In this document: piece by piece, positions 1 through 64,000 of the stretch | Numbering within the stretch: position 1 is the stretch's first letter | How the letters are laid out: every line of letters starts with the position of its first letter | IMG/VR virus record: IMGVR_UViG_3300045988_027877 | Span: 1 to 64,000 of that record | Length of the DNA stretch: 64,000 nt | Origin: a virus | Strand: one strand, 5' to 3' | Notes under the pieces: model-generated | Told to the model about the DNA's origin: nothing | Databases searched by the model: none | Seen by the model: only the letters and a program-made list of their open reading frames with translations | Translations under genes and position numbers: made by a program

Positions 1-42
1 ACTTTTTTTCTTTTTCATTTTGATAATGATTTTGTTAATAAA

Positions 43-357
43 TTATTTAATAGTATCACCTACAAAGTATACGTCTATATACAAATAGTATGCGACATAT
101 GCTTTATATTCATCACCTGTAACAGGATTTACTAAACACAGTACGTATGTATCATCATCTTCTTGATACTTATTACTTACTAAATAGTGTTTATACCTTA
201 CTTGTAGATCTACAAAGCCTAATGGTTCATATTTCTTTCTGAAATTAAATGGTGAACCAAATATTGCACCAGCAATAATAGCAAGTAGAAGAGCGACACA
301 CAGGAAATTACTTATTCTGTTGAGTACGCTTCGATGTTTAGTCACTTGTACTGTCAT
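43..357 (-). CDS. hypothetical small membrane protein
   Basis: 104-aa ORF with ATG start and TAA stop. Hydrophobic N-terminal segment FLCVALLLAIIAGAIFG. Its start overlaps the stop of the upstream small ORF (ATGA). Confidence 0.5.
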   Translation of the reverse strand: MTVQVTKHRSVLNRISNFLCVALLLAIIAGAIFGSPFNFRKKYEPLGFVDLQVRYKHYLVSNKYQEDDDTYVLCLVNPVTGDEYKAYVAYYLYIDVYFVGDTIK

Positions 358-452
358 TTGTTAATCTCCTTCCATAGTTTAATGCATTCGTATACTGTTA
401 TATATACTACGTATACTGCTGCAACAATTGATAAGACTTGGAATATTGTCAT
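354..452 (-). CDS. hypothetical 32-aa single-pass membrane peptide
   Basis: Manual translation of the minus strand gives MTIFQVLSIVAAVYVVYITVYECIKLWKEINK, with a TGA stop overlapping the ATG of 43..357. Below the ORF-track length cutoff. Confidence 0.3.
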   Translation of the reverse strand: MTIFQVLSIVAAVYVVYITVYECIKLWKEINK

Positions 453-454
453 AT

Positions 455-661
455 TTAACGTATTTGTAATAAATAAGCGGACACATCTCTGATAGCAATA
501 TTTGATATTAATACTATATCACATATTTCAGTAAATGTATATCTTAATCTATTATTCATACGTATAAATATATCATATAACTCTTCTCTTGATGCATTTA
601 GCAATTGCTGCATATGCATACTAAAGAAATAGTTATATAATTGTTCGTAACTCCACTGCAT
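455..661 (-). CDS. hypothetical protein
   Basis: 68-aa ORF with TAA stop, packed against the downstream small ORFs. Confidence 0.4.
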   Translation of the reverse strand: MQWSYEQLYNYFFSMHMQQLLNASREELYDIFIRMNNRLRYTFTEICDIVLISNIAIRDVSAYLLQIR

Positions 662-1109
662 AATATAGATTATTAGTTAATACTCTCAAATAATTTAAAT
701 ACATTCGCTTCACATGCAAACCAGGAAGATTTATTAGAACATGTTACTAGACACCATCACCGCGTTGAGGTTGTATTTATTGAATGGTGGAAAGACGAGC
801 CCGTGACAGTGAACTCGTCTTTAATTATACACAATCCATTAGAGATCACTACTCTCTAGTATCTATTATGTTTTTAAGGCTCCGTTTAAAGTCTTTAACT
901 TCTGGGTATAAATTAGTGTTATTCATACTTGCAACTATCACTTGCTACACCTGGATAGTAAAGGTTTTGTGCACATTAAGTTCATGAATTTGGCATATAA
1001 TGCCGTTAACTTTGACTCTGCATTTCTATTGCTGACTTGTCACAGCCTTCGGTAGCATTAAAGTTGTAGCTATTTATATTCCGTTGCTACAAGCGGTGAG
1101 ATCAGATTA
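662..1109. other. long noncoding region with several perfect hairpins (candidate structured RNA or replication/control region)
   Basis: In 662-900 all three minus-strand frames are closed by frequent TAA/TGA, even when TAG is treated as sense. Hairpins seen: caccat..atggtg (~753-790), gacgag..ctcgtc (~794-819), ggcat-ata-atgcc (~992-1004), ttgtagc..gctacaa (~1063-1091). Confidence 0.35.
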
Positions 1110-1304
1110 TATCAAAAGTATAACCAGCAGAACTGAATATACCTTTAAGCTGTTCAATGTTTAGATCTGCAACTTTACCTTTATATATTAGATGCATTGG
1201 AAATGTTAAATTATCTCCTCTACTGTATTCATCTACTATATCTTTAGCATATTTTAAATCTAAACTAAATAGTTCTTTATAGATTGGTTCAACCTATTAG
1301 ATAG

Positions 1305-1334
1305 GATTTTAGAAAAGGGAGCAAAAAGGCTCCC
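1305..1334 (-). terminator. rho-independent terminator (minus strand)
   Basis: On the minus strand: GGGAGC-CTTTTT-GCTCCC followed by TTTTCT. The stem begins on the last base of the TAG that closes ORF 1334..1525. Confidence 0.6.
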
Positions 1335-1525
1335 TAATCCTTAGTATAATGTAATTCTCTGAATATAGCACCAGCAAATAAACACATTATAGATGCTACT
1401 ACTGGGCTGACTGAATTAGCTTCAGAAACACAAGATGCAGACAATAAAAAGCCTACTACAAATAACAGCAATGCTGCTCCAAGTAAAATACCAAATTTCA
1501 TAGTCTTTTTATTTTTCGTTAGCAT
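1334..1525 (-). CDS. hypothetical two-helix membrane protein, closed by TAG
   Basis: 63-aa ORF with hydrophobic stretches FGILLGAALLLFVVGFLL and VVASIMCLFAGAIF. The stop codon is TAG (plus strand cta at 1334-1336), immediately followed by a terminator hairpin. Confidence 0.5.
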   Translation of the reverse strand: MLTKNKKTMKFGILLGAALLLFVVGFLLSASCVSEANSVSPVVASIMCLFAGAIFRELHYTKD

Positions 1526-1691
1526 TCTTGATTAATATTAGTATGATATACCAAATGGATATCATCAACGAGAAGATCAGTAAATATTTACCGAAAGTTC
1601 CGAGTTTGTGACTATCTGCAATTAAATTTGCAGTAATCCCGGCACAGAAAAAGTTATAAACCATGCCAACATAGAGTATAATTCTATTCAT
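1509..1691 (-). CDS. hypothetical two-helix membrane protein
   Basis: 60-aa ORF with TAA stop. Hydrophobic segments; overlaps the start of 1334..1525. Confidence 0.5.
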   Translation of the reverse strand: MNRIILYVGMVYNFFCAGITANLIADSHKLGTFGKYLLIFSLMISIWYIILILIKNANEK

Positions 1692-2134
1692 TTTATAATA
1701 AATTATTGATTAATGTTATTACTTATCATGCTTTATTAAGCAACTACGCAGATAGTACATGACGTGAGCTCGGTTCGGCTCGTAATTATGTATTTATCTG
1801 CGCATACATAATATTGCCACGATGTCCTTTTAGGGCGCGGACTAGCCTGCCAATATGGAGTTTCAAATGAAATGCAAATTAAGCCTTTTAGAGTCTTGCT
1901 TAGGACTATAATATTGAGCGCTTTTCACTTCGGTGGGCTTGCTCAATCCCACGCCACAACTTATACTGGTTTTCACAGACGTGTGGTGTTTTTAAATTAT
2001 AGATGCATAACTTGTAAGTTTAAAGTATATACGCTTACAACTATTTGGTTAGACATATAATTATTGAAATTCGACTATCTTAATCTATTGCTTCCAATGT
2101 TAAGGTCGGAATGAGGGATTTCTCCCTCATATTC
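1692..2134. other. long noncoding, relatively GC-rich structured region (candidate ncRNA)
   Basis: About 440 nt with no credible ORF, between two minus-strand genes. A 55-nt hairpin has an 8-bp outer stem cgcagata..tatctgcg (1746-1800). A second hairpin, ttgagc..cac-ttcg-gtg..gctcaa (~1913-1945), has a UUCG loop and G-U pairs that exist only on the plus-strand reading. Confidence 0.35.
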
Positions 2135-2974
2135 TTAACGACGTCTACGACGTGGTTGTGTTTGTTCTCCTTCGAACTCATTAGTTAACAATTCATCTCC
2201 GCCGGTTTGGTCATTCTCTTTGGGCGCATTTGCAGTAGCTTTCTTCTCCTCTAGTTTCAGTTGCATTGCACACGGTACAATCATTTTACCGCTACCCGCT
2301 TGAGTTTCAAGCCCATTAGTATAGGCTCTAGCCGCTTTGCGCACTACGTTTTCCGTTGGTATGTCTATACCATTTGCGTCAGTTTTGCAAATAGATGTTA
2401 CCCAGATAGACCGAAAAACTTTGCGTTTTAACGGGTCGTTAGGAAGAGTTTCGTCACCCGTTTGGGCTATTATCCAATCTCCTTCCTTAACTCCGTCTCC
2501 GTCTTTTGTATAACGTCTAAAATACGGTTCGGGTGTTTCTTGCTCAAACCTATTGAGATTAATAGTAGGAAAAATAGGTTTTTCCCCTTTCCTTTCCCGT
2601 TCTTCGTTTTTATCCAATAAAGACAGAAAAACGTCGCAAATTTGCGAAGTGTTTGGGAACAAAATAGTTCTAAAAGGCGATATATTAGATTTATTAGCTA
2701 TTTCGCTAATATCTCCTCCCTCAAGAATTAATTTGTTTAGGTCCTCTTCACTCATTGCATTGCTTTCCGTGTTAATCGGATTTGCAGTAATTAAAAAACA
2801 GTATTCAATATCATTGAAACCGTCTTTAATTTCGTACTCTAGCATTGATGTTATTTGGCACTTCACTTCAATATTTAGATACCTGAAACACAACCGTACC
2901 AACGTGGCACGTGTGGGGGTATCTCCTCCGTATCCATATATCGGGGAGTGATTTGGGTGCAGCTTCACGAACAC
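2135..2974 (-). CDS. hypothetical protein, compositionally atypical (higher GC), C-terminal Arg run
   Basis: 279-aa ORF from a GTG start with TAA stop. A more likely ATG start is at 2845 (MLEYEIKDG), which would leave a GC-rich leader of about 170 nt. No TAG codons. Confidence 0.55.
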   Translation of the reverse strand: MFVKLHPNHSPIYGYGGDTPTRATLVRLCFRYLNIEVKCQITSMLEYEIKDGFNDIEYCFLITANPINTESNAMSEEDLNKLILEGGDISEIANKSNISPFRTILFPNTSQICDVFLSLLDKNEERERKGEKPIFPTINLNRFEQETPEPYFRRYTKDGDGVKEGDWIIAQTGDETLPNDPLKRKVFRSIWVTSICKTDANGIDIPTENVVRKAARAYTNGLETQAGSGKMIVPCAMQLKLEEKKATANAPKENDQTGGDELLTNEFEGEQTQPRRRRR

Positions 2975-3027
2975 GCAACCCCTCTCTCAAAATTTTACCT
3001 CCCCTAAAAATTTTTATATAATTTTTT

Positions 3028-3090
3028 TGTTAAATAATGTTAAATAATCACTGTTAAATAGCTCTAAACATTGTTAATAATTGTTAACAA
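3028..3090. promoter_or_regulatory. array of five direct TGTTAA(A/T/C)A repeats in the divergent intergenic region
   Basis: Copies start at 3028, 3038, 3052, 3072 and 3082 (spacings 10, 14, 20, 10 bp). The last copy is TGTTAACAA, which contains the palindrome GTTAAC. The array lies between the minus-strand and plus-strand gene blocks. Confidence 0.5.
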
Positions 3091-3213
3091 ATAGGTAACC
3101 AAACACAGGTATTAGACGTTTATATGGGGGTAAGGGGGTTACTAAGTAAGTAGTATATAGTTAGTTTAACATACAACTACTCTTACTTTAGATTATTACT
3201 TTAAAGTATAACT

Positions 3214-3483
3214 ATGATTAAGATAGAAAATAAGTTATTACAGTTAATAGAGAATGCAGTAGATGCAGAATTATCATCTAGAAGTCCATTACTGAAATCT
3301 TACTCTAAAGAAGTAAGTGTATACGTTAGTAAAAACACCTTTAGTAAGATAGTAGAACAGATGGATATTAAGTTTAAAGATGTGTCTACTATGGATTTTA
3401 GGACTACTGGTGGAGTAACGGTATCTATTTATATCGCCAATATTCCTGATGATATGTTTGATATAGGTATATTTAACAGTTGA
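3214..3483 (+). CDS. hypothetical protein
   Basis: 89-aa ORF and the first gene of the plus-strand block; TGA stop overlaps the next start. Confidence 0.5.
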   Translation: MIKIENKLLQLIENAVDAELSSRSPLLKSYSKEVSVYVSKNTFSKIVEQMDIKFKDVSTMDFRTTGGVTVSIYIANIPDDMFDIGIFNS

Positions 3484-3674
3484 TTATGCATAAGATAAAT
3501 AACAATACAGCTTACTCTGGTAAGTATATAGATTATGATAATAAGAAGTATTTCTTAGCACCTGAGAGAAGTACTTTAGGTTGTAGTGGTTGTTCCTTAG
3601 TAGGTAAAGGTAAATGTACTAAGAAAGTAACAGACTACTGTACTCAGGGTTACATATTAGTAGAAGTGAAGTAA
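3480..3674 (+). CDS. small Cys-rich protein (CxxC ... C ... C)
   Basis: 64-aa ORF. C-terminal part is YFLAPERSTLGCSGCSLVGKGKCTKKVTDYCTQGYILVEVK. Paralogous to the next ORF. Confidence 0.5.
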   Translation: MIMHKINNNTAYSGKYIDYDNKKYFLAPERSTLGCSGCSLVGKGKCTKKVTDYCTQGYILVEVK

Positions 3675-3675
3675 T

Positions 3676-3915
3676 ATGTTAGTGAACATTAATACAGAAT
3701 TAGGTATGACGATATACGATCCAGAACTAGCAGAGATAATTAAAGAGCGTACTCCGGTTGATATAGCTGGAACATCTTACTACATAGAACCGGCTAGAGG
3801 AGGTTCTTGTGATGGTTGTGAGTTTAATGGTAAGAAGTGCCCTTAGAGAGCTATTACTTTTTGCACTTCTAATGGTGGAAATATACTGATTAAAGCGGAA
3901 CCACAGAGTAAATAA
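3676..3915 (+). CDS. small Cys-rich protein, paralog of 3480..3674 (one in-frame TAG)
   Basis: Manual translation gives MLVNINTELG...YYIEPARGGSCDGCEFNGKKCP[TAG]RAITFCTSNGGNILIKAEPQSK with TAA stop. The Cys pattern aligns with the upstream paralog only if TAG at 3844-3846 is read through. Confidence 0.5.
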
Positions 3916-3949
3916 TACGTTATAAGGGAATAAACTAAGTTAAAATATT

Positions 3950-4300
3950 ATGGAAGATAAAGTACTAGAAACAGTAGTTGACGGCATTAAGTGGAATATG
4001 TTAAAGGATGTGTTGGTTAAACCACTGCCTGCAATTATGGTTACTAAGGAGTTTACAGAACAAGTACCTAACGGTAAAGTAGATGAAGAAGGATTTAACG
4101 AGTATGATACTAAGACAGAGATAAAAGAGGTAGAATCTGATTGGGCTACTGGTATCGTACTAAAGATTCCTTCACATCTAAAGGATGTTGAGTTCAAAGT
4201 AGGTGATACAGTTGCTTATAATAAGAAATTTGCAATGTATTTTGACCTAGTAAAAGATACTCAGTTAGTGAAACCTTATGATCTTATTGCCGTTAAGTAA
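3950..4300 (+). CDS. putative GroES/gp31-like co-chaperonin
   Basis: 116 aa. LVKPL...GIVLKIP...FKVGDTVAY...YDLIAVK resembles the GroES pattern (GIVL, VKVGD.V, DILAIV). Recognition by eye only. Confidence 0.45.
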   Translation: MEDKVLETVVDGIKWNMLKDVLVKPLPAIMVTKEFTEQVPNGKVDEEGFNEYDTKTEIKEVESDWATGIVLKIPSHLKDVEFKVGDTVAYNKKFAMYFDLVKDTQLVKPYDLIAVK

Positions 4301-4332
4301 TATGTCTATTAAATATGTTTAACATATTGAGA

Positions 4333-4361
4333 GAGCTCGACGAAAGTCGGGCTTTCTTTTT
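4333..4361 (+). terminator. rho-independent terminator
   Basis: agctcgac-gaaa-gtcgggct (8-bp stem including one G-U, GNRA loop) followed by ttcttttta. Confidence 0.6.
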
Positions 4362-4374
4362 ATATATTAATTAA

Positions 4375-4410
4375 TTGTTAACAAATGTTAAAAGCTATTA
4401 ACAATTTTAA
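4375..4410. promoter_or_regulatory. second phased T(G/A)TTAA repeat array
   Basis: TGTTAACAAA (4375), TGTTAAAAGC (4385) and TATTAACAAT (4395) at exact 10-bp phase, plus a degenerate fourth copy. Shares TGTTAACAA with the array at 3028-3090. Confidence 0.45.
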
Positions 4411-4517
4411 CATTCTAGCGTTTATTAGGCATATGGAAAAATTAATAGTTGTGGGTCTCTGCTTTTCCATGATATGGCTTGCCATATGGGGACTCGGTAA
4501 TAAAAATAGAGATTAAT

Positions 4518-4898
4518 ATGAAGTACACTTTTAATAGAGATTTTGGCTTTTTCAAAGCAAACGATAGCCTTACTTGGGATGAAGAACTCGGTGCTTTTAC
4601 TATGGATGTAAAAGACGAGAATGGTTTTAGATCTGCAATGCTTGATGAGAGAACAGCTGAAGACATGTACAGTGAAGGTATTTTGTCAGTTGGTATCGAA
4701 CCAAGAGATAATAAGATTGATAAAACTGTTGAGTTTATTGACACTCTTCTTGATACTTATGCTAAGGACTACGAAGAGATGAAGAAAAAGGCTGATAAAG
4801 GTGAAGTTCAACCGTGTGTTAAGGTTGAAGCTGAAACCGTTTATTATAATCTTACTAAGGTATTAACTAGAATCAAAGACGAATTGACCAATGAATAA
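4518..4898 (+). CDS. hypothetical protein
   Basis: In-frame ATG within track ORF 4479..4898 (MKYTFNRDF...); TAA stop. Confidence 0.5.
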   Translation: MKYTFNRDFGFFKANDSLTWDEELGAFTMDVKDENGFRSAMLDERTAEDMYSEGILSVGIEPRDNKIDKTVEFIDTLLDTYAKDYEEMKKKADKGEVQPCVKVEAETVYYNLTKVLTRIKDELTNE

Positions 4899-5283
4899 AT
4901 TAGTAAAAGCGGTATCTAAATCCGAATTACTAATGGAATTCTTAAAAAGTCTTAATGGTATACTTGACTTAACTAATAGGGAAATGGAGTTGTTAGCCTG
5001 CTTAATAGAGTTAGATGTTAACACTCCTAGACTCCCTAACATTGATAGGAATGTAATATCTACTGAGAATAGAAAGTATGTTAATCGTACTTTAGGCATT
5101 ACTCCGGATAATTTAAGTAGGTACATAGCTAAGTTTAAGGCTTAGGGTATACTACAGAAAGGTAGAGGAGAGAATGAAGTACATGTTAATAAAGCTTTGA
5201 TTCCAGAGATAATCGGAGATAGAGTACAAGTAACAATAATACTAAAAGTAAAGAAAGATGAAGATGAGATCACTGCTAATTGA
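4891..5283 (+). CDS. putative winged-helix DNA-binding regulator (one in-frame TAG)
   Basis: LGITPDNLSRYIAKFKA[TAG]GILQKGRGENEVHVNKALIPE looks like a MarR-type recognition helix plus wing. The wing is encoded only if TAG at 5143-5145 is sense. TGA stop at 5281. Confidence 0.45.
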
Positions 5284-5644
5284 TGCAGGTTCAATCATAC
5301 TTTGGAAAGACTATAACATACTAAACAGATTATGGCACAAATTAAGGGGTAAAGCATTGGCATTCAACAGGTTCTCTGTAGTAGGGCAGAGAACCGAGCT
5401 CCTTACTTCAGATGCACTTACTGATGTTATAGTATATGAACCCATCAAAAAGTATAGTAAATCAGAGAGTAACAAACTAAGATGTATATCATATAATTTA
5501 GCTTCTACTAAGGATTGGAATGAAGTAGTTACTGTGATTAACCTGATTAGACCAAATACTCTAAATATTGACAGTAGTGTTGAGAAATGTAAATACTACA
5601 AGAAAGTTGACTGGAATGAGAAACTAGACGAGTATATATACTAA
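5258..5644 (+). CDS. hypothetical protein
   Basis: 128-aa ORF with TAA stop. Confidence 0.45.
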   Translation: MKMRSLLIDAGSIILWKDYNILNRLWHKLRGKALAFNRFSVVGQRTELLTSDALTDVIVYEPIKKYSKSESNKLRCISYNLASTKDWNEVVTVINLIRPNTLNIDSSVEKCKYYKKVDWNEKLDEYIY

Positions 5645-5822
5645 ATTAAGTAATAAGTATAATATACCATATCAAGTAATAGAAGTAATATGCAACAGTC
5701 CATTTAAGTTCGCGAATCAATCTATAAGTAATTTAGACCCTAAACCCGTCATGTTTGCTTACTTAGGTAAAATAAAGATAAAGAAACGTTATGAAGAAGA
5801 TGCCAAAAGTAGATGCGTATGA
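5616..5822 (+). CDS. hypothetical small protein (one in-frame TAG)
   Basis: Manual translation gives MRN[TAG]TSIYTKLSNKYNIPYQVIEVICNSPFKFANQSISNLDPKPVMFAYLGKIKIKKRYEEDAKSRCV with TGA stop. It fills a gap that otherwise looks empty. Confidence 0.35.
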
Positions 5823-6258
5823 CCCAGTAATATACCCTAGAATGTTGTGGGTAGCTGGACAAGTAGAAGGACTAGATAAGATATTCATCTTTAATAAGAT
5901 GGAAGATACTTCAGAAGAGGATCCAAATGGTTACAAGAGCTTACTCTATGAATCAGAGCATGGAACAGGAGTATTAGTTACAGCTCCGGTTACTAAGAAA
6001 TCTGACAGAACTAAAGGAGCTCTAGTAATAATACTAGATTGGGATGCATTACAAGGTGGAGATGAAGCACACGAGGCTGTACATGCAGCAGATTATATAT
6101 TTGATGAATTAGGCATGTATACACAGTCTTTCGCTAATCACAATGAGCAATACGCTTACTTAGTTGGATGGATAGCTGGTTGCATTAGTAAAACAATAAT
6201 AAAATTAAAACAATATGACACACGAAGAGAGTCTGATGATGTGGAAGATAGAGCTTGA
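5791..6258 (+). CDS. hypothetical protein with HExxH motif (possible metallopeptidase)
   Basis: 155 aa containing GGDEAHEAVHAADYIF (HEAVH). Confidence 0.4.
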   Translation: MKKMPKVDAYDPVIYPRMLWVAGQVEGLDKIFIFNKMEDTSEEDPNGYKSLLYESEHGTGVLVTAPVTKKSDRTKGALVIILDWDALQGGDEAHEAVHAADYIFDELGMYTQSFANHNEQYAYLVGWIAGCISKTIIKLKQYDTRRESDDVEDRA

Positions 6259-6625
6259 CAACTTTAATAAGTTAGGTACAGACAAGGCTTCCAAAGATAT
6301 TAAGAAACTATATGAAGTACTTGATAAGGTAATTACAGCTGGTACTATTACTTACGAGGATTTTACTAAGGATATGATAGATGAATTGACTACTTTAATG
6401 GTTGAGGCTGGTAAAGAGGGAAAAGAGCTCGATAGAGCTACTGAAGTTGATACTATTTGCAAACGTTTAACTGAGAAGTATGAAGCGAAATATAACGAAG
6501 GAGAGTCTGTAGAAGGAGATCCGGAACTTTCAACAGATAATTCACAGATACAGGACGAATCGGGAGTATGTGAACCCGAATGTGCCTCTGAAGAGAGCAG
6601 AGGAGATACTCCAGAGATTGGTTAA
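6215..6625 (+). CDS. hypothetical acidic protein
   Basis: 136-aa ORF; an alternative in-frame ATG is at 6236. Confidence 0.45.
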   Translation: MTHEESLMMWKIELDNFNKLGTDKASKDIKKLYEVLDKVITAGTITYEDFTKDMIDELTTLMVEAGKEGKELDRATEVDTICKRLTEKYEAKYNEGESVEGDPELSTDNSQIQDESGVCEPECASEESRGDTPEIG

Positions 6626-6657
6626 GGAAGATTATTTAGGTTATAGAATATAATAAC

Positions 6658-6984
6658 ATGGAAAAGATAATTATAAGCAAATCAGGTTTTATGGTATTTG
6701 ATACTGAAACCAACGTAGTAAGAAGACCCATTGACCTTTACTTTACTAATAGAGTAGCAAGAGTAGATAAAGGAGGGCAAGTAATCACTGATGATGAAAT
6801 AATTGATGTAGAGCCTAACAGTTATGTGACCGTATTTAATGCATATGACGAAGCAGGGTATACTAGAAGTAAAGTAGTTGTTATTAGTGATCCAGCCACA
6901 GTTCATGATCTAGACGAGTTCTACACTGAAACTAGAGAAGGATTAAAATCTGAAGAATACAAAACATACAATGAAGCTGTTTGA
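6658..6984 (+). CDS. hypothetical protein
   Basis: 108-aa ORF that overlaps the next gene. Confidence 0.45.
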   Translation: MEKIIISKSGFMVFDTETNVVRRPIDLYFTNRVARVDKGGQVITDDEIIDVEPNSYVTVFNAYDEAGYTRSKVVVISDPATVHDLDEFYTETREGLKSEEYKTYNEAV

Positions 6985-7501
6985 TATACTTGGTGGTAAA
7001 GTAATAATTCATTCGGACGCCTTAGGTATCCCATGTTTTAAAAAGATATGGGATGCCGATAAGGCAGACAAAGAGCACGCTACTAAAGTAATCAGTTACA
7101 TAGTATTGAAGAACAAATGGGATAGTCCATATGTACTTAGTATGAACTCTGATTCTATAGAGACTAAGCTCAAAGAAGAATTATTCAATGACGTCAACTA
7201 CAGTCTTACTGATGATGAACTGCTTTGTGAAGAGCAATATAAGCAATTCTGCGATACTAACCTACTTAAGATGTTACGTAATATGCGTCGTAAACTAGAC
7301 AGTTTTAGCGATTACTATGAACAATCTCTAGGTGAGGAACTAGATGAAAAGAAGATCGAGAAGTACTTAGCTGGGTTCGAGAAGGTAAAAGGATCCTATA
7401 TTACTTTAGATTTCTTGGAGAAAGCAGTTAAGACAGAAGAGCTTACAACATCTAAGGTTAAGGGTGATTCTAAGATCAATCCTTATGAGTTGGCAAAATA
7501 A
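6971..7501 (+). CDS. hypothetical protein
   Basis: 176-aa ORF with no TAG. It is the last sizeable gene before the tRNA, endonuclease and terL. A small-terminase role is possible from position only. Confidence 0.45.
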   Translation: MKLFDILGGKVIIHSDALGIPCFKKIWDADKADKEHATKVISYIVLKNKWDSPYVLSMNSDSIETKLKEELFNDVNYSLTDDELLCEEQYKQFCDTNLLKMLRNMRRKLDSFSDYYEQSLGEELDEKKIEKYLAGFEKVKGSYITLDFLEKAVKTEELTTSKVKGDSKINPYELAK

Positions 7502-7561
7502 TACAGTAAAAAATAACCAGAATTAAACAACACGTTATAGGTGTTATAAATAGAACTAAAT

Positions 7562-7699
7562 ATGAAAAAGCAATTGATTATTACAATAGACGCTACGCAG
7601 GGTTCAGAAAAAGCTTGGGCGGATATTAATGAAGCACATGAAGCAATAATGAAGGCGAATAAGCCTTCATTGTGGCAAAGAATTAAATCTTGGTTCTAA
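7562..7699 (+). CDS. hypothetical 45-aa protein
   Basis: Manual translation gives MKKQLIITIDATQGSEKAWADINEAHEAIMKANKPSLWQRIKSWF with TAA stop, followed by hairpin gtccg..cggac. Confidence 0.3.
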   Translation: MKKQLIITIDATQGSEKAWADINEAHEAIMKANKPSLWQRIKSWF

Positions 7700-7749
7700 T
7701 AACCAAAAGGTCCGACGGGGACGGACAATAAGTATTCCCCGGCACATAT

Positions 7750-7826
7750 TGGGGTATAACGTAATTGGCAGCGTCGCCGGCTCTAACCCGGTATGATTTG
7801 TGTGGGTTCGAATCCTACTGCCCCAA
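7750..7826 (+). tRNA. suppressor tRNA, anticodon CUA (reads UAG); acceptor stem resembles tRNA-Gln
   Basis: Hand-folded cloverleaf:
- acceptor tggggta / tgcccca (U1-A72)
- D arm acgt-aattggca-gcgt
- anticodon arm gccgg-CT[CTA]AC-ccggt, anticodon at 7783-7785
- 9-nt variable region
- T arm gtggg-ttcgaat-cctac
- discriminator A, with encoded CCA at 7827-7829. Confidence 0.85.
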
Positions 7827-7843
7827 CCAATTGATTTTTTACT

Positions 7844-8485
7844 ATGTCGTACAGAGATATTGATCCTAAATTAGCAGGTATATATATATTCAAAAATAAT
7901 ATTAACAATAAGTGTTATATAGGACAAGGAGTATCGTTGAGAAAAAGAATAAAACATCATTTTAGTAATATAAAGACTAAACGTTACGATTTACCACTAT
8001 ATAAGGCTATTGAGAAACATGGCATTCATAACTTTACTATAGATATATTAGAATCATTTATTCCTGATACTAGTCTAACCTTAGAGGAATTAATTAAGAA
8101 GTTAGACGATTTAGAAATAAAGTATATCGAGTTATATAAAGCTTATACGGAAGGTTATAACTGTACTAGAGGTGGAGATTATGGAGTTTTAGGGTTGAAG
8201 ATGACTAAAGAACAGAAGCAAAAGATTTCTGAAATATCTAAACAAAGAGCTCAAAATTACTATAAGCCTATCTACTTATACAATATAAAGGATAAATCTA
8301 TTATATATGCAATTAGTGTAACTCATGCCGCTAATATAGTAGGCTTTCATAGATCTTGTATTATAAGATGTGCCAAAGGAGAATATAACGAGACTCATGG
8401 ATATTTAATTGCTTATACAGAAGAGGAATTAAATACAAAAATACACTCTTATAAGAGGAGTAAGTATAATAGTATAAAGAGTTAA
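7844..8485 (+). CDS. GIY-YIG homing endonuclease (free-standing, TAG-free)
   Basis: N-terminal AGIYIFKNNINNKCYIGQGVSLRKRIKHHF is the GIY-YIG motif. 213 aa with no in-frame TAG. The TAA stop lies 2 nt before the terL ATG. Confidence 0.8.
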   Translation: MSYRDIDPKLAGIYIFKNNINNKCYIGQGVSLRKRIKHHFSNIKTKRYDLPLYKAIEKHGIHNFTIDILESFIPDTSLTLEELIKKLDDLEIKYIELYKAYTEGYNCTRGGDYGVLGLKMTKEQKQKISEISKQRAQNYYKPIYLYNIKDKSIIYAISVTHAANIVGFHRSCIIRCAKGEYNETHGYLIAYTEEELNTKIHSYKRSKYNSIKS

Positions 8486-8487
8486 CA

Positions 8488-10539
8488 ATGGTAGATTTCG
8501 AGAAATAGATCAAAAATAGTGACAAGTTTAGAGGCCCAGCGCTATAGTATTTAGCTACTGGGCATTATTGTTAGTACCCTGAAGGAACCTCAGAATTCTT
8601 CGCGTACTGGGATGAATAGATGGATAGAAGTAAGTATGGTTATACTGCTGATGATGGAGACTTTATCAGTGGGTATAACTATTTTTATTTAAACTTCTGT
8701 CCTATTCAGAGAATCATCTATAACACTATTACTAATGCAGATGGTTCTACTACGATAAAGAAAACACGTGATCTACAGTTTCCTGACTTCTATGACTATG
8801 ACTATTACTTCTTCTAGGCAGTAGAACAAGCTGAAACAGAAGGTAAACACTTGTGTGCATTAAAGAGTAGACGTAAAGGTTACTCATATAAGAATGCTGC
8901 TATGGCGTGTCGTAATTACTATCTGTTTGCAGGTAGTAAGACATATATCTATGCTAGTAATAAGCAGTACCTTACTGAGGATGGTATACTTACTAAGGCT
9001 TGGGACTACATGGACTTCATAGACAAGAATACAGCTTGGGGTAAGAAGAGATCTGTAAATACTTAGATGCGTAAACGTGCTGGTTTCTATACTAAGGACG
9101 AGTATGGTAATGAGGTTGAATTAGGCTTTAAATCAGAGATTATTGGTGTTACTTTGAAGGATAATCCAGACGTAGTACGTGGTAAAGCAGGTAAGCTTAT
9201 TATATTCGAAGAAGCTGGTTCTTTCTCTGAATTAGGTGCAGCATGGCAGATTGCTAGACCGTCTGTAGAACAGGACGGTATGGCGTTTGGTACTATGATC
9301 GCATTCGGTACTGGTGGTGATGAAGATAGCCATTTTGAGACTCTTAAAGATATGTTCTATAACCCAGATGGTTACAACTGTCTAGGCTTTGATAACATAT
9401 GGGACGAGACTCCATCTGATAAGAAGTGTGGATTCTTTATACCACAGTATACTAACATGGACTTCCGTGATGATAAAGGTAACCGTCTGTATATGGATGT
9501 AGATGGTAACACATTACGTAAGAAATCCCTAGAGTATATACTAACAGATCGTAGAAAAGTAATAGAGAATGCTACCAACTCTGTAGCAGTAGATAGATAC
9601 GTCGCAGAACACTGTATAACGCCCTAGGAGGCATGTTTGGAGTTCGGAGGTAATATCTTCCCTAAGAAGGAGTTACAAGAGCAATTAGCCAAGATTAGGA
9701 TCAATAAACACCTAAGTAATCATAAGTAGGTAGGTGACTTAGTATGGAATACAGATGGATCCCTCAAATGGGTTATTAAGAAGTTAGGAGATATAACTCA
9801 TTACCCATTGAAGAGAGATGATGACCCAACTGGTTCTATAGTAATATGGGAACACCCAGTACCAGATGCCCCTATAGGTTTATACATACTTGGGGTAGAC
9901 CCATATGACCACGACTAGTCAGGTACTAATTCATTAGGCTCTACATTCGTTTATAAGCGATTCTAGAGCTTTGAGAATTATTATGATATAATAGTCGCTG
10001 AATACACTGGAAGGCCTTAGACGGCAGAAGAATACTACGAGAACCTGCGTAAACTAGCAATATACTACAATGGTAGGATAATGTATGAGAATGAGCGTAA
10101 AGGTCTATTCCCATACTTCACAGCTAAGCATTGTGACTACTTACTTGCTGATCAACCAGATATTATATCAGATATAGTTGGTAATTCCAAAGTATAGAGA
10201 AAGAAGGGTTGTCACATGAATAAACAGATTAAGCAATGGGGTGAAGGCTTAATCAAAGACTGGTTAAATGAAGAACAAGCACCCGGTAAGAAGAACTTAC
10301 ACAACATACTATCAGAGCCGCTATTAGAAGAACTTATAAGCTATAATGACACAGGAAACTTCGATAGGGTCATGGCGTTGATGCAAGTAATGATCTATAG
10401 AGAACAGCTCTATAATCTCAAGGTTAAAGAAAAGAAAAAAGAGAATAAGAATAGGGTGCTGTTTGAAGGACCTATCTTTACTCAAGCGTGGTTTCATGAC
10501 GATGAAGTCACAGATAATTTAGAAGCATATATGTTTTAA
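8488..10539 (+). CDS. terL: terminase large subunit (12 in-frame TAG)
   Basis: Track fragments 8620, 8851, 9067 and 10216 share a frame with ATG 8488. I traced 8488-10539 and found only TAG interruptions. Motifs: FYLNFCPI, ALKSRRKGYS (Walker-A-like), LIIFEEAG (Walker B), GVDPYDHD (nuclease). TAA stop. Confidence 0.85.
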
Positions 10540-10541
10540 CT

Positions 10542-13046
10542 ATGAAGAATATTAATCAGTTCCCTATTTAGAAGTTACCCATGTCTAAGAAGACTCAAGC
10601 TTGGAGAGAGTCTTGTGTAGACTACATAGTAGGAAAGAGTATGGGTGGCTCTAGAAATGGTAATAACAGAACTCGCAAGGAAGAGATGTAGACATACTAT
10701 GATCTGTATAATAGTATATACAATGAGAAGGATCTAAAGTATGTTACAAACCCATTCAAGCAAGAAGATGGATTCCCTGCAATGGCTTAGGATTATAATA
10801 TAATCAAGCCTAAAATTGACCTATTACTTGGTGAGGAGACTAAGAGACCGTTTAACTTTAAAGTGGTACGTACTAGTGATATAGCTACCAGCGAAATGCA
10901 AGACAAAGCTAAGTAGATGCTAATAGACTATATACAGGCTAGTATCATGAGTAAGTTAGGACCAGAAGAACAAGCTAGATATCAGCAAGCTTTACAGTCT
11001 GGTGAGATTATGCCTCCTGAACAGATACAGAAATACATGAGTAAAGACTATAAAGATATAGCAGAGATTACTGCTTACCATAGTCTTAACTACTTGAAGA
11101 ACAAGTTGAACATTACTCATGAGTTCTATAAAGGTTGGAAAGATGCATTAATAGGTGGTGAAGAGATATACTATGTTGGTATACAGAATGGCAATCCGTG
11201 CCTTGAACGCATCAATCCTCTTTACTTTGATTATGATACTGATACATCTGATCTAGAGTTCATTCATGATGCACAATGGTGCGTATATGAGATGAAACTA
11301 TCAGCTACAGATATCTATGATAGATACTATGACAAACTGTCTGAGAAGTAGTTAAATCAGCTGTTAGACATGATGGAAGATAGTGCTAAAGGTGGTATTA
11401 ACCCTGAAGTAAGAAAGACGTCTATGGACTTCCCACACTTCAAGATGCATAATATTAACGGTTTCACTACTAACCCATTTGATTCATCTAGCAGTATAAG
11501 TGTATGGCACTGTTGCTGGCAGTCATTCAGAAAGATAGCATTCGTAACTATAGCTGACCCTGAAACAGGGGAACCAGTAGAATATATTGTAGACGAGTCA
11601 TACAATGAGACTGGTATGGAAGTTAGTGTAGAATGGAAATGGATTATTGAAACATGGGAAGGATATAGAGCAGGTGAAAACTTATACTTTGGTATAGAAC
11701 CTCTTGAATATCAACATGTATCAGCTGATAATCCTAATGCACAAAGACTCCCTTATACTGGTGTAGTATATAATAATACTAACAGTAGACCTAGATCATT
11801 AGTAAGTATGATGAAACCATTACAGTATATGTATATTGTACTGTGGTATAGATTAGAGTTAGCAATGGCTAGAGATAAGGGTAAAGTAGTAAATATGGAT
11901 ATTACTTAGATACCTAAGTCTATGAATATTGATGTTGCTAAGTGGATGCATTACCTGTCTGCACTAGGAGTTAACTTTATTAACCCTTATGAAGAAGGTT
12001 GGGATATACCTGGTAGAGAAGGTGGAAAACCATCATAGTTCAACCAAATTACAGCTTTAGACCTTACTATGGCTAATACTATAGATCAATACATCAAGTT
12101 GATGGATAAGATTGAATCTATGTTAGCTGAGATTACTGGTGTATCTAAACAGAGAGAAGGAGCTATTTCATCTAATGAATTAGTAGGTAATGTAGAGAGA
12201 TCTGTGATACAGTCTGCTCATATTACTGAACCATGGTTCTGGACTCATAACCAAGTAAAGAGAGAGACATTAGTAATGTTACTCAATACTGCTAGATACG
12301 CTTGGAAGGATACTAAGACATCATTACAGTATGTATTTGATGATGCAACTAGAGCATTCATAACACTGTCAGATCAGTTGTTCTATGAGGATCTAGACGT
12401 ATTCGTAGAAGATACTACTAAGAATCAACAGAACCTCGAAGCATTGAAGAATTTAATGCAGCCAGCTATGTAGAATGGAGCTAGCCTGCTTGATATAGCT
12501 GAGATTATTACTTTGGATAATGTCAATATGATCAAGAATAGATTAGAAGAAATCGAGCAGAAACGTATGGAACAACAGCAGGCTATGGAACAAGCTCAAG
12601 CTGAACGTGAACAGCAAATGGCTCAAATGGAAAATGAAGTTAGAGAAGAAGAGTTGATGATAGAAGAAGCTAAGCTCGATCTTGAGAAGTATAAGATTGA
12701 TGCTGATAATGCTACAAAGATTACGGTAGCTCAGCTTAATGCTTATAGAGGTACAGAGGATATGGATCAGAATGATAATGGTATTCCAGATACTATGGAA
12801 ATAGCAGCACAAGCATTAGAAGAGAGAAAACAGATGTCAGACGAAGCTTCTAAACAACTTGATATTAGAGCTAAGATGAGAGAACAGGATCTTAAGAGAG
12901 ATATCGAGAATAAGAAGATAGAACTCGAAAAACAGAAGTTACAAGCTCAGAAGGATATTCAGAAGCAAAAGGACCAAGCCGCTTTGGAAAGAGAGAGAAT
13001 TAAAGCTAGAACGGCATTGAAGAATAAAGTAGCAGGAGAGAAGTAA
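10542..13046 (+). CDS. portal protein (8 in-frame TAG) with Gln/Glu-rich coiled-coil C-terminus
   Basis: Fragments 10917, 11370, 12069 and 12513 share the frame of ATG 10542; the gaps were traced and contain only TAG. About 834 aa, placed directly after terL. TAA stop. Confidence 0.75.
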
Positions 13047-13426
13047 TGAAGGTAATACAGAATAAACTAATACCATTTAAGGGTTACTCATACATTAACC
13101 TGTTTGGTTTGATATTTACTAGAGATAAAAGTAAAATATCAGCTAAGTCCTACAACCATGAGAAGATTCATCTCAAGTAGATGTAGGAGATGTTATGGAT
13201 ACCATTCTATCTATGGTATGGCATTGAATACATTCTTATAAGATTATGCAGACTATTTTCTAAACAAAGTACTGTTTACCACGATGTATCTTTTGAAGAA
13301 GAAGCATATAATAACCAAGATGATTACACGTATCCTGAAACTAGAAAGCATTACTCTTGGTTGAAGTATCTTAAAATTGGTAGCTTTAAGGAAAGATGGA
13401 CAGAAACGCGTTTAAACAAAGGATGA
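13046..13426 (+). CDS. hypothetical membrane-associated protein (two in-frame TAG)
   Basis: MKVIQNKLIPFKGYSY...NHEKIHLK[TAG]M[TAG]EMLWIPFYLWYG... The ATG overlaps the portal stop; TGA stop. Confidence 0.5.
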
Positions 13427-14652
13427 AAGCATTTAAGACTTATCGGGAGTAGAATCCCGGTAAGACTTATTTTGACTTCAAAGCCTATGCAGATGGAGGA
13501 GAAATACCACCATCTAACAAGCCTGTAATACCTGAAGAGCCTCAACCATATAAGGGTAAATTATATAAGGATAGATATGGTCGTAAGTATACTGAAAGTC
13601 AGTTGGATGATTATTATGACAATAGTACTGATGAAATTGATAGATTCACTGGGAAACCATTCGTCAGAGGATTGAAGCCTGTAGGTGATATTGAAGATGC
13701 TGCTAACATGACTCCAGTTGGAGATGCAATATCAGCATATGATATATACAGTTCTATTAAGTAGTCAGACTGGGAAGGTGCTGGATTAGCTGCAATGGGG
13801 TTGATACCGTTTATGCCTACCGGTGGTAATAAACTGTTCAGAAGATCTGCAACTAAACCAAAGAGTACTTATATCCCTAAAGTAGATCCTAATTATAAGT
13901 AGAAAGTAATTAGTAAAGCCCTTAATGAACAAGAGGCTTACAGCACCATGCCTTAGAGCGTTGTAGAGGAGATTACGGATCAGCGTAACAGAAGTTATGA
14001 GTTGATGCAAGAACCTTACGCTAGAAAGAGGGCAAAACAAGTTGATGAACAATACGGTACAGATTATCTTAAAGTGTACGATAGTATGCTAGATAAGTAC
14101 GTAGACATCAACGAATATTTCAAACTTCCAGAACCACAGTATAAATAGATGGAAAGACCAACTATAGCTGCTCAGGTAACTCCAGCTAAGGGTACTACCA
14201 TGTATTTTAATAGAGATATAATAAAGACTCCTGAAGATATTCCTAATAGTGTAGTACTTCATGAAATGGGTCACTTGGTTGACGGTGCAGCTGGAATGAA
14301 TAATGAATTCTTAAAGAAGCTTGGAGATAAGAGTAAGTTTATACCTTTTAATCAAGCCAAGACGATGTATCCGAATATGACAAGAGAAATGTATAATAAC
14401 ATATTACAGGGTACTGAAATCAAGAGTTACATGAATCAGTTTAGAAGCTATCTGCAAGAGAAGGGTAAACTGAATAAGGGAAATTATACGGGAAGCTATA
14501 AGAATCTTAGACAAGACTTATTAGAAGCTCCTAGAGAAAGCTTTAACAACATTAAAGCAATCTTTAATCTCTATAGAAGTCCTAAGTTGTTTAACGAGGA
14601 CTTTAATATGATTCCTGTAGTTAGTACTGACTCAAATCGCGATATGGTATGA
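13396..14652 (+). CDS. putative virion zinc metalloprotease (HEMGH), 5 in-frame TAG
   Basis: Frame traced from ATG 13396 into track ORF 14149..14652. Contains VVLHEMGHLVDGAAG (HExxH). TGA stop in an ATGA overlap. Confidence 0.55.
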
Positions 14653-15032
14653 AAACAATATCTAAGGCTAATAATTACTTAGAAACTGATTTCTTGAAGT
14701 ACGCGAGAGCAATCCTAACTCAGGAAGACTATGTAAATAAGTTCAAAAATGGTGGTACTTATGATCTTATCCTAGATGACGAGTCTATGGAGCAAATAAG
14801 AAAAGAAGAAAATAAACCTCTATTTAATCCAAAAAGACATTCCGAATACTCTCCAGAACTATCAGAAATAGAAGTGCGCTCTTTAGAAGACCCCGACTTA
14901 TTTACTAAAGAAGAATTAGTTGAGATTCTAAACACAGTAATACTTAAATATATAAATTGGGAGGACCTATCAAATGAGCGACCTGATAGACACAGCACTG
15001 ATACTACCTCAGTATCCGATACCTAGTTATAA
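14649..15032 (+). CDS. hypothetical protein
   Basis: Track ORF 14649..15026 ends at TAG and continues for one more sense codon before a TAA stop at 15030-15032. Confidence 0.45.
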
Positions 15033-15207
15033 GGATGGTGGTATACATATCAAAAAGAAAAACAGAGGTAAGTTCAATGCTTTAAAAAAGAGAACAGGTA
15101 AGAGTACCGAAGAACTTACTCATAGTAAGAATCCATTGACACGCAAACGTGCTATCTTTGCACAGAATGCTAAGAAATGGAAACACAAAGGAAGAAAGAA
15201 AAAATAA
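14974..15207 (+). CDS. small highly basic protein
   Basis: 77 aa, Lys/Arg rich. GGGAGG lies 8 nt upstream of the ATG. Overlaps the previous ORF in another frame. Confidence 0.45.
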   Translation: MSDLIDTALILPQYPIPSYKDGGIHIKKKNRGKFNALKKRTGKSTEELTHSKNPLTRKRAIFAQNAKKWKHKGRKKK

Positions 15208-15224
15208 TCTAATTATATATAATT

Positions 15225-16388
15225 ATGGACGAAATTACATTAAACGGTTTTGAAGTATTTGAAGACTTCCTGCCAGGAGCTAATGTACCTAAGAAAGAAA
15301 CACAGCCCGCTGGCAATGATGATAACAATGAAGATATCCTAGATGGTGTAGGTGAATCAATGACAGACGAGGAGCTGGAAGCATTGCGTAATCCTAAGAA
15401 AGAAGAGGATACAAAGGATGATAAACAGGAAGAAGTAGTTGAAGAACCTGTTAAAGAGCCTAAAAAAGAAAGTAAGAAAGAGGATAAGAAACCAGAATCT
15501 GAAGAAGAGATCGAAGAAGAAGTAGTTGAAGAACCTACTAATGAACCAGATAGTAATGCAGTAAGTGCATTCTTTGGTGTAATGGCAGAGAAATTCGGAT
15601 GGGAAATGGGTGACGATGATGAAGTACCTAGTACACCTGAAGAGTTGGTAGACTATTTCCAAGCAGTAATTGAAGAGAATTCAGTACCACAGTATGCTAG
15701 TGAAGAAGTAGAAGCACTGGATAATTTCGTAAAGAATGGCGGTAACTTGAGAGATTACTTTGAGATTGATGGTGAACTTGATCTAGAAGACTTTAGCATT
15801 GAAGACAATGAAGTAAACCAGAAGATCATACTTAAAGAGTTCCTTAAAGAAAAAGGTTATAGTAATAAGCAGATTGATAAGAAACTTACTAAGTATGAAG
15901 ATGCTGGATTACTTGAAGATGAAGCAGAAGATGCTTTAGAAGCTCTGAAAGAGATCAGAGAGAATAAGAAACAACAGCTATTGAAAGATCAAGAAAACCA
16001 AGCTAAGGAAGCTGCTAGACGTCAACAGGAGTATTTTAATAGCGTTGTCAACGAAATAAAAGGTATGCAAGATATACGCGGTATCAAAATTCCGGAAAAG
16101 GATAAGAAACAACTGTTAGAGTATATCTTTAAACCCGACGCTGATGGTAAGACACAGTACCAGAAAGACTGGTCCAAGAGCGTAAAGAATTTACTCGAGT
16201 CTGCTTACTTTACAATGAAAGGCGATACACTACTTAAAGCTGCAAAGAACGAAGGTTCTAGTGACGCTATCAGTAAGTTCAAAAATAGTTTGAATAAAAC
16301 TGGAGTAAGTAGAAAGACGAAGAAAACGGACAACACTAGCGATATAGATATGTGGAAGTCTTTTGCGCAGCAGTTGCGTGTAAATTAA
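15225..16388 (+). CDS. putative scaffolding protein (acidic, coiled-coil, TAG-free)
   Basis: 387 aa with a very Glu/Lys-rich N-terminal half. Lies immediately upstream of the capsid gene. No TAG; TAA stop. Confidence 0.5.
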   Translation: MDEITLNGFEVFEDFLPGANVPKKETQPAGNDDNNEDILDGVGESMTDEELEALRNPKKEEDTKDDKQEEVVEEPVKEPKKESKKEDKKPESEEEIEEEVVEEPTNEPDSNAVSAFFGVMAEKFGWEMGDDDEVPSTPEELVDYFQAVIEENSVPQYASEEVEALDNFVKNGGNLRDYFEIDGELDLEDFSIEDNEVNQKIILKEFLKEKGYSNKQIDKKLTKYEDAGLLEDEAEDALEALKEIRENKKQQLLKDQENQAKEAARRQQEYFNSVVNEIKGMQDIRGIKIPEKDKKQLLEYIFKPDADGKTQYQKDWSKSVKNLLESAYFTMKGDTLLKAAKNEGSSDAISKFKNSLNKTGVSRKTKKTDNTSDIDMWKSFAQQLRVN

Positions 16389-16423
16389 TAATAAACTAAA
16401 TAAATTAAAATTACTAGTATTTT

Positions 16424-17893
16424 ATGGATAATAATATTCTAAATAACTTAGTTTTATACAAAGGTAAATGGTTTTCAGACTTGATTGACACTGCCAAAAT
16501 CAGTGCAGCTTCGCAATAGAACCCATATCAGGTTGCTACCGTATTGTCTTATGTATTCGGAACTAAGGATAGCGGTTACAACACTTCCTTGGATATGTTG
16601 ACAGGTGGTCTTGGTAACGTTATGACGATTGACCAACCGAGCTGGGAGTGGAGTGTAATGATTGATGCTGATAGAGCAGTTACAATTAGAGATGCAAAAT
16701 GGAATGGTGATGCTATTACTTCTGATTCTACTCCGGGTCTGGGTAATACTCCTATCCAATTGTGGCTTGAAGATAACTGGTTCGGTCCTACAGCTATCTT
16801 GGAATTCGACGATAAAGAATACCAAGTACGTGTAGCTGGTGCTCCTTACCAAGATGGTAACCTTTGGGTTTACACTTGCTTCGTAGCAGACGGACAACCT
16901 TCATCTTATATCCCTGCTGACTTGCTGACTCCGGGTAGCCAAGTATCACGTCTTGCTTCTGCTGTAGAAGAATACAGTGAAGAAGGTGATATCCTGAACT
17001 ATAATACTCATTTCAAAATGCGTAATTATCTGACGACAATTCGTATTAACTATGATATTACTGGTTCAGCTTATTCTACAGTTATGGCTATCGCCCTGAA
17101 AGATCCTAAAACAGGTAAATCTTCTTACTTGTGGGCAGACTATCAGGAATGGGTTGCTATGCGTGAGTGGTATAAGAGATGTGAAAGAATGTTGGTTTAC
17201 ATGAAAAACAATGTAAACAAAGATGGTTCTTGTAACCTGAAAGGTACTAACGGTCGTCCAGTATTTATTGGTGCTGGTTTGCTGGAACAAATTGCTCCAT
17301 CAAATAGACGTTATTACACTGAATTGACAGCAGAACTGTTGGAAGATTTCTTGTTCGATCTTTCTTACAATGTACTGGGTACTAACGAACGTAAGTTTGT
17401 TGGTTTGACTGGTGAAATGGGTATGAGAGAATTCGACAGAATCTTGAAAGAAAAAGTTGTTAACATGAACTTGATTGATACAGTATTCGTAACTGGTTCT
17501 GGTGATAACTTGACTTTCGGTGGTCAATTCAAGACTTACAAGATGACCAATGGAATCGAATTGACTCTGAAATATTTCCCACTTTATGATGACTTGACTT
17601 ACAATCGTAAGTTACATCCGGTTACTAAGAAACCTCTGGAATCTTATCGTATAACATTCCTGGATCTTGGTAGACGTGATGGTGAAGCTAACATCGTAAA
17701 AGTAGTTCGTAAAGGTCGTGAGTTCGTAACTTGGTATACTGGTGGTGCTGTTGCTCCGTCTGGTTATGCTAATTCTAAGAATACTCTGAGATCTAATGGT
17801 AAGGACGGTTATACCGTATACTTCCTTGGTGAAATGGGTATTATGTTGAGAGATCCAAGAGCTTGCGGTGAACTTATCATGGAGGCAGAGTAA
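16424..17893 (+). CDS. major capsid protein (one in-frame TAG)
   Basis: ATG 16424 is in frame with track ORF 16544..17893 through TAG 16517-16519. About 489 aa. Codon usage is visibly different (more ctg, ggt, cgt), and a strong terminator follows. Confidence 0.7.
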
Positions 17894-17916
17894 GAGTTAA
17901 TCTCTCTGTGAACAAA

Positions 17917-17932
17917 GGGGCCTTCGGGCCCC
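17917..17932 (+). terminator. stem-loop terminator after the capsid gene
   Basis: ggggcc-ttcg-ggcccc (6-bp GC stem, UUCG loop). Confidence 0.55.
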
Positions 17933-17967
17933 AAACCCTTATAACTGGATATTCTAATATTTATATT

Positions 17968-18720
17968 ATGGAAGTAATCGTTAAAATTATTAAAAGTAAT
18001 CCTTGGACTGGTATTACTAAATGGCCTACGTGTTTTGATTGGGTTGGATCTTATTGGACAAGATCAGGTAACCGTTACACAGGTCTTACAGAAGAAGACG
18101 CTAGACGTCTAGAAAAAGAAATTGGTTATGCAGAAGGACAGCTGTCATCAACTAGTGAGTTTTGGAAAACTTTCGGTTGCAAGATAGGTAGAGACGGTAT
18201 GATACTGCATACAGAAAACCCTTATGATGAACTTCAATATCTGTTCCTGAAGAGTCATAAAAGAGTAGCAGATGGTATTAATAAGATTAAACCCTCTACT
18301 GATTATGTAATGACTAACAGTGACAATGAGGCAGAAGAAACCAATAGAATCAACAAAGCTAAACGTGAAGCATATAGAGAAATGGATAAGATGTCTATTG
18401 AAGATATGCGTAAGTGTTTGAGACTCTATGGTATTAAGTCTGATACTATGTCTAATGAGCTTGTAGAAGCTAAGATGGCAGAGAAGATTGAAGAGTCACC
18501 TAAGAACTTCATGTTGAAGTGGGTTGATAATCCTAATAAAGAAATTAACTTCGTAATTGAAGAAGCCATCTCTAAAAACATTATCAGAAAGAACAGAGCT
18601 AATTATTACTTTGGTACTGACTTGATTGGTAATGGTCTTGAAGATGTTATTGCTTACTTGAAAGACAAGAAGAACAGTGACATTAAGATGGCAATACTTA
18701 ATGAAATTAAGTCTAAATAA
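17968..18720 (+). CDS. hypothetical structural protein (TAG-free)
   Basis: In-frame ATG (MEVIVKIIKSNPW...) downstream of the terminator, within track ORF 17908..18720. Confidence 0.55.
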   Translation: MEVIVKIIKSNPWTGITKWPTCFDWVGSYWTRSGNRYTGLTEEDARRLEKEIGYAEGQLSSTSEFWKTFGCKIGRDGMILHTENPYDELQYLFLKSHKRVADGINKIKPSTDYVMTNSDNEAEETNRINKAKREAYREMDKMSIEDMRKCLRLYGIKSDTMSNELVEAKMAEKIEESPKNFMLKWVDNPNKEINFVIEEAISKNIIRKNRANYYFGTDLIGNGLEDVIAYLKDKKNSDIKMAILNEIKSK

Positions 18721-19418
18721 TGAATAACCGTACTGCACATATTTAGTTTAAAGTTATCCTAGATAAGAATGCTTAGGGAGTTGCCTTCGGTGGTGCTCCT
18801 GCATTCCTACCTTAGGAGACAGACTTATTTCTTAATCAAGCTTAGATTGAGATCTTAAGTAATAAGATAAGCGGCAACAATATACTTAAGATAGGCTTTG
18901 AAGGATCTCAATAGAGAATCTCAGAACTAGATGCTTTAGTACGTACAGATAAGAATATATCTGCTACTAATACAGAGTATAATGAATTCTTATTAGAGAA
19001 TGTGCATAATGACGGGGAGAGATTCACTATATGGGGTATTCAATTGAAGTATGGTAATTACCCTACTAATTGCTTACTAGTGGATCATAATACAGCTGGT
19101 TTATTTAAGTAGACCTATAATAATATACCATGGGTGGAATTCCCAGTTGCCGTATTAGAAGATAATGATTTACTCATATATGTAGATCCTATCATGATGC
19201 AAGAGAATCAGTATAAACCTACTGATGGTAAATATGCAGTTGATATTACTTATATCAAGAAACCTACACCATTTGATTATACCAAGCCTGATAGTGAATT
19301 AGACTTACCAGATGATGTAATGAATGAGATAATTAACAGAGCTGTAGTGTTAGCATTAGAGAATATTGAATCTCAAAGAACATCAACCAAACTATAGTTG
19401 AACCAATTATCTGAATAA
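18720..19418 (+). CDS. hypothetical head-associated protein (7 in-frame TAG)
   Basis: ATG overlaps the previous TAA (TAATG). Frame traced codon by codon into track ORF 19134..19397 and on to TAA at 19416. Confidence 0.55.
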
Positions 19419-19420
19419 TT

Positions 19421-20080
19421 ATGACCGAAAGACAATTCCAAATAGCATTCGAAAGATAGTTGTAGAGTATAGTTCCGGGATATAATACTACTATTAAGCT
19501 TACTTCAGATATGATATTCCATTATATCAATAGGAGTAAAGATGAATATGTTAAGTCATTATATAGAGTTTTCCAACAGAACCAAGAAATAACAGATAAA
19601 CTACGTACTTTAGTAAGTAAGAAGATATACACTAAATCTGACTTTAGTACAGAAGATAATAGATGGTTAACAGACTATCCTGAAGATTATGTGTTTACAG
19701 TAGGTGAAGAAGTTTATATTGATATTTATTCTAATGCTTGCCCACTCTTAGTAGTTAGGACAAGAGACGTGTTAGAAGCTACTATAGAAACAGTAGACAG
19801 AATTCTAGAAAACAGTCTGTCAGAATACCACTTACACCATAATCAAGCCAGACCTGTTCGCTTATATACGGAGAACAAGATAGTCTTGATAACTGATGGT
19901 AAGTATGGTATTACTAAGTATATTGTAACTTACTTAAGAAATCCTAAAGATTTAGGTAGTAATCTGAAAGAAGAATACACAGAGTTACCTGAAGTAACTC
20001 ACCAAGAAATTGTTGATGCTGCGGTTAGACTATATCTATCAGAAGCTGCTTCAACTAAGTCAGATAGATCTGACGATTAA
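19421..20080 (+). CDS. hypothetical structural protein (2 in-frame TAG)
   Basis: MTERQFQIAFER[TAG]L[TAG]SIVPG... is in frame with track ORF 19511..20080. Confidence 0.55.
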
Positions 20081-20176
20081 TAAGCGTTCATCGACGTGGA
20101 AATCTGAAATAAGGAAAGTAGAAGATGAATTAAGTTGACATGAGCGCGCATTGTTAAACTAAATAATTAAAACAAC

Positions 20177-21157
20177 ATGTTACAACACGTAGATTATATT
20201 CTAATCGGTAAGAATCTGCCTGCATCATATACTACAGCTGATGCACTTTCAGCAGGTGACGTTGCTTTGTTCGACCAGAATAGAGCTATCATTAAAACAG
20301 CTGCTGATGCAGTAAACGCTACTTCTTTGTATGTAGGTGTAGCTCAGAACAAGATCAATGTAACTATGCCGGATGGCACAGTTGCACAGAAAGCTAATAT
20401 TAAATTCGGTAATGAAATCCAGAAGGCTTCTAAACCATCTGCTGTAATTGGCGAATATGTAGCTCCTGTTCAAGATAAAATTGTTATCACTCTTACTGAC
20501 GCTGAGATCGTTGCTGGTCACAGATATGTACTGAGAATGGTATACAAAGATATCTATGAAGCACCGGGTCAGTTTACCCATACTTATGAAGTATACGCTA
20601 ACTCTGCTGATGCTGAGGATTTAGCTGCTGCTATCGTTAAGAAAATCAACAAACACAAAAATCGTAGAATTCAGGCTCAAGCTTCTGCTGCTGTTATTAC
20701 TTTGACCGCAATGGAAAAAGATGATAACGAAGGCGTTTACTCTTTGAGTGAATACTCAGTAGTTAGCATGGAAGCTACTCTTTACACTACTATTCCGGGT
20801 GCTCTGTTGAGCAATCAGCCGATGGCTATTCCGGGTGCTACTATTGTTAAAACTCCTGGTACACCGGGTAAAGGTTACTGGAAACAAGTACGTGATGCTG
20901 AAGTACGCTTCATGGGTTACCAAGGTCATGTATTTACTGGTGCATATCCCGAAGTAGAACAGGCTAGAATGGTAGAAGAAGGTGCTACTTACGATTACAT
21001 TACTATCGAAAATGATAATCTGTACTTGAGTAATGATAACCAATATATCAAAACTACTCCGCTTACTACTGAATTGTATGTTAAGCATTCAAGTGGTTTT
21101 GCTAATTCTATCGTTGCTAAAGGTATCGAAGCATTTATTTCTGGTAAAGCAGCCTAA
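20177..21157 (+). CDS. abundant virion protein candidate (TAG-free, capsid-like codon usage)
   Basis: 326 aa with no TAG. Preceded by the CTAAATAA motif and followed by a terminator. Confidence 0.55.
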   Translation: MLQHVDYILIGKNLPASYTTADALSAGDVALFDQNRAIIKTAADAVNATSLYVGVAQNKINVTMPDGTVAQKANIKFGNEIQKASKPSAVIGEYVAPVQDKIVITLTDAEIVAGHRYVLRMVYKDIYEAPGQFTHTYEVYANSADAEDLAAAIVKKINKHKNRRIQAQASAAVITLTAMEKDDNEGVYSLSEYSVVSMEATLYTTIPGALLSNQPMAIPGATIVKTPGTPGKGYWKQVRDAEVRFMGYQGHVFTGAYPEVEQARMVEEGATYDYITIENDNLYLSNDNQYIKTTPLTTELYVKHSSGFANSIVAKGIEAFISGKAA

Positions 21158-21178
21158 TAATAAATTACTGTAATAACG

Positions 21179-21226
21179 AAGTGGGGCGGGTTGGATTATT
21201 CCTTCCCACTCCACTTTTTTTATTTT
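21179..21226 (+). terminator. rho-independent terminator
   Basis: aagtgg...ccactt stem (alternative gtggg/cccac) followed by tttttttatttt. Confidence 0.55.
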
Positions 21227-21232
21227 GATAAT

Positions 21233-21853
21233 ATGAATAAAATAGTAAACGCAAATATAAAAGACGATGTACTTAAGTTCGAAGTAGTATCAGATGTATC
21301 TATCGTTGGAGATTAGATAGGTCATACTATTTATGTAAACGAATGTAGCAACATCGACAATTTGTACAGTGACGATCCTGAGCTCCAAGACTACGTGTTT
21401 GACAGCACTAATAGTACTATTACAGTAAGATAGATAGTTAAAGAAGGCGAGCCAGAATTGGTAACTACTGTATATAACTATGAAATTAGTATTACATCTA
21501 ATAAGATTAGTAGCTTTGATGGTAACATGAAGTATATCAAGATGTATTGTACTACCGAGAATTATGTAAGTGATTACATAGACGGAATCGTATACGATCC
21601 TAATACGTTATATAATGCTGAGATTAAGATGTTACATAGTTATTGTAGCACTTGCTTAGACGATAAGTAGATGTAGAAAATAATGATATTAGTGTTCAAA
21701 AGACAGTTGTTAGAATAGGCTATTGCTACTTCTCATAATAAAGAAGCAATGCAGTATTATTTAGATTTGACACGTCTAATGGGCGTTAATGTTAGTAAAA
21801 CAAATGAAGGTAATGGATGCTAGAAATGTATTAACGGGGTGTGCTCGTTGTAA
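21233..21853 (+). CDS. hypothetical structural protein (6 in-frame TAG)
   Basis: ATG 21233 is in frame with track ORF 21458..21670 and continues through TAGs to TAA at 21851. Confidence 0.5.
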
Positions 21854-22079
21854 ATGTTGCAAGCGTAACAATGAATGTATCCGTCCTCTAGATCAATTCT
21901 TTTTCGTTACTGTAGACTATAAAGGTAACTTAGTACTAATATCTGATTATGTTGATTACCCTACTGTAGAAGTAGATATGACAGATCAATAGATTACCTT
22001 TCATGACGATAATGTGACGGACTTCAATAAACCTGATACTAAACTGTTCTATAATGGAGTACACAAAATTACTTGGTAA
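21789..22079 (+). CDS. small Cys-rich protein (one in-frame TAG)
   Basis: Track ORF 21789..21992 continues past its TAG to TAA at 22077. Contains CARCKCCKRNNEC. Confidence 0.4.
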
Positions 22080-23205
22080 AGTAACCTTAACAACAGATGG
22101 ATTACACGATAGTGCTAAATCCTACGATAGACTGTGCTTAGTATATGACTCAGCATACAGATCCTTTATATCTATTAAGGATGTACCTGCTAACGTTAGT
22201 ATTGATAATAGATCGTACTGGCAACCTTTAAGTATAATTACAGCTGATAATGAAGACTTAATGGTTGATGAAAATCTACGTATTAAGTTTGCTGATAAGG
22301 AGTATGCGCCACTAGAGAATAGTGGTATGGGTTATAAGATACTACGCAAGAGAAAGAACAATATACTTACTCAAGATGATTTCGAAGCTCACACATTGTA
22401 TGTAGTTGAGTATGACTTCTACTTGGGAGGTGAAACTATAATTATGCCAGAAGATTGTGCAATATATTTCAAAGGTGGTACTATTAATGGAGGTACATTA
22501 ACTGGTACAGATACTATTGCATATGGTACTGTTACGCGTAAAGGTGATGCTACCTTTGACGGTACATGGTTAGAATCTGGTTCTGGCAGTGGAGATCTAT
22601 CAGAGTTAGAAGCTAGAGTAGATAGACTAGAACAAGCTATGTTCCCATACAAGTTAACTGTAACAGGAGGTGGAGTATATAAAGAAGGTACTACTACTTC
22701 AGTAACAGTTAGATGGACATTTACTCAAGGATCTACTGAAGATACTCCTGATGATATTAAGATCAATGGCGAGTCTATTGCTACTAATTAGACTAGTAAG
22801 ACGTACTTAGATGTATCTACAGACACTACTTATACTGTAGTAGTTACTAAAGCTGGAGTAGAGTATACTGGTACTGCAAAAGCAGTATTTGTTAATCCTT
22901 CATACTTTGGTGTAGTAATAAGTAACTTTACACCCACAGAAGACGCTATTAAGAACCTGTCTAGTGGTGATATCATTAAAGATACTAAGACTTATACTAC
23001 TCCTGCATTTACACAGAATGCTCAGAAGAACTGTTACGCATACCCTAAATCATTTGGTATATTAACTAATATTAGGGATTATAACAATCAGAATCTTAAT
23101 GATTCCTATGAACATACTGAAGTAGCTGTAAACAATGAGATGTACTATGTATATGTACTTAAGACTCCATCTACTGTAACTAACTACAAGATAACATTTA
23201 ATTAA
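22054..23205 (+). CDS. tail fibre/spike protein (one in-frame TAG)
   Basis: Track ORF 22054..22791 continues in frame to TAA at 23203. Gly-rich turns YFKGGTINGGTLTGTD suggest a beta-helix. Confidence 0.5.
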
Positions 23206-23211
23206 AGATAT

Positions 23212-25953
23212 ATGATACAGATTATAGATAATTTTGATCACAGAAGTAAATTGCCTAATTTCGCAAGAGATTCATTTGCTACGCTGCAAGAGATGAGATC
23301 TTGTCCAGATAGTGATATAGATGAAGGACATATATCTTATTGTGTTGCAACTAACAAACACTACAAATTTAACTCTAGTAACTCAGCAGATGAGACTCTA
23401 GGTAAATGGCGTGAGTGGAAAGGCGAAAAAGGTGACAAGGGAGATAAAGGTGATAAAGGAGACGATGGACAAAGTATATCAGCTAACTTTACTGCATTTA
23501 TATTTACATCTAGTGAAATAACTCCTACTACTCCTACAGGAGGTAGCTGGGATCCAGATAACAATGTATTTACACCACCTACCGGTTGGTATACTACAGA
23601 CTCTAATCTAGTAGGTACTATATGGATGTCATGGGCACAATTCCTACCAACAGGTTCAATCAATGGTGTATGGGCTCCCCCAGTAAGACTAACTGGAGAA
23701 GATGGAGAGAATGGTAAAGATGGTAAATCTATAGAGTTCATATATTGCACTTCTAACAGACAACCTACTGAAGCTGATAAACCTACTAGTCCTAATGTAG
23801 ATGGAGATGTACCAGCTGGTTGGACAGATCATCCATCAGGTATTAGTTCTACTATGCAATACGAATGGATGTGTGTTAGAACTAAGACAGATGATATCTG
23901 GTCAGATTGGAGTATTCCAACAATATGGGCTAAATGGGGATCAGATGGTAGAGACGGTGATGGTGTAGAGTATATCTACAAAAGAACTATTACTAACCAA
24001 GCACCTGATAGACCTACAGATGTATCACAAGAAGATGACTTTGTACCAGAAGGTTGGACTGATAATCCTAGTGGAGTAAATGCAGATAACATGTATGAAT
24101 GGGTATGTCAAAGAAAGTACTAGAACAATACATGGGGTGAATTTAGTACTCCGGCTTTATGGGCTAAATGGGGAGAGAAAGGAGAACCCGGTAAGGATGG
24201 TGCTGATGGTACTTCTATCAATATTAAAGGTAGTGTATCTTCAGTAGAAGAACTTCCTGGATCAGCTAACATAGGTGATGCATATGTAGTAAATGGAGAT
24301 CTACACGTATGGGATGGATTGACATGGAACAATGTAGGTGGTATTAAAGGCCCTGCTGGAGATTCAGCTTACGTACACATAGCATTCGCAGATGGTGTAG
24401 TTACTAATGAATCTGGAGAAGTAACAGAAGTAATAGGATTTACAGTATCTGGTTCTGTCAACAAAGCTTACATAGGTACTTGTGCAGACCATAATGTAGC
24501 TGACCCTCAAGATCCATTAGTATATAAATGGTAGAAGAATAAAGGAGACAAAGGCGATACGGGTGATACTGGTAAACAAGGACCACAAGGAGTTAAAGGT
24601 GATCCAGGTGAAGACGGTAGAACTTACTATACTTGGATTAGATATGCTGATACTGCTAGTGGTGGTGGTATAAGTAACTTCCCAGATGGTAAGGACTATA
24701 TCGGTTTAGCGTACAATAAAGATACAGCTATAGAGTCTAATGATCCTGATGATTATACTTGGTCTAAGATAAAAGGTGAAGAAGGCGTAGCTGGTCCAAA
24801 GGGTGACGATGGTGAAACATTATACACATGGATCAAGTACGCTGATACTTTACCTACTTCATCTAGTAGCACTATATACGATATACCTAATGATAATACT
24901 AAGTATATAGGTATATCAGTGAATAATAATACAGCTACTGAAAGTACGGATCCTATGGTATACACATGGAGTTTATTCAGAGGAAAGGATGGTATTGACG
25001 GATCTGACGGTACTAATGGTAAAGACGGTAGAGATGGTAGAATAGTATACCCAGCTGGTATATATGATGCTACTGTAACTTATACAGCTACAGATACTAA
25101 AGCTCCGTATGTATTACATGGAGAAGGTTACTGGGTAATGAATAAGACTACTAGCTGGTTAGGTACTGCAAATGAAAATAAAACTCCTTAGGATAACTAT
25201 GAAGAATTTGGAGACAATGCTACTTGGATACCTATGGAACAATTTGATGCAGTATATGCTAAGATTCTCATAGCTGATAATGGTACTCTAGGTAAATTTG
25301 TATTCAAAGGAGACTATATGTTTAGTCAACAAGGTAAAGATGGAAGTGGTAATAGTTCTAGTGACTATGAAAACTTCAATCCAGACAGACCTGATTCAGG
25401 AAACTTTTAGCCTAATCTATACATAGACGGACTTACTGGAAAAATAGTAGCTAGTAATGCTTATGTAAAAGGTTCATATAAAGAATAGGCTAAATTGGTT
25501 ACTAATTCTGATTCTTACTTCTTAGAATATGGCGGAGGTATTATAAGTGTTAATAGAAGTGTAGATGATCTTATGGGGAAAAATACCCATTAGCACGTAA
25601 GTGTTGGTAGTGGTTGGATATATAATTCAGGTAATCCTGAAAAAGAATGGTCTTCATACACTATTACTAATGTATCGGATACTCCACTTTTAATAACAAA
25701 CTATTTTTCAGGTTGTTTCAGAGCATTTAGTTATCTTAATAGTTTATATTATGGAGTAATATTACCAGATAAATATAGTTCTGTTACACTGAGAAGAGTG
25801 AGAGTGCCAGATGATACTCCTGTAGATTTTGATGGATTATCTAATGCAGGTTATGTAAACGAAATAGCTCTTATACAGCCAGGGCAAAACAGAATAACTA
25901 CTAATGTAACTTGGACAGTAGGAAGTGTTAATTACAATATGATACAACTCTAA
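23212..25953 (+). CDS. collagen-like repeat tail fibre protein (6 in-frame TAG)
   Basis: Fragments 23212, 24319 and 24919 share a frame. Several G-X-Y runs (GEKGDKGDKGDKGDDG, GDKGDTGDTGKQGPQGVKGDPGEDG, GKDGIDGSDGTNGKDGRDG). Duplicated module ...GWTD.PSG...YEW...WAKWG. TAA at 25951. Confidence 0.65.
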
Positions 25954-26975
25954 TGAAAAACATAGTAGACAAATAGCTAAGATACTCTGTTAAAATAAAC
26001 TACAGAGACGTTTTAGCATCTATATGTATTAACGAACTAGAATCTTTACTTAACAAAGTAGATTTAGTTCAAGATAGATAGATGCTAAAAGATATGATCT
26101 GTCATTGTAATAGGCATATAGGCGTAGATTCTCCTCTAGGGCTCTTTACTGTATGTAATCTGTTTACTCCTTATGAAGAACCAGAATGCTCTTACGGCAG
26201 AGTAATCTATAATATATTCCAAGTAAGAGATGGAGTGGAAGAAGCTCCTATTGATGGTAAGCAATACGCTAGATAGAATGCGCAGTGGAGTGAAGTCAAA
26301 AGTACTGGTGGTGGAGATATGGAGACAAATACTCCTTTGGTTAAACCTACTATGTTAGTAACATGGATGAATAACAGAACTGGCACTACTAGCACTTCTC
26401 TGTCAATAAATGCAGAAATAGGTGATGTATATAAATGGACAGGTAGCTACATGTGGAGTTCTAAGAGTGACTATAAAAATCCAGAAACTATGGAAAGTAA
26501 TGTATTTGATGAATTAACTTCTGATGGAGTACAATCTCCCACAGTAGAAATAGAAGTACTGTCTAATGCTAATTATTATGTTACACTTAAAGCTCCTAAG
26601 ACTGGATACGAAATAATAGATGGTTCTTTGGTTCCAGCTACTGGAGATGATAAGTAGACTGTAAATAGTAAGATTAATTTCTTATATCCTGTATATTATG
26701 GAGTAAATGGAAAATTAAATAAATAGTTAGTATCTTCTAATAATTTAACTATCTCTAATGTAACAACAAGTGGTAGTGAGTACTTTGTATATAAGTATCC
26801 TAGTAGTTTTCCTAAACTAACTACTATTACTTAGAATGATGCATATAATATAACACAAGCATTCATTTATAGTGAAGAATAGTTCACGACTGATACAGGA
26901 CTTAAATTAACAATGAGAGTATATACTTCTGCTAATCCAGGAGCATTTACTAGTGCTAAACTGAACTTTAAATGA
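25953..26975 (+). CDS. tail-associated protein (7 in-frame TAG)
   Basis: ATG overlaps the previous stop. Fragments 26082 and 26319 share the frame. TGA at 26973. Confidence 0.5.
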
Positions 26976-29900
26976 CAGAGAGTATAATCACATTCCCGTC
27001 GAAGATTGGTAGTAATAACCCTAAAGCCTATGGAGCAGTTAATGCGACATAGGTTTCTGGGCATAGACAAGTACCTACTACGAATGATCTATTCTCTATT
27101 GCTGATGCTATACTTAGTGAAAGTAAAGACAACAGTAATAATGACGCTATAGGTTAGGAATGGTATGTACAAGATAGGCATACATACTACCGATTGACCA
27201 GTTGGGAAAATAGAAATAATAGTAAAGGTTGGTCTACTGGCGGCGATGATCATAATAATACTAACATTGTTATATCTGATACTCCTCCCTTAGACATCAA
27301 CGATATATGGGCAGATGATTCAGAGAAGTCCATACCAGAGTATGTAAATGAAGATTTACAGAGTCTTATACAAGCTGTTAATGCTATTCAGAAGACTATA
27401 AAGAAGTATGAATATGCATTCAATAACTAGTTAAGTTCTGGTGACTTTACTAATAATGCAGCTGACGAGATTACTAAAGTAACTCCAGAACAGCCTGTAG
27501 AATATTAGGAATAGAATCTAAAGTATATAGGAACCAATACTCCTAGAGATCCAGAGTATCCAGCATACTCAGAGGAGATGATACCTAACCTTAAACACTT
27601 ATGTATTAAGGCTGGTAAGTATACGGATCTATTAGAGAACCAAGATAAATTTTTAAATAATGAACTATTGTGGTGTACCGATACCCAAAGACTTTATATC
27701 AAGAGTGAAGGAAGTCTAGTCTGGATTAATAAATCTGGTGGTGGTGGAGGTGAAGACCCAGACCCAGGAGAAGAAGGCATGACTAAAGACGATTTAGATA
27801 AACTAGACTACATTGGATTTGTAGCACCTAGTGGACAAACTTACCGTGTTAAAGTAAGTAATGACGGTAAGCTTATTATATACATGAAAGAACTCGATAC
27901 ACCTCAAGCAGAACCGACTGGAGGACAAACAGATCCTAGTACTGGCTGGGTGTATGTAACTTCTTTGTATTTACAGAAATTATATATTAATAGTTTATAC
28001 TGCGGAGGACTAACTGCAGATGAACATAGCTATAATTACTGTTCACATAATTTTGTAGAATTATCCAATCTAACTGATGCGGATATTAATCTAAATGGAC
28101 TATCGTTATAGTACTCTAGTGGTGGTACTAATTGGGAAGTTCTTCCCCTTGAAGGGCTAATTAAAAAAGGAGAAACATTTCTTATTAGAGGAGCGCAATG
28201 CTCAGTAATGGATGCAAATACTACTCGTATCAAAGTAAACAGTTATGATATGGAATGGTATGCTAAAGACGGACAGTTAATTAAGTTTGATAATACTAAA
28301 GCAAAGTTTTATCTTACTTGGGGTGATACTCCTTCTAGTGTAGCATCTCCATATAGTAATGTTGGAGGAAGTTATAAAGTAAGTAAAGGATATATAGATT
28401 TAGTGGGATTAAATAAAGAAAATGCCGGTGATGCAGATACTATTGATGCTAAAGAAAATAATCCATATGCTTATCTTAATTCCAACAGATTATTTACTAA
28501 GTATTATAGTATGGACCCAGTAAGTCAAGCTACTAAATCGTTGGATAAGAGAAATAATGCTAATGATTGGTATTTCGTAGATTTGACTAAAGATATTATT
28601 CCTATGATAGAATCTTATACTCCTAAGGCTACTTATGAGCATAAAAATATATTCTATAATAAAACCAAACTAGATACTACTAAACCGAACTATATTACAT
28701 GTACTTTTGGTATTCAGGCAACTGCTCCTAATGCTACTAGATGCTTTAACTGGATATCTACTGAGTATCACGACGAATTCTTATGGTATAAGAAGCAAGG
28801 AGAATCAGAATGGAACAAAGTAGAATCATTCAAAAATGAATCTGGTATTAGAAAGTATTATAATAGAATTAGATCTGAGTTTACCGATGGTACAGCATTC
28901 ACTACTCATAAAGTAATAATCAAAAATCTAAGTGCTGGAGTATACGATTACAAGGTAGTTAGAGATGAGAATTACGAAAGTGAAGTATTACATTTTACTG
29001 TACGTGAAGGATCAGATGAATTCACCTTTGTTCAAGTATCAGACCAATAGGGATTTAGATGGGATGAATATCAGATATGGAAATCATCTGCTGAATACAT
29101 CAAAGACAATGTAGCTGATATGGAGTTCACAGTAAATACTGGCGATATGACTCAAAATGGTAATCGTGTTAACGAATGGATTGACTACTATACAGGTAGA
29201 CAAGCTATGAAGGATTTCGAGGAAATGCCAGTAATTGGAAATAATGACCTGTGTCCTGCCAACATTTATCAGTTAGGTAATGGAGGTGACAGTTCAAAGA
29301 TTAATCCTAAGAACTTATCATTCTTCTATACTTTTGAAATGGATGAAGAGAATCCTCCTATTTTCAACATTGAGGGTAAGGAAGTATTCATTGATTCTCT
29401 ATATTCATTCAATTATGGCAATGTACACTTCATGGCTATCAATTCTGAGATTACAGATGGTACTGAGAAGAATGTATATGGACTGAGTACAAACGGTTTG
29501 GTATACTCTAATATGAAAACATGGTGTCAGAACGATATTAATAAGAATTCTGATAAGACATGGAAGATAGCATTTACTCATGAGTTACCATTTACTATTA
29601 TTACCCAGAATGTGATCAGTAAGTTCTATTGGGATAATACAGAAAACAGTAAGATTGAAAGATCTGGTAGTCACTTGAACTATAATACTACAGCTGATAA
29701 TAAGTATTGGTTTAGTAAATTCTGTTAGGAAAATGATATTAGATTGGCTATAGGTGGACATAAACATACATATGCAGCTACATTCCCATTGAAGGAGAAT
29801 CCAGCTAGCACTATGAAACCTATTATTCAAGTAACAGCAGAGATGCTACAAGAATCATTTGGTACTACTACTCTTGCTGCCGATAATTCAGATCCACAAC

Positions 29901-30343
29901 TAGAAGGTCAATTATTCCCATCTACATGGATTGGTAATGATGCATATAAGACTCAGAAGCACTTATGTACATTTGAGTTAGTAGATAGGATAACTGCTCC
30001 TGTATACATTACTAATCAAGCTACAGGTTATAAACACACTTCTAATAAGGAGTTGCCATCCCCTTATACTCCTTGGGATCACTACTTCTTCCCAGCTACT
30101 ATTACTCAAACTAGTCAAACAGATATTACAGCTAAAGTAAATGCTGGGCAAAGATATCCTTTCTATACTATTTATAAAGTAACAGCTAGTAATATTCAGT
30201 GCATTACTAAAAAGATTAATTACTTATTTACTTCTGCTGGTAAATATAATGTAAATATACCCAGTAGCAGCAATCCTCCTACAGCCATAGGTGGAAATGG
30301 AGAAATTAATAGTGGTAATGACGTAATAGTTATAACAAAATGA
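26972..30343 (+). CDS. large tail protein with lamin-tail-like domain and purple-acid-phosphatase-like metallophosphoesterase (8 in-frame TAG)
   Basis: Fragments 27194, 27578, 28208, 29120 and 29744 all share the frame of ATG 26972 (about 1123 aa). Motifs: NFVELSNLTDADINLNGLSL[TAG]YSSGG (lamin-tail-like); an Ig-like segment ...HKVIIKNLSAGVYDYKVV; then SDQ[TAG]G, NTGDMTQNG, VIGNNDL and GGHKHTY (phosphoesterase). Confidence 0.6.
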
Positions 30344-33300
30344 ATTTAAGAAAGTATAATGAAACTACCGGCACTTGGGATATAATCTCTTCAGGTAATG
30401 CTTCTGGTATCATGGTTACAGACCCTCACTTTTTAGATGAGGGTCAAACCTTTAAGTCTGTTAATCAAGTATTAGTAGACATGGATGACAAAGTAGAAGA
30501 GACTAAACGTAATCTTAGTTGGGTAGTATTGAATGGTACTATTGGTGGCGGAGGAGGCAGTGGTGGAACCACAGCGTCTATAAAGCTAACTGATGGTAGT
30601 ATTGTGACTAATGAAGGTGTAAACTATTTGTATTCAACATAGACCAAACTGACACTACACTATCTTATTAGTTCTACTAAGCCAAATGAGAAGTATAATA
30701 TATCTGTATCACTAGATGGTAACACTATAATCAGTAAACAGATTGGTTATTCTTCTGTGCAAGGTACATTAGATATTCCTAATATTGCATAGTTCTCAAA
30801 TTCAGCTAGTCATAGTATAGTAGTTACTGCTGAGAATGCAGAAGGTATATCTGTTACACCGTATCTACTTACAGTAGTAGAATCTTCTATTAGCCTAGAA
30901 TCTTCAGTAACATCTGTAACTGCAACTATTGGATTACCATATAATATCACGTATAAGATAACAAATAAAGTGTTAGGTTCAGAGACTTCTCTTATTGTTA
31001 CTAATACTACTAATGGTATATCTAAGAGTTATTCTGTAGGTAAGTTTACTTCTGTAGAACCTAAACTATTAGATGTTAACTTCTTTGATCTATTTGATGG
31101 TGCTACTCCAACTGCCGGTAGTTCTTATACTATATCTGCTTAGGCTACTACATCAGTAGATACTCAGGTAATCAATTCTGATGTGATAACTAACAAAGTA
31201 GTAGTAGAAGATGGTTAGACACTAGTAGTACTAGTAGATGGAGTAACCACACAAGCAGACATAGAATCTGGAATTGAACCTACTGAGTTTGCACAATCTG
31301 GTAATATATCATTCTCATTTACTCCTTATCTAGCAGGAGTATCTATTATATACTATGCTCTAAGAATACAGAGAGGTACCATAATAAATGATATAGGTAA
31401 CTTTGATGCGGATAGCAGTAATTTCAACTCTAATAGTTATGTGATTAGAGGTAAAGCTCAAGTGTTTAGTTGGTCTATTCCATAGGAAGAAATGTACCTA
31501 GGAGACTATAAAATTACTTTAAGATGCTGGTCTGAGAAAGGTAGTCCTATAACAGATACTATAATCAGATGTAATGTAATCGCTGCAGATCAAAGTTTGA
31601 TCCCTACATAGAATCCTAACAATACCATGTACGCTCAGTGGAATATTAAACAGGCTACATTTCCTCAAGAAACATCTGCTAAAGTATGGTCTAGCATTGT
31701 TCCAAACTTTATAATGCCTGGTCAATAGGAGGAACAATCTGTTACTACTAATCTTAATGTATACGATACTAATGGTATATTATCAGGTTTCTTAAATGAA
31801 GATGGTTAGAGTAAATTAAGATTAGCTGGAGAAGCATATGGTGTAGTTGACCTATAGCCATTCGCTAGTTCTATAGCAGATAATGCAAACTGGTCTAGAT
31901 TAGGTTTTACTATATCTACTACGTTTAAAACAGATTTACATCCGTACAATGACAGAACTGTATTCTTTATAGGAGACTATTCATCAGACAATAGCTTTCA
32001 AGAAGGTATTATAGTAAGTCTAGAAGATGTAATATGGAAGTACACAGATGGAGCTATTAAGGAAAGTATATCATGTAAGATACAACAAAACACTGTAAAT
32101 ACTCTTGATTTTGTAGTAGACCAAAGTAATAAAGAAGTTAAGATATTTGTTAATGGTGTATTGAATGTAGCTAGAGAGATTAAAGATAACTTCACTTGGA
32201 GTACATCAAGTAAGATATATTTAGGATGTACTTACTAGAATGACAAACCTAGTAACTTCAGTGATGTAGAGTTCTATGAAATGAACTTGTTTAGATCTCC
32301 TCTTAATGATAAACAGATAGTTATTAATGCACTTAATGCTAGAGTAAGAGCTACATTAACTAGTACAGGTTCTGTAGATTTTACAGAGTATAACAACTTA
32401 AAGTTAAAGAACTTCTTTAGTATAACAGAGAATAGTAGTTCTTCAACTCTTTGGGATGACTCTACTGGTACATATGCTAAATTGAATTTTAACAGTCTTA
32501 TTGGTGATGTCAATAGAAAACCACCTCTTCCAGTAGTATTAATAAACTGTTCCAATTCTGGGTTTACTAAAGCTGTGTATGAAGCTATTGGACCTAATTC
32601 AACTATGTACAATGGTTGTACACTTAGTTACTTTGATCCAGACTCAACTAGCGGATCTGCTGTATCTACTACAGATGTATCTGTATAGATTCAAGGTACA
32701 TCTTCTACTGGTTACAGAAGTAAGAACTTAGAGATTGCTTTCAATAAAATACTTACAGATGATGAAGGTAAATCTATTGGACCAGAGCTATTTCAACCAA
32801 AAGCTAGTTGGATGCCTGAGAATCAATTCACATTGAAAGCTGACGTTGTAGATAGCGCTCATGCTAATAATGCTTCTATTGGTAAGTGGATTAATGACAA
32901 TGCAGATGTACTATTTGATAAGACACCTCCAATGTAGGAATTGGAATCTAGACGTCCTGTGGATTCTATAACCCCTAGTGAAGTACATAATGAGGTAACT
33001 ATCAAACATACTTTGGAAGGTTTCCCTATCATACTACTTATACAATTCGATGGTACTAGTACTCAAGAGATGTTGGGTATATATTCTTTCAACTTAGGAC
33101 GTGCTGCTTACTACAACATGGGTATGAAGTTCTTAAAGAACTTTACTACTAAGATTAAGAATGTAACTGGAGAATATGTAGATCAACCATTGCCTGCTTT
33201 CATTACTAAGTATGAAGCATATAAAGTAAATGAGAACTTTGGTAGTATCAATCAATAGTAGATTTACTCATATGAATTTGGAGATAATGCTAACATTATT

Positions 33301-36300
33301 GAGACTCCAGAAGGTATACAACATACTGCTCTATTCATGCAGGATGACTTAACCGTATTATAGCATGTAGGAGAATTTAAATATAATGGAGCTACTCAAG
33401 ATGCTACTTCTGTAACTGACAACAATATATGGTAGAGACTGTAGTTACTGTTTACTACATTAGCCGGTATGACTGGTGAAGAGATAAGTAAATACAGATG
33501 GAACACTATAACTAAAGGGTATGAAAAAACAGGAGCTACATATCCTGCATAGCAATCCTGGTCTGCTCTTGCCGATGATCTTACTTTAAGACTAAGTATT
33601 AGAAATGCATATTCATACTTTATGATATGTGTAGTATTCGGTCTTGTGGACTCATTAGGAAAGAATATGGTGTTAAGATCATGGAATGTAGGAGGATCCA
33701 CTACAGATTAGAATATGAATAAGTGGTACCCATGTTTCTATGATATGGATACTGCAAATGGAGTAAGTAATACTGGTGAAGAAAATGTTGCTAAGACGGC
33801 ATATATAGACGGTTTCAGAAATGCAGATACTACTACGGGTGTGAACTCTCTTATAATCAAATAGAACGATCCTAATAACGGGTATGACGAATACTCAAGT
33901 AGATTGTGGGATGTTCTAAGAGATAGTAGATTCATAAGTACTGGAGTATATTCAGGAAGTGATTATAATGGATTATGGGATCTATGGAGAACCAATAGTT
34001 CATTATTAACCAGTTCTTCTATGTTCGTTGAAAACTACTTTAGTGCTTAGACAAAGAACTGTGGAGAACTATTATACAACTATGACTACCGAGTTAAGTA
34101 TCTTACGAAATATTAGAAAGATGAAGATAGCCCTGCGTCATATGCGAATGTGGAGTTCTTGCATGGAACTCGTAATGACTTTGTAAGAGACTGGTTGAAG
34201 AAGAGATTGACGTTTATGGACGGAGTATTCTTATTTGCTAATAATAATATTATCTATCCATACAATGAAAAAGGTTCTTTCAAGTGTGGTGGTGCTTAGA
34301 ATAACAACTCTAAGTTAACTATTAAAATGAATAGTCCTGCTATACTTACTGTGAATATAGGTAATGCAGCAGGTAGTGAAACTAGATATTACATAGAAGA
34401 GAATGTGGATACAGATATATATCTACCGTCTTTATCTTCATTTAATACTCAGATTACAGTAAACAATATGTCTGAGATAAGTAATATGAAAGGACTGGAT
34501 GAAATTAGATTCCAAGGTTTCATGACATCAATGTCGCTACCTAGTATGTCTGAAATAGACGTATAGAATACTAGTACCTTATCATCTAATCCTATTGACT
34601 TTGCTACTATATTTGTTAAGAAACAAGATGGTCAATCTGTATCTGATATTAGACATATAAATTTATCTAATACTAATTTCTGGTCTGGAAATAGTGGCGT
34701 TAACTCATTCCCAGTAGACGTATAGAATTATAATAAATTAAAGACTATTGATATATCTAATGGTTGTGTTACATCTTTAGCATTACCTAATGCAGCTCTA
34801 TCTACTCTTACTTTAACAAACTCTGCTATTGAAAGAGTAACTTTGGCAGACCAACCTTTTATAAGTAAAGTAGATTTTACAGGATGTAATAAATTATAGT
34901 CTGTAGAGATAAGTAACTGTAACTAGATAACAGAATTAGATTTACGTAATCTTAATGACCTAACAAGTATTAATGTTATCGGGTGTGCTAAGTTAACTAA
35001 GATATACGCTCCTAACTGTAACAAACTAGCCACATTTAATGTGTCTAATGCTAATGCTCTTAAGTCTGTAACATTATCAAACTGTAGTAATGCTAGTTTA
35101 ACAATAAGCTTAGTAGGTGCTCCTAACTTAGAAGAACTAAATCTAGACAACACAAATACTACAGATGTAATAGAATTTGCTCCTAACTTCAATAAGCTTA
35201 AGACACTTAATATATCTTCTAGTAACATTAATGCGTTTTAGTTTGGTAATGATCCTGTAGCTACTACAGCCAGTGGAGAAAGGGTATTAGACCTTAGTCC
35301 ATTTAACTTTACTAATCTATATATGTACTATAACAGCTCTAAATATGTTAAGTTTAAGAATAGTAAGACTAATCCTTTTGTGGTTAATAGTTCTACATTC
35401 AATAACTGTTCTGCATTGATTAGAGTATTTGGACACATTAAACTTACATCAGGTAGTGTATTCAGTACTTGTCCTAACTTCTTTATACATGATGTGTTAT
35501 CAGATGTTACTATTAAACCTACCAGGGGATAGTGGTATGGACCAGATACAGACACTGTTGAAGGTAAACAACAATGGAATAACAATCAAGGATTAGAGAC
35601 TAATATCTCAGTAGGTACTAATAATCTAAGTAATTGTTTTGTAGGAACTAAAGTAAACATATATGATGCTTATTATATGTTGAACCTGTGTGATAATGTA
35701 GTTAATATAAATTCTATGTTCCACTCTTGTTCTAATATAAGAACTGACTTTAGTAATCCATTAAGTAGAGATACTTTCAAGTATTGTGGTAATGTGACTA
35801 GTGCTTCTACTTTATTCTATGCTACTAGAATAACAGGACCTATGTATAGTCCTACTCATACTGGGGATACTATTACGGCATATAATGGATTATTAAGTCC
35901 ATTAAAGAAGTTGGTTTCTTGTGATAGTATGTTTAGAACTACAGCTGGTACTTTCTATATAGATGATTTATTCTTTGCATAGATAGGCAATAATCAATAT
36001 TTACAATTAGCGCATCTGTCTAATATGTTCAATGAAGGAGATAGTAATGTTATATTTGTAGATAATTGTAATGAATCATTAACATCAGCTAGTGTTGCAG
36101 AATAGCACAGAGCATATGCTAGAGCATCTAAGCTGTTGAGAAATCTTCCTAATCTAGATACTATAGGAAATATGTTTAATGGTTGTTGGTTTAACTTTGA
36201 TACAGAAAGTATCAATAATGTTACATACAGTCCATTATTTGCTTATAACAAAAAATTAAGAGTAGTTAGTTGGAGTTTCAGAAACATTAAAGCTAAAGGA

Positions 36301-38280
36301 TCATTAATCAATCTATTTGGTGGTAATTCAGAATTTGATAGTAGTAACTTATTCTCTAGATAGATAACCAAATTATTAGGATGTTTTTATATAACTTCTA
36401 ATGATGGAGATAAAGTGTATTTCCCTATACACAATAGTATGTTTAGATAGATTAAACTAACCCTATAGCATATAGGTCATACTGAAGATACTAATCAGAT
36501 ACCTGGTCAATCTAGTACGTGTTTCCATGGAGCAGGAATAAATAGAACATTTGTAAGAGAGTCAGATGAGATATATCCATACGATGTATTCAAAGGAGCT
36601 GTTAATCTAATATCTTGTCCTTGTTTCTTTGCTAACATGACTGTTCCTAATTCTAGTGGAGTGGTATATGAATTACCAGGTACGATATTTCAAGACTGTA
36701 CTAATCTTGTACAGATAACTGGATGTTTCAGAAACCAATCAATCAAATATAAATTAACAGGAAAAGGATTTACTAATTGTAAACTTACTAATGTAGCTTA
36801 TGCTTTCTATGAAGATGAAGGTAACTATTCCAAAGAAGGAGGAGTTCCCTATGGTCTGTTCTATATGGAAAGAGATATAGTAAGATCATCTAAAGGTTGG
36901 AGTCATACAGATGCATTAAGACTTAATATAGACGAAAACTTTGGTATTACTGATGATGGTCAACATGATCCAGATGCGGTACTTCCTAATGCTATAGAAT
37001 ATAGTGATAGTATTAAAGCTATTCGAAGTAGTATAACAGATATGCGTTATTGTTTAGCACGTTTCTAGAGTACTAATGCGGAAGGTTATACTAGAAAACA
37101 GGTAGAGTTGAATAGTGTAGCTGATGCAGGAGACTTAATAATATCTAATGAGAACTATAATGTATCTGAGTATATTGTTAACACTGCATATGATCCTAGA
37201 GATCAGATACCTAATCCTGCATATGATCCAAACAATCCTGGTTCTATTCCATAGTATATAGATAATCCTAATAAAGATATACGTAGAGTAATAAAGAATC
37301 CTGATTACAGTCCATATAAAAAGATATGGAATATTGATTTCTATGACGGAGTATATGGACTAGGAGATATAATTCAGAATAGTACTTTGTATGCTAATAT
37401 ACAGTCAGGAGCTATAACAGATGTTGATCCTAATATTCCAGATGAATTCTTTAATGAGGATGATATGAAGACTCCTACTAATCCTACTGGTAACTATAGA
37501 TTGGATAATATGAACTATATAGTACCATCTGATTTATTCAAATACTGTGTTAATAATACTAATACTAACATATCATATGTTCTTGTTAGTAGTGGTAGAA
37601 AAACTAATATAGGAGTTCAAAGATACAATTATGGTATATATGGTAGAATACCAAGCAGATTATTTAAACCATTAACAAATATATCTAGTTTGTCTAATGT
37701 ATTTGCATACTGTTACTGTATTAATCCATATACTTGGAATGATGAGAACAATAATGGATAGATGTTTCCGCCTGATATGTTATCTAACAATACTGCATTA
37801 AAAAGCGTTTCAGGACTGTTTAAAGGAATATATGTACCAGCTAAGGTTGTAATACCTTCTACTTTACTTAGTAAATGTTTAGCTCTTACTGATATATCCT
37901 ACTTGTTCTTTGATGCTACATTCCAAGGATCTGCAAATGATGTACAGCAATTGAGTGATAATACTTTCCAGTATAACTATATACTTCAGAATATATCATA
38001 CGCATTAGCTAGTACTAATTCATCTGGAGGATGGATGGGACAAGGTCCTAAGAAAATAGGTTCCAATTTGTTTACTTAGGCTAAACATAAAATACTTACT
38101 AATGTTACTGGTCTATTCTATGGAAACACTAGTACTACAGGTTCTGTACCAGAATTCTGGACATGGTTAAATACTCTTACTAATACTAATAAACAAAATG
38201 TATTCGCTTATATGAGTAAGAGTCTTATTACTAATAGTGCTAATATACCAGAACAATGGGCAACTAATATGAGAAATTGA
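30340..38280 (+). CDS. giant multidomain tail/receptor-binding protein, about 2646 aa (38 in-frame TAG)
   Basis: I traced all gaps between track fragments codon by codon from 30340 to 38280. The only interruptions are TAG, and the first TGA is at 38278. Eleven track fragments share this frame. Domains by eye:
- LamG-like (~31900-32330)
- CotH-like (~32690-34250; IQGTSSTGYRSKNLEIAFNK, KWYPCFYDMDTANG)
- classic leucine-rich repeats (LRRs) (~34650-35240)
- BspA-type F..C..L repeats (~35380-38000). Confidence 0.7.
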
Positions 38281-38281
38281 T

Positions 38282-38467
38282 ATGAATATAAAGTCACTAA
38301 CTGATAGAGAGTTATTAGAAGGCATATATACTATGTTGTAGTATGTATTAGTCAAGGTAAACGAAATAGATAATGACGATAAACAATTTGGCATGAACTT
38401 GGCTGCTAACTTACTCAGCAGCATGGTTTATGACGCTCAACCTAGAACTACAAGATATGCAAATTAA
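38282..38467 (+). CDS. hypothetical small protein (one in-frame TAG)
   Basis: Manual translation gives MNIKSLTDRELLEGIYTML[TAG]YVLVKVNEIDNDDKQFGMNLAANLLSSMVYDAQPRTTRYAN with TAA stop. Confidence 0.35.
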
Positions 38468-38693
38468 ATGGTTAAAAGAGAGTAATAGAATGAAGCACCT
38501 GAAGTATGCTATAGTACCAGGTGCTCTGTTCACCATACTATTCGTAGCTGGTCTAGCATCAGGTATGGAGTTTAAAGATAAAATGTATGGTGGTAAATGG
38601 GATTGGTTGGACTGGATAGCTACTATGATCGGTGGTACTATAGGTCAAGCTATACAGATAGGTTTAATATATTTAGTAATGAAATTGTTATGA
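38430..38693 (+). CDS. putative holin (two TM helices)
   Basis: 87-aa track ORF; alternative starts at 38457 and 38490. Hydrophobic helices AIVPGALFTILFVAGLASG and IATMIGGTIGQAIQIGLIYLV. ATGA overlap with the endolysin gene. Confidence 0.5.
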   Translation: MTLNLELQDMQIKWLKESNRMKHLKYAIVPGALFTILFVAGLASGMEFKDKMYGGKWDWLDWIATMIGGTIGQAIQIGLIYLVMKLL

Positions 38694-39091
38694 TATACTT
38701 TACTTTATAGGAGCTAACAAAGTCTAATACAGCTATCGCAAAGAAATTAGATAATACACCAGATGAATAGGCAATAAAGAATTTAAATACATTGGTAGAT
38801 AATGTATTAGATCCTTTACGTAAGTTGTATGGTAAGCCTATCATTGTTACATCTGGTTATCGTAGCCCTGAAGTTAATCGTAGTGTTAATGGAGCTACAT
38901 CTAGTCAACACGCATTAGGAGAAGCTGTAGATATTAGTGTAGGTAGCAAAGAAGAGAATAAAAAATTATTTAGTCTTATAAAGGACAACTTGCCTTTTGA
39001 TCAGCTTATAAATGAACATGACTATTCGTGGGTTCATGTGTCTTACAGAGAGGGAAGATTACGTAAATAGATTTTAAATATTGGTAAATAA
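38690..39091 (+). CDS. endolysin, peptidase M15-type (3 in-frame TAG)
   Basis: MIYFTL[TAG]ELTKSNTAIAKKLDNTP...VTSGYRSPEVNRSVNGATSSQHALGEAVDI...WVHVSY matches the SGYR / S.H / D zinc-peptidase pattern. The N-terminal conserved part is encoded only if TAGs are read through. Confidence 0.7.
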
Positions 39092-41034
39092 TGAAAACAC
39101 TTTTATATAATCCAATATTCATTAATCCTTAGGCATACTATGTATTTCCAAGGTTAACTAGGTATCTGCAGCCAGACAATGAGTCTACTTCAGAACCAGC
39201 TAACTATATAGGTACAATTGAAGTAAAGGTAATAGCATATGGAGATACTACTTTAAAAAGAACCTATACTAATACAGATTCTATAGACCTAAGTGAATTT
39301 AAGAATACGTGGATACGTATTAGTCTATTCACTAAAGTAGGTTCATGTGTCTTAGGAGAGTGGAAGATTGGCAATATGGAATCAGATCTTCCTTATATAG
39401 ATCCAGAAGTATTAGCTTCTCTTAAAGCTGTAGTTATAGTTGGTAATAAGACTAATAATGATTCTGATAGAGCTATAGTCAAGAACTTGGTGGACCCTGA
39501 CAATCCCTTTGTGATTAGCAACGCAGCTTATGATAAAATGTCCAGTTATGGAGGTTATGAGTTTGCTAAGTTTGATAATACTTTAGATTGGTATAATACA
39601 GAAGGCAATGATAGTGTTGAAGTTGTGTCGAGAAATGGGCATAGTATTACTCTAAAAAGATTAACTGGTCCTAATTTTTGGTATTTCCAAAACAGCACAT
39701 TTAGAGGGCTTATATCGAATGTTATTCCATTTAAAGTTAATAGTAATAAGAATATAACTGTCGTTTGGGACGTACACGGTCTTAGCATTTCAGAAGGAAA
39801 AGATAAAAGTGTTAGAGTACAAGAACTTGTATTAAATCCTAATGAAGACAATTATACTAACTTAAAAACACTAAACGAAGAAGAACTAGCTCAAATAGAT
39901 ATTAGTACAAACTCTTTGTATTACTTATTATGGTTTGATTTGTCTACTCTTGCAGTAGATGAAGAAGTAACTATCGAAATGCTTCCCCTGTTCGAAGGTG
40001 CCTTCGTCACCGATGGAATCAACGACCTGATTACTTCCACCAAGACCGTACAGGAGATGCTGGGAGGAAGTAATGAGATTACGGTGGTGAGTATGATTCA
40101 TCAGATAAAAGAATCTATATATAATAATCGTGCTTATACTAATTATATAAGTGGTACTTATGGACATATTAGGAATCAAGTAGCTGACACTAAAACAGGT
40201 ATTTATGGTTATACCGTTACTGATTTAAACAACAGTTCTACAAATATTAAAGGAAGTGTTATTAATAATATATTAGGTGATAAGAACGACTATCTATATG
40301 ATGCAAATACTAATGTTGAGTTAGGTAATGCTAAATATTCAGTACAGAATTATATTAAAAGTGATGGTACAGTAAGTAATATTGGTTCACAACTTGCTTG
40401 GTATTGGACAATCATCGCCAACAAGGTACTGACTACCGACCAAATCAACCAGGTAATCGCCTACTTCAACTTGGATAGAACTCTTAAACCTGATATACTG
40501 TGTAATACTATCAAGCAGGGAATCACCAACGAGAACCACGCAGAGTTTGGCGACAGGCTGATTGACTTTTCCGGTAACGGTAGAGATATTCAGCTGAACA
40601 ATATTGCATGGAAGGGGGATTCAGGTATAGGAAAGTATGAGGTTGATTTCGCATCATTAAATTATAATAATACAACATCAGTATTTACAGCTACCTATAA
40701 ATCATGCTCAATTAGCAAGATTATAAAAGATGGTGTTGGAAATATTTTCTATAATTGGGGACAAACTTTAGCAGCCATTAATTCCACAAAAATACAAGTG
40801 ATCGGATTAGATGAAATTGGAGCTATATTAGAGTTTACGTATTTAGATGAATCCGGTAATAGCACAACTAAACAGTATTCTACCGATGGTATTTATGATT
40901 TACCTGCTTCGGCTGCATATCAAGGTGATTCTCACAATACCAATTTTAGATTTTCTATACGAGGATATATTGGAGACTGTGATATAACCATCACCCAGAT
41001 TCCCTCCCACGCAGGTGCTCTCTGCCTTGACTGA
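39091..41034 (+). CDS. tail fibre protein with LamG-like modules, N-terminal part (ends at the in-frame TGA at 41032)
   Basis: ATG 39091 is in frame with track ORF 39376..41034 through a single TAG (39130-39132). Motifs LFEGAFVTDGINDLI and LIDFSGNGRDIQLNN. Patchy GC content. Confidence 0.6.
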
Positions 41035-42978
41035 GTAAATGACTTTGGTAAGGTGACAGGGATGCCGATTTACAAGGATTATACTTTCATTATAGACTAT
41101 GAACGTATAAGTTATGCTTCATCTGAAAGATGGGTAGCTGGTGTTGTATCTAAATCTCATGTAGCTAATCAAGGAGCTTTTATTTTAATGACAGCTAATA
41201 CAACAGTTGAGCCCTACAAACAAGCATATTCTTTTGGAGGAGTTACTTCATTTAATAGAGATGATTTTACAAGAGCTTTAGTATATCAAAGTAAGTATAA
41301 ATGTGGAGATGTCGATTTAACAGTAGGCGAAGGAGTTGATAGTAATACTCTTTGGCTAGGAACATTTAGAGATAATGACCAGAGGTTCTTCAACGGAGCT
41401 ATCTACTCTCTCATGTCCTTCCCTTATAGCATGTCCAAATTCTTGATAGAGCGTCAGTTGAAGAAGCATAAGCTGGGTACGCTGTATCCGGATATGGTGG
41501 AGTTCAGACCTGTTATAAAGAGTAACGTTTTATTAGATGCTAAGCCAACATTCGTTTTTCGTGGTACTAGTACTTATCTAAATGCAGGAGATTATGTTCC
41601 TGAAAATAGTCAAATATGGGTAAGTATTAAGATGAATAACATTGCCGATAGAATAACTAAGTTTACTGTTAATGGCAAAACTATTGATATTCCTGAAAAT
41701 GCTTATAGTGAAGTCACATTGCAATATGGTTTCCCTTTTGTAATAGATAAGTCTCCACAGAAGATTACTATGACTATCGAACAGGATGAAAACTACGTCC
41801 AATGGAATCCCACTGTGGAAAGTAATGTTGAGTATGCTTCTATTAATTATTTGCTTAGAATACCCGGTCAAGGCACAGTTACTCCTGTATCAGGTCAATA
41901 TTACCCAATATTATCTACTGATACCTCTCTAGTAATATATGTTGCTACAAAAGGAGTGGATGAAGTTGCTAATCTAACTATCAATGGACAAGAGCCTACC
42001 AGTAGTTCTATTCATGTTGATGGTAGATTTAAGTTTGAATTTCCTTTCAACAACTCCCCTCAAAAGATAAATATCACAATTGACGAGTACATCAGATACG
42101 AGGATATTGTGCAGCCGTATCCAAGTTTCGTTAAGTTAGAAAACCTAGATAGAACTTATACTTATACTTGGGGAGATAAGCTAAAAGTAGGAGATACTAT
42201 CAGGTATAATTCATCTGTAAACCTATTAGAAGGAGCTTATACTTTAAAGGGTCAATTAGAGTGCAACGGTGTATATGTATATGATAATAATCAATATATT
42301 ACTGTTGCTAAAGAGATGATATTTGCTTGGACAAATAGCCCTATTTGGTCAATTGATGATAATGAACCTAAATGTATTCTATCTCCTAGACTACTACGTA
42401 TTCCAAATTCTAGCTATAAGATATTGGGTTATATTCCTGATATATCAGGTCACGGTAATCATGGTAAGATAAACAATTCTGCTTATGCGGAAGGAAGTGG
42501 AGTTAATGAAGATGGTTCATACCAATTTGATGGCGTAGACGACTTTGTTACTATTCCTACTATTGTTGGTGGTAAGCAGGTATTGATGAAGGTGAATTGG
42601 CAAAGTGATGCTGCAAAAGCTATACTATATGACCAAAGAGGTTATCCTAATGAGTTTGCTATCTATAATGCTGATGTGGACAATAATAATCCTGTTTTTG
42701 CTTATCAGGCAAGAAATAATGGGCAAACATATATTGATGGTATTTTGAATAAAAATATCAAAGCATCTGAATTGAGGGCTATTACTCATAATATAACTAT
42801 TACAAATGAGTTAAGTTCAGGAGGAAATAATACCTATCCTATTATTGGTTCAAGCAAGGCGAATGCTAACTTTGTTAATATGGCATTATATGACTTCATG
42901 CTCTTCGATGAAATCTCAACAGATGACAAGATTTTAGAGCTGAATAAGTATGTAGGGATAGAAGGCAATACAGAATGA
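41035..42978 (+). CDS. tail fibre protein with LamG-like modules, C-terminal part (same frame as 39091..41034)
   Basis: Track ORF 41053..42978 (GTG start) is in the same frame as the upstream ORF, with no stop between 41035 and 41052. Motifs FFNGAIYSLMSFPYSMSKFLI and ISGHGNHGKINNSAYAEGSGVNEDGSYQFDGVDDFVTIP. No TAG. Confidence 0.55.
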   Translation, partial: VNDFGKVTGMPIYKDYTFIIDYERISYASSERWVAGVVSKSHVANQGAFILMTANTTVEPYKQAYSFGGVTSFNRDDFTRALVYQSKYKCGDVDLTVGEGVDSNTLWLGTFRDNDQRFFNGAIYSLMSFPYSMSKFLIERQLKKHKLGTLYPDMVEFRPVIKSNVLLDAKPTFVFRGTSTYLNAGDYVPENSQIWVSIKMNNIADRITKFTVNGKTIDIPENAYSEVTLQYGFPFVIDKSPQKITMTIEQDENYVQWNPTVESNVEYASINYLLRIPGQGTVTPVSGQYYPILSTDTSLVIYVATKGVDEVANLTINGQEPTSSSIHVDGRFKFEFPFNNSPQKINITIDEYIRYEDIVQPYPSFVKLENLDRTYTYTWGDKLKVGDTIRYNSSVNLLEGAYTLKGQLECNGVYVYDNNQYITVAKEMIFAWTNSPIWSIDDNEPKCILSPRLLRIPNSSYKILGYIPDISGHGNHGKINNSAYAEGSGVNEDGSYQFDGVDDFVTIPTIVGGKQVLMKVNWQSDAAKAILYDQRGYPNEFAIYNADVDNNNPVFAYQARNNGQTYIDGILNKNIKASELRAITHNITITNELSSGGNNTYPIIGSSKANANFVNMALYDFMLFDEISTDDKILELNKYVGIEGNTE

Positions 42979-43024
42979 AGAAAGACGAAATAATTGATTT
43001 AAATAACAAAATATTTATACAAGA

Positions 43025-43300
43025 ATGAAATATATAGTAGTACCAGCTGAAGAGCTGATTGACATAACACAAGAAACATTAGATGAATTACATTTAGTAT
43101 TTCGTTATAGTGTAGATGGAACTAAAGTAATAATGAAAGTTGCTAACTATGAATTACTATTCCCATCAATAATGACTTTACCATTAACAGATGAAGATGA
43201 AGTTACAGAAGTAGTATATCCTTATCCTACTTATGAAGGTGACGCATTGGAAGAACTGTTAAACAGTGATGAATGGACTAATAAAGAAGAACAACTATGA
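43025..43300 (+). CDS. hypothetical small acidic protein
   Basis: 91-aa ORF; TGA stop in an ATGA overlap with the next gene. Confidence 0.45.
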   Translation: MKYIVVPAEELIDITQETLDELHLVFRYSVDGTKVIMKVANYELLFPSIMTLPLTDEDEVTEVVYPYPTYEGDALEELLNSDEWTNKEEQL

Positions 43301-43827
43301 GAGAAACTATAAATTTCGTACCTAGTAAGTCAACCCCCAATCACAAAGAAGTACAGTATTGGATAGACTTACAAACTGATCCATATGGTAGATGTATTAA
43401 AACATGGACTGGATCTGAATGGAGTACTATTACTGATAATGATTTGATTGAGACTATTTAGAAAGAACTAGACAGTAAAGCTAATAAAGCCACTACTCTA
43501 TCTGGTTATGGTATTTCTGATGCATATACTAAAACTCAAGTAGATGCTAAAGTAGCATCAGTATATAGAGTGAAAGGTTCTGTAGCTAATTTCGAAGCAC
43601 TACCTGCTACAGCTGTAGTTGGTGATGTATATAACTTAACAGATACTGGAGCTAACTATGTATGTATTGTAGCTAATCCTGCTGAATGGGATAAGTTATC
43701 TGAAACAGTAGACCTTAGTCATTGTGTAGCTTCAGATGATGTATCTAATGTAGTTGCTATGACTCAAGCTGAATATGAAGCTCTACAGACTAAAGATTCT
43801 AAAACACTTTATTTAATTCACGAATAA
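43297..43827 (+). CDS. tail fibre protein (one in-frame TAG)
   Basis: ...ATTLSGYGISDAYTKTQVDAKVASVYRVKGSVANFEALPATAVVGDVYNLTDTGANY...WDKL is the common phage tail-fibre repeat motif. In frame with track ORF 43570..43827. Confidence 0.65.
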
Positions 43828-43828
43828 T

Positions 43829-45070
43829 ATGAAACTAGGAGATAGAAATATTATAGCTGCATACTTAGGTGATGTGAACGTATTCACTAATTACTATGGC
43901 GTCAGCTTTCCTCTTGAACCTCAGAATACTATTCTAACTAGAACAGGTTATATGCCTTGGCATAAAGAACTACCTATACAGTCTAAGATGAAGTCTTGCA
44001 CGATTACTTCTGATGGAACAGTTAAATATCTTAGTGTTACAGATAGAACCAAGTATGAAGATGGTACTGATAGAGACATGACATTAAATACTATGGTAGA
44101 AATACCAGAGTTCTGGTATAAATGTATGAGAGATGATACTACTGTATATTTGAACTTATATCCAGCAGATCCTCATATTCCAGAAGCTGAACATGTGGAG
44201 AAGTTCTATATTTCTGCATATGAAGCATCTAATGTAGATAATGTGTTAAAATCTATTAACAATGGATCTATTACTCCAGTAGTAAACATTAATAGAACTA
44301 CTATGCAATCTAGAGCTAGGGCTAATAACTCCAGTACTACGAATTGGAACATGTATACTTACAGAGCTCATAGAATACTTACTGTGCTTTACTTAGTTGA
44401 ATATGCATGTACCAACAGTTAGAAAGCTTTCAATGCCGAATTAACTGCAGAAGGATATCATCAAGGAGGATTAGGAGATGGAGTTACTACAGGTAATATT
44501 AAAGTAAATGGAGTTGATACATGGAGTTTTATACCTTGTGGAAGTACAGACGAACATGGAAACTCTACTGGTATAACTTCCGTTACTGTTAATAGTACTG
44601 ACGCAGAAGGTGTTGCAACTCAGAAATCTTATAATGTTCCTACTTATAGAGGTATTGAGAATCCATTTGGTCATGTATGGAAAAATTGTATAGACACACT
44701 TGTACATTTTAATGCACAAACTAATAAAAATGACGTTTATATAAATACCGACTTAAGTACATTTGGATCTACTGATATATCTGATTATGACTATCAATGT
44801 AGTACTACTATTACTGAAGGTTATAAGAAGAAATTGGTATACAATGCAGCATTTGACATACTTCCTCCAATAGATGAAGCATTTGGTGGTAGTACTACAA
44901 CTTATTGGTGTGACTACAATTGGACTAATAATAGTACAACTGATAGGCTAACATTAATAGGCGGTCGTGCTGGTTCTGGCGCGGCTGCTGGGTTGCTCTC
45001 TGTTTATTCTGCCGATGGGCTTGGCGCTGCTCATGCTGGTGTCGGTACTCGGTTAATCTATATACCGTAA
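43829..45070 (+). CDS. DGR target protein (variable receptor-binding protein, probable C-type-lectin fold), one in-frame TAG
   Basis: Track ORFs 43829..44422 and 44834..45070 share a frame; the gap was traced and contains only TAG 44420. YRGIENPFGHVWKNCID precedes the Gly/Ala-rich VR-encoded C-terminus GGRAGSGAAAGLLSVYSADGLGAAHAGVGTR. Confidence 0.8.
44960..45052 (+). repeat. DGR variable repeat (VR)
   Basis: Aligned by hand to 45109-45201 at a constant offset of 149. Over 91 positions, 63 are identical and 28 are mismatched; every mismatch is an A in the TR. Confidence 0.95.
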
Positions 45071-45089
45071 TTTAATTAAAAATATAGAT
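45056..45089 (+). other. hairpin immediately 3' of VR, spanning the target stop codon
   Basis: atctatat (45056-45063) pairs with atatagat (45082-45089): 8 bp with an 18-nt loop. Confidence 0.4.
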
Positions 45090-45108
45090 AGGTTGTTCCT
45101 CATCATTA

Positions 45109-45201
45109 AGCAGTAATGCTAGTAATAGCACGAATGCTAGGTTACTCAATGTTAATTCTAACAATGAGCTTAGCAATGCTAATGCTAATGTCAGTACACT
45201 G
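45109..45201 (+). repeat. DGR template repeat (TR)
   Basis: A-rich noncoding copy of the VR. Read in the VR frame it is rich in AAT/AAC/AGT/AGC codons (SSNASNSTNARLLNVNSNNELSNANANVST). Contains 32 adenines, of which only 4 are retained in the VR. Confidence 0.95.
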
Positions 45202-45328
45202 AATCCGTAATTAAACAAATAAAGAAATTAAGAGACTGTAGAGGGAGACCTTACCCCTTGGTAAAAGATAACATACTAATTAACTGTGTTAGTAACTTTT
45301 TTCGTGAAAACTCGGTAATGGATTACAG

Positions 45329-46354
45329 ATGAAAAGATATAATAATTTATTTGACAAAATAGTAACTTTAGACAATTTATATCTAGCGGATAAAAGAGCT
45401 AGAAGACAAAAACAACATAGACCTGAAATAATTAATTTTGATAAGAATAGAGAAAAATTACTTTTAGATCTATAGAAGAAATTAATAGATGGTGAATATA
45501 AGACTTCTGAATATTATATATTCAAGATATATGAACCTAAAGAAAGAGAAATATTCAAGCTTCCATACTATCCAGATAGAATAGTACATCATGCTATTAT
45601 GAATATTATGGAACCTATTTGGATATCATCCTTCATTAAAGGAACTTATAGTTGTATAAAAAATCGTGGTATACATAAAGCTCTGAAAGATGTTAAGTTC
45701 GCACTGAAAGATGAAGTCAATACAAAGTACTGTCTTAAGTTAGATGTCAGAAAATTTTATCCTTCAATAGATCATGATATATTAAAATAGCTAATAAGAA
45801 GAAAAGTAAAAGATAAGAAATTATTAATTATATTAGATGAAATAATAGATTCTGCATAGGGAGTACCAATTGGTAATTACTTATCACAATTCTTTGCTAA
45901 TTTATATTTAACATATCTAGATCACTGGATTAAAGAAGAGAAACATATAAAATACTATTTCAGGTACGCAGACGATATAGTAATATTAGGAAAAGACAAA
46001 GAAGAACTACGTCAGTTGTTCAAAGACATGAAAGAGTATATTGAAACTAAACTCAATATAAAGTTTAAAGACAATTGGCAGATATTCAAAGTAGATTCTA
46101 GAGGAATAGACTTTGTAGGATATAGAGTATATCACACTCATGTTCTTCTAAGGAAAACTATTAAGAAGAACTTCTGTAGAAAGATCAGTAAATTAAACAG
46201 AAGAGACGATCTTAGTAAGAGTGAATACAAATAGAAGATCTGTAGTTATATAGGTTGGATTAAATATTGTAATGGTAAGAATCTTTTAAGTAAAATGACA
46301 AAACATAAAGAGCTATTGGAATACATTAATACAAGTAAACGTAAGAGAACCTAA
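45329..46354 (+). CDS. DGR reverse transcriptase (4 in-frame TAG)
   Basis: ATG 45329 is in frame with track ORFs 45599..45790 and 46016..46234. TAGs at 45473, 45788, 45857 and 46232; TAA at 46352. Motifs: KEREIFKLPYYPDRIVHHA, LKLDVRKFYPSIDH, GVPIGNYLSQFFANLYL, FRYADDIVILG. Confidence 0.9.
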
Positions 46355-46399
46355 TACATATAACTACGTTTTATAAGTAGTTTTCAGATTCATTGTCAG

Positions 46400-46438
46400 A
46401 TCCTAGTACATAAAGTTTGCGCTAGGATTAATTTTTTT
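46400..46438 (+). terminator. rho-independent terminator after the RT
   Basis: atcctag...ctaggat (7-bp stem) followed by taattttttt. Confidence 0.55.
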
Positions 46439-46451
46439 AAAGATATCTCAA

Positions 46452-47075
46452 ATGTTTATAGAGTTTTTACCACAGATACTTACAGGAATAGCTTCTATCG
46501 CAGCACTCTGGTTTACTTATAATCAGTATACTAAAAATAAAATGACTGACTATAAGATTGAGAAATGGAGAAAAGAAGAACATCAGAATAACGTAAAGAA
46601 GGCTGGTAGCATTGCTACTATATATGGTGAGTTGTGGGAGTTATTATACTTCCTCAAAGCGGATAGAGTATACCTAATTCAACCACATCCTTTGTATAGA
46701 GAGATGTTCATATCTGCTACGCTTGAAGTAAAGAAGTACGGAGTATCTTCAGTAAGAGAATCTCTATGTGATATTAAGATTGAATCAGTAGCTAACCTCG
46801 TATCAGAACTAGCAAACCAAGATTATTTGTTCATAAAAGATATTGAATCATCTAATCTGGATAACAAGATTAAATCTATAATGACAAGTAACGGTTGTCA
46901 TACTACTGCTATACGAAAGTTATCAGACGAAAAGAATAACTGGATTGGAAGTATAGTAATAGGCTACATTCATGACTTCGATGAAAATGAAGTAGATGTA
47001 GAACTAGTAGAAAAAATGTCTAGATCTAGTGCGCTAGCAATCTAGTATATATTACCAGAATTTAAAACAGAATAA
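46452..47075 (+). CDS. hypothetical protein with N-terminal TM helix (one in-frame TAG)
   Basis: Track ORF 46452..47045 continues past its TAG to TAA at 47073. N-terminal ILTGIASIAALWF. Confidence 0.5.
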
Positions 47076-47076
47076 C

Positions 47077-47691
47077 ATGTTATCAGAGATTAAGAGTTAT
47101 CTCAGTAAATTGGCAGTCACTATCATAATTGGTTTGGCTGCCTTTTGTTTTTATTAGAGTAAGAAGATATAGGTTCTAGATGAACGTCTAGGGCAAGTAA
47201 CAAATAATTACGAATATTACCAGAGTTTGACAAGTAGATTAAGAGACGATAATAGAACACTTCAGTTGAAGGTAGTAGATCTAAATAACTCAAATGATAG
47301 TTTACTCTAGACTGCCAAGGAAGTGTAGAAAGAATTAAAGATCAAAGACAAGAACCTCTAGTAGGTACAAGTAATCAATACAGAAATGAAGGATACTATT
47401 ACTAAAATAATAACTAAAGAAGTAGACTTTAAAGAAGACTTAAAGCTAAATCCTTTAACTACTATCACAGTAGAAAGAAAAGACTCAATCTTAACCGCCA
47501 TATTAGATTTAAGGAACTCTCAAGTATTGTTCGTAGAAGAGAAAAAAGAATATCGTAATAAGTATAAGAATGGCTTCTAGAGGTTCTTACACTTTGATTG
47601 GAAGAAAGATCGTATCAGAAAGTATCAGATATATAACAGCAATGACTTAATTAAAGTAACAGATACTAGGATAGTTGAAGTTACGGAATAA
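47077..47691 (+). CDS. membrane-anchored coiled-coil protein (spanin-like; 8 in-frame TAG)
   Basis: MLSEIKSYLSKLAVTIIIGLAAFCFY[TAG]... followed by heptad-like sequence. In frame with track ORF 47386..47580. TAA at 47689. Confidence 0.4.
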
Positions 47692-47724
47692 TCAAACAAA
47701 ATATTAAAATTAATCAATAATAAT

Positions 47725-48324
47725 ATGCATAGAATAATCCGTACAAAAGCTTATGAAGCTAAGCATGGTCCTCACTTTGATGACGAACATGCGCGTAAAG
47801 CTGTAAGTAAGATGGAGAATGAGGACGGCTCTAAAGGTCAACACTGGTCATTAGAGGAAACTTCTGCCTTAGCTAATCAGTATGGAATTCGTTTTGATGA
47901 CAAGTTCAACAAATACGATTGGTATGTTGCATTGAATATGGTTTACTCTGATTACTATAGAGTGATAGTTAACATGACTGGCTCTAACAACGCTAAGTAC
48001 TTTGTAGAACTAGCTAAAGCTTGGTTATGTGACAAAGATATCGACGAAGGTAAGATGTGGTATTACTATATTTATATCATGTGCGACAAGATTAGAGAAG
48101 CTGAAGATGAACTCTTCGACAGAAACTACAGCAGATATGAAGATGATGACGATGATGAAGCCTACGGTAACTTTCGTAGAGGCGGAAGAATGGGAAGATC
48201 TTCATATGGTAGACGTAGAGAATATGACAGAGAATACGACGAGAGGGACTATGAGAAGGAGAAAATGTTTCCCTACGAAGATGAACTCAAACGTGGTCGT
48301 TCTGTGCGCTACATTAGATATTAA
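47725..48324 (+). CDS. hypothetical protein with Arg/Asp/Tyr/Glu-rich low-complexity tail (TAG-free)
   Basis: 199-aa ORF; the alternative-frame ORF 48029..48373 was rejected. Confidence 0.55.
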   Translation: MHRIIRTKAYEAKHGPHFDDEHARKAVSKMENEDGSKGQHWSLEETSALANQYGIRFDDKFNKYDWYVALNMVYSDYYRVIVNMTGSNNAKYFVELAKAWLCDKDIDEGKMWYYYIYIMCDKIREAEDELFDRNYSRYEDDDDDEAYGNFRRGGRMGRSSYGRRREYDREYDERDYEKEKMFPYEDELKRGRSVRYIRY

Positions 48325-48359
48325 TCAAATAAAATCAATCCTAAATAAAATCAACAATT

Positions 48360-49343
48360 ATGTTAGAAGATAAAATTATCCTTCAAGACCGCGGTTTCGA
48401 CGCTGGTCTGGCTGCTTTAATGCAGAACGCAAATAAAGGTATGGACCCTGCTGCTTTGATGGCTATGATGAATAACAATGGCGGATTCGGCGGTAACGGC
48501 GGATGGTGGTGGATCTGGATTATCCTGATCTTCTTCTGCTGGGGTGGCTGGGGAGGCAATGGCTTCGGTAACAGAGGTGGCGAAGCTTCTCAACTTGCTT
48601 CTCAATTGAATACTGATGCTAATACTAGTCTGTTGATGCAGGCTATCAATGGTAACAAAGAAGCTATCAGCAACTTGTCTAATACTCTGAATTGTGACTT
48701 TAACTCAGTATAGAGTGCATTGAATACTATTAATGCTAGTGTAAACCAGATTGCTTGCGATACTAAGTTGTCCAGTCAGCAAGTAATAAATGCTATTACT
48801 TCAGGTAATGCATCTCTTGCTTCTGAATTGGCAAACTGCTGCTGCACCACTTAGAGATCTATAGATGGTGTAAATCTTAACCTGACTAAGATGGGTTACG
48901 AAAACCAGTTGGCTGTATGCAATCAAACTAACAACTTGGTTAACACAATGAACAGCAATACTTTGTCTCTGCGTGATAATGGTACTGCAAATACTAATGC
49001 TATTATAGCAAAACTTGATGCTATGCAAAATCAGGCACTACTTGACAAGATTGACTCTCTGCGTGAGAAAAACTCTACACTGGTATCTCAGTTAAGTCAA
49101 GAACATCAGACTGCTACATTTGGTACAATGATAAGTCAGGCTACTACGCCTATCGTTACTAAGTTAAATGCATTGCAATCTGACGTTGATGGTATCAAGT
49201 GCAAACTTCCTAACACTGTAAGTGTACCATATCCTCAGCTGTCTGTTTATAATCCAGAAGTTTTCAAAGCTGCTGCGTATGGAGCTTTTGCTGGTGATAC
49301 TTATGCAAACTACGGAGTAGGTTATAACAACTGTGGTTGCTAA
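48360..49343 (+). CDS. hypothetical membrane protein with Gly/Trp-rich helix and long Asn/Gln/Ser-rich coiled region (2 in-frame TAG)
   Basis: Track ORFs 48360..48713 and 48891..49343 share a frame. Contains GGFGGNGGWWWIWIILIFFCWGGWGGNGFG. Preceded by the CTAAATAA motif. Confidence 0.55.
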
Positions 49344-49360
49344 TAAGAAAGGAGGTAATT

Positions 49361-49801
49361 ATGTTTCCTTTCTATAATACACAACAAACACTATTCCCGT
49401 TTGGTCCTTTTAATCCGTTCTTCTTCGGTAGACGTCGCAGAAGATTGAATACTATTTCTGGTATACCGGTACTTAGAACTACAGGTGTATCTGCTACTAC
49501 TACAGAAGTAAGATATGACGTAAATCATCAGGAATTCCTTAGTTTGCCTAAAGAAGGACTGTTTTTCTTGGATGTAAGACAGGCATCTGCTACAGCTGAC
49601 GCTTCTCTTCCAGTTGGTTTATCAGATGATAATGCAGAGAACAATACTACTCAAAGCATGCTTCGTAATGCATTACAAGAAGAAGTACAAGCCAGTGACT
49701 TACAACTCAATTTCAGATATTTGATTTACTATAATAAATGTAATAACACTTATCAATTAGTAAATGCATATCCTACAAACATAGCTGCACAGGCAGCTTA
49801 A
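49361..49801 (+). CDS. hypothetical protein (TAG-free) with strong Shine-Dalgarno
   Basis: ATG 49361 is preceded by aaaggagg at 49348-49355. MFPFYNTQQTLFPFGPFNPFFFGRRRRR... Confidence 0.55.
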   Translation: MFPFYNTQQTLFPFGPFNPFFFGRRRRRLNTISGIPVLRTTGVSATTTEVRYDVNHQEFLSLPKEGLFFLDVRQASATADASLPVGLSDDNAENNTTQSMLRNALQEEVQASDLQLNFRYLIYYNKCNNTYQLVNAYPTNIAAQAA

Positions 49802-49810
49802 TATTAACAA

Positions 49811-49826
49811 GGGCTCTTCGGAGCCC
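49811..49826 (+). terminator. stem-loop terminator
   Basis: gggctc-ttcg-gagccc. Confidence 0.55.
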
Positions 49827-49843
49827 TTAAACAAATACTTATT

Positions 49844-50410
49844 ATGATAACATTTTCGCAATTGAGTATAGGCGATCCTATATATGTATTAGAAATCATA
49901 GGTACATTTAAGAAGAGTACTAATTACTTTGCTGGTAATATAGTAAGTGTATCTAAAGTGTATGACGAACCACTACCACCATAGTAGTTTCCAATGCCTA
50001 ACTAGAATAGAAAGAAGTTAGTAGACATAGTTATAAGTTGTGGTGGTGAACAAAAGAAGCTAACAGTAGAAGAAGGTAAATCATTGATTAATGATACTCA
50101 ATTAGGTCTTACTGTAGCTACAGATAAACAGCATATAGTCAACATGGTTAAGTCTAGTTACAATGAATACAAAGCAAAGAAAGAAGCTGTTGCTAGGTAT
50201 GATGAAGAAATGACAAAATGTGAAGCTATACTTAAGTAGTTAGACTATACAGAGAAAGAACCTGAGAAAGAAGATCCTAGAATATAGGAACTACAAGATT
50301 AGGTTAAAGAACTTAAAGATTTAATAAAGCAAGCAAGTAATATGGTTCCACCTTAGATGAAACAGATGTTACCATAGAATATACAGAATGCAATGAATGA
50401 GGCTAGTTAA
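49844..50410 (+). CDS. hypothetical protein (8 in-frame TAG, including a tandem pair)
   Basis: Manual translation from ATG 49844; the end was traced to TAA at 50408. No fragment reaches the track length cutoff, so the gene is invisible under the standard code. Confidence 0.45.
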
Positions 50411-50430
50411 TACTAGCCTTTTTTATTTTA
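50401..50430 (+). terminator. rho-independent terminator
   Basis: ggctagt-taa-tactagcc followed by ttttttatttta. Confidence 0.6.
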
Positions 50431-50542
50431 AGACGTTTAGACAAACGCTATTATATTGGTCGATCAGTTGTACTATCCAACACACAAAAGAGCTTAGAGA
50501 AGCTTAAAATACGTTATAAGTATATTTAATAAATAATGCATT

Positions 50543-51199
50543 ATGAAATTAAATACCTTAAATACTATTATTGATGATATTCTACTTGAATTGCGCAATA
50601 GTTCTGTAGCTGAATCAGAACATATAAGTAGGATATAGATCGAACAATGGATAGCTAATTATCGAGCTGTACTTATAAAGCAAGATATAGACAAAGGTAG
50701 AGATATTAATCCAATGTACATCTAGACTATGCCATGTATACACTTAGACAAAGTAGATACTGTAGCTGGTAAGATAGAGTATAAGAGTAATATAGAACTA
50801 CCTAAACTAATAGACTTCCATTTCAGGACCGGTTTAGTATATGTCAAGGACATGTACGGTAATCTTATTCAGCTAGGTCATGAAACTAAAATGAAATATC
50901 AAAGATACAGAAAGTATACCTGTGGTGATTACATCGCTTATATTAAGAACAACAGGTTATATATCGAAGGTAGTGACAATCAACTAGAATGGGTAGAGAT
51001 AGGAATCATAGCAGAGAATCCGGCAGACTTAAATGAATGCTTTGATCCTGATAGTGAATATCCTGTACCTGCACATATGATACCAGTTATTAAAGATATG
51101 ATCTTTAGTAAAGAGTTAAATATCATGCATCAGATGCCATCAGACGAAACTAATAACTCTAGAGATGATATGTAGAACATTAATGTTAGATAGCAATGA
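50543..51199 (+). CDS. hypothetical structural protein (4 in-frame TAG)
   Basis: ATG 50543 is in frame with track ORF 50729..51175. TGA at 51197 in an ATGA overlap. Confidence 0.5.
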
Positions 51200-51639
51200 A
51201 GAAATCTTATACAATAAGCGACTTCTATGAGTTCTACTTATCTTATATCGAAAGGGAAACTGTATATGATGTTGATTACAAAACATACAGACAAATTGTT
51301 GAAGATTACTTTAAGTATATCGTAGAAGAGATAATGGAAAATAGTAGAGAATTCAAACTACCATGTAGACTTGGAAATCTAAGTATAGTAAAACGATAGC
51401 CTAAGAACTTTGATAACAAGAGCTTAAGAATAGATTATCACGAAAGTAAGATATACGGGAAGCCGATTTATTTTACTAACGAACATTCTAATTTTTTCAA
51501 ATTCAGATTTTTGTGGTCTAAGAAAGATTGTCTGTTAACGAACAAGACAAAATACTAGTTTATAGCGACTCGTGCCAATAAGAGAAGGCTAGCACAAATA
51601 ATAAAAAATAGAGAGCATGACTACGTGGAGATTAAGTGA
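51196..51639 (+). CDS. hypothetical protein, possibly HU/IHF-like DNA-binding (2 in-frame TAG)
   Basis: Track ORF 51196..51399 continues in frame to TGA at 51637. FKLPCRLGNLSIVKR resembles the HU/IHF arm, but the similarity is weak. Confidence 0.35.
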
Positions 51640-52432
51640 TATTCAAAATATATCAAAACAAGCTGGAGTATATCAAATTAAGAATGTTTTAAATGGGCAC
51701 TCTTATATTGGTAGTACTAATAATTTTTACGATAGACTAATATAGCATCGGTCCCATTTGAGAAAGTAGAAACATCACAGCATTGCGTTGCAGAGAGCTT
51801 ATGATAAATACGGAGAATCTAATTTTGAAGTAAACATATTAGAGATCTGCTCACCCATAAGAGACACTTTATTGTATTTAGAATAGAAATATTTAGATTT
51901 AAACCCTGAATACAACATAAGTAAAATAGCGAGTCATCCTTCAAACACTGGGCATAAGATGTCAGAGCGAGGTAAGAGAATATTGCATGATTTATATTAT
52001 GGAAAGAAAAGAGATCCAAATATAATAGAAAAAGCAATAAAAAATAGAATAGGAAAAGGATGTAAAAACGTATATTGTTTTAATAAGCAAGGCGAGTTTA
52101 TAGGATGTTTTTTAAATTCTAAACAGGCCGTTAAACTATTAAATCTCGGTATATCTCCTAGCATAATAAATAAATGCTGTACAGGTCTATGTAAAAGTGC
52201 AGGAGGATTTGTATGGTCTTACACTTATAAGACAATCGGATCATATAAAAAAGATAATGCAAAAAGAACTAAGATAATTAGAATTTATAAAAACGGAATG
52301 GAAAAAGTATACAGTTCTGTTGCTGAAGCAGCAAAAGATACTGGTAATATAGATAACAGATCTGCTATATCAGACTGTCTACGCGGAAAAAGAAAAACAG
52401 CTTACGGTTCTAAATGGAGGTACTACAAATGA
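51617..52432 (+). CDS. GIY-YIG homing endonuclease (3 in-frame TAG)
   Basis: MTTWRLSDIQNISKQAGVYQIKNVLNGHSYIGSTNNFYDRLI[TAG]HRSHLRK[TAG]KHHSIALQRAYDKYGESNFEVNILE. In frame with track ORF 51959..52432. The C-terminal half has repeated helix-turn-helix-like modules. Confidence 0.75.
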
Positions 52433-53337
52433 TTGATAAACTAACAACGTCTAAAGAAATAATTGCTAAGATCATAGCCGATTATGATCTTAAAGAAGAT
52501 GAAATTAAAATAACAGATATTCGAGAATGGATTGGCGAAGGTATGGAAAAAATAGGTGCGGTACAATAGTTAGAACATAAAGTAGCTAATCTGAAGATAT
52601 GTGACTATCAAGCTAAACTACCGTGTGATTTGTATAGATTAAATCAAGTTGCATTCTCATTTGAGAATAGTTGTGGTTGGTTACCAATGAGAAAGGTGAC
52701 TAACTCTTTTGGTATATATAAGAAGTGTGGAGAATGTGATCCTAAGATGTTGATACAAGATAATGTTTTACTTCCACTAGTAAAGAATATCTTTAACTTA
52801 GATAATGATAAGGATGCATTAGAGATACTTAATAGTGATTAGAACATTAAACAAACTCTTAGTGCTCTAGTAAATCAGTATACCGTACCTAGTAACAATG
52901 GTAGACTTATAGTAGGTAATCCTGCTACATTCAATACTAGTTTACAGTACTCTACTAAACCGGGTTACATTACAGTTAATGTACCGTGCGGTTGGGTTAA
53001 AGTATCTTATCACGCTATACCTACTGATGAAGATAATATGCCTATGATACCAGACCTAACTTCTTATAAAGAAGCATTAATGTATTATATAGGTACAAAA
53101 CTATTATACTCTAAATGGATAAAAGGATAGGTATCTAATGAGATATACTATACAATAAAAAGATCTTGGAATTTTTATAGGAAACAGGCATATGCTGAAG
53201 CGATGATGCCAAGCACTGACGAAATTAGAGGTATTCAGAATTCCTGGGACAGGTTATACCCTGAAAGAGATGAGCATAGTAGTTTTTTTGAATATCTTGG
53301 TGATCAACAACATATTTATAATTAGAATAGACCATGA
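52429..53337 (+). CDS. hypothetical structural protein (4 in-frame TAG)
   Basis: ATG 52429 (ATGA overlap) is in frame with track ORF 52630..52842. TGA at 53335. Confidence 0.5.
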
Positions 53338-56300
53338 GTAATACATTACAGACAAATACATTTACAGGAGGATTGAACCTAGATGCTGACATTACTATGG
53401 TTCCTAATAACTAGTATCGTTATGCTGAGAATGTTCGCGTTATAACCGATACTGATGGGAGCACTGGTGTACTGTAGAACATACAGGATGTAAAGTTAGT
53501 AGAAGGAGGAGACTTTCTGTTCTATGATGAAAAGATACTAGCTACTACTACTATAGATAAGTATGGGATTATTATTACTGTAGATGATGCTCATGTAAAT
53601 AGAATTCATAGAGTAGATAACTATGATAACCCGCCTCTGAAACACACTATAGTAGTAAAAGGTAAGCTGGGTTATACTGTAGATTCTAACATTAAGATAG
53701 TAGCTAATTACGAATCAGAAGGAATTATTAAACTATACATAGCTTGTCCAGAGTAGATCATAAAGACTCTTAACATAATGGATGATAAGTATGTATATGT
53801 ATCTGGTAAAGAGAATTCATATCTTGATAGTGCAGGTAATCTGAAGAATCCTAGCCTACTAGATATACAGATTTCTGCTTTACTTACTCAACCTGAAGTA
53901 ACTTCACTAGGAGGTGGATAGTTAAAAACCGGAGTTGTACAATACGCATACCAATTGTTTAATGCTCGTGGTTCTAGTACTAATTTCTCTCCAGTAAGTA
54001 ATGCCATACACTTAACCACTAGTAATGTATCAACAGGTTAGCAGTAGTACATGGGGGCTAATAAAGATATTAACTCTGGTAAGAGTGTTAACTTTACTGT
54101 TAAACTTAATGATATTCCCGAAGGATTATTTGATAGTATTAGACTTATACGTATACATTACACAGACTATACAGAAGATCCTATTATCGAAGTATTTCAA
54201 GAAGCTACTATATCTACTTCTGTTAGAGAGTATAGCTTTACAGATGTAGGCGGTTCTGCTATCAATACTCTAACTATAGAGGAGTTTAACAAGACATAGG
54301 AATCATCATTTGCAGCCGCGACCATAGAAGCTAAAGATAATATTCTATTTGCAGCTAATATAACTGAAGCTACATGGAAGCCTGATTATGATGCAAGAGC
54401 TTATCGTTTTACTTCTAATGGCAGATTGATACTTAAAGGAGCTAGTTCTGATTAGGATATAGATGTCACTCTATCTAGTTCTACTCTAAACTCTTATCTA
54501 AAAAACATACCAGAGGATCACGATTGTATAAATCCGTATAACTTGACAGACTATGCAATGAGCGCTGCTAACGTAACCAAATATAAATTTGGTAGCAATA
54601 CTCTTGGTGGTACTGGTCTTAATATAGATTATGAATTTATTACTACGGATATTACATTAGACGAGTAGTACCAGAATACTCTATCTATAACTACTAATGT
54701 TACTAAGGATAATACGATCAACATAAGTAAGCTAGATGGTTCTCTAATAGAAACTGTTACTTTAGGTAGCGCATCTGACAGTAGATTTAAAAACTACGCG
54801 GATCCATACTTTGCTTCTAAATATAGAAGTCATCATAGAGATGAAATATACAGATACGGTATAGTATTCTTTAATGATAAAAACATTGCAACTCCTGTGT
54901 ATTGGATAGGGGATATTAAGTTTCCACATTGCTATGAAGCGTGTCCTTGGTATGTAGACAATTAGTCATTGAAAGGAAAACCAATAGGTATTAGATTCAA
55001 TGTTAGGAATTACCCAGATGGTGCACATACTTATCAGATAGTAAGATGCAAGAGAACTAAGGAAGATAGAACAGTATTAACACAAGCAATAGTATCAGCT
55101 ACTGTATCGTATCCGTATCACTCTGTTAGAGATGCTGAGTATGATATAGCATCTGAAAATACTAGACGTCCTTACACATTCTTAGGTAACTCATATCAGA
55201 AGAATGGCTTCCATGTTACTGTTACTGGTTTTGTTTATAAATGGTTGCTAGGAGAAAGAGTAGATAGTAGTATAGTAACTCTGATAAGTCCTGAAATAGA
55301 CATGAACAAAGATGATATGGCTGCTAGTATTAAAGGATGTACAGGTGACTTGTGTATGTATTTGGATCCTAGAACTAACAGAGTAGTAAATGTTGGTGAT
55401 AGGAATTACTATGGCGCTTATATTTCTTCCGACAGAACTCAATTAATAGTAGAGCATACGCAGGTGAGTGGAGAGATGAAATCTCAGAAGAGTGATAAGT
55501 ATTAGTTTAGAGCTGGTGATTTGGTATCAAGTTCTGATGATTATAATAACATGTTCCTTATATCAATAGATGGTACCATGCAACTAGGACATCAGTTTAA
55601 TGGTATAACTAATATGATTGGTAAGCGTTATGTAGCTCATTATACTGGTCTAAGTAATAGTGTAAGAGGTAAGTTTGACATACTTGAGGTTACTAACCCT
55701 ATGATTATGCAAGCTCTAGAATGGAACGATGCTGTATCTAGACATTCATCCATTGCTGGAAAGACATACCTAAATGCTTCAGTATCACATAACCAAGATC
55801 AAGATAATGGAACTAATGCTAATAAGACTGGTTACTTTGGTAACTGCTTAGTAATAAATAGAAGTAATAACAACATAGGTGTACCTAATAATATTAGTAC
55901 AGATATGTCTACTTCTAATAACTTATCTACTAAAGCTAACTCTGGAGTAGCTTCTGCTATACAGCAGTTCAACTATACTCCATTCACTACACCTGTAGTA
56001 AACATTAAGACTACTAATATACCTTATGGTGGCAATACTTATAACGCTCGTAGTAACTCTATATATATAAGTACTTACAGTAGCCACTTAATAGAGAACG
56101 AATCTAGTAGTTATATTAATGTGTTTGGTGGTGATACTTACTTAGGAGTACTGGATAACAAGACTGTGATTTATATTCCACAGCTTACAGGAGATAAACA
56201 ATGTCCAGATACTTACTGTGGTATATCTATATCAGATTACATTCCATTTGAAACTACTATCAATATGGCTCTAATGTATGGTCAATCAGCATCTAGAGTT

Positions 56301-57476
56301 GCAAGTGGCGGATTAGATTACGTTGATCCATATCTAGGTATAACCGCTGCTGGTGGATCGTATGGAGGTCATAGTCAAGAGAAACCATATTATGCATATA
56401 ATGATGCATACAGTATCCAACCTGATGCATAGATGTATGCAGTAGATTCTACTTACTCTATAAGTAATCTTAAGTCTGGTAATCGAATCAGATATTCTGG
56501 TACTAAGACAGCTAATGAAATAACAGATAGTTGGACTAGTTTCAAAGCTGCTGATTACTTAGATGTAGATTCATCTCACGGAGATATAACTAATCTAAAG
56601 AACTTCAATGATTAGTTATTATTCTGGTAGAAGGATGCTGTAGGTATAGCTGCTGTTAGAGATAGATCTTTGATTACAGATAACGATCAAGCATCACTAG
56701 TATTAGGTACTGGTGGAGTACTAGATAGATATGATTATGTAACTACTTCTAATGGTTCTGATACACCTAATGATAAGAGTATCATTGGTACTCCTAGTGG
56801 TTTGTATTGGTATGATGATAGTAAGAATGAAGTATGTTCATATACTAATCAAGTACAGAAGTTATCTAAAGCGAAGAGCGTACAATCATGGTTTAACGAT
56901 AATACTAAGAAAGCTAAAGTAAGTATATACGATCCTAAGTTCAATGAAGTACAGATGGGATTTGAGGATAAGGATCTAGTGTACAATGAATAGTTACAGC
57001 AGTTTTCATCATTCTATACACTTAATCCAGATAACTGCTTGGCATTCCCAGATAGACTCTTGTATATCAAAGACTAGATGATACAAGAAAATGCAGATTT
57101 TCCGTTAAATAAGATGCGTTCTAAGTTATAGATTATAGTTAATAAGGATCCATTACTTACTAAAACTTATGATAATGTATTCTTTAGTGGAGAGTTCGAT
57201 AATGTTCAAGAGATGATGTAGGATATTAAGTTTACTACTAAGACTCAAGAAGGAACTATCTTCAAAGATGATACTGAAGTAAGTAATCCGATAGAACAAA
57301 GAGAAGATACATATAGATTTGCTGTGGGTAGAGAGAAAGAAAGTAAAGATGATATGTCATTACCGGGTAGAATGAAAGGTAAATACATGATATGTGATTA
57401 CTTAATTAACTGTGACAATCAGCGTAACTTCAAACTCCCTAATATTAACACAACATATAGATATTCATTAGTATGA
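53334..57476 (+). CDS. large tail protein, about 1380 aa (many in-frame TAG)
   Basis: Track fragments 54051, 54969, 55521, 56433 and 56670 all share the frame of ATG 53334. I traced 53334-53520, 54243-54975 and 56943-57240 and found only TAG. TGA at 57474. Confidence 0.6.
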
Positions 57477-59101
57477 GAAAAGTAAATAAAAAGAATTGTT
57501 TTTCAGGAGGTGGTACTTCTTATAACCCACAGACACTACAGTCCCCGTATCTATAGACGGATTTCAGTAAACAATTACCTACACAATTAACAGCTCCAGC
57601 ATCTGTACAGCAATATGCACCTGGTAATTATAATCCGGGTAGTTCTGCTAATCCATTGTTTGGTTCTAAAGTATAGAACTTGTTTGGTGGAGCTAGTGCA
57701 GGAGGTCAAGGAATAGGAGGCATAGGTCAAGCTGGAGATGCTATTAACTCTATGATAGGTAATGTAACTGCTCCTGCTACAGCTACTACTAAAGGAGAAG
57801 CTAACATGCAAACTGTAACTAATACAATCGGTGGAGCAGCTAAGGGAGCAGCAGCCGGGTTTGCAGTTGGTGGACCAGTAGGAGCAATAGTTGGCGGAGT
57901 TGCTGGTTTAGCATCTGGTATAACAGGTAATAAAGGTAAAGTAAATCTACAATCTAATCCATACGATGATAATATTACTGTTAATTACGGTACTGGTATC
58001 AGAGGTGGAAAAAAGAATAGAAGAAAGATAGAGAGACAAAGAGACCAAGCTATAGCTAATGCTAGAAGTAATCAGGCTAGTTTAGCTATGGGTTATTAGA
58101 ATGAATAGGAATTCTATCAAGACTACGATACAGATATACAGACAATGGCTTACGGAGGTACAGCTAGTAGTCTGGCGTATGTAGATGATGGAGAGGTACT
58201 CAATACTCCACAAGGAGATATAGTTAATGTACCAGAAGAAGGTAAACCAACAGATAGTAATTTGGTTAACTTACCAGAAGGTACTAGAATACTTAGTGAT
58301 AAGAGAAAAGTACCGGGAAGTAAAGAAACGTTTGCACAGATGGGTAAAAGATTAATGTCTAAGAAAACAAGTAAGTCTAAAGATAAGTATGCAGAGAATG
58401 CAGCTATGTTAAACTAGATGCATGACTAGATGATATACGATAGACTGTTTGCTATACAAGAAGGAACTAAAAAGAAAAATGGGAAGACCAAGAAGTTTGC
58501 AAAAGGAGGAAGTGTAGGTAATTTGATCACAGATCTAACAGCTTTAGCTCCTACTATATCTAATATGTATGCAAAGCCAGAGTCTTTCAATGCAGTATAC
58601 AATCCATATGAATCACAGATAAATCAGACAATGGCTAATCGTAGATTTGACATTAGTCCAGCTAAAAGAACTATCCGTGAGAATAGAACAATTAGTAACT
58701 ATAATGCAGCTAATTACAATCCTAATACTGGAGCTAATCTAGCGTATAGAATTCAGAGTCAGGTTGCAGCTAACAAAGCTATATCCGATTTATATTCTAC
58801 AGCTAGTAATGTTAATAACCAGTATAAAGCAGATTATGCTAGTACTTTGAATAGTTTAGGACAGCAAAGAGTTAATGCTACTAACATGGCAGTAGATATG
58901 AATGCTAGAAGCAGAGCTGCTGCTAGAAACATTCAGAGAACAGCTTTGAGTCAATTGAGTCAGTACGCACAGAACAAACAACTTATGAAGAATCAGAAGT
59001 CTAGAGATATGGCTATGTTAGAAATGTATGGACCATTCTTGGAAGCTGGTTATAAGTCAGGAGATTATGCATCATTCATGAAACAATTTAGAAAGGGATA
59101 A
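57473..59101 (+). CDS. Gly-rich internal/tail protein (6 in-frame TAG)
   Basis: Fragments 57680, 58145 and 58430 share the frame of ATG 57473. Gly/Ala-rich segment GGAAKGAAAGFAVGGPVGAIVGGVAGLASG. TAA at 59099. Confidence 0.5.
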
Positions 59102-59102
59102 T

Positions 59103-60902
59103 ATGGCAGCAAATATGTACGATCAAGCCGCGTAGGCTTAGTTTATTAATACTTATGTGCCTATTAATTTTGGAGAATTATATAGAATAGGTGCGGCACA
59201 AAAACAAGCAGTAGATCAAGCAGCAGAACAATTTACTACACAGTTACAGAAGTTTGGAGAATTTAGATCACCTTCCAGAGTAGATACAGAAAATTATTAC
59301 AATATGACTATTGGCAGAGAAGACTTTCAGAATGCCATTAATCAAATGGTATCTAATCCCGACTATATGAAGGACGCTAGTAATAGAGCTAAACTACAAT
59401 CATTAATAAATAGTGTAGATTATGCTGCTCTGTCTCAGTTGAAGGAAAGTGCAGACTATTAGAGAATGGGTCTACAGACGAGAGCTAAGATGAAAGCAGA
59501 AGGTAGGCTCAAAGACAGCTGGGACAAGTCAGATATAGCTAACTATGATACTCTAGGTACTGGTAAAATATTTGATGATATTACTCCAGTAGCTTATATG
59601 AATCTGAATGAACTCAGTACTCCTTACTTTAATGATCTGAAACCGGGTTTCTTAGGTACGGATTATGTGAATGGTACTAGATATGTAGTAACTGGTAATA
59701 ATATGGAAGATCTTATGGCAGTAGCTACAGCTAAGTTCAATGATTTAATTGATACTCCACAAGGTCAGAAGTACTTTGAAGAGTATTTAGCTATGAATAA
59801 CGGTGATGCAAATGCTGCCAAATCTCAATTCATTAATGCAGTAGCTCAATCACAAATTGATAGAACTCGTAGACCTAAGTATGATGTAGATCCTGCTTTC
59901 ATAGAACAGTTGAGATATAGTTTAAAGGCAAAGGCTGCTGGAGCTTCAGAAGCAAGTCAAGTATTGCCAGACTTATCTAGAATACTGGCTACTACTACTG
60001 TACAAAATAACTTAGCTACTCTTGGAGGTTTAACTCCTGAAGAGAGATCCGCAGTTGCTAGTGGACAAGCTAATTCTGAAGTATATCAGAAAGCAAGTAG
60101 AAATATGAGCAACAATCTCAAGACAGCATGGAATAGCTTGAGTAAAGCTTCTGGAATAAACAGTGCTTCTAGAAAACTATTAGACATGATCAGTCAGCCT
60201 TTATCTAAAGAAGTAGACACTAGCCTACTTGTAGAAGGTGGTGGAGAAGCTCTGGGTAAAGATGCAAAGCTTACTAATAGTACAGCTAATATGACACTTG
60301 GCGCAGATATGACGTTTGGATTACTTGGATATGAGAATGGAGCTCTAGGTTATGCAATGAGTAATATGCAGAATGCTTCAGATGAAAAACAAAAAAAAGC
60401 ATGGAAAGATAGATCTGTGGCAATGGCTACTATTCAACAAGCTTGGTACAACGATCAATTCAGAGATGTTATTGTTAAAGGATCTGGTCAAGTACTTAGT
60501 GATAATAATGAAGTATATCACAAACGTAAAGTATATATACCTATAGATCAGTTAAGAAACATTGGTTTCGAATCAATTAGTAAAGGAGACTTCTCTAAGT
60601 TAATAGGTAGTAAAGTAGTATCTCTGGGAGATATTATAGATAAACAATAGATAGAGATCACACAAGAATATGATCCAAAAACTGGAGAGGTACTAAAAGG
60701 AGAAACTACTAAGAAGTTAACTAGAAAGAAACTAGATGATTCCGATCTGTATGTAGAGTTTGATGCTACTTATCCTCTACAGATAGGTAATAATGAAGCT
60801 ACTATTACCAGAAATGCCAATTACGAACGACAAGTCAGAACACTTGGAACTAAAGAAAAATATTCATAGGCAGAAGATTCAGCTAACAGATATCTAAGAT
60901 AA
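59103..60902 (+). CDS. hypothetical virion protein (5 in-frame TAG)
   Basis: Fragments 59157 and 59466 share the frame of ATG 59103. The end was traced to TAA at 60900. Confidence 0.5.
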
Positions 60903-60903
60903 T

Positions 60904-63900
60904 ATGGAAGATAACAAATTCATGGTAGGCGCTCCCAAAATGAACGCCATGACTTATGGTTCTATGGATACCGTACAAAATATACCTACTACTTCTGAGA
61001 GGAAATAGTAGGTATAGGAGTATGATTATGATATACCTTCTAACTTAGCAGATATATATACTAGAAAAGGCAGTACTGAGACTCCAGAAGAGAAAAGCAA
61101 CGACTATAACTGGTCTAAGATACTTAACGTTGCTACAGGTATTGCCTTTACTCCTAATGCGGGTATTGCAATAAAAGGAGGTTACGATATATATAATAGC
61201 CAGTTAGGTCAATCTGTTGTAGAGAAAGCAGTAGAAACAAATATCAGATCCTTAGAAGGTGATTTAGCCAGAAAAGAACTACGTACTATGCAAAGTATAG
61301 AGTTCTTGAAAGACTATGAAGAGAAACTACAAAGATTAAATCAGATACAAAGTACAGGAGAAGGTGATCCATAGGAAGCAACTCAGTTATAGACGTATTT
61401 GGATCAGAATGCTTAGACTTATGAGTTACTGATAAGAGGTAACAGTAAGTTAGCTCCTCTGTACTACGATGGATTTGAAACAAACAGTATTACTGGAGAG
61501 AAAACAACTTCCATAGGATTGCAAGTAGATCCTAAGAAAGTACCATTATGGGATAGACTTATGCTTAGTATATCTACTATGTTTGATAACAAAGCTGAGG
61601 CATACGAGGAGTACGTTAAAACTGGTTATGGTGATGCTGTATTAAATATCAAGCCTAAAGAAAGTGTATGGAATAATCCTGATAGAACTGGTATTATAAA
61701 CAGTTTGTAGAAGTTATATGATGATAGTATAACATCTCAAGAACTTAAGGTACAAAAGATTAAAGACAGACAAGGTATCTTAAAAGAAGGTAGCTGGTTC
61801 TTTGATCCTAATCAAATATCTCCAGAGTTTAGAGAAAGAGTAAACAATAATGAGTTTGCTTGGGGAGATCTAGAATCTTATCCTTACGCAATACCGCAGT
61901 TAGGTTCTTCTTTAGGAGAAATTGCTTCTACTGTAGAAACTGCTACTCTTGGTAGACTAGTAAGTATGGCTGCAAAAACTGCCGCTAAGAGAGGAAATCC
62001 CTATTCAGCTGCTTTGTTAGCTATCGGGGAGTTTGGTTTAAATGCAGCTAACAGTTATTATCAGCGTACTCAAGAAACCAATGCTGAAGTATTTGATGCT
62101 TACTTGAATAACATAGTAAATCAAATGGATTCAGGTAATCTGGATGTAGATAGAATATTAGATCAAGGTATCGAGAAACTACAGGCTAGAGGGATTAATA
62201 CAGATGAAATGACCATGCCATAGATTCTTGAAGATATGCTTCTGTACAATATCAAAACAGATGATCCTAACTTTGAGAATATAAAACTTAGTGCATACAA
62301 TGGTCTGGATAATATCTTTACTTCTAACATGGCTTTAGGAGTATGGGATGCCATGGATATAGCTTTATACTCTTATGGAGGTAAGCTTGCTGTGAAATCA
62401 GCAAAAGAGTTACTCAAGCAGGGAGGTAAAGGTTTAGCTAAAGCCACTGGACTTACTAAGGTTGCGGATATAGCCGATAAGTTTATAGATAACAGAATAA
62501 ACAAAGCTCTATACAGAATGGCTTCTAAAGACGTATTTAAAGCCAATAAGTATAGAGATGTACTTAATACTGTGGTAGGTTTAGGTACTAAACTTGGAGT
62601 AACCGCATTCGGAGAGGGTACAGAAGAAGGACAGCAGTACTTAATTCAAAGAGATTACGAATTAAGTTCTAAGTATGATCCTAAGAAGATGACATTGCTG
62701 GATGCATTCTTTAAGAACTTCCAATATGGTGCAGAAGCCAACATGGCTCTGATGGGTTTACATCCTGATGAAGCTTTGAACAATGACAAAGAACTAGAGC
62801 AGAACATGAAAGTTGGTGCTCTTATAGGTTTGTTAATGGGTGGTGCTGGTACTACTATATCTGATGGTCATCAACTTATTAGAGATGTGAAATCTAATAA
62901 GATGTTACGTAACATGGCTGCTTATGACATTAGTAATAAAGAAGAAGATATTAAAGTAGACAGATGGTATAATGCAGTAAAGAAGGGTTATACCCAAGAT
63001 GTGATTCAGAATCTTCAAGACATTAGAGATAGATTTACTCCAGAAGGTCTTACTCAAGAAGATATAGATGAAGATATTAAAAAAGCTAGACAATTAGAGA
63101 GTATATACTATAATCCTAATGTATCTGAGAACTTAGAACAATTAGGAATTAAAGTAGGCAGTGAGGAGCATAAGACGTTTGCTAAGAATGCAATGAAAGC
63201 GTATGACTTAGAACGCGTGTTTAACTCTCAAGCTAAGGAAGCCAACAAGAAACTTGCTGAAAAAGTAAATCAAATATATAGTTCTGATGAGTTTAGAAAC
63301 TCAGTGGATGAGTATTGGGATAATTTGTCTGATGCAGAAAGAGAAGCATGGGGAGTTAAAGAGAACCTAATTAGTATAGTAAGAGATGCTCAGTAGACAT
63401 TCACTACTCTTAATGTTCTGAATAAGCTGAAGAGACAGCTCAAAGACATGCAATCCTTTATTGCTCAAGCAAAGAAGAACGGTCTGGATGTTAGTGACGA
63501 GAATATAGCTTCTGTAGTATATCACATTAATCGTAAACAGAAATAGTTAGAAGATGCTACTAAGAAGGATAAGAAGATGTTCAAATAGCTTAAAGATATA
63601 TTTGGAATCAATACTGATCCAGAACTAGAGCAATTAATAGCAGATGAAAATATACTTGTTGGATTACTTAGTAAGGCTGTAAACCGACGTGCTGCATATT
63701 AGAACGGAGTAGTACTCAGAACTGATATGAACAGACGTGCTGACTTCAACATTCGTAACTGGTCACAATTATCAGAACAAGAACAACAAGAAGTACGTGA
63801 TAGATATACAAAAGAAGCACAAGACAACGGTCAAGAAGCTCCTAGCGATAGATCTATAATTGCTAGATACAATAGAGATGTACAGCAAAATGATATTATA

Positions 63901-64000
63901 GACGAGTCTGTAAATGCTGCTAGAAAGTATGCTAATGATATTATTAAGGCAGATCTTGATAGATATACTTAGAATGACAGATCTTATAGTGAAGTAAGCG
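60904..64000 (+). CDS. giant virion/cargo-type protein, N-terminal part (truncated by the window end)
   Basis: Fragments 61519, 61966, 62236 and 63727 share the frame of ATG 60904. All gaps were traced and contain only TAG. The frame is still open at 64000 (over 1030 codons). Confidence 0.6.

What the first reader, a model, noticed from the sequence alone, without database searches (positions are those of the whole stretch)
3676..64000. TAG is a sense codon across the plus-strand block (stop-codon reassignment, probably TAG to Gln)
Seen directly: consecutive track ORFs fall in one frame and are separated only by TAG. Counts are terL 12, portal 8, the 30340..38280 ORF 38, and the RT 4. After merging, every gene ends in TAA or TGA, often in ATGA/TAATG overlaps.

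Conserved motifs are completed only when TAG is read through. Examples are the endolysin N-terminus, the winged-helix wing at 5143, the Cys-rich paralog at 3844, and the phosphoesterase motif SDQ[TAG]G.

Established knowledge: crAss-like and other gut phages are known to use TAG to Gln. Calling genes with the standard code fragments or misses most late genes here; 49844..50410, for example, disappears entirely.
Basis: partly seen in the sequence, partly recalled or inferred. Interest (0 to 1): 0.8.

Follow-up and report, generated by a model that had tools for sequence, protein, structure and literature searches.

The report
Gut phage reads TAG as glutamine
This is a common human-gut crAss-like phage whose late genes use the stop codon TAG to encode glutamine, with the phage's own suppressor tRNA next to them; it is real, but already published for this phage lineage.

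Summary

- **Observation:** Fifty plus-strand genes (3676-63999) contain 195 in-frame TAG codons. Reading TAG as sense raises plus-strand ORF coverage from 51% to 91%; TGA or TAA as sense gives 53-55%.
- **Amino acid:** Where close relatives differ at these TAG sites, 113 of 193 aligned codons are CAA or CAG. In distant homologs, including cultured standard-code phages, TAG aligns to Gln as often as the window's own Gln codons do (22.4% vs 23.4%). Gln beats every other amino acid by 75 log-likelihood units.
- **Mechanism:** A single tRNA with anticodon CUA lies at 7750-7829, at the boundary between TAG-poor genes (1.45 TAG per 1000 codons) and TAG-rich late genes (10.6 per 1000). Its acceptor and T-arm match bacterial tRNA-Gln.
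- **Identity:** The window is a Buchavirus-like member of Suoliviridae (Crassvirales), with TerL 98% identical to cr52_1. RefSeq relatives already carry full-length CDSs and a tRNA-Gln annotation.
- **Prior work:** Yutin 2021, Borges 2021 and Peters 2022 describe, analyse and proteomically validate TAG-to-Gln recoding in crAss-like phages.
- **Possibly new, both tentative:** a 5' skew of TAG within genes, and swapping of suppressor-tRNA alleles.

The parts
7750..7829 (+). Amber suppressor tRNA with anticodon CUA; derived from tRNA-Gln; CCA is encoded
   Evidence: ARAGORN reports anticodon cta. Rfam tRNA match scores 50.7 bits, E = 6.5e-08. The sequence is 100% identical to cr109's tRNA, which RefSeq annotates as tRNA-Gln. 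Its T-arm plus acceptor 3' half occurs only in tRNA-Gln(UUG) in 3 of 3 bacterial MAG hits. It is atypical in having A73 and a 9-10 nt variable loop.
7844..8485 (+). GIY-YIG homing endonuclease between the tRNA and terL; contains no TAG
   Evidence: PHROG homing-endonuclease families match at E = 7e-23. None of its 5 Gln sites is TAG. Present in cr109, absent from cr52.
3676..7501 (+). TAG-poor plus-strand block upstream of the tRNA; 2 sense TAGs, at 3844 and 5143
   Evidence: Together with the homing endonuclease (3676-8485) it has 1.45 TAG per 1000 codons, and 8% of Gln sites are TAG. Position 3844 is CAG in the three Buchavirus relatives. Position 5143 is TAG in the three Buchavirus genomes and Lys in cr115 and cr50. 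No release factor or aminoacyl-tRNA synthetase family was detected.
8488..63999 (+). TAG-rich late block (packaging, head, tail, lysis, virion proteins); 193 sense TAGs
   Evidence: 10.6 TAG per 1000 codons, and 25% of Gln sites are TAG. TAG share differs strongly between genes, p = 7e-9.
8488..10539 (+). Terminase large subunit, 12 TAG
   Evidence: phrog_6681 matches at E = 7.6e-151 in a single stretch, aa 14-659. 98% identical to cr52_1 TerL. Position-by-position table.
10542..13046 (+). Portal protein, 8 TAG
   Evidence: phrog_6547 matches at E = 2.2e-160 in a single stretch, aa 5-818. The TAG at aa 644 is Gln in all 8 other genomes compared.
16424..17893 (+). Major head protein, 1 TAG in 489 codons
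   Evidence: The syntenic gene is annotated as major head protein in cr109 and cr113. Its TAG share is 0.08.
26972..30343 (+). Phosphatase-like virion protein, 8 TAG, including SDQ[TAG]G at 29048
   Evidence: Position 29048 is CAA in cr52 and TAG in cr109 and cr113.
30340..38280 (+). Giant 2646-aa protein (annotated 'internalin-like' in relatives), 38 TAG
   Evidence: TAG share is 0.39, enriched at binomial p = 0.002.
38597..39091 (+). Endolysin (Peptidase_M15_3), 3 TAG; the start may be 38690
   Evidence: Pfam PF08291 matches at E = 4.5e-22, profile 2-108 of 108, spanning the TAGs at aa 38 and 58. TAG share is 0.6.
41053..42978 (+). TAG-free tail or receptor-binding-type gene; part of it is 95% identical to Bacteroides phage crAss002
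   Evidence: None of its 23 Gln sites is TAG, binomial p = 0.0026. Window 41419-42603 is 95% identical to crAss002.
45329..46354 (+). Reverse transcriptase, 4 TAG
   Evidence: Pfam RVT_1 matches at E = 9.1e-17, aa 79-266, spanning two TAGs.
47077..47691 (+). Lysis-regulatory or spanin-like protein, 7 TAG among 13 Gln sites
   Evidence: The syntenic gene in cr52 and cr109 is annotated 'lysis regulatory protein-like'. TAG share is 0.54, p = 0.024. This matches the spanin enrichment reported by Borges et al..
49844..50410 (+). 188-aa gene with 8 TAG; undetectable under code 11
   Evidence: The largest code-11 ORF is 51 aa. TAG share is 0.5.
43..2974 (-). Minus-strand genes with no in-frame TAG
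   Evidence: None of the 5 ORFs has an in-frame TAG, and 4 of 5 end in TAA. In cr52_1 the whole minus-strand replication block has 9 TAGs in 6922 codons.

Best explanation
The window is about 60% of the genome of a crAss-like phage (Crassvirales, Suoliviridae, Buchavirus-like). In this phage UAG is decoded as glutamine.

**How it most likely works.**
- The phage carries one tRNA with anticodon CUA, derived from tRNA-Gln. It sits at the head of the late gene block.
- Once made, the tRNA is presumably charged with Gln by the host glutaminyl-tRNA synthetase. It then outcompetes host release factor 1 at UAG.
- About a quarter of all Gln positions in the packaging, head, tail and lysis genes are written as TAG, and those genes then yield full-length proteins. 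True termination uses only TAA and TGA.
- Genes expressed before the switch contain almost no TAG and can be translated by the unmodified standard-code host. These are the minus-strand replication block and the plus-strand genes upstream of the tRNA.
- In-frame TAGs therefore act as a translational gate that holds back late and lysis proteins until the suppressor accumulates.

**Shown here:** TAG is a sense codon equivalent to CAA/CAG; the tRNA exists and is Gln-like; TAG use is strongly skewed to late genes, with lysis genes among the most TAG-rich.

**Inferred:** charging by host GlnRS, competition with RF1, and the timing function.
For: - **ORF coverage:** 51% under code 11 and 91% only with TAG as sense. 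A 2646-codon ORF with 38 TAGs and no TAA/TGA has P about 1e-103.
- **Profiles:** TerL and portal profiles each match in one stretch across all their TAGs.
- **Codon exchange:** TAG exchanges with CAA/CAG at 113 of 193 changed sites in close relatives, and in each relative separately.
- **Amino-acid inference:** Gln is best by 413 nats (close relatives), 59 nats (other subfamilies) and 6 nats (isolates alone), or 75 nats for all distant homologs. TAG-to-Q is 22.4% against 23.4% for true Gln codons in cultured standard-code phages.
- **tRNA:** tRNA(CUA) at 7750-7829. Its T-arm and acceptor segment is found only in bacterial tRNA-Gln(UUG). A tRNA(CUA) is present at the syntenic locus just upstream of terL in cr52, cr109, cr113 and cr53 (annotated tRNA-Gln there), and elsewhere in the locus in cr273.
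- **TAG density:** 1.45 per 1000 codons upstream of the tRNA and 10.6 per 1000 downstream. In cr52_1 the replication block has 9 TAGs in 6922 codons.
- **Host uses the standard code:** a 1.2-kb segment is 95% identical to crAss002, which grows on Bacteroides xylanisolvens.
- **Literature:** PMC7886860, PMC9523058 for mass-spectrometry proof of TAG = Q in two crAss-like phages, and 10.1101/2021.08.26.457843.
Against: - There are no expression, charging or proteomic data for this genome.
- The tRNA departs from canonical tRNA-Gln: A73 instead of G73, no G10, and a 9-10 nt variable loop. Similarity to E. coli tRNA-Gln is only marginally the best in a small reference panel, 0.70 against 0.68.
- The gate is not absolute. 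Two sense TAGs lie upstream of the tRNA (3844 and 5143), and cr52_1's replication block has 9.
- Several late genes have no TAG at all.
- The base after TAG shows no suppression-specific signal beyond that of other NAG codons.
- No release factor, aminoacyl-tRNA synthetase or RF1 inhibitor was recognised, so how RF1 is outcompeted is unknown.
Confidence: 0.9

Rival explanations
1. TAG is Gln unconditionally and has no regulatory role. The skew towards late genes is a by-product of mutation pressure, gene age or expression level, not a timing gate.
For: TAG-free late genes exist, and some are probably highly expressed or recently acquired: 15225-16388, 20177-21157 and 41053-42978. The major capsid gene has 1 TAG in 489 codons. 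A few TAGs do occur in early blocks. The +4 context resembles that of other NAG codons.
Against: There is a seven-fold density step exactly at the tRNA. The replication block of cr52_1 writes only 4% of Gln as TAG, against 25-30% in late genes. Lysis genes are among the most TAG-rich, as reported independently for this lineage. TAG tends to lie early within genes.
Confidence: 0.25
2. TAG is read as an amino acid other than Gln, for example Tyr, Ser, Leu, Trp, Lys, Glu or pyrrolysine (ARAGORN labels the tRNA 'Pyl').
For: ARAGORN labels any CUA anticodon as Pyl. cr113's homologous tRNA has a long, class-II-like variable arm and weakly resembles tRNA-Ser or tRNA-Leu in a small panel. At some individual sites the distant homologs have K, E or S.
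Against: Empirical-profile likelihood ranks Gln first by 75 nats (distant homologs) and 413 nats (close relatives). Alignment of TAG to Y, W and L is 2.5% or less. Single-step neighbours of TAG are rare in close relatives: TAC 2, TAT 1, TGG 2, TCG 1, TTG 0, AAG 6, GAG 6. By contrast CAA, two steps away, occurs 67 times. cr113's own TAGs exchange with CAA/CAG at 58%.
Confidence: 0.02
3. The TAGs are genuine stops. On this view the region is degraded or mis-assembled, or yields only fragments with occasional low-level readthrough by host tRNAs.
For: Under code 11 the sequence does give 84 ORFs of 60 aa or more.
Against: 60% of TAG positions are conserved as TAG in three independently assembled RefSeq genomes. 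TerL proteins 94-98% identical occur on many contigs of about 100-105 kb. The frames stay free of TAA/TGA for up to 2646 codons. Conserved domains span the TAGs. A dedicated tRNA(CUA) is present.
Confidence: 0.01
4. Suppression is provided by the host, through a host suppressor tRNA or a host that itself uses code 15, and the phage tRNA is dispensable.
For: Some TAG-recoded crAss-like phages have no detectable suppressor tRNA (PMC7886860; 10.64898/2026.08.21.746148). No tRNA(CUA) was found in the 42 kb of cr115 that was fetched, although it has in-frame TAGs.
Against: This genome and its closest relatives (cr52, cr109, cr113, cr53) all keep a tRNA(CUA) at the same locus despite allele turnover. 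Early genes avoid TAG, which would be unnecessary in a code-15 host. The sequence shared with crAss002 points to a standard-code Bacteroides host.
Confidence: 0.04

Closest known systems
TAG-to-Gln (genetic code 15) recoding in crAss-like phages of the Delta group / Suoliviridae (Yutin et al. 2021, PMC7886860; Borges et al. 2021 preprint 10.1101/2021.08.26.457843; Peters et al. 2022, PMC9523058)
   Same: In-frame TAG in TerL, portal and other late genes. Coding density is restored with TAG as sense. TAG is equivalent to Gln. The phage encodes a tRNA(CUA). Replication genes are compatible with the standard code. The endolysin and spanin-like genes are among the most TAG-rich. Complete relatives are about 100-104 kb.
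   Different: Nothing essential differs. The window adds a quantitative per-site demonstration, and two details I did not find in those papers' text: a mild 5' skew of TAG within genes, and allele replacement of the suppressor tRNA.
RefSeq genomes uncultured phage cr52_1 (NC_055888, Buchavirus copri), cr109_1 (NC_055892), cr113_1 (NC_055896)
   Same: TerL is 98%, 94% and 92% identical respectively. Gene order is the same. A tRNA annotated tRNA-Gln lies in front of terL. Full-length CDSs are annotated across the TAGs.
   Different: The window is a mosaic. Most of it is cr52-like at 92-97%. The tRNA plus homing-endonuclease cassette and the 28-34 kb region are cr109/cr113-like, with the tRNA 100% identical and the flanking DNA 93-99%. 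About 40% of TAG positions differ from any one relative.
Classical amber suppressors derived from tRNA-Gln (E. coli supE = glnV CUG to CUA; my own knowledge)
   Same: Anticodon CUA on a tRNA-Gln-type body. The 5' acceptor strand UGGGGUA is identical to E. coli glnV. U1-A72, G2-C71 and G3-C70 are present.
   Different: It has A73 instead of G73, no G10 and about 5 extra bases in the variable loop. It is phage-encoded and serves roughly 200 sense codons in this window, not rare nonsense alleles.
TGA-to-Trp (code 4) recoded phages, and Lak, Agate or Jade phages with release-factor or synthetase 'code-change modules' (Borges et al.)
   Same: The logic is the same: a stop codon serves as a sense codon in late and lysis genes, enabled by a phage suppressor tRNA.
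   Different: The codon differs. TGA as sense does not open ORFs here, 53% against 51%. No release factor or aminoacyl-tRNA synthetase gene was recognised in the genes scanned here (3214-7501 and one minus-strand ORF), and none appears among the annotated product names of cr52_1 positions 1-100000.

Membership tests
Code-15 (TAG to Gln) recoded crAss-like phage | Conserved genes are interrupted by in-frame TAG, and coding density is restored only when TAG is sense | tested here: met
   Coverage rises from 51% to 91% with TAG as sense. TGA as sense gives 53% and TAA as sense 55%. There are 195 TAGs in 34 of 50 genes.
Code-15 (TAG to Gln) recoded crAss-like phage | TAG positions align to glutamine in homologs | tested here: met
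   113 of 193 changed codons in close relatives are CAA or CAG. Gln is best by 75 nats in distant homologs. TAG-to-Q is 22.4% against 23.4% for true Gln codons in standard-code isolates.
Code-15 (TAG to Gln) recoded crAss-like phage | Phage-encoded suppressor tRNA with anticodon CUA (frequent, but not universal in the family) | tested here: met
   tRNA at 7750-7829 with anticodon cta, Rfam 50.7 bits.
Code-15 (TAG to Gln) recoded crAss-like phage | Recoding is concentrated in late structural and lysis genes, while replication genes are standard-code compatible | tested here: met
   10.6 against 1.45 TAG per 1000 codons within the window. No TAG in the window's minus-strand ORFs. 9 TAGs in 6922 codons in cr52_1's replication block. 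The replication block itself lies outside the window.
Code-15 (TAG to Gln) recoded crAss-like phage | Peptides with Gln at TAG positions (direct proof) | not testable with these tools
   Shown by LC-MS/MS for two other crAss-like phages (PMC9523058), not for this genome.
Crassvirales; Suoliviridae; Loutivirinae; Buchavirus | TerL, portal and capsid homology, and genome synteny, with classified members | tested here: met
   TerL is 97.9% identical to cr52_1 (Buchavirus copri) and 92-94% to two other Buchavirus species. DNA is 80-97% identical and collinear over most of the window. Whether it belongs to an existing Buchavirus species was not assessed.
tRNA-Gln-derived amber suppressor | Cloverleaf tRNA with anticodon CUA | tested here: met
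tRNA-Gln-derived amber suppressor | Sequence kinship with genuine tRNA-Gln | tested here: met
   The 21-nt T-arm plus acceptor segment matches exactly only tRNA-Gln(UUG), in 3 of 3 bacterial MAG hits. E. coli tRNA-Gln is the top match in a 28-tRNA panel, but only narrowly, 0.70 against 0.68.
tRNA-Gln-derived amber suppressor | E. coli GlnRS identity set: U1-A72, G2-C71, G3-C70, G73, G10, U35 (my own knowledge of the E. coli system) | tested here: inconclusive
   U1-A72, G2-C71, G3-C70 and U35 are present. The discriminator is A73 and position 10 is A. The rules for Bacteroidales GlnRS are not known to me.
tRNA-Gln-derived amber suppressor | Actually charged with Gln in vivo | not testable with these tools
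   Inferred only from the Gln equivalence of TAG.
Pyrrolysine decoding of UAG (considered because of the ARAGORN label) | UAG positions align to Lys or Pyl contexts | tested here: not met
   TAG aligns to Q, not K. The log-likelihood for K is 80 nats worse than for Q. The presence of pylS or pylBCD genes was not specifically searched for.
Code 4 (TGA to Trp) recoding | ORFs open when TGA is read as sense | tested here: not met
   53% against 51% coverage. TGA terminates 17 genes.

The most novel reading that the evidence does not exclude
Beyond the known recoding, two details may be unreported.

1. **TAG sits early in late genes.** Within late genes TAG is placed preferentially near the 5' end. 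TAG's share of Gln sites is 38% in the first 50 codons against 23% elsewhere in the window. The odds ratio is 2.4 in cr52_1 using the depositors' own start calls. The direction is the same in all five Suoliviridae lineages examined. If real, this would mean selection places the 'gate' codons where premature termination is cheapest and most complete.

2. **The suppressor tRNA turns over quickly.** The tRNA locus is a hot spot of allele replacement. Variants of 74, 76, 80 and 91 nt have different bodies and variable arms, yet all decode TAG as Gln. In this window the tRNA travels with an adjacent GIY-YIG homing endonuclease. This suggests endonuclease-driven spread of code-switch cassettes, or diversifying pressure on the tRNA, for example from host tRNA-targeting defences.
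Probability: 0.3. Interest if true: 0.45.

Novelty: already known. Interest (0 to 1): 0.15.

Why it matters
**Practical.** Any standard-code annotation of this window shatters 34 of 50 genes into 245 pieces and loses some genes entirely. The window must be called with table 15 or a multi-code tool.

**Biological.** It is a clean example of a virus running a genetic code different from its host's and apparently using that as a timing device for late and lysis genes. That is an important idea, but it is already described and analysed for this lineage, and validated by proteomics in two other crAss-like phages. RefSeq relatives already carry the correct annotation.

**What this work adds.** Confirmation, numbers, and two small leads: the 5' skew of TAG and the turnover of suppressor-tRNA alleles.

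Tried and rejected
- **Large protein database search with TerL.** The 120 listed hits were all at least 94% identical and nearly all already full length, so they were called with an alternative code. They give no independent evidence for the amino acid. I switched to reading DNA codons in fetched genomes.
- **Two-strand stop-to-stop coverage as a per-locus code test.** It discriminates poorly at 34% GC, because TAA as sense opens many spurious ORFs. I used it only as a rough guide.
- **DGR hypothesis for the RT next to an Mtd-like tail gene.** No template/variable repeat pair was found by the repeat finder or by sensitive self-blastn. Not supported.
- **His at the SDQ[TAG]G motif.** The canonical metallophosphoesterase motif has His there (my own knowledge). 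Rejected, because cr52 has CAA at that site.
- **Non-Gln identity for cr113's long-arm tRNA.** Rejected on evolutionary grounds: its TAGs exchange with CAA/CAG at 58%.
- **Suppression-favouring +4 context.** TAG is followed by A at 52% and C at 7%, but other NAG codons look similar. No clear signal.
- **Hidden TAG stops at gene 3' ends.** TAGs are not enriched near gene ends.
- **Search for release factor, aminoacyl-tRNA synthetase or amidotransferase genes near the tRNA.** Nothing found.
- **Sigma-70 promoter scan around the tRNA.** No better than shuffled sequence, and Bacteroidales and phage promoters are not covered by that tool.

Full report
**What the window is.** The window has 34.5% G+C and a steady positive GC skew from about 4 kb onward. 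The merged terL product matches PHROG terminase at E = 7.6e-151 and the portal matches at E = 2.2e-160. Each match is a single uninterrupted stretch. By tblastn, TerL is 97.9% identical to uncultured phage cr52_1 (NC_055888, Buchavirus copri). It is 92-94% identical to cr109_1 and cr113_1, which are also Buchavirus (Crassvirales; Suoliviridae; Loutivirinae), and 91.5% identical to cr60_1, whose classification I did not look up. The DNA is collinear with these genomes at 80-97% identity. TerL proteins 94-98% identical occur on many metagenomic contigs of about 100-105 kb, so this is a common human-gut phage lineage.

**Checking the observation.** With TAA and TGA as the only stops, the plus strand carries 50 closely packed genes between 3676 and 63999. 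They contain 195 in-frame TAGs.
- Coverage by ORFs of 100 aa or more rises from 51% under code 11 to 91% with TAG as sense. TGA or TAA as sense gives only 53-55%.
- Off-frame TAA/TGA frequency is 0.086 per codon, so a 2646-codon run free of them has probability about 1e-103.
- Gene ends at TAA (32) or TGA (17) are partly built into my ORF definition. Packing supports them independently: 7 ATGA and 4 TAATG junctions, and 38 of 49 junctions overlap or leave 40 nt or less.
- TAGs are not concentrated near gene 3' ends, so they are not hidden stops.
- Under code 11 the genes fall into 245 pieces, and only 66% of coding bases are recoverable as ORFs of 60 aa or more. Gene 49844-50410 has no ORF above 51 aa.

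**Which amino acid: codon exchange with close relatives.** I aligned the window to the near-complete genomes of cr52, cr109 and cr113 and read the codon opposite each in-frame TAG (488 comparisons). The result was TAG 295, CAA 67, CAG 46, GAA 12, and 6 or fewer for every other codon. Single-step neighbours of TAG are rare: TAC 2, TAT 1, TGG 2, TCG 1, TTG 0. CAA is two substitutions from TAG, so its dominance is what synonymy with Gln predicts. In reverse, 15% of window CAG and 7.5% of CAA face a TAG in a relative, against 1% or less for all other codons. The pattern holds in each relative separately, at 57-64%.

**Which amino acid: residues in distant homologs.** I ran tblastn against six more distant genomes. 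Three are cultured phages on standard-code hosts: crAss001, Flavobacterium Fpv3 and Cellulophaga phi14:2. Gln was the top residue opposite TAG, 43 of 158. I built substitution profiles for all 20 amino acids from the same alignments. Gln explains the TAG columns best by 75 nats, by 413 nats for close relatives, and by 6 nats for the isolates alone. In the isolates TAG aligns to Q at 22.4%. The window's own Gln codons do so at 23.4%, and the other window residues checked at 6.7% or less. Site-by-site tables for TerL, portal and the capsid protein agree. For example, portal aa 644 is Gln in all eight other genomes.

All check out. One nuance: at SDQ[TAG]G, cr52 has CAA, so the residue is Gln rather than the His of the canonical metallophosphoesterase motif.

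**The decoding device.** The window holds exactly one tRNA, at 7750-7829 (+), with anticodon CUA and an encoded CCA. ARAGORN's 'Pyl' label is only its name for any CUA anticodon.
- The 5' acceptor strand UGGGGUA is identical to that of E. coli glnV.
- A genome-wide scan for its 21-nt T-arm plus acceptor 3' half returned three bacterial MAGs. In all three the match lies in tRNA-Gln(UUG).
- It is atypical in having A73 instead of G73, A at position 10, and a 9-10 nt variable loop.
- cr52, cr109, cr113 and cr53 each carry a tRNA(CUA) at the same locus in front of terL, annotated tRNA-Gln in RefSeq; cr273 also carries one, further upstream.
- No release factor, aminoacyl-tRNA synthetase or amidotransferase was recognised in the neighbouring genes. 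None appears in the annotation of cr52_1 positions 1-100000 either.

**Where TAG is used.** The tRNA sits at a sharp boundary.
- The plus-strand genes upstream (3676-8485) have 2 TAGs in 1380 codons, which is 8% of Gln sites.
- The genes downstream (8488-63999) have 193 TAGs in 18201 codons, which is 25% of Gln sites.
- The window's minus-strand ORFs have none.
- In cr52_1 the whole minus-strand replication block has 9 TAGs in 6922 codons (4% of Gln sites), against 25-30% in late genes.
- Among late genes the TAG share is very uneven (chi-square p = 7e-9). It is high in the spanin-like gene 47077-47691, in 21191-21853, 25953-26975 and 49844-50410, in TerL and in the giant ORF; the endolysin's share is also high (3 of 5) but rests on too few sites to test. 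It is zero in 15225-16388, 20177-21157 and 41053-42978.

**Mechanism.**
- Shown: TAG is a sense codon equivalent to Gln; a Gln-type tRNA(CUA) is encoded at the head of the TAG-rich block; genes outside that block largely avoid TAG.
- Inferred: the host reads the standard code. Support for this is a 1.2-kb stretch 95% identical to Bacteroides phage crAss002 and the TAG avoidance in early genes. The tRNA is presumably charged by host GlnRS and competes with RF1, so late and lysis proteins become translatable only once the suppressor accumulates.
- The timing function is the least secure step. A few TAGs occur in early blocks, some late genes have none, and the +4 context shows nothing specific.

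**Comparison with what is known.** Yutin et al. 2021 reported TAG-to-Gln or TGA-to-Trp recoding in 243 crAss-like phages, mostly of the Beta, Delta (now Suoliviridae) and Zeta groups. They found it mainly in late genes and often with suppressor tRNAs (PMC7886860). [quoted passage not shown] Peters et al. 2022 proved Gln at TAG by mass spectrometry in two crAss-like phages (PMC9523058). RefSeq relatives of this window are already annotated with read-through CDSs and a tRNA-Gln.

**Side observations.**
1. *5' skew of TAG.* TAG's share of Gln sites is higher near gene starts: 37.6% in the first 50 codons against 23.1% elsewhere (Fisher p = 0.003), and it survives start refinement. With the depositors' own start calls in cr52_1 the odds ratio is 2.4 (p = 0.0004). 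In four other Suoliviridae lineages the direction is the same but weak (Mantel-Haenszel OR 1.4, p = 0.10). TAG lies earlier on average than CAA/CAG in 5 of 5 lineages. Start-codon miscalls could contribute, so this is tentative. I found no mention of it in the Borges preprint text.
2. *Suppressor tRNA turnover.* The window's allele equals cr109's, although the flanks are 97% cr52-like. The switch coincides with the adjacent GIY-YIG homing endonuclease, which cr52 lacks. cr52, cr113 and cr273 carry tRNAs of 76, 91 (long variable arm) and 74 nt.
3. *A TAG-free gene shared with a standard-code phage.* Gene 41053-42978 has no TAG and shares a 95% identical segment with standard-code Bacteroides phages, which suggests recent acquisition.
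4. *The RT.* The RT at 45329-46354 follows a borderline Rfam RT-17 hit and has no DGR-type repeat.

Noticed in passing
window 41053-42978 (segment 41419-42603): This 641-aa late gene has no TAG among its 23 Gln codons (binomial p = 0.0026). It contains a 1.2-kb stretch 95% identical to Bacteroides phage crAss002 (host B. xylanisolvens), and the search also returned B. thetaiotaomicron phages. It looks like a recently exchanged tail or receptor module from standard-code phages, and it is a clue to a Bacteroides host.
   Followed up: partly
window 7750-8485; L003 43287-43362; L006 44123-44213; L011 4451-4524: Suppressor tRNA alleles differ sharply among near-identical genomes at 80, 76, 91 and 74 nt; cr113's has a long variable arm. 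The window's tRNA is 100% identical to cr109's, although the flanks are 97% cr52-like. The swap coincides with a TAG-free GIY-YIG homing endonuclease that cr52 lacks, which suggests the tRNA and endonuclease move together as a cassette.
   Followed up: partly
window 8488-63999 (late genes); also cr52_1, cr7_1, cr53_1, cr273_1, cr115_1 loci: TAG is enriched among Gln sites near gene 5' ends: 38% in the first 50 codons against 23% elsewhere (p = 0.003). In cr52_1, using the depositors' starts, the odds ratio is 2.4 (p = 0.0004). Four other lineages show the same direction but weakly (pooled OR 1.4, p = 0.10). Start-call artefacts are not fully excluded.
   Followed up: partly
window 4891-5283 (TAG at 5143): A winged-helix-type regulator in the TAG-poor block upstream of the tRNA carries one TAG at codon 85 of 130. 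It is conserved as TAG in cr52, cr109 and cr113 and is Lys in cr115 and cr50. Before suppression the gene would yield a truncated 84-aa product, so it may give suppressor-dependent isoforms.
   Followed up: no
window 45247-46354: A reverse transcriptase (Pfam RVT_1, 4 TAGs) is preceded by a borderline Rfam RT-17 RNA hit (40.8 bits against a gathering score of 40.4). It follows a tail gene that relatives annotate as similar to the major tropism determinant. No template/variable repeat pair was found, so a DGR is not supported. No RT is annotated at the corresponding position in cr109.
   Followed up: partly
L003 31171-31551 (cr52_1), L010 5580-6075 (cr50_1), L012 7380-7741 (cr115_1); outside the window: Related Suoliviridae genomes encode a permuted (two-piece) tmRNA in the early block. 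cr50_1, which appears to use the standard code, has one too, so it is not tied to TAG recoding. The corresponding position lies upstream of the window's start.
   Followed up: no
L001 9489-9621 (cr109_1) and the cr113_1 TerL CDS: The RefSeq TerL CDSs of cr109_1 and cr113_1 start 132 nt downstream of the aligned start and so skip four TAG codons. Homology to crAss001 TerL begins at aa 8, so these are probably mis-called starts.
   Followed up: no
L017/L018 (cr7_1, Burzaovirus): In cr7_1, 45-57% of Gln positions in late genes are written as TAG, so TAG rivals CAA and CAG combined as the way to write Gln. This is a much more advanced state of recoding than in the window, where the share is 25%.
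   Followed up: no
window 1334-1525 (-): This is the only ORF in the window that ends in TAG under code 11. It is a 63-aa minus-strand ORF, and whether it is a real gene is uncertain.
   Followed up: no

What the first reader, a model, noticed from the sequence alone, without database searches (positions are those of the whole stretch)
7750..7829. Amber-suppressor tRNA(CUA) with a tRNA-Gln-like acceptor stem at the early/late boundary
Seen directly: a 77-nt cloverleaf with anticodon loop CU-CUA-AC and an encoded CCA. Its 5' arm UGGGGUA with a U1-A72 pair matches what I recall of bacterial tRNA-Gln acceptor stems, which supports Gln insertion; this is inference.

Odd features are a 9-nt variable region and discriminator A.

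It sits after the last small early-type gene and just before the endonuclease, terL and the heavily recoded late genes. That position would fit timed expression of the decoder.
Basis: partly seen in the sequence, partly recalled or inferred. Interest (0 to 1): 0.75.

Follow-up and report, generated by a model that had tools for sequence, protein, structure and literature searches.

The report
Phage amber-suppressor glutamine tRNA, already known
This is a real gene for a transfer RNA that lets a gut crAss-like phage read the stop codon TAG as glutamine. The same gene is already annotated in a reference genome and the phenomenon is published, so the only fresh point is that it travels with a selfish homing-endonuclease gene as a swappable cassette.

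Summary
ARAGORN and Rfam both call a tRNA with anticodon CUA at 7750-7829 (+). It has a U1-A72 pair, discriminator A73, a 9-nt variable loop and an encoded CCA.

The window is a crAss-like phage (Crassvirales, Suoliviridae, Buchavirus). An identical tRNA is annotated as tRNA-Gln in RefSeq NC_055892.1.

- **Gln decoding:** relatives' sense codons aligned to window TAGs are 47% CAA/CAG.
- **Gln-type body:** an anticodon-blind scan for its 5' signature hit only tRNA-Gln (130/130), mostly from Bacteroidales.
- **A73:** this is typical of host tRNA-Gln, not odd. The real departures are the 9-nt variable loop and A10-U25.
- **Position:** the tRNA sits where heavy TAG use starts. In cr109_1, TAG makes up 31% of Gln codons downstream and 1-2% in the replication blocks.
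- **Timing:** timed expression cannot be tested here, and 2 of the 10 upstream "early" genes contain TAG.

All of this is published (Yutin 2021, Borges 2021, Peters 2022).

One point I did not find described: tRNA plus GIY-YIG endonuclease (7750-8487) forms a laterally moving cassette in a hypervariable slot upstream of TerL. The cassette is 99.9% identical to cr109_1, against 87% for TerL.

The parts
7750..7829 (+). Amber-suppressor tRNA(CUA) with a tRNA-Gln-type body (7750-7826) and an encoded CCA (7827-7829). Anticodon CTA lies at 7783-7785.
   Evidence: ARAGORN. Rfam RF00005 at 50.7 bits. Cloverleaf as the MFE fold. Identical to the gene annotated tRNA-Gln in NC_055892.1. Compensatory changes across alleles.
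7793..7801 (+). 9-nt variable loop AUGAUUUGU. This is the unusual structural feature of this allele family.
   Evidence: The 130 cellular tRNA-Gln found are 71-72 nt long without CCA, i.e. they have short variable loops. Relatives T22 and T17 have 6 nt and T5 has 7 nt.
7844..8485 (+). Free-standing GIY-YIG homing endonuclease (213 aa, no in-frame TAG), starting 14 nt after the tRNA.
   Evidence: Pfam PF01541, E = 8.9e-9. RefSeq annotates the ortholog as 'homing endonuclease'. An ortholog follows the tRNA in all 14 loci of this tRNA family and in none of the other 48.
7750..8487 (+). Swappable tRNA + endonuclease cassette, filling the slot between the last small ORF and the TerL start codon.
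   Evidence: Homology to 95-99% identical relatives that carry other tRNA alleles stops at 7763-7790 and resumes at 8487-8491. The cassette is 99.9% identical to cr109_1, against 87.3% for TerL and 74.9% for the upstream flank.
7710..7726 (+). Conserved hairpin (GUCCG-ACGGGGA-CGGAC) between the upstream ORF and the tRNA. It belongs to the backbone, not to the cassette.
   Evidence: In L007 the stem differs (CGACG...CGUCG) but still pairs. Function unknown; it looks like a terminator only when read on the minus strand.
7835..7840 (+). T run (TTTTTT) a few bases after the tRNA 3' end, conserved in all copies of this allele.
   Evidence: 3' flanks of the 9 related copies and the window. Its role, terminator or the AT-rich leader of the endonuclease gene, is not tested.
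3214..7699 (+). Block of small, mostly orphan genes upstream of the tRNA that use TAG rarely. In the 10 genes at 3214-7501 there are 2 TAGs against 20 CAA/CAG. A further 44-codon ORF ends at 7699.
   Evidence: The equivalent block in cr109_1 has 3 TAGs in 12 genes.
8488..64000 (+). Client genes: a TAG-recoded block running from TerL (12 TAGs) and portal (8) through a 2646-aa protein (38 TAGs) to the window end. It holds 193 in-frame TAGs in 32 of 41 genes, and no gene ends in TAG.
   Evidence: Functional names come from the RefSeq relatives.

Best explanation
The gene encodes a functional amber-suppressor tRNA derived from tRNA-Gln. It is the only tRNA of this crAss-like (Buchavirus) phage.

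**Proposed mechanism.**
1. The tRNA is transcribed in the same direction as its neighbours and cut out of a longer transcript. This step is inferred.
2. The host Bacteroidales glutaminyl-tRNA synthetase charges it with glutamine. This step is inferred from the U1-A72, G2-C71 and G3-C70 pairs, the host-type A73, U35, and the published finding that Bacteroidetes have GlnRS but no GatCAB.
3. The charged tRNA pairs with UAG and competes with release factor 1. The roughly 190 in-frame TAGs in the window's packaging, structural, lysis and large virion-protein genes are then read as Gln. That TAG stands for Gln is shown here by comparative codon analysis.

The replication modules hardly use TAG, and no gene ends in TAG. 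Full-length late proteins therefore depend on this tRNA. Whether that dependence works as a timer is a published hypothesis that was not tested here.

The tRNA is physically coupled to a GIY-YIG homing endonuclease. The coupling is shown. It most likely spreads between related phages as a tRNA + endonuclease cassette by homing or gene conversion into a slot directly upstream of TerL. The homing mechanism is inferred.
For: **It is a tRNA with anticodon CUA.** The cloverleaf is under structural selection: 15 of 19 pairs show compensatory changes across alleles.

**TAG is recoded.** Reading through TAG lengthens the longest stop-free stretch from 648 to 2653 codons. TerL has 12 in-frame TAGs and portal has 8. 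All 82 related loci have 5-15 TAGs in TerL.

**TAG = Gln.**
- Of 1424 sense codons in relatives aligned to window TAGs, 669 (47%) are Gln, split CAA 393 and CAG 276. The next most frequent residues are Lys 128 and Glu 118.
- At conserved sites (portal codons 10, 50, 83, 270, 456, 644; TerL 414, 493) CAA/CAG are the only alternatives.
- In the reverse direction, 725 of 1403 are Gln.

**The body is Gln-type.** An anticodon-agnostic genome scan returned 130/130 tRNA-Gln, mostly from Bacteroidales, with U1-A72. A73 occurs in 109 of the 130.

**Existing annotation and literature.**
- An identical gene is annotated tRNA-Gln in NC_055892.1.
- Suppressor tRNAs and TAG-to-Gln recoding in late genes of crAss-like phages are published (PMC7886860).
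- The timing model and charging by host GlnRS have been proposed.
- Proteomics shows TAG = Q in crAss-like phages (PMC9523058).
- Bacteroidetes have GlnRS and lack GatCAB (PMC3927822).

**Position at the code boundary.** In cr109_1, TAG is 31% of Gln codons from TerL onward, 10% in the small upstream genes and 1-2% in the minus-strand blocks. None of the 94 genes ends in TAG.

**Cassette.** The evidence is sharp homology breakpoints, perfect tRNA-endonuclease linkage (14/14 against 0/48), and cassette identity of 99.9-100% where TerL is only 76-87% identical.
Against: - No expression, aminoacylation or proteomic data exist for this phage, so charging with Gln is inferred.
- Two E. coli GlnRS identity positions are not met: A10-U25 instead of G10, and C38 instead of U38. 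G36 is necessarily A. E. coli rules may not transfer to Bacteroidales.
- The 9-nt variable loop is absent from all 130 cellular tRNA-Gln I recovered.
- The closest cellular tRNA-Gln is only 75% identical, so this is not a recent host capture.
- Nine related TAG-recoded loci show no tRNA(CUA) within 10 kb upstream of TerL, even with relaxed ARAGORN settings. Either the tRNA is placed elsewhere in those genomes or recoding can be served in another way.
- Near-identical phages carry a class-II-like 91-nt tRNA(CUA) in the same slot. Its amino-acid identity is unclear.
- Homing is inferred from population patterns. No cleavage site is known.
Confidence: 0.85

Rival explanations
1. The tRNA(CUA) inserts an amino acid other than glutamine: pyrrolysine as ARAGORN's label suggests, or Tyr, Leu, Ser, Lys, Glu or Trp as in classical amber suppressors.
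For: ARAGORN prints 'tRNA-Pyl' for any CUA anticodon. A10 and the long variable loop depart from cellular tRNA-Gln. Sister phages carry a class-II-like tRNA(CUA) that keeps A73, the discriminator base of bacterial Leu and Tyr tRNAs as far as I recall.
Against: Codon alignment gives Gln at 47%, against at most 9% for any other residue. CAA, which is two mutations from TAG, is more frequent than CAG. Tyr accounts for only 16 of 1424. The 5' signature is exclusive to tRNA-Gln in cellular genomes. The annotated relative contains nothing resembling a Pyl system.
Confidence: 0.03
2. The tRNA is not needed for decoding the phage's own genes. It is a passenger of the homing endonuclease or a decaying relic, and TAG read-through is provided by something else, such as a host suppressor, another phage factor or loss of RF1 activity.
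For: Nine TAG-recoded relatives have no detectable tRNA(CUA) in the 10 kb upstream of TerL. Published surveys detect suppressor tRNAs in only about 40% of TAG-recoded phages. The tRNA allele is exchanged freely.
Against: With relaxed ARAGORN settings, 68 of 82 loci carry a tRNA(CUA) in the flanks searched, including 6 non-canonical ones. Some of the remaining loci are truncated. Every allele keeps U33-CUA-A37 and a compensated cloverleaf. The window allele is 100% conserved across backbones that are 75-98% identical in TerL protein. It is the only tRNA in the genome.
Confidence: 0.04
3. The main role is sabotage of the host rather than decoding. The suppressor causes read-through of host genes that end in TAG, including defence genes. 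Phage TAG codons are a secondary consequence.
For: This is proposed in the literature (PMC7886860; PMC12386605). Some Zeta crAss-like phages keep a CUA suppressor without any recoding. The whole genome here avoids TAG as a stop codon, as expected if read-through is strong.
Against: This phage has about 190 in-frame TAGs in the window's essential late genes, so decoding is at least an obligatory function. The two roles are not mutually exclusive. No data on host effects exist.
Confidence: 0.1
4. There is no temporal switch. The tRNA is simply co-transcribed as the first element of the late operon or made throughout infection, and its position upstream of TerL reflects the endonuclease's insertion slot rather than regulation.
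For: The slot is defined by cassette borders at the tRNA 5' end and the TerL start codon. Alleles with or without endonucleases, and sometimes with a tRNA-Met, occupy the same slot. No sigma-70-like site stands out and no Bacteroidetes TAnnTTTG motif is present near the tRNA. Two of the ten upstream 'early' genes need the suppressor themselves.
Against: TAG use is strongly partitioned by module. The major capsid gene keeps one conserved TAG at codon 32 (46 of 56 relatives), which would gate its synthesis. The published timing model and proteomic hints support staged use.
Confidence: 0.35

Closest known systems
tRNA-Gln KNV50_gt01 of uncultured phage cr109_1 (RefSeq NC_055892.1, Buchavirus splanchnicus), with the orthologous slot in cr52_1 (NC_055888.1)
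   Same: The 80-nt sequence is identical. It has the same position (small ORF, then tRNA, GIY-YIG endonuclease and TerL) and the same endonuclease at 100% amino-acid identity.
   Different: The backbone differs: TerL is 87% identical at the nucleotide level and the upstream flank 75%. The window's closest backbone, cr52_1 (94.7%), carries a different 76-nt tRNA(CUA) and no endonuclease.
Suppressor tRNAs of TAG-to-Gln (code 15) crAss-like phages (Yutin et al. 2021, PMC7886860; Borges et al. 2021, bioRxiv 10.1101/2021.08.26.457843; Peters et al. 2022, PMC9523058)
   Same: A phage-encoded tRNA(CUA) in a phage of a standard-code Bacteroidales host. Recoding is concentrated in structural and lysis genes, while replication genes use the standard code. 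Charging by host GlnRS is assumed.
   Different: I found no difference in kind. In the passages I read, those papers do not describe the allele diversity of the slot upstream of TerL or its linkage to homing endonucleases.
Bacteroidales chromosomal tRNA-Gln(CUG/UUG)
   Same: U1-A72, G2-C71, G3-C70, A73, U8, an AAU-GG D loop and a GGUUCGAAUCC T loop. A Prevotella sp. copy has the same UGGGGUA 5' strand.
   Different: The anticodon is CUA rather than CUG or UUG. Position 37 is A where the Bacteroidales CUG species have G. Position 10 pairs as A10-U25 rather than G10-C25. The variable loop is 9 nt rather than short. Overall identity is only 64-75%.
E. coli supE (glnV44) amber-suppressor tRNA-Gln(CUA) (from my own knowledge, not tested here)
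   Same: A tRNA-Gln body with a CUA anticodon that GlnRS still charges, inserting Gln at UAG. The 5' acceptor strand is UGGGGUA with U1-A72.
   Different: supE is a point mutant of a cellular gene, has G73 and G10, and is a weak suppressor. blastn of the window tRNA against 5,426 E. coli genomes found no match.
Phage T4 SegB, a GIY-YIG homing endonuclease inside the T4 tRNA gene cluster (PMC2330249)
   Same: A free-standing GIY-YIG endonuclease gene lies next to phage tRNA genes. In T4 it causes preferential inheritance of the tRNA region in mixed infections. Here the tRNA + endonuclease unit shows the population signature expected of such transfer.
   Different: No cleavage or co-infection data exist here. 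The cargo is a single code-changing suppressor rather than ordinary tRNAs. Sequence similarity to SegB was not examined.

Membership tests
tRNA (Rfam RF00005) | Cloverleaf scoring above the family's gathering threshold, with a 7-nt anticodon loop (U33, purine 37) and a T loop GUUCGAAUC | tested here: met
   50.7 bits against a gathering score of 29. ARAGORN. MFE cloverleaf. 15 of 19 pairs compensated across alleles.
Amber-suppressor tRNA | Anticodon CUA at positions 34-36 | tested here: met
   CUA is invariant in all 22 aligned alleles.
Amber-suppressor tRNA | In-frame UAG codons in genes of the same genome that need read-through | tested here: met
   193 in-frame TAGs in 32 of 41 downstream genes. 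TerL has 12 and portal 8. ORFs lengthen under TAG read-through.
Bacterial / Bacteroidota tRNA-Gln | U1-A72 first pair with G2-C71 and G3-C70 | tested here: met
   Read from the sequence. The U1-A72 pair is readable in 126 of the 130 cellular tRNA-Gln recovered and could not be parsed in the other 4.
Bacterial / Bacteroidota tRNA-Gln | Discriminator base as in host tRNA-Gln | tested here: met
   The window has A73. A73 occurs in 109 of 130 cellular tRNA-Gln; the representatives whose record titles I read were Bacteroides, Phocaeicola, Alistipes, Prevotella, Paraprevotella, Tannerellaceae and Chitinophaga. G73 occurs mainly in non-Bacteroidota records such as Planctomycetes and Anaerolineaceae.
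Bacterial / Bacteroidota tRNA-Gln | 5' half (acceptor strand, U8, D stem, AAU) specific to the Gln isoacceptor family | tested here: met
   An anticodon-agnostic pattern scan of the GTDB species genomes gave 130 of 130 matching tRNAs as tRNA-Gln (CUG 118, UUG 12).
Bacterial / Bacteroidota tRNA-Gln | G10 (an E. coli GlnRS identity element; all cellular hits have G10-C25 or A10... see evidence) | tested here: not met
   The window has A10-U25. The common Bacteroidales sequences have G10 in the D stem GUGU/ACAC. This lowers confidence in efficient GlnRS recognition but does not exclude it.
Bacterial / Bacteroidota tRNA-Gln | Short (class I, 4-5 nt) variable loop | tested here: not met
   The window has 9 nt. 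Cellular tRNA-Gln are 71-72 nt long without CCA. Only the endonuclease-linked allele family has 6-9 nt.
Bacterial / Bacteroidota tRNA-Gln | Aminoacylation with glutamine by GlnRS | not testable with these tools
   This is inferred. Bacteroidetes possess GlnRS and lack GatCAB (PMC3927822). Testing it needs an in-vitro charging assay or acylated-tRNA sequencing.
Genetic code 15 (TAG = Gln) phage | TAG positions correspond to Gln in homologs | tested here: met
   669 of 1424 (47%) are CAA/CAG, and 725 of 1403 in the reverse direction. Conserved sites alternate only between TAG, CAA and CAG.
Genetic code 15 (TAG = Gln) phage | TAG not used as a terminator | tested here: met
   0 of 51 complete genes in the window (TAA 33, TGA 18) and 0 of 94 in cr109_1 end in TAG.
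Genetic code 15 (TAG = Gln) phage | Peptide evidence of Gln at TAG | not testable with these tools
   This has been shown for two other crAss-like phages (PMC9523058), not for this lineage.
Free-standing homing-endonuclease cassette (Seg-like) | Endonuclease of a homing family encoded outside an intron or intein | tested here: met
   GIY-YIG domain, E = 8.9e-9. The longer ortholog in L046 also has NUMOD1. RefSeq annotates it as 'homing endonuclease'.
Free-standing homing-endonuclease cassette (Seg-like) | Presence/absence polymorphism with sharp borders among close relatives, and cassette identity higher than flank identity | tested here: met
   Borders lie at 7763-7790 and 8487-8491. Window against cr109_1: cassette 99.9%, TerL 87.3%, upstream flank 74.9%. 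L017 against L069: cassette 100%, TerL 77.9%.
Free-standing homing-endonuclease cassette (Seg-like) | Site-specific cleavage of the endonuclease-less allele and biased inheritance in co-infection | not testable with these tools
   Needs biochemistry or mixed infections. T4 SegB is the precedent (PMC2330249).

The most novel reading that the evidence does not exclude
The position directly upstream of TerL in Buchavirus-like crAss phages is a hypervariable 'decoder slot'. In it, many unrelated-looking tRNA(CUA) alleles replace one another among phages that are otherwise 95-99% identical. I counted at least 25 alleles, including class-II-like 91-nt forms and forms with non-canonical T loops.

At least two allele lineages spread because they are coupled to their own homing endonuclease. 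The window's long-variable-loop family is coupled to a GIY-YIG enzyme, and the 91-nt family to an HNH_3 enzyme. The element that rewrites the genetic code would then be selfish mobile DNA.

A further speculative step concerns the odd 6-9-nt variable loop. It may mark the allele as immune to its own endonuclease, or as resistant to a tRNA-targeting nuclease, rather than serving decoding.
Probability: 0.45. Interest if true: 0.55.

Novelty: already known. Interest (0 to 1): 0.3.

Why it matters
As stated, the finding is a correct rediscovery. Suppressor tRNA(CUA) genes that turn TAG into glutamine for the late genes of crAss-like phages are published. This exact gene is already annotated as tRNA-Gln in RefSeq.

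Three practical points follow.
- **Annotation.** Gene calling on this window must use code 15 from about 8.5 kb onward.
- **Identity elements.** The 'odd' discriminator A is simply the Bacteroidota norm. This supports charging by the host GlnRS and a Bacteroidales host.
- **Mobility.** The decoder is not a stable part of the backbone. It is exchanged as a cassette together with a homing endonuclease.

If homing really drives that exchange, it offers a mechanism for how code-changing tRNAs spread and diversify among gut phages. It would also help explain why suppressor detection is so patchy in surveys, since some alleles are missed at default tRNA-finder settings.

Tried and rejected
- **E. 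coli comparison.** blastn of the tRNA against all complete E. coli genomes found no match. The resemblance to E. coli tRNA-Gln therefore rests on the acceptor stem only and on memory.
- **Pattern format.** The reverse-complement form worked.
- **Small upstream genes.** PHROGs on the ten genes gave one family of unknown function, so 'early' could not be supported by annotation.
- **Promoters and terminators.** The sigma-70 scan gave 11 promoter-like sites against 7.9 expected. The only plus-strand 'terminator' was the tRNA's own anticodon arm. There is no TAnnTTTG (Bacteroidetes -7) motif in 6900-8600. The sequence therefore carries no evidence on transcription timing.
- **Window-only statistics.** The Fisher test of TAG use upstream against downstream was not significant (p = 0.13). 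Only the whole-genome comparison in cr109_1 shows the partition clearly.
- **Fold energy.** The z-score is uninformative (-0.59), which in my experience is common for tRNAs.
- **Pyrrolysine label.** Rejected as a naming convention of ARAGORN, and contradicted by the codon alignment.
- **Recent host capture.** Rejected, because the best cellular identity is 75%.
- **91-nt alleles.** I considered that they are Ser, Tyr or Leu tRNAs. They do not resemble the Bacteroidota Ser and Tyr tRNAs or the phage Leu tRNAs at hand. Their identity remains open.
- **DGR repeat search.** A search with a 40-nt minimum found nothing. A local alignment was needed.
Full report

Yes. ARAGORN finds one tRNA in the whole window, at 7750-7829 on the plus strand, with anticodon CTA at position 34. 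The 'Pyl' label is only ARAGORN's convention for a CUA anticodon. Rfam's tRNA model matches 7750-7826 over its full length at 50.7 bits (gathering score 29, E = 6.5e-8). The minimum-free-energy fold of the 80 nt is the cloverleaf with a 9-nt variable loop.

Reading the sequence gives these features:
- Acceptor stem UGGGGUA/UGCCCCA, with U1-A72.
- D stem ACGU/GCGU, so A10-U25.
- Anticodon loop CU-CUA-AC.
- Variable loop AUGAUUUGU.
- T arm GUGGG-UUCGAAU-CCUAC.
- Discriminator A73 and an encoded CCA.

**2. What is the surrounding genome?**

The window (34.5% G+C) is a crAss-like phage. A 6-kb stretch around the tRNA is 94.7% identical to RefSeq NC_055888.1 (cr52_1) and 87% identical to NC_055892.1 (cr109_1). 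Both are Crassvirales, Suoliviridae, Loutivirinae, Buchavirus.

In those records a 'tRNA-Gln' is annotated directly upstream of the large terminase gene. The cr109_1 gene is identical to the window tRNA.

Gene 7844-8485 is a GIY-YIG homing endonuclease (Pfam E = 8.9e-9). Gene 8488-10539 is TerL and 10542-13046 is portal.

Reading through TAG raises the longest stop-free stretch from 648 to 2653 codons. From TerL to the window end there are 193 in-frame TAGs in 32 of 41 genes, and no gene ends in TAG.

**3. Which amino acid does TAG stand for?**

To avoid circularity with annotators' choice of code, I fetched 80 related loci around TerL from IMG/VR. I then compared codons at the DNA level.

- Of 1424 sense codons in relatives aligned to window TAGs, 669 (47%) are Gln, split CAA 393 and CAG 276. 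The next residues are Lys 128, Glu 118 and Asn 107. Tyr has only 16.
- CAA is two mutations from TAG yet outnumbers CAG, so mutational proximity alone does not explain the pattern.
- At conserved sites (portal codons 10, 50, 83, 270, 456, 644; TerL 414, 493) the only alternatives to TAG are CAA and CAG.
- In the reverse direction, window residues opposite relatives' TAGs are Gln in 725 of 1403 cases.

TAG = Gln is therefore well supported. It agrees with published proteomics on other crAss-like phages (PMC9523058).

**4. Is the tRNA body Gln-like?**

I scanned one genome per GTDB species for the 5' 16 nt plus the T loop, using a degenerate pattern with no constraint on the anticodon.

Every one of the 130 tRNAs that begin with the signature is tRNA-Gln (CUG 118, UUG 12). 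Most come from Bacteroides, Phocaeicola, Alistipes, Prevotella and Paraprevotella.

The U1-A72 pair is readable in 126 of the 130 and could not be parsed in the other 4. 109 of the 130 have A73. G73 occurs mainly in non-Bacteroidota records such as Planctomycetes, Anaerolineaceae and Actinopolyspora. A Prevotella sp. tRNA-Gln(CUG) has the same UGGGGUA strand and A73.

The true departures are these:
- A10-U25, where the host sequences have G10.
- A37 and C38 in the anticodon loop.
- The 9-nt variable loop, where cellular tRNA-Gln are 71-72 nt long without CCA.

The best overall identity to a cellular tRNA-Gln is 75%, and E. coli gives no blastn match. This is an old, diverged phage lineage of tRNA-Gln, not a recent capture.

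Bacteroidetes have GlnRS and a discriminating GluRS and lack GatCAB (PMC3927822). Direct charging by the host GlnRS is therefore the expected route. This step is inferred, not shown.

**5. Position and the timing idea.**

In cr109_1, which carries the identical tRNA and endonuclease, TAG use as a share of Gln codons partitions by module:

| Block in cr109_1 | TAG share of Gln codons | Detail |
|---|---|---|
| Plus-strand block from TerL onward | 31% | 297 TAGs, 36 of 43 genes |
| Twelve small plus-strand genes upstream of the tRNA | 10% | 3 TAGs |
| Two minus-strand blocks (DNA polymerase, primase, helicase) | 1-2% | |

None of the 94 genes ends in TAG.

In the window the ten small upstream genes have 2 TAGs against 20 CAA/CAG. 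The downstream genes have 193 against 578. The direction is as expected, but the difference is not significant on its own (p = 0.13).

The tRNA does sit where heavy recoding begins. However, the 'early' nature of the upstream genes is unproven, because two of them need the suppressor themselves.

I found no promoter evidence next to the tRNA. A conserved hairpin (7710-7726) precedes it and a conserved T run follows it.

The timer model is published and cannot be tested with sequence alone.

**6. What I did not find in the literature: a mobile tRNA + endonuclease cassette in a hypervariable slot.**

Of the 82 related loci, 62 have a tRNA(CUA) upstream of TerL at default ARAGORN settings. These fall into 24 distinct sequences. 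Relaxed settings add a 25th, non-canonical allele in six more loci. All 82 loci are TAG-recoded, and their TAGs align to Gln whatever allele they carry.

Across the alleles, U33-CUA and A73 are invariant, A37 is nearly so, and the stems covary.

Relatives that are 95-99% identical in both flanks carry entirely different alleles. Homology stops at the tRNA 5' end (7763-7790) and resumes at the TerL start codon (8487-8491).

The window's endonuclease has an ortholog (58-100% amino-acid identity) starting 14-23 nt after the tRNA in all 14 loci of this tRNA family. That family comprises:
- all 9 loci with the window allele;
- all 5 loci with its nearest variants, which share UGGGG-type acceptor stems and 6-9-nt variable loops.

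No other allele has this ortholog adjacent (14/14 against 0/48).

The cassette is 99.9% identical between the window and cr109_1, although TerL is 87% and the upstream flank 75% identical. It is 100% identical between L017 and L069, where TerL is 78% identical.

The 91-nt class-II-like alleles are followed by an HNH_3 endonuclease instead (Pfam E = 2.2e-7).

This is the population signature of homing or gene conversion. The published analog is T4 SegB, a GIY-YIG endonuclease inside the T4 tRNA cluster that drives preferential inheritance of that region (PMC2330249). Searches for papers combining suppressor tRNA, homing endonuclease and crAss found no description of this linkage. Cleavage and biased inheritance remain untested.

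**7. Verdict.**

The finding is real and correctly interpreted, but it is already known. The identical gene is annotated in RefSeq. The mechanism, the late-gene bias and the timing hypothesis are all published.

Interest as stated is low to moderate.

The most novel reading that remains open is that the code-changing tRNA is cargo of selfish endonucleases in a rapidly turning-over slot, with the unusual variable loop possibly linked to that lifestyle.

The identity of the 91-nt alleles, and of the decoder in relatives without a detectable tRNA(CUA), is unexplained.

Noticed in passing
window 43829-46354: A diversity-generating retroelement. The tail-protein gene 43829-45070 has a variable repeat at about 44960-45060. 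A template repeat lies at about 45105-45205, and 31 of 47 mismatches are template-A to any base. An Rfam RT-17 RNA lies at 45247-45335 (40.8 bits, gathering score 40.4). A reverse transcriptase lies at 45329-46354 (Pfam RVT_1, E = 9e-17) and itself contains 4 in-frame TAGs. cr109_1 has no RT at this place.
   Followed up: partly
L004 5044-5134, L039 9131-9221, L050 9406-9496, L079 8977-9067: 91-nt tRNA(CUA) alleles with a long variable arm (class-II architecture) occupy the same slot in phages that are 97-99% identical in the flanks. L079 keeps U1-A72 and A73, while the others have C1-G72. They are followed by an HNH_3 endonuclease. Their TAGs still align to Gln. It is unknown which synthetase charges them.
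   Followed up: partly
L015 1336-1414, L018 8817-8895, L022 3631-3709, L026 9363-9441, L030 9363-9441, L041 9147-9225: A 79-nt tRNA(CUA) with a non-canonical D loop and T loop (no GTTCGA). It is missed by ARAGORN at default settings and found only with a relaxed threshold. This is a concrete example of suppressors that escape detection, which may explain part of the gap reported in surveys.
   Followed up: partly
L051, L052, L053, L056, L057, L063, L071, L072, L075 (upstream of TerL): TAG-recoded relatives (6-10 TAGs in TerL) with no tRNA(CUA) detectable upstream of TerL, even at relaxed settings. The searched flank is 10 kb in four of these loci and about 4.9-9.3 kb in the other five. The decoder may lie elsewhere in the genome or be unrecognisable.
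   Followed up: no
20 related loci, e.g. L013 9912-9985; L006 2139-2218: A tRNA-Met(CAT) often lies between the tRNA(CUA) and TerL, ending 15 nt before TerL in many loci. The window lacks it. In L006 the corresponding gene has extra bases in the anticodon loop, which could be an intron or a decaying copy.
   Followed up: no
window 16424-17893 (major capsid protein), codon 32: The capsid gene has a single in-frame TAG near its N-terminus. It is conserved as TAG in 46 of 56 aligned relatives, and the rest have CAG or CAA. A lone early TAG in the most abundant late protein would make its synthesis depend on the suppressor.
   Followed up: no
window 46972-47691: This is the most TAG-dense ORF in the window (12 TAGs in 239 codons). 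By synteny it lies where cr109_1 has its holin and 'lysis regulatory protein-like' genes. That is in line with the published bias of lysis and spanin genes towards TAG. An M15 peptidase (38597-39091, Pfam E = 4.5e-22) has 3 TAGs.
   Followed up: no
window 7710-7726 and L007 about 4915-4938: A hairpin just upstream of the tRNA is kept through different stem sequences (GUCCG/CGGAC against CGACG/CGUCG). A GGGG loop and a downstream CCCC are also conserved. It looks like an intrinsic terminator only on the minus strand, where no gene is nearby.
   Followed up: no
window 7827-7829 compared with L007, L008, L017, L069: The encoded CCA is not conserved. Four loci with the same tRNA body have ...CCCCAACTG instead of ...CCCCAACCA, so the host CCA-adding enzyme must be able to complete the tRNA.
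   Followed up: yes
cr109_1 (L203/L204): 16919-17653, 22330-22929, 52303-52971, 53888-54604: At least four more homing-endonuclease genes, several of them GIY-YIG, are scattered through the late block of the relative. Most contain in-frame TAGs (5, 0, 2 and 6). The one next to the tRNA has none.
   Followed up: partly

What the first reader, a model, noticed from the sequence alone, without database searches (positions are those of the whole stretch)
43829..46438. Complete DGR (target-VR / TR / RT) inside the tail-fibre module, with no recognisable Avd gene
Seen directly:
- The last ~30 codons of the target gene (VR, 44960-45052) recur 149 nt downstream as a noncoding A-rich copy (TR, 45109-45201).
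- A 341-codon ORF follows, with reverse-transcriptase motifs (LDVRKFYPSIDH, IGNYLSQ, YADD).
- A terminator closes the unit.

Established knowledge: this order, with adenine-only differences, defines a DGR that diversifies a receptor-binding protein.

Unusual points:
- I see no Avd-like small basic helical ORF. Only 258 nt separate the target from the RT, and the TR occupies most of that.
- The RT itself needs four TAG read-throughs, so diversification depends on the phage suppressor tRNA.
- The element sits in a crAss-like recoded genome.
Basis: partly seen in the sequence, partly recalled or inferred. Interest (0 to 1): 0.85.

Follow-up and report, generated by a model that had tools for sequence, protein, structure and literature searches.

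The report
Active Avd-less DGR in crAss-like phage
This is a genuine and apparently active diversity-generating retroelement that rewrites the tip of a tail protein in a stop-codon-recoded crAss-like gut phage, but every feature flagged as unusual, including the missing Avd gene, is already documented for this lineage.

Summary
VR (44960-45050) and TR (45109-45199) differ at 28 of 91 positions, and every difference is an adenine in the TR. The 341-codon ORF is a DGR-type reverse transcriptase: its best solved-structure match is Bordetella bRT (E=1e-52). The target models as a C-type-lectin/FGE fold, closest to the DGR variable proteins TaqVP and Mtd. Public relatives show the element working. 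Among 117 near-identical target proteins, the only hypervariable residues are the ten encoded by AAY codons in the TR. In 35 related contigs, 73% of TR-adenine sites differ from the VR, against 0.5% of other sites, and the TR itself is almost invariant.

No Avd or HRDC gene was found in the window or in the rest of a relative's genome. This is the known Avd-less "target-TR-RT" architecture (Wu 2018, lineage 3; Morozova 2020, crAssphage). Amber codons in crAss-like DGR RT genes and DGRs in Suoliviridae are also published. RefSeq Buchavirus genomes carry the same cassette.

Added here: a covariation-supported RNA (Rfam RT-17) lies between TR and RT, in the slot held by the priming spacer RNA in BPP-1. 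Two public relatives have adenine-depleted TRs, which remains unexplained.

Verdict: real, ordinary, low novelty.

The parts
43829..45070 (+). DGR target gene. It encodes a 413-aa tail protein with one in-frame TAG (codon 198, 44420-44422) read as Gln. The fold is C-type-lectin/FGE-like, with the VR at the C-terminus.
   Evidence: - phrog_5302 'tail protein', E=1.1e-72.
- AlphaFold2 model of the 96%-identical P0001: pLDDT 79.6, pTM 0.84.
- Foldseek top hits: TaqVP 5vf4 (E=1e-6), Mtd 1yu0-1yu4 and FGE.
- Residue 198 is an invariant Gln in 21 homologues.
44960..45050 (+). Variable repeat (VR), codons 378-408 of the target.
   Evidence: - 28 of 91 mismatches to the TR, all at TR adenines.
- Hypervariable in public relatives only at the ten AAY-templated codons.
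- 12 distinct VRs among 13 genomes that carry only two TR versions, twelve of them identical.
45044..45070 (+). Conserved 3' flank of the VR (GGTACTCGGTTAATCTATATACCGTAA). This is the IMH-like boundary where the VR and the TR flank diverge. The assignment is by position and conservation only.
   Evidence: - Nearly invariant among five genomes that are otherwise 77-92% identical.
- Exact copies in 40 IMG/VR contigs.
- VR position 45049 stays T whatever the TR base is (A in the window, G in cr52_1).
45056..45089 (+). 8-bp inverted repeat (ATCTATAT / ATATAGAT, 18-nt loop) spanning the target stop codon. It is a possible counterpart of the hairpin/cruciform that follows the IMH in BPP-1. Support is weak.
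   Evidence: - Perfect inverted repeat.
- One compensatory change in cr52_1 (ACCTATAT / ATATAGGT).
- Folding energy is not better than shuffled sequence (z = -0.36).
45109..45199 (+). Template repeat (TR). It is non-coding, has 32 adenines, and includes ten AAY codons in the VR frame.
   Evidence: -.
- Nearly invariant in 36 of 38 public contigs that share its 3' flank.
45247..45335 (+). [quoted passage not shown] P1 hairpin 45251-45264; P2 45283-45290 paired with 45309-45316; P2b 45295-45296 paired with 45304-45305. It is inferred to be the DGR RNA 'spacer' that positions or primes reverse transcription.
   Evidence: - RF03020: 40.8 bits against a gathering score of 40.4.
- Sub-threshold RT-17 hits at the same place in seven related DGR loci.
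- Covariation over 10 loci: 90.7% of cells paired versus 31-47% with slid partners, and 10 of 14 pairs show compensatory changes.
- The same slot holds Phage_DGR RNA in BMP-1, RT-3 in hankyphage and RT-14 in BalMu-1.
45329..46354 (+). DGR reverse transcriptase, 341 aa, with four in-frame TAG codons (49, 154, 177, 302) read as Gln.
   Evidence: - PDB best hit is bRT 8ub7_A, E=1e-52 over residues 2-323. The next hit is a group II RT at 2.4e-19.
- RVT_1, E=3.4e-17; phrog_1423, E=2.8e-121.
- [I/V/L]GxxxSQ motif (IGNYLSQ) and YADD are present.
- TAG-recoded relatives carry 5-9 TAGs at shifting positions.
46399..46438 (+). Probable intrinsic terminator that closes the unit: a stem-loop at 46399-46429 followed by a U run.
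   Evidence: - -12.7 kcal/mol, z = -3.59, 0 of 200 shuffles as stable.
- A stem-loop plus T run sits at the same place in relatives, with a different stem sequence.
- Not reported by the strict consensus scan.
7750..7829 (+). Suppressor tRNA with anticodon CTA, which reads TAG. It is required to translate the RT and the target.
   Evidence: - ARAGORN.
- Rfam tRNA, 50.7 bits.
- TAG lies in frame in most long + strand ORFs of the window.

Best explanation
This is an active diversity-generating retroelement of the Avd-less 'target-TR-RT' type.

Proposed mechanism:
1. The late tail-gene transcript runs through the target gene, the TR, a compact structured RNA (RT-17 class) and the RT gene, ending at the terminator near 46430.
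2. The RT and the target are translated only when the phage's TAG-reading suppressor tRNA is available.
3. The RT uses the structured RNA just 3' of the TR to start cDNA synthesis. It copies the TR faithfully except at adenines.
4. The cDNA replaces VR 44960 to about 45048 in the target gene. The 3' limit is set by the conserved VR flank.
5. This randomises ten AAY-templated residues (380, 383, 386, 391, 393, 395, 396, 400, 402, 404) and a few others on the C-type-lectin ligand-binding face of a 413-aa tail protein. The result is variation in receptor binding.

Shown here: the anatomy, the RT class, the target fold, the adenine-specific VR variation with an invariant TR across public genomes, and the conserved RNA structure.

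Inferred by analogy with the Bordetella phage BPP-1 DGR: self-priming from the spacer RNA, the cDNA replacement step, and Avd-independence of the enzyme.
For: - VR/TR: 28 of 28 mismatches fall at TR adenines, P about 1.6e-19.
- RT: bRT 8ub7 E=1e-52 against 2.4e-19 for the best group II RT, with IGNYLSQ and YADD motifs. It shows 34% identity over 94% of its length to the BMP-1 RT.
- Target fold: the closest PDB folds are the DGR variable proteins TaqVP and Mtd, then FGE.
- Protein variation across public genomes: 117 proteins at 92-96% identity. All 10 columns with entropy above 1 bit are the 10 AAY codons of the TR. Mean entropy is 0.05 bit over residues 1-377 and 1.18 bit over 378-408.
- DNA variation across public genomes: in 35 IMG/VR contigs, 822 of 1128 TR-A sites differ from the VR, against 11 of 2057 non-A sites. 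Thirteen genomes carry only two TR versions (twelve identical, one differing at 2 positions) but 12 different VRs. The TR is almost invariant in 36 of 38 contigs.
- In diverged relatives, each VR follows its own TR at non-A sites.
- RNA element: the Rfam RT-17 hit, plus covariation with 90.7% of cells paired and 10 of 14 pairs compensatory. The analogous slot is occupied in the BPP-1-like, hankyphage and BalMu-1 DGRs. RT-10 (now Phage_DGR) was placed between TR and RT in BPP-1 by PMC5737381.
- No Avd or HRDC match among 31 small ORFs of the window, or among 19 small CDS in the non-overlapping 41 kb of cr52_1.
- Avd-less lineage precedent: PMC5758913 and PMC7290462.
Against: - No direct evidence of transcription, cDNA or homing for this element. 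Activity is inferred from variation among assembled public genomes, not from reads within one sample.
- There is no GC-rich IMH as in BPP-1. The hairpin after the VR is thermodynamically unremarkable.
- The window RT-17 score barely passes the gathering threshold, and relatives score below it.
- Avd proteins are poorly conserved, so a very divergent accessory protein, or one supplied by the host, cannot be excluded by profile searches. About 36 kb of this genome lies outside the window and was checked only through a relative.
Confidence: 0.93

Rival explanations
1. The cassette is a relic. The RT/TR pair once diversified the target but no longer functions, and the VR differences are frozen history.
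For: - Some relatives have lost the TR and RT yet keep a diversified VR: cr109_1, and probably cr113_1.
- Incomplete cassettes are common in crAss-like phages (PMC7290462, PMC11054128).
- Two public relatives have adenine-depleted TRs.
Against: - In the window the RT ORF is intact under code 15 and all catalytic motifs are present.
- The TR keeps 32 adenines with no non-A mismatch to the VR.
- Twelve other public genomes carry this TR (eleven identical, one with 2 changes) and show eleven further VRs, 12 distinct VRs among the 13 genomes in all. That requires recent and repeated rewriting.
Confidence: 0.05
2. An Avd-like or other accessory protein is in fact required, and is encoded elsewhere in the phage genome or by the host. 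The element would then be a canonical DGR with a dispersed accessory gene.
For: - Avd is essential in BPP-1.
- Avd sequences are very poorly conserved (PMC5758913).
- Roughly 36 kb of this genome is outside the window.
- In hankyphage the avd gene lies downstream of the RT rather than upstream.
Against: - No PF05635 or HRDC hit at E<=0.1 among 31 small ORFs of the window, or among 19 small CDS in the non-overlapping part of cr52_1.
- The immediate neighbours are acidic (pI 4.1, 4.7, 5.5). One of them has a tail-tip domain. Avd proteins average pI 9.5.
- The gene after the RT differs between relatives that all keep the DGR.
- Wu et al. also found no avd elsewhere in genomes with Avd-less DGRs (PMC5758913).
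Confidence: 0.1
3. The RT belongs to a group II intron, a retron or a defence RT, and the VR/TR similarity is an unrelated tandem duplication.
For: - RefSeq relatives annotate the gene as 'Intron reverse transcriptase' or 'retron-type'.
- NCBIfam's best hit is the group II RT/maturase model.
Against: - All NCBIfam hits fall far below their cut-offs (116 bits against 300; 70 against 200; 59 against 235).
- The PDB match to bRT is 33 orders of magnitude better than to any group II or retron RT.
- The motif is IGxxxSQ, not QGxxxSP.
- There is no group II intron or retron RNA hit in the region.
- The adenine-only mismatch pattern cannot arise from a plain duplication.
Confidence: 0.01

Closest known systems
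DGR cassettes of RefSeq Buchavirus genomes cr52_1, cr60_1 and cr56_1 (Suoliviridae, Loutivirinae)
   Same: - Same gene order and neighbours.
- 77-89% nucleotide identity across the cassette.
- Same 413-aa target and a 336-341-aa RT with in-frame TAGs.
- Same TR position, spacer RNA and terminator position.
   Different: - TRs differ at a few non-A sites, and each VR follows its own TR.
- The gene after the RT differs: a 207-aa membrane protein here and in cr52_1, but a 'holin' in cr60_1 and cr56_1.
- The RefSeq records label the genes but do not annotate a DGR, VR or TR.
crAssphage LMMB / Carjivirus DGR (Morozova et al. 2020, PMC7290462)
   Same: - Architecture TG-VR-TR-RT with no avd.
- The target is a tail-fibre protein at the end of the structural module.
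- The RT of a Carjivirus genome (C0521BD4) is 54% identical, and that locus has an RT-17-like RNA upstream of the RT.
   Different: - Different family (Intestiviridae), using the standard genetic code.
- Different target N-terminal region (486-aa tail-collar fibre protein).
Wu et al. 2018 DGR Architecture A1 / RT lineage 3 (PMC5758913)
   Same: - No accessory gene.
- Core order target-TR-RT.
- C-type-lectin target.
   Different: Lineage 3 membership and the CLec3 VR class were not tested by phylogeny here. They are inferred from the similarity to the Carjivirus RT that Morozova et al. placed in lineage 3.
Bordetella phage BPP-1/BMP-1 DGR (prototype)
   Same: - Homologous RT: 34% identity, with bRT the best PDB match.
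- Mtd-like C-type-lectin target with a C-terminal VR.
- AAY-rich TR.
[quoted passage not shown]
   Different: - BPP-1 has avd between the target and the TR, a GC-rich IMH with a strong hairpin, and a different, longer spacer RNA family (Phage_DGR RF03022, 127 nt, against RT-17, 95 nt).
- BPP-1 uses the standard genetic code.
Zeta crAss-like phage DGRs (PMC12386605)
   Same: - Mostly Avd-less.
- GxxxSQ RTs, and amber codons inside seven RT genes.
- C-type-lectin tail-fibre targets.
   Different: Different Crassvirales clade and different target architectures.

Membership tests
Diversity-generating retroelement (DGR) | A TR/VR pair whose differences are (almost) only at TR adenines | tested here: met
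   28 of 28 mismatches fall at TR adenines over 91 nt, P about 1.6e-19. The same pattern appears in 35 related contigs.
Diversity-generating retroelement (DGR) | An RT of the DGR clade with the [I/V/L]GxxxSQ motif and YxDD | tested here: met
   IGNYLSQ and YADD are present. bRT 8ub7 matches at E=1e-52, against 2.4e-19 for the best non-DGR RT.
Diversity-generating retroelement (DGR) | The VR lies at the C-terminus of a ligand-binding C-type-lectin (or Ig) fold protein | tested here: met
   AlphaFold2 model with pTM 0.84. Foldseek best hits are TaqVP (E=1e-6), Mtd and FGE. The VR covers codons 378-408 of 413.
Diversity-generating retroelement (DGR) | TR codons are biased to AAY so that mutagenesis cannot create stop codons | tested here: met
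   The TR has ten AAY codons, and no TR codon can mutate to TAA or TGA through A-to-N changes.
Diversity-generating retroelement (DGR) | One-way transfer: the VR varies while the TR stays constant among related genomes | tested here: met
   Thirteen genomes have 12 distinct VRs but only two TR versions. 36 of 38 TRs are near-identical. All hypervariable protein columns coincide with AAY codons.
Diversity-generating retroelement (DGR) | IMH / IMH* elements and a downstream hairpin that define the 3' end of homing | tested here: inconclusive
   A highly conserved VR 3' flank differs from the TR flank. It is not GC-rich, and the 8-bp inverted repeat is not thermodynamically significant.
Diversity-generating retroelement (DGR) | An accessory variability determinant (Avd) or other accessory gene. 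This is present in about 74% of DGRs and is not universal. | tested here: not met
   No PF05635 or HRDC hit in the window or in the remainder of a relative's genome. The neighbouring ORFs are acidic. Avd is not a defining feature of the Avd-less lineage (PMC5758913).
Diversity-generating retroelement (DGR) | Adenine-mutagenised cDNA synthesis and retrohoming demonstrated | not testable with these tools
   This needs infected cells or purified components.
Avd-less DGRs, Architecture A1 / RT lineage 3 (Wu et al. 2018) | Core order target-TR-RT with no accessory gene | tested here: met
   The 258-nt target-RT gap holds only the TR and the structured RNA. The same layout occurs in nine related loci.
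Avd-less DGRs, Architecture A1 / RT lineage 3 (Wu et al. 2018) | The RT falls inside lineage 3 of the Wu et al. RT tree, and the VR is of class CLec3 | not tested
Membership is inferred from 54% identity to a Carjivirus RT, a genus whose DGR RT was placed in lineage 3 (PMC7290462).
Rfam RT-17 RNA (RF03020) | Score at or above the gathering threshold, with the consensus structure kept | tested here: met
   40.8 bits against 40.4, which is marginal. The structure is independently supported by covariation across 10 loci.
Group II intron RT/maturase, retron RT or defence RT | Score above the family cut-off, together with the associated intron or msr-msd RNA | tested here: not met
   TIGR04416 scores 116 bits against a cut-off of 300; Drt3a 70 against 200; retron St85 59 against 235. 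There is no intron or retron RNA hit.

The most novel reading that the evidence does not exclude
In this Avd-less lineage the RT, together with a compact RT-17-class spacer RNA (about 95 nt), is sufficient for self-primed adenine mutagenesis. Because the VR and TR 3' boundaries are so alike (GTCGGTACTCGG versus GTCAGTACACTG), discrimination between donor and target is leaky. The element would then occasionally retrohome into its own TR and destroy its adenines ('template burn-out'). This may be what is seen in 2 of 38 public relatives (L013, L027), which have intact RTs and authentic TR flanks.
Probability: 0.2. Interest if true: 0.55.

Novelty: new member of a known kind. Interest (0 to 1): 0.2.

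Why it matters
The cassette shows how an abundant, uncultured gut phage lineage (Buchavirus-like Suoliviridae) keeps changing its receptor-binding tail protein, and the public data show it doing so across many human samples.

Practical points:
- DGR finders run with the standard genetic code will miss this element, because the RT is broken by four TAG codons.
- The Rfam RT-17 motif can now be read as the spacer RNA of this Avd-less DGR lineage.

Neither point changes current understanding of DGRs. Avd-less cassettes, crAss-like DGRs and amber-recoded DGR RT genes are all already published.

Tried and rejected
- Sequence searches of the target against PDB, both as a single sequence and as a 21-sequence profile, found nothing. 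The fold had to be assigned from an AlphaFold2 model.
- Pfam found no domain in the target.
- PHROGs found nothing for the two large ORFs upstream, 39091-41034 and 41062-42978.
- Rfam at the gathering threshold found nothing in nine related loci. The RT-17 hits there appear only with permissive filters and score below threshold.
- Single-sequence folding of 45240-45335 does not recover the covariation-supported structure and is no better than shuffled sequence.
- The hairpin after the VR is likewise not significant.
- The consensus terminator scan missed the stem-loop after the RT, and its only hit lies inside the VR, probably by chance.
- Yutin et al. 2021, cited elsewhere for Suoliviridae DGRs, does not mention DGRs in its main text. 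Siranosian et al. mention DGRs only in a reference.
- I looked for complementarity between the TR 3' end and the spacer RNA by eye and saw nothing convincing.
- I considered the 207-aa ORF downstream (46452-47075) as an accessory gene and rejected it. It is acidic, its sequence begins with a hydrophobic stretch, it has no family match beyond an uncharacterised PHROG, and it is replaced by a different gene in cr60_1 and cr56_1, which keep the DGR.
Full report
**1. What is in the sequence**

Region 43829-46438 contains, on the + strand:
- a 413-codon ORF (43829-45070) with one in-frame TAG;
- a 258-nt gap;
- a 341-codon ORF (45329-46354) with four in-frame TAGs (codons 49, 154, 177, 302);
- a stem-loop followed by a U run.

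The last 91 nt before the end of the first ORF (44960-45050) align without gaps to 45109-45199, at an offset of 149 nt. There are 28 mismatches, and in all 28 the downstream copy has A where the upstream copy does not. No other mismatch occurs. The chance that 28 mismatches all fall on the 32 adenines of a 91-nt repeat is about 1.6e-19. A scan of both strands with the non-adenine positions of the TR found no second VR in the window.

**2. Genome context**

Nearly every long + strand ORF contains in-frame TAG codons. A tRNA with anticodon CTA lies at 7750-7829. The window carries crAss-specific tail-ring domains.

The DGR region is 77-92% identical to RefSeq genomes of the genus Buchavirus (Suoliviridae, Crassvirales). 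TAG198 of the target aligns with a Gln that is invariant in 21 homologues. RT TAG49 aligns with a Gln of Bordetella bRT. TAG-recoded relatives have 5-9 TAGs at shifting positions in the RT. The ORFs are therefore real genes read with TAG = Gln.

**3. The reverse transcriptase**

- It matches Pfam RVT_1 and phrog_1423.
- Among solved structures its best match is the Bordetella DGR RT bRT (8ub7, E=1e-52, residues 2-323). The next hit is a group II intron RT at 2.4e-19.
- It carries the DGR signature IGxxxSQ and the YADD motif.
- NCBIfam models for group II, retron and defence RTs all score far below their cut-offs.
- Homologues occur in 158 phage records, including BMP-1, hankyphages, and several Suoliviridae and Carjivirus genomes.

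**4. The target**

Sequence searches give only 'tail protein' (phrog_5302), with no Pfam or PDB sequence match. The roughly 390-residue module is widespread: 1619 clusters at 50% identity. It usually forms the C-terminus of larger proteins.

An AlphaFold2 model of a 96%-identical homologue, built with a 21-sequence alignment, has pLDDT 79.6 and pTM 0.84. Its closest solved folds are the DGR variable protein TaqVP (E=1e-6), Mtd of BPP-1, and formylglycine-generating enzymes. This is the C-type-lectin/FGE fold typical of DGR targets.

**5. Is it active?**

- Among 117 target proteins at 92-96% identity, the only columns with entropy above 1 bit are residues 380, 383, 386, 391, 393, 395, 396, 400, 402 and 404. 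These are exactly the ten AAY codons of the TR. Mean entropy is 0.05 bit over residues 1-377 and 1.18 bit over 378-408.
- At the DNA level, 35 of the 37 IMG/VR contigs in which both repeats could be read show an adenine-only VR/TR pair. The 40 contigs were found through the conserved VR flank; three were cut short. Across the 35, 822 of 1128 TR-A sites differ from the VR, against 11 of 2057 other sites.
- Thirteen genomes carry only two TR versions, twelve of them identical, but 12 different VRs. 24 of the 26 variable VR columns are TR-A positions.
- 36 of 38 contigs that share the TR 3' flank have an almost invariant TR.
- In diverged relatives, each VR follows its own TR at non-adenine sites.

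This is the signature of continuing one-way, adenine-mutagenic transfer.

**6. Avd**

The 258-nt gap has no room for a gene. The flanking ORFs are acidic (pI 4.1, 4.7 and 5.5), and one of them carries a tail-tip domain. No Avd (PF05635) or HRDC match was found among 31 small ORFs of the window, or among 19 small CDS in the 41 kb of cr52_1 that the window does not cover. Nine related loci have the same target-TR-RT layout.

This is a known state:
- 29% of curated DGRs lack accessory genes, RT lineage 3 characteristically lacks avd, and no avd was found elsewhere in those genomes (PMC5758913).
- The first crAss-like DGR was described as Avd-less and placed in lineage 3 (PMC7290462).
- Most Zeta crAss-like DGRs lack Avd, and seven of their RT genes contain amber codons (PMC12386605).
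- DGR cassettes in Suoliviridae are mentioned in PMC11054128.

**7. The rest of the gap**

Positions 45247-45335 match Rfam RT-17 at 40.8 bits, against a gathering score of 40.4. Seven related DGR loci, including a Carjivirus and a Psychrobacillus phage, give sub-threshold RT-17 hits at the same place, immediately upstream of the RT.

An alignment of ten loci supports a 5-bp hairpin (45251-45264) and a second interrupted helix (45283-45316). 90.7% of cells are paired, against 31-47% when partners are slid. Ten of 14 pairs show compensatory changes, and 0 of 500 shuffles reach the observed covariation score.

As controls, the same TR-to-RT slot holds:
- the Phage_DGR RNA in BMP-1;
- RT-3 in a hankyphage;
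- RT-14 in BalMu-1.

Weinberg et al. placed RT-10 in this slot in BPP-1 and speculated that other RT motifs serve other DGRs (PMC5737381). I therefore read RT-17 as the spacer RNA of this lineage. Its priming role is inferred from BPP-1 and is not shown here.

**8. Boundaries**

The VR 3' flank (45044-45070) is the most conserved stretch of the locus, and it differs from the TR flank. VR position 45049 stays T whether the TR has A or G, so transfer probably stops before it.

An 8-bp inverted repeat spans the stop codon and shows one compensatory change in cr52_1, but it is not energetically significant. After the RT, the stem-loop at 46399-46429 (-12.7 kcal/mol, z = -3.6) plus a U run is a plausible terminator. 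Its position is conserved, with a different stem sequence, in relatives.

**9. Verdict**

The observation and the core interpretation are correct, and the element looks active. All three 'unusual points' are already published for crAss-like or Avd-less DGRs, and near-identical genomes are public. This is a new member of a known kind, and interest is low.

Two small additions come out of this work:
- RT-17 is linked to this DGR lineage.
- Two relatives have adenine-depleted templates, which remains unexplained.

Noticed in passing
L013 (IMGVR_UViG_3300045988_054064) and L027 (IMGVR_UViG_3300045988_045526), in the TR slot about 65 nt downstream of the start of the conserved VR 3'-flank motif: Two of 38 public relatives have an intact RT (89-91% identity) and authentic TR flanks, but the TR body is stripped of adenines (0-4 A instead of about 30) and is G-rich. 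The changes are A>G 18-23, A>C 6-7 and A>T 2-3, plus 5-10 T>G. The slot is not a copy of the contig's own VR. In L027 the first 6 nt keep their adenines. This could be retrohoming into the template itself ('burn-out') or an assembly artefact.
   Followed up: partly
L004 (cr109_1) 6072-6308; also H6 (cr113_1): cr109_1 keeps the target gene with a diversified VR and the conserved VR flank, but lacks the TR, the spacer RNA and the RT. The sequence after the target runs into the same terminator that follows the RT in cr60_1. This is either a clean loss of the cassette or a lineage that never gained it, with a frozen VR.
   Followed up: partly
window 7750-7829 and 7844-8485: The suppressor tRNA (anticodon CTA, labelled tRNA-Pyl by ARAGORN) is immediately followed by a 213-aa ORF. 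Among the 31 small ORFs scanned, one has a GIY-YIG domain (E=8.9e-9) and one has NUMOD-like hits. By its sequence this ORF is the likely GIY-YIG homing-endonuclease-like gene, but the scan output does not say which member matched.
   Followed up: no
window 30340-38280: A single 2646-codon ORF with 38 in-frame TAG codons, the largest gene of the window. It was not analysed. The homologous region of relatives is annotated as 'internalin-like' or as a very large hypothetical protein.
   Followed up: no
window 43297-45070: The roughly 390-residue DGR-target module is usually the C-terminal part of 500-1500-aa proteins. Here it is a stand-alone 413-aa protein. It is preceded by a separate 176-aa ORF that ends in a Phage_tail_C tip domain and stops 1 nt before the target start. 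This suggests a split tail-fibre architecture.
   Followed up: no
L059 (ERZ791864.3591), TR: One metagenome contig has a TR that lacks one GCTAAT unit, a 6-nt in-frame deletion within the GCTAATGCTAAT repeat.
   Followed up: no
L051 36172-36552 (cr52_1): The RefSeq relative carries an annotated tmRNA (SsrA) gene in its early region. The window contains no tmRNA.
   Followed up: no
L008 (Psychrobacillus phage Perkons, Antarctic soil) 3372-4577: A phage of a Gram-positive soil bacterium has an RT 49% identical to the window RT, closer than several Suoliviridae RTs. It has the same RT-17-like RNA and the target-gap-RT layout. This suggests horizontal spread of this Avd-less cassette across very different phage groups.
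   Followed up: no
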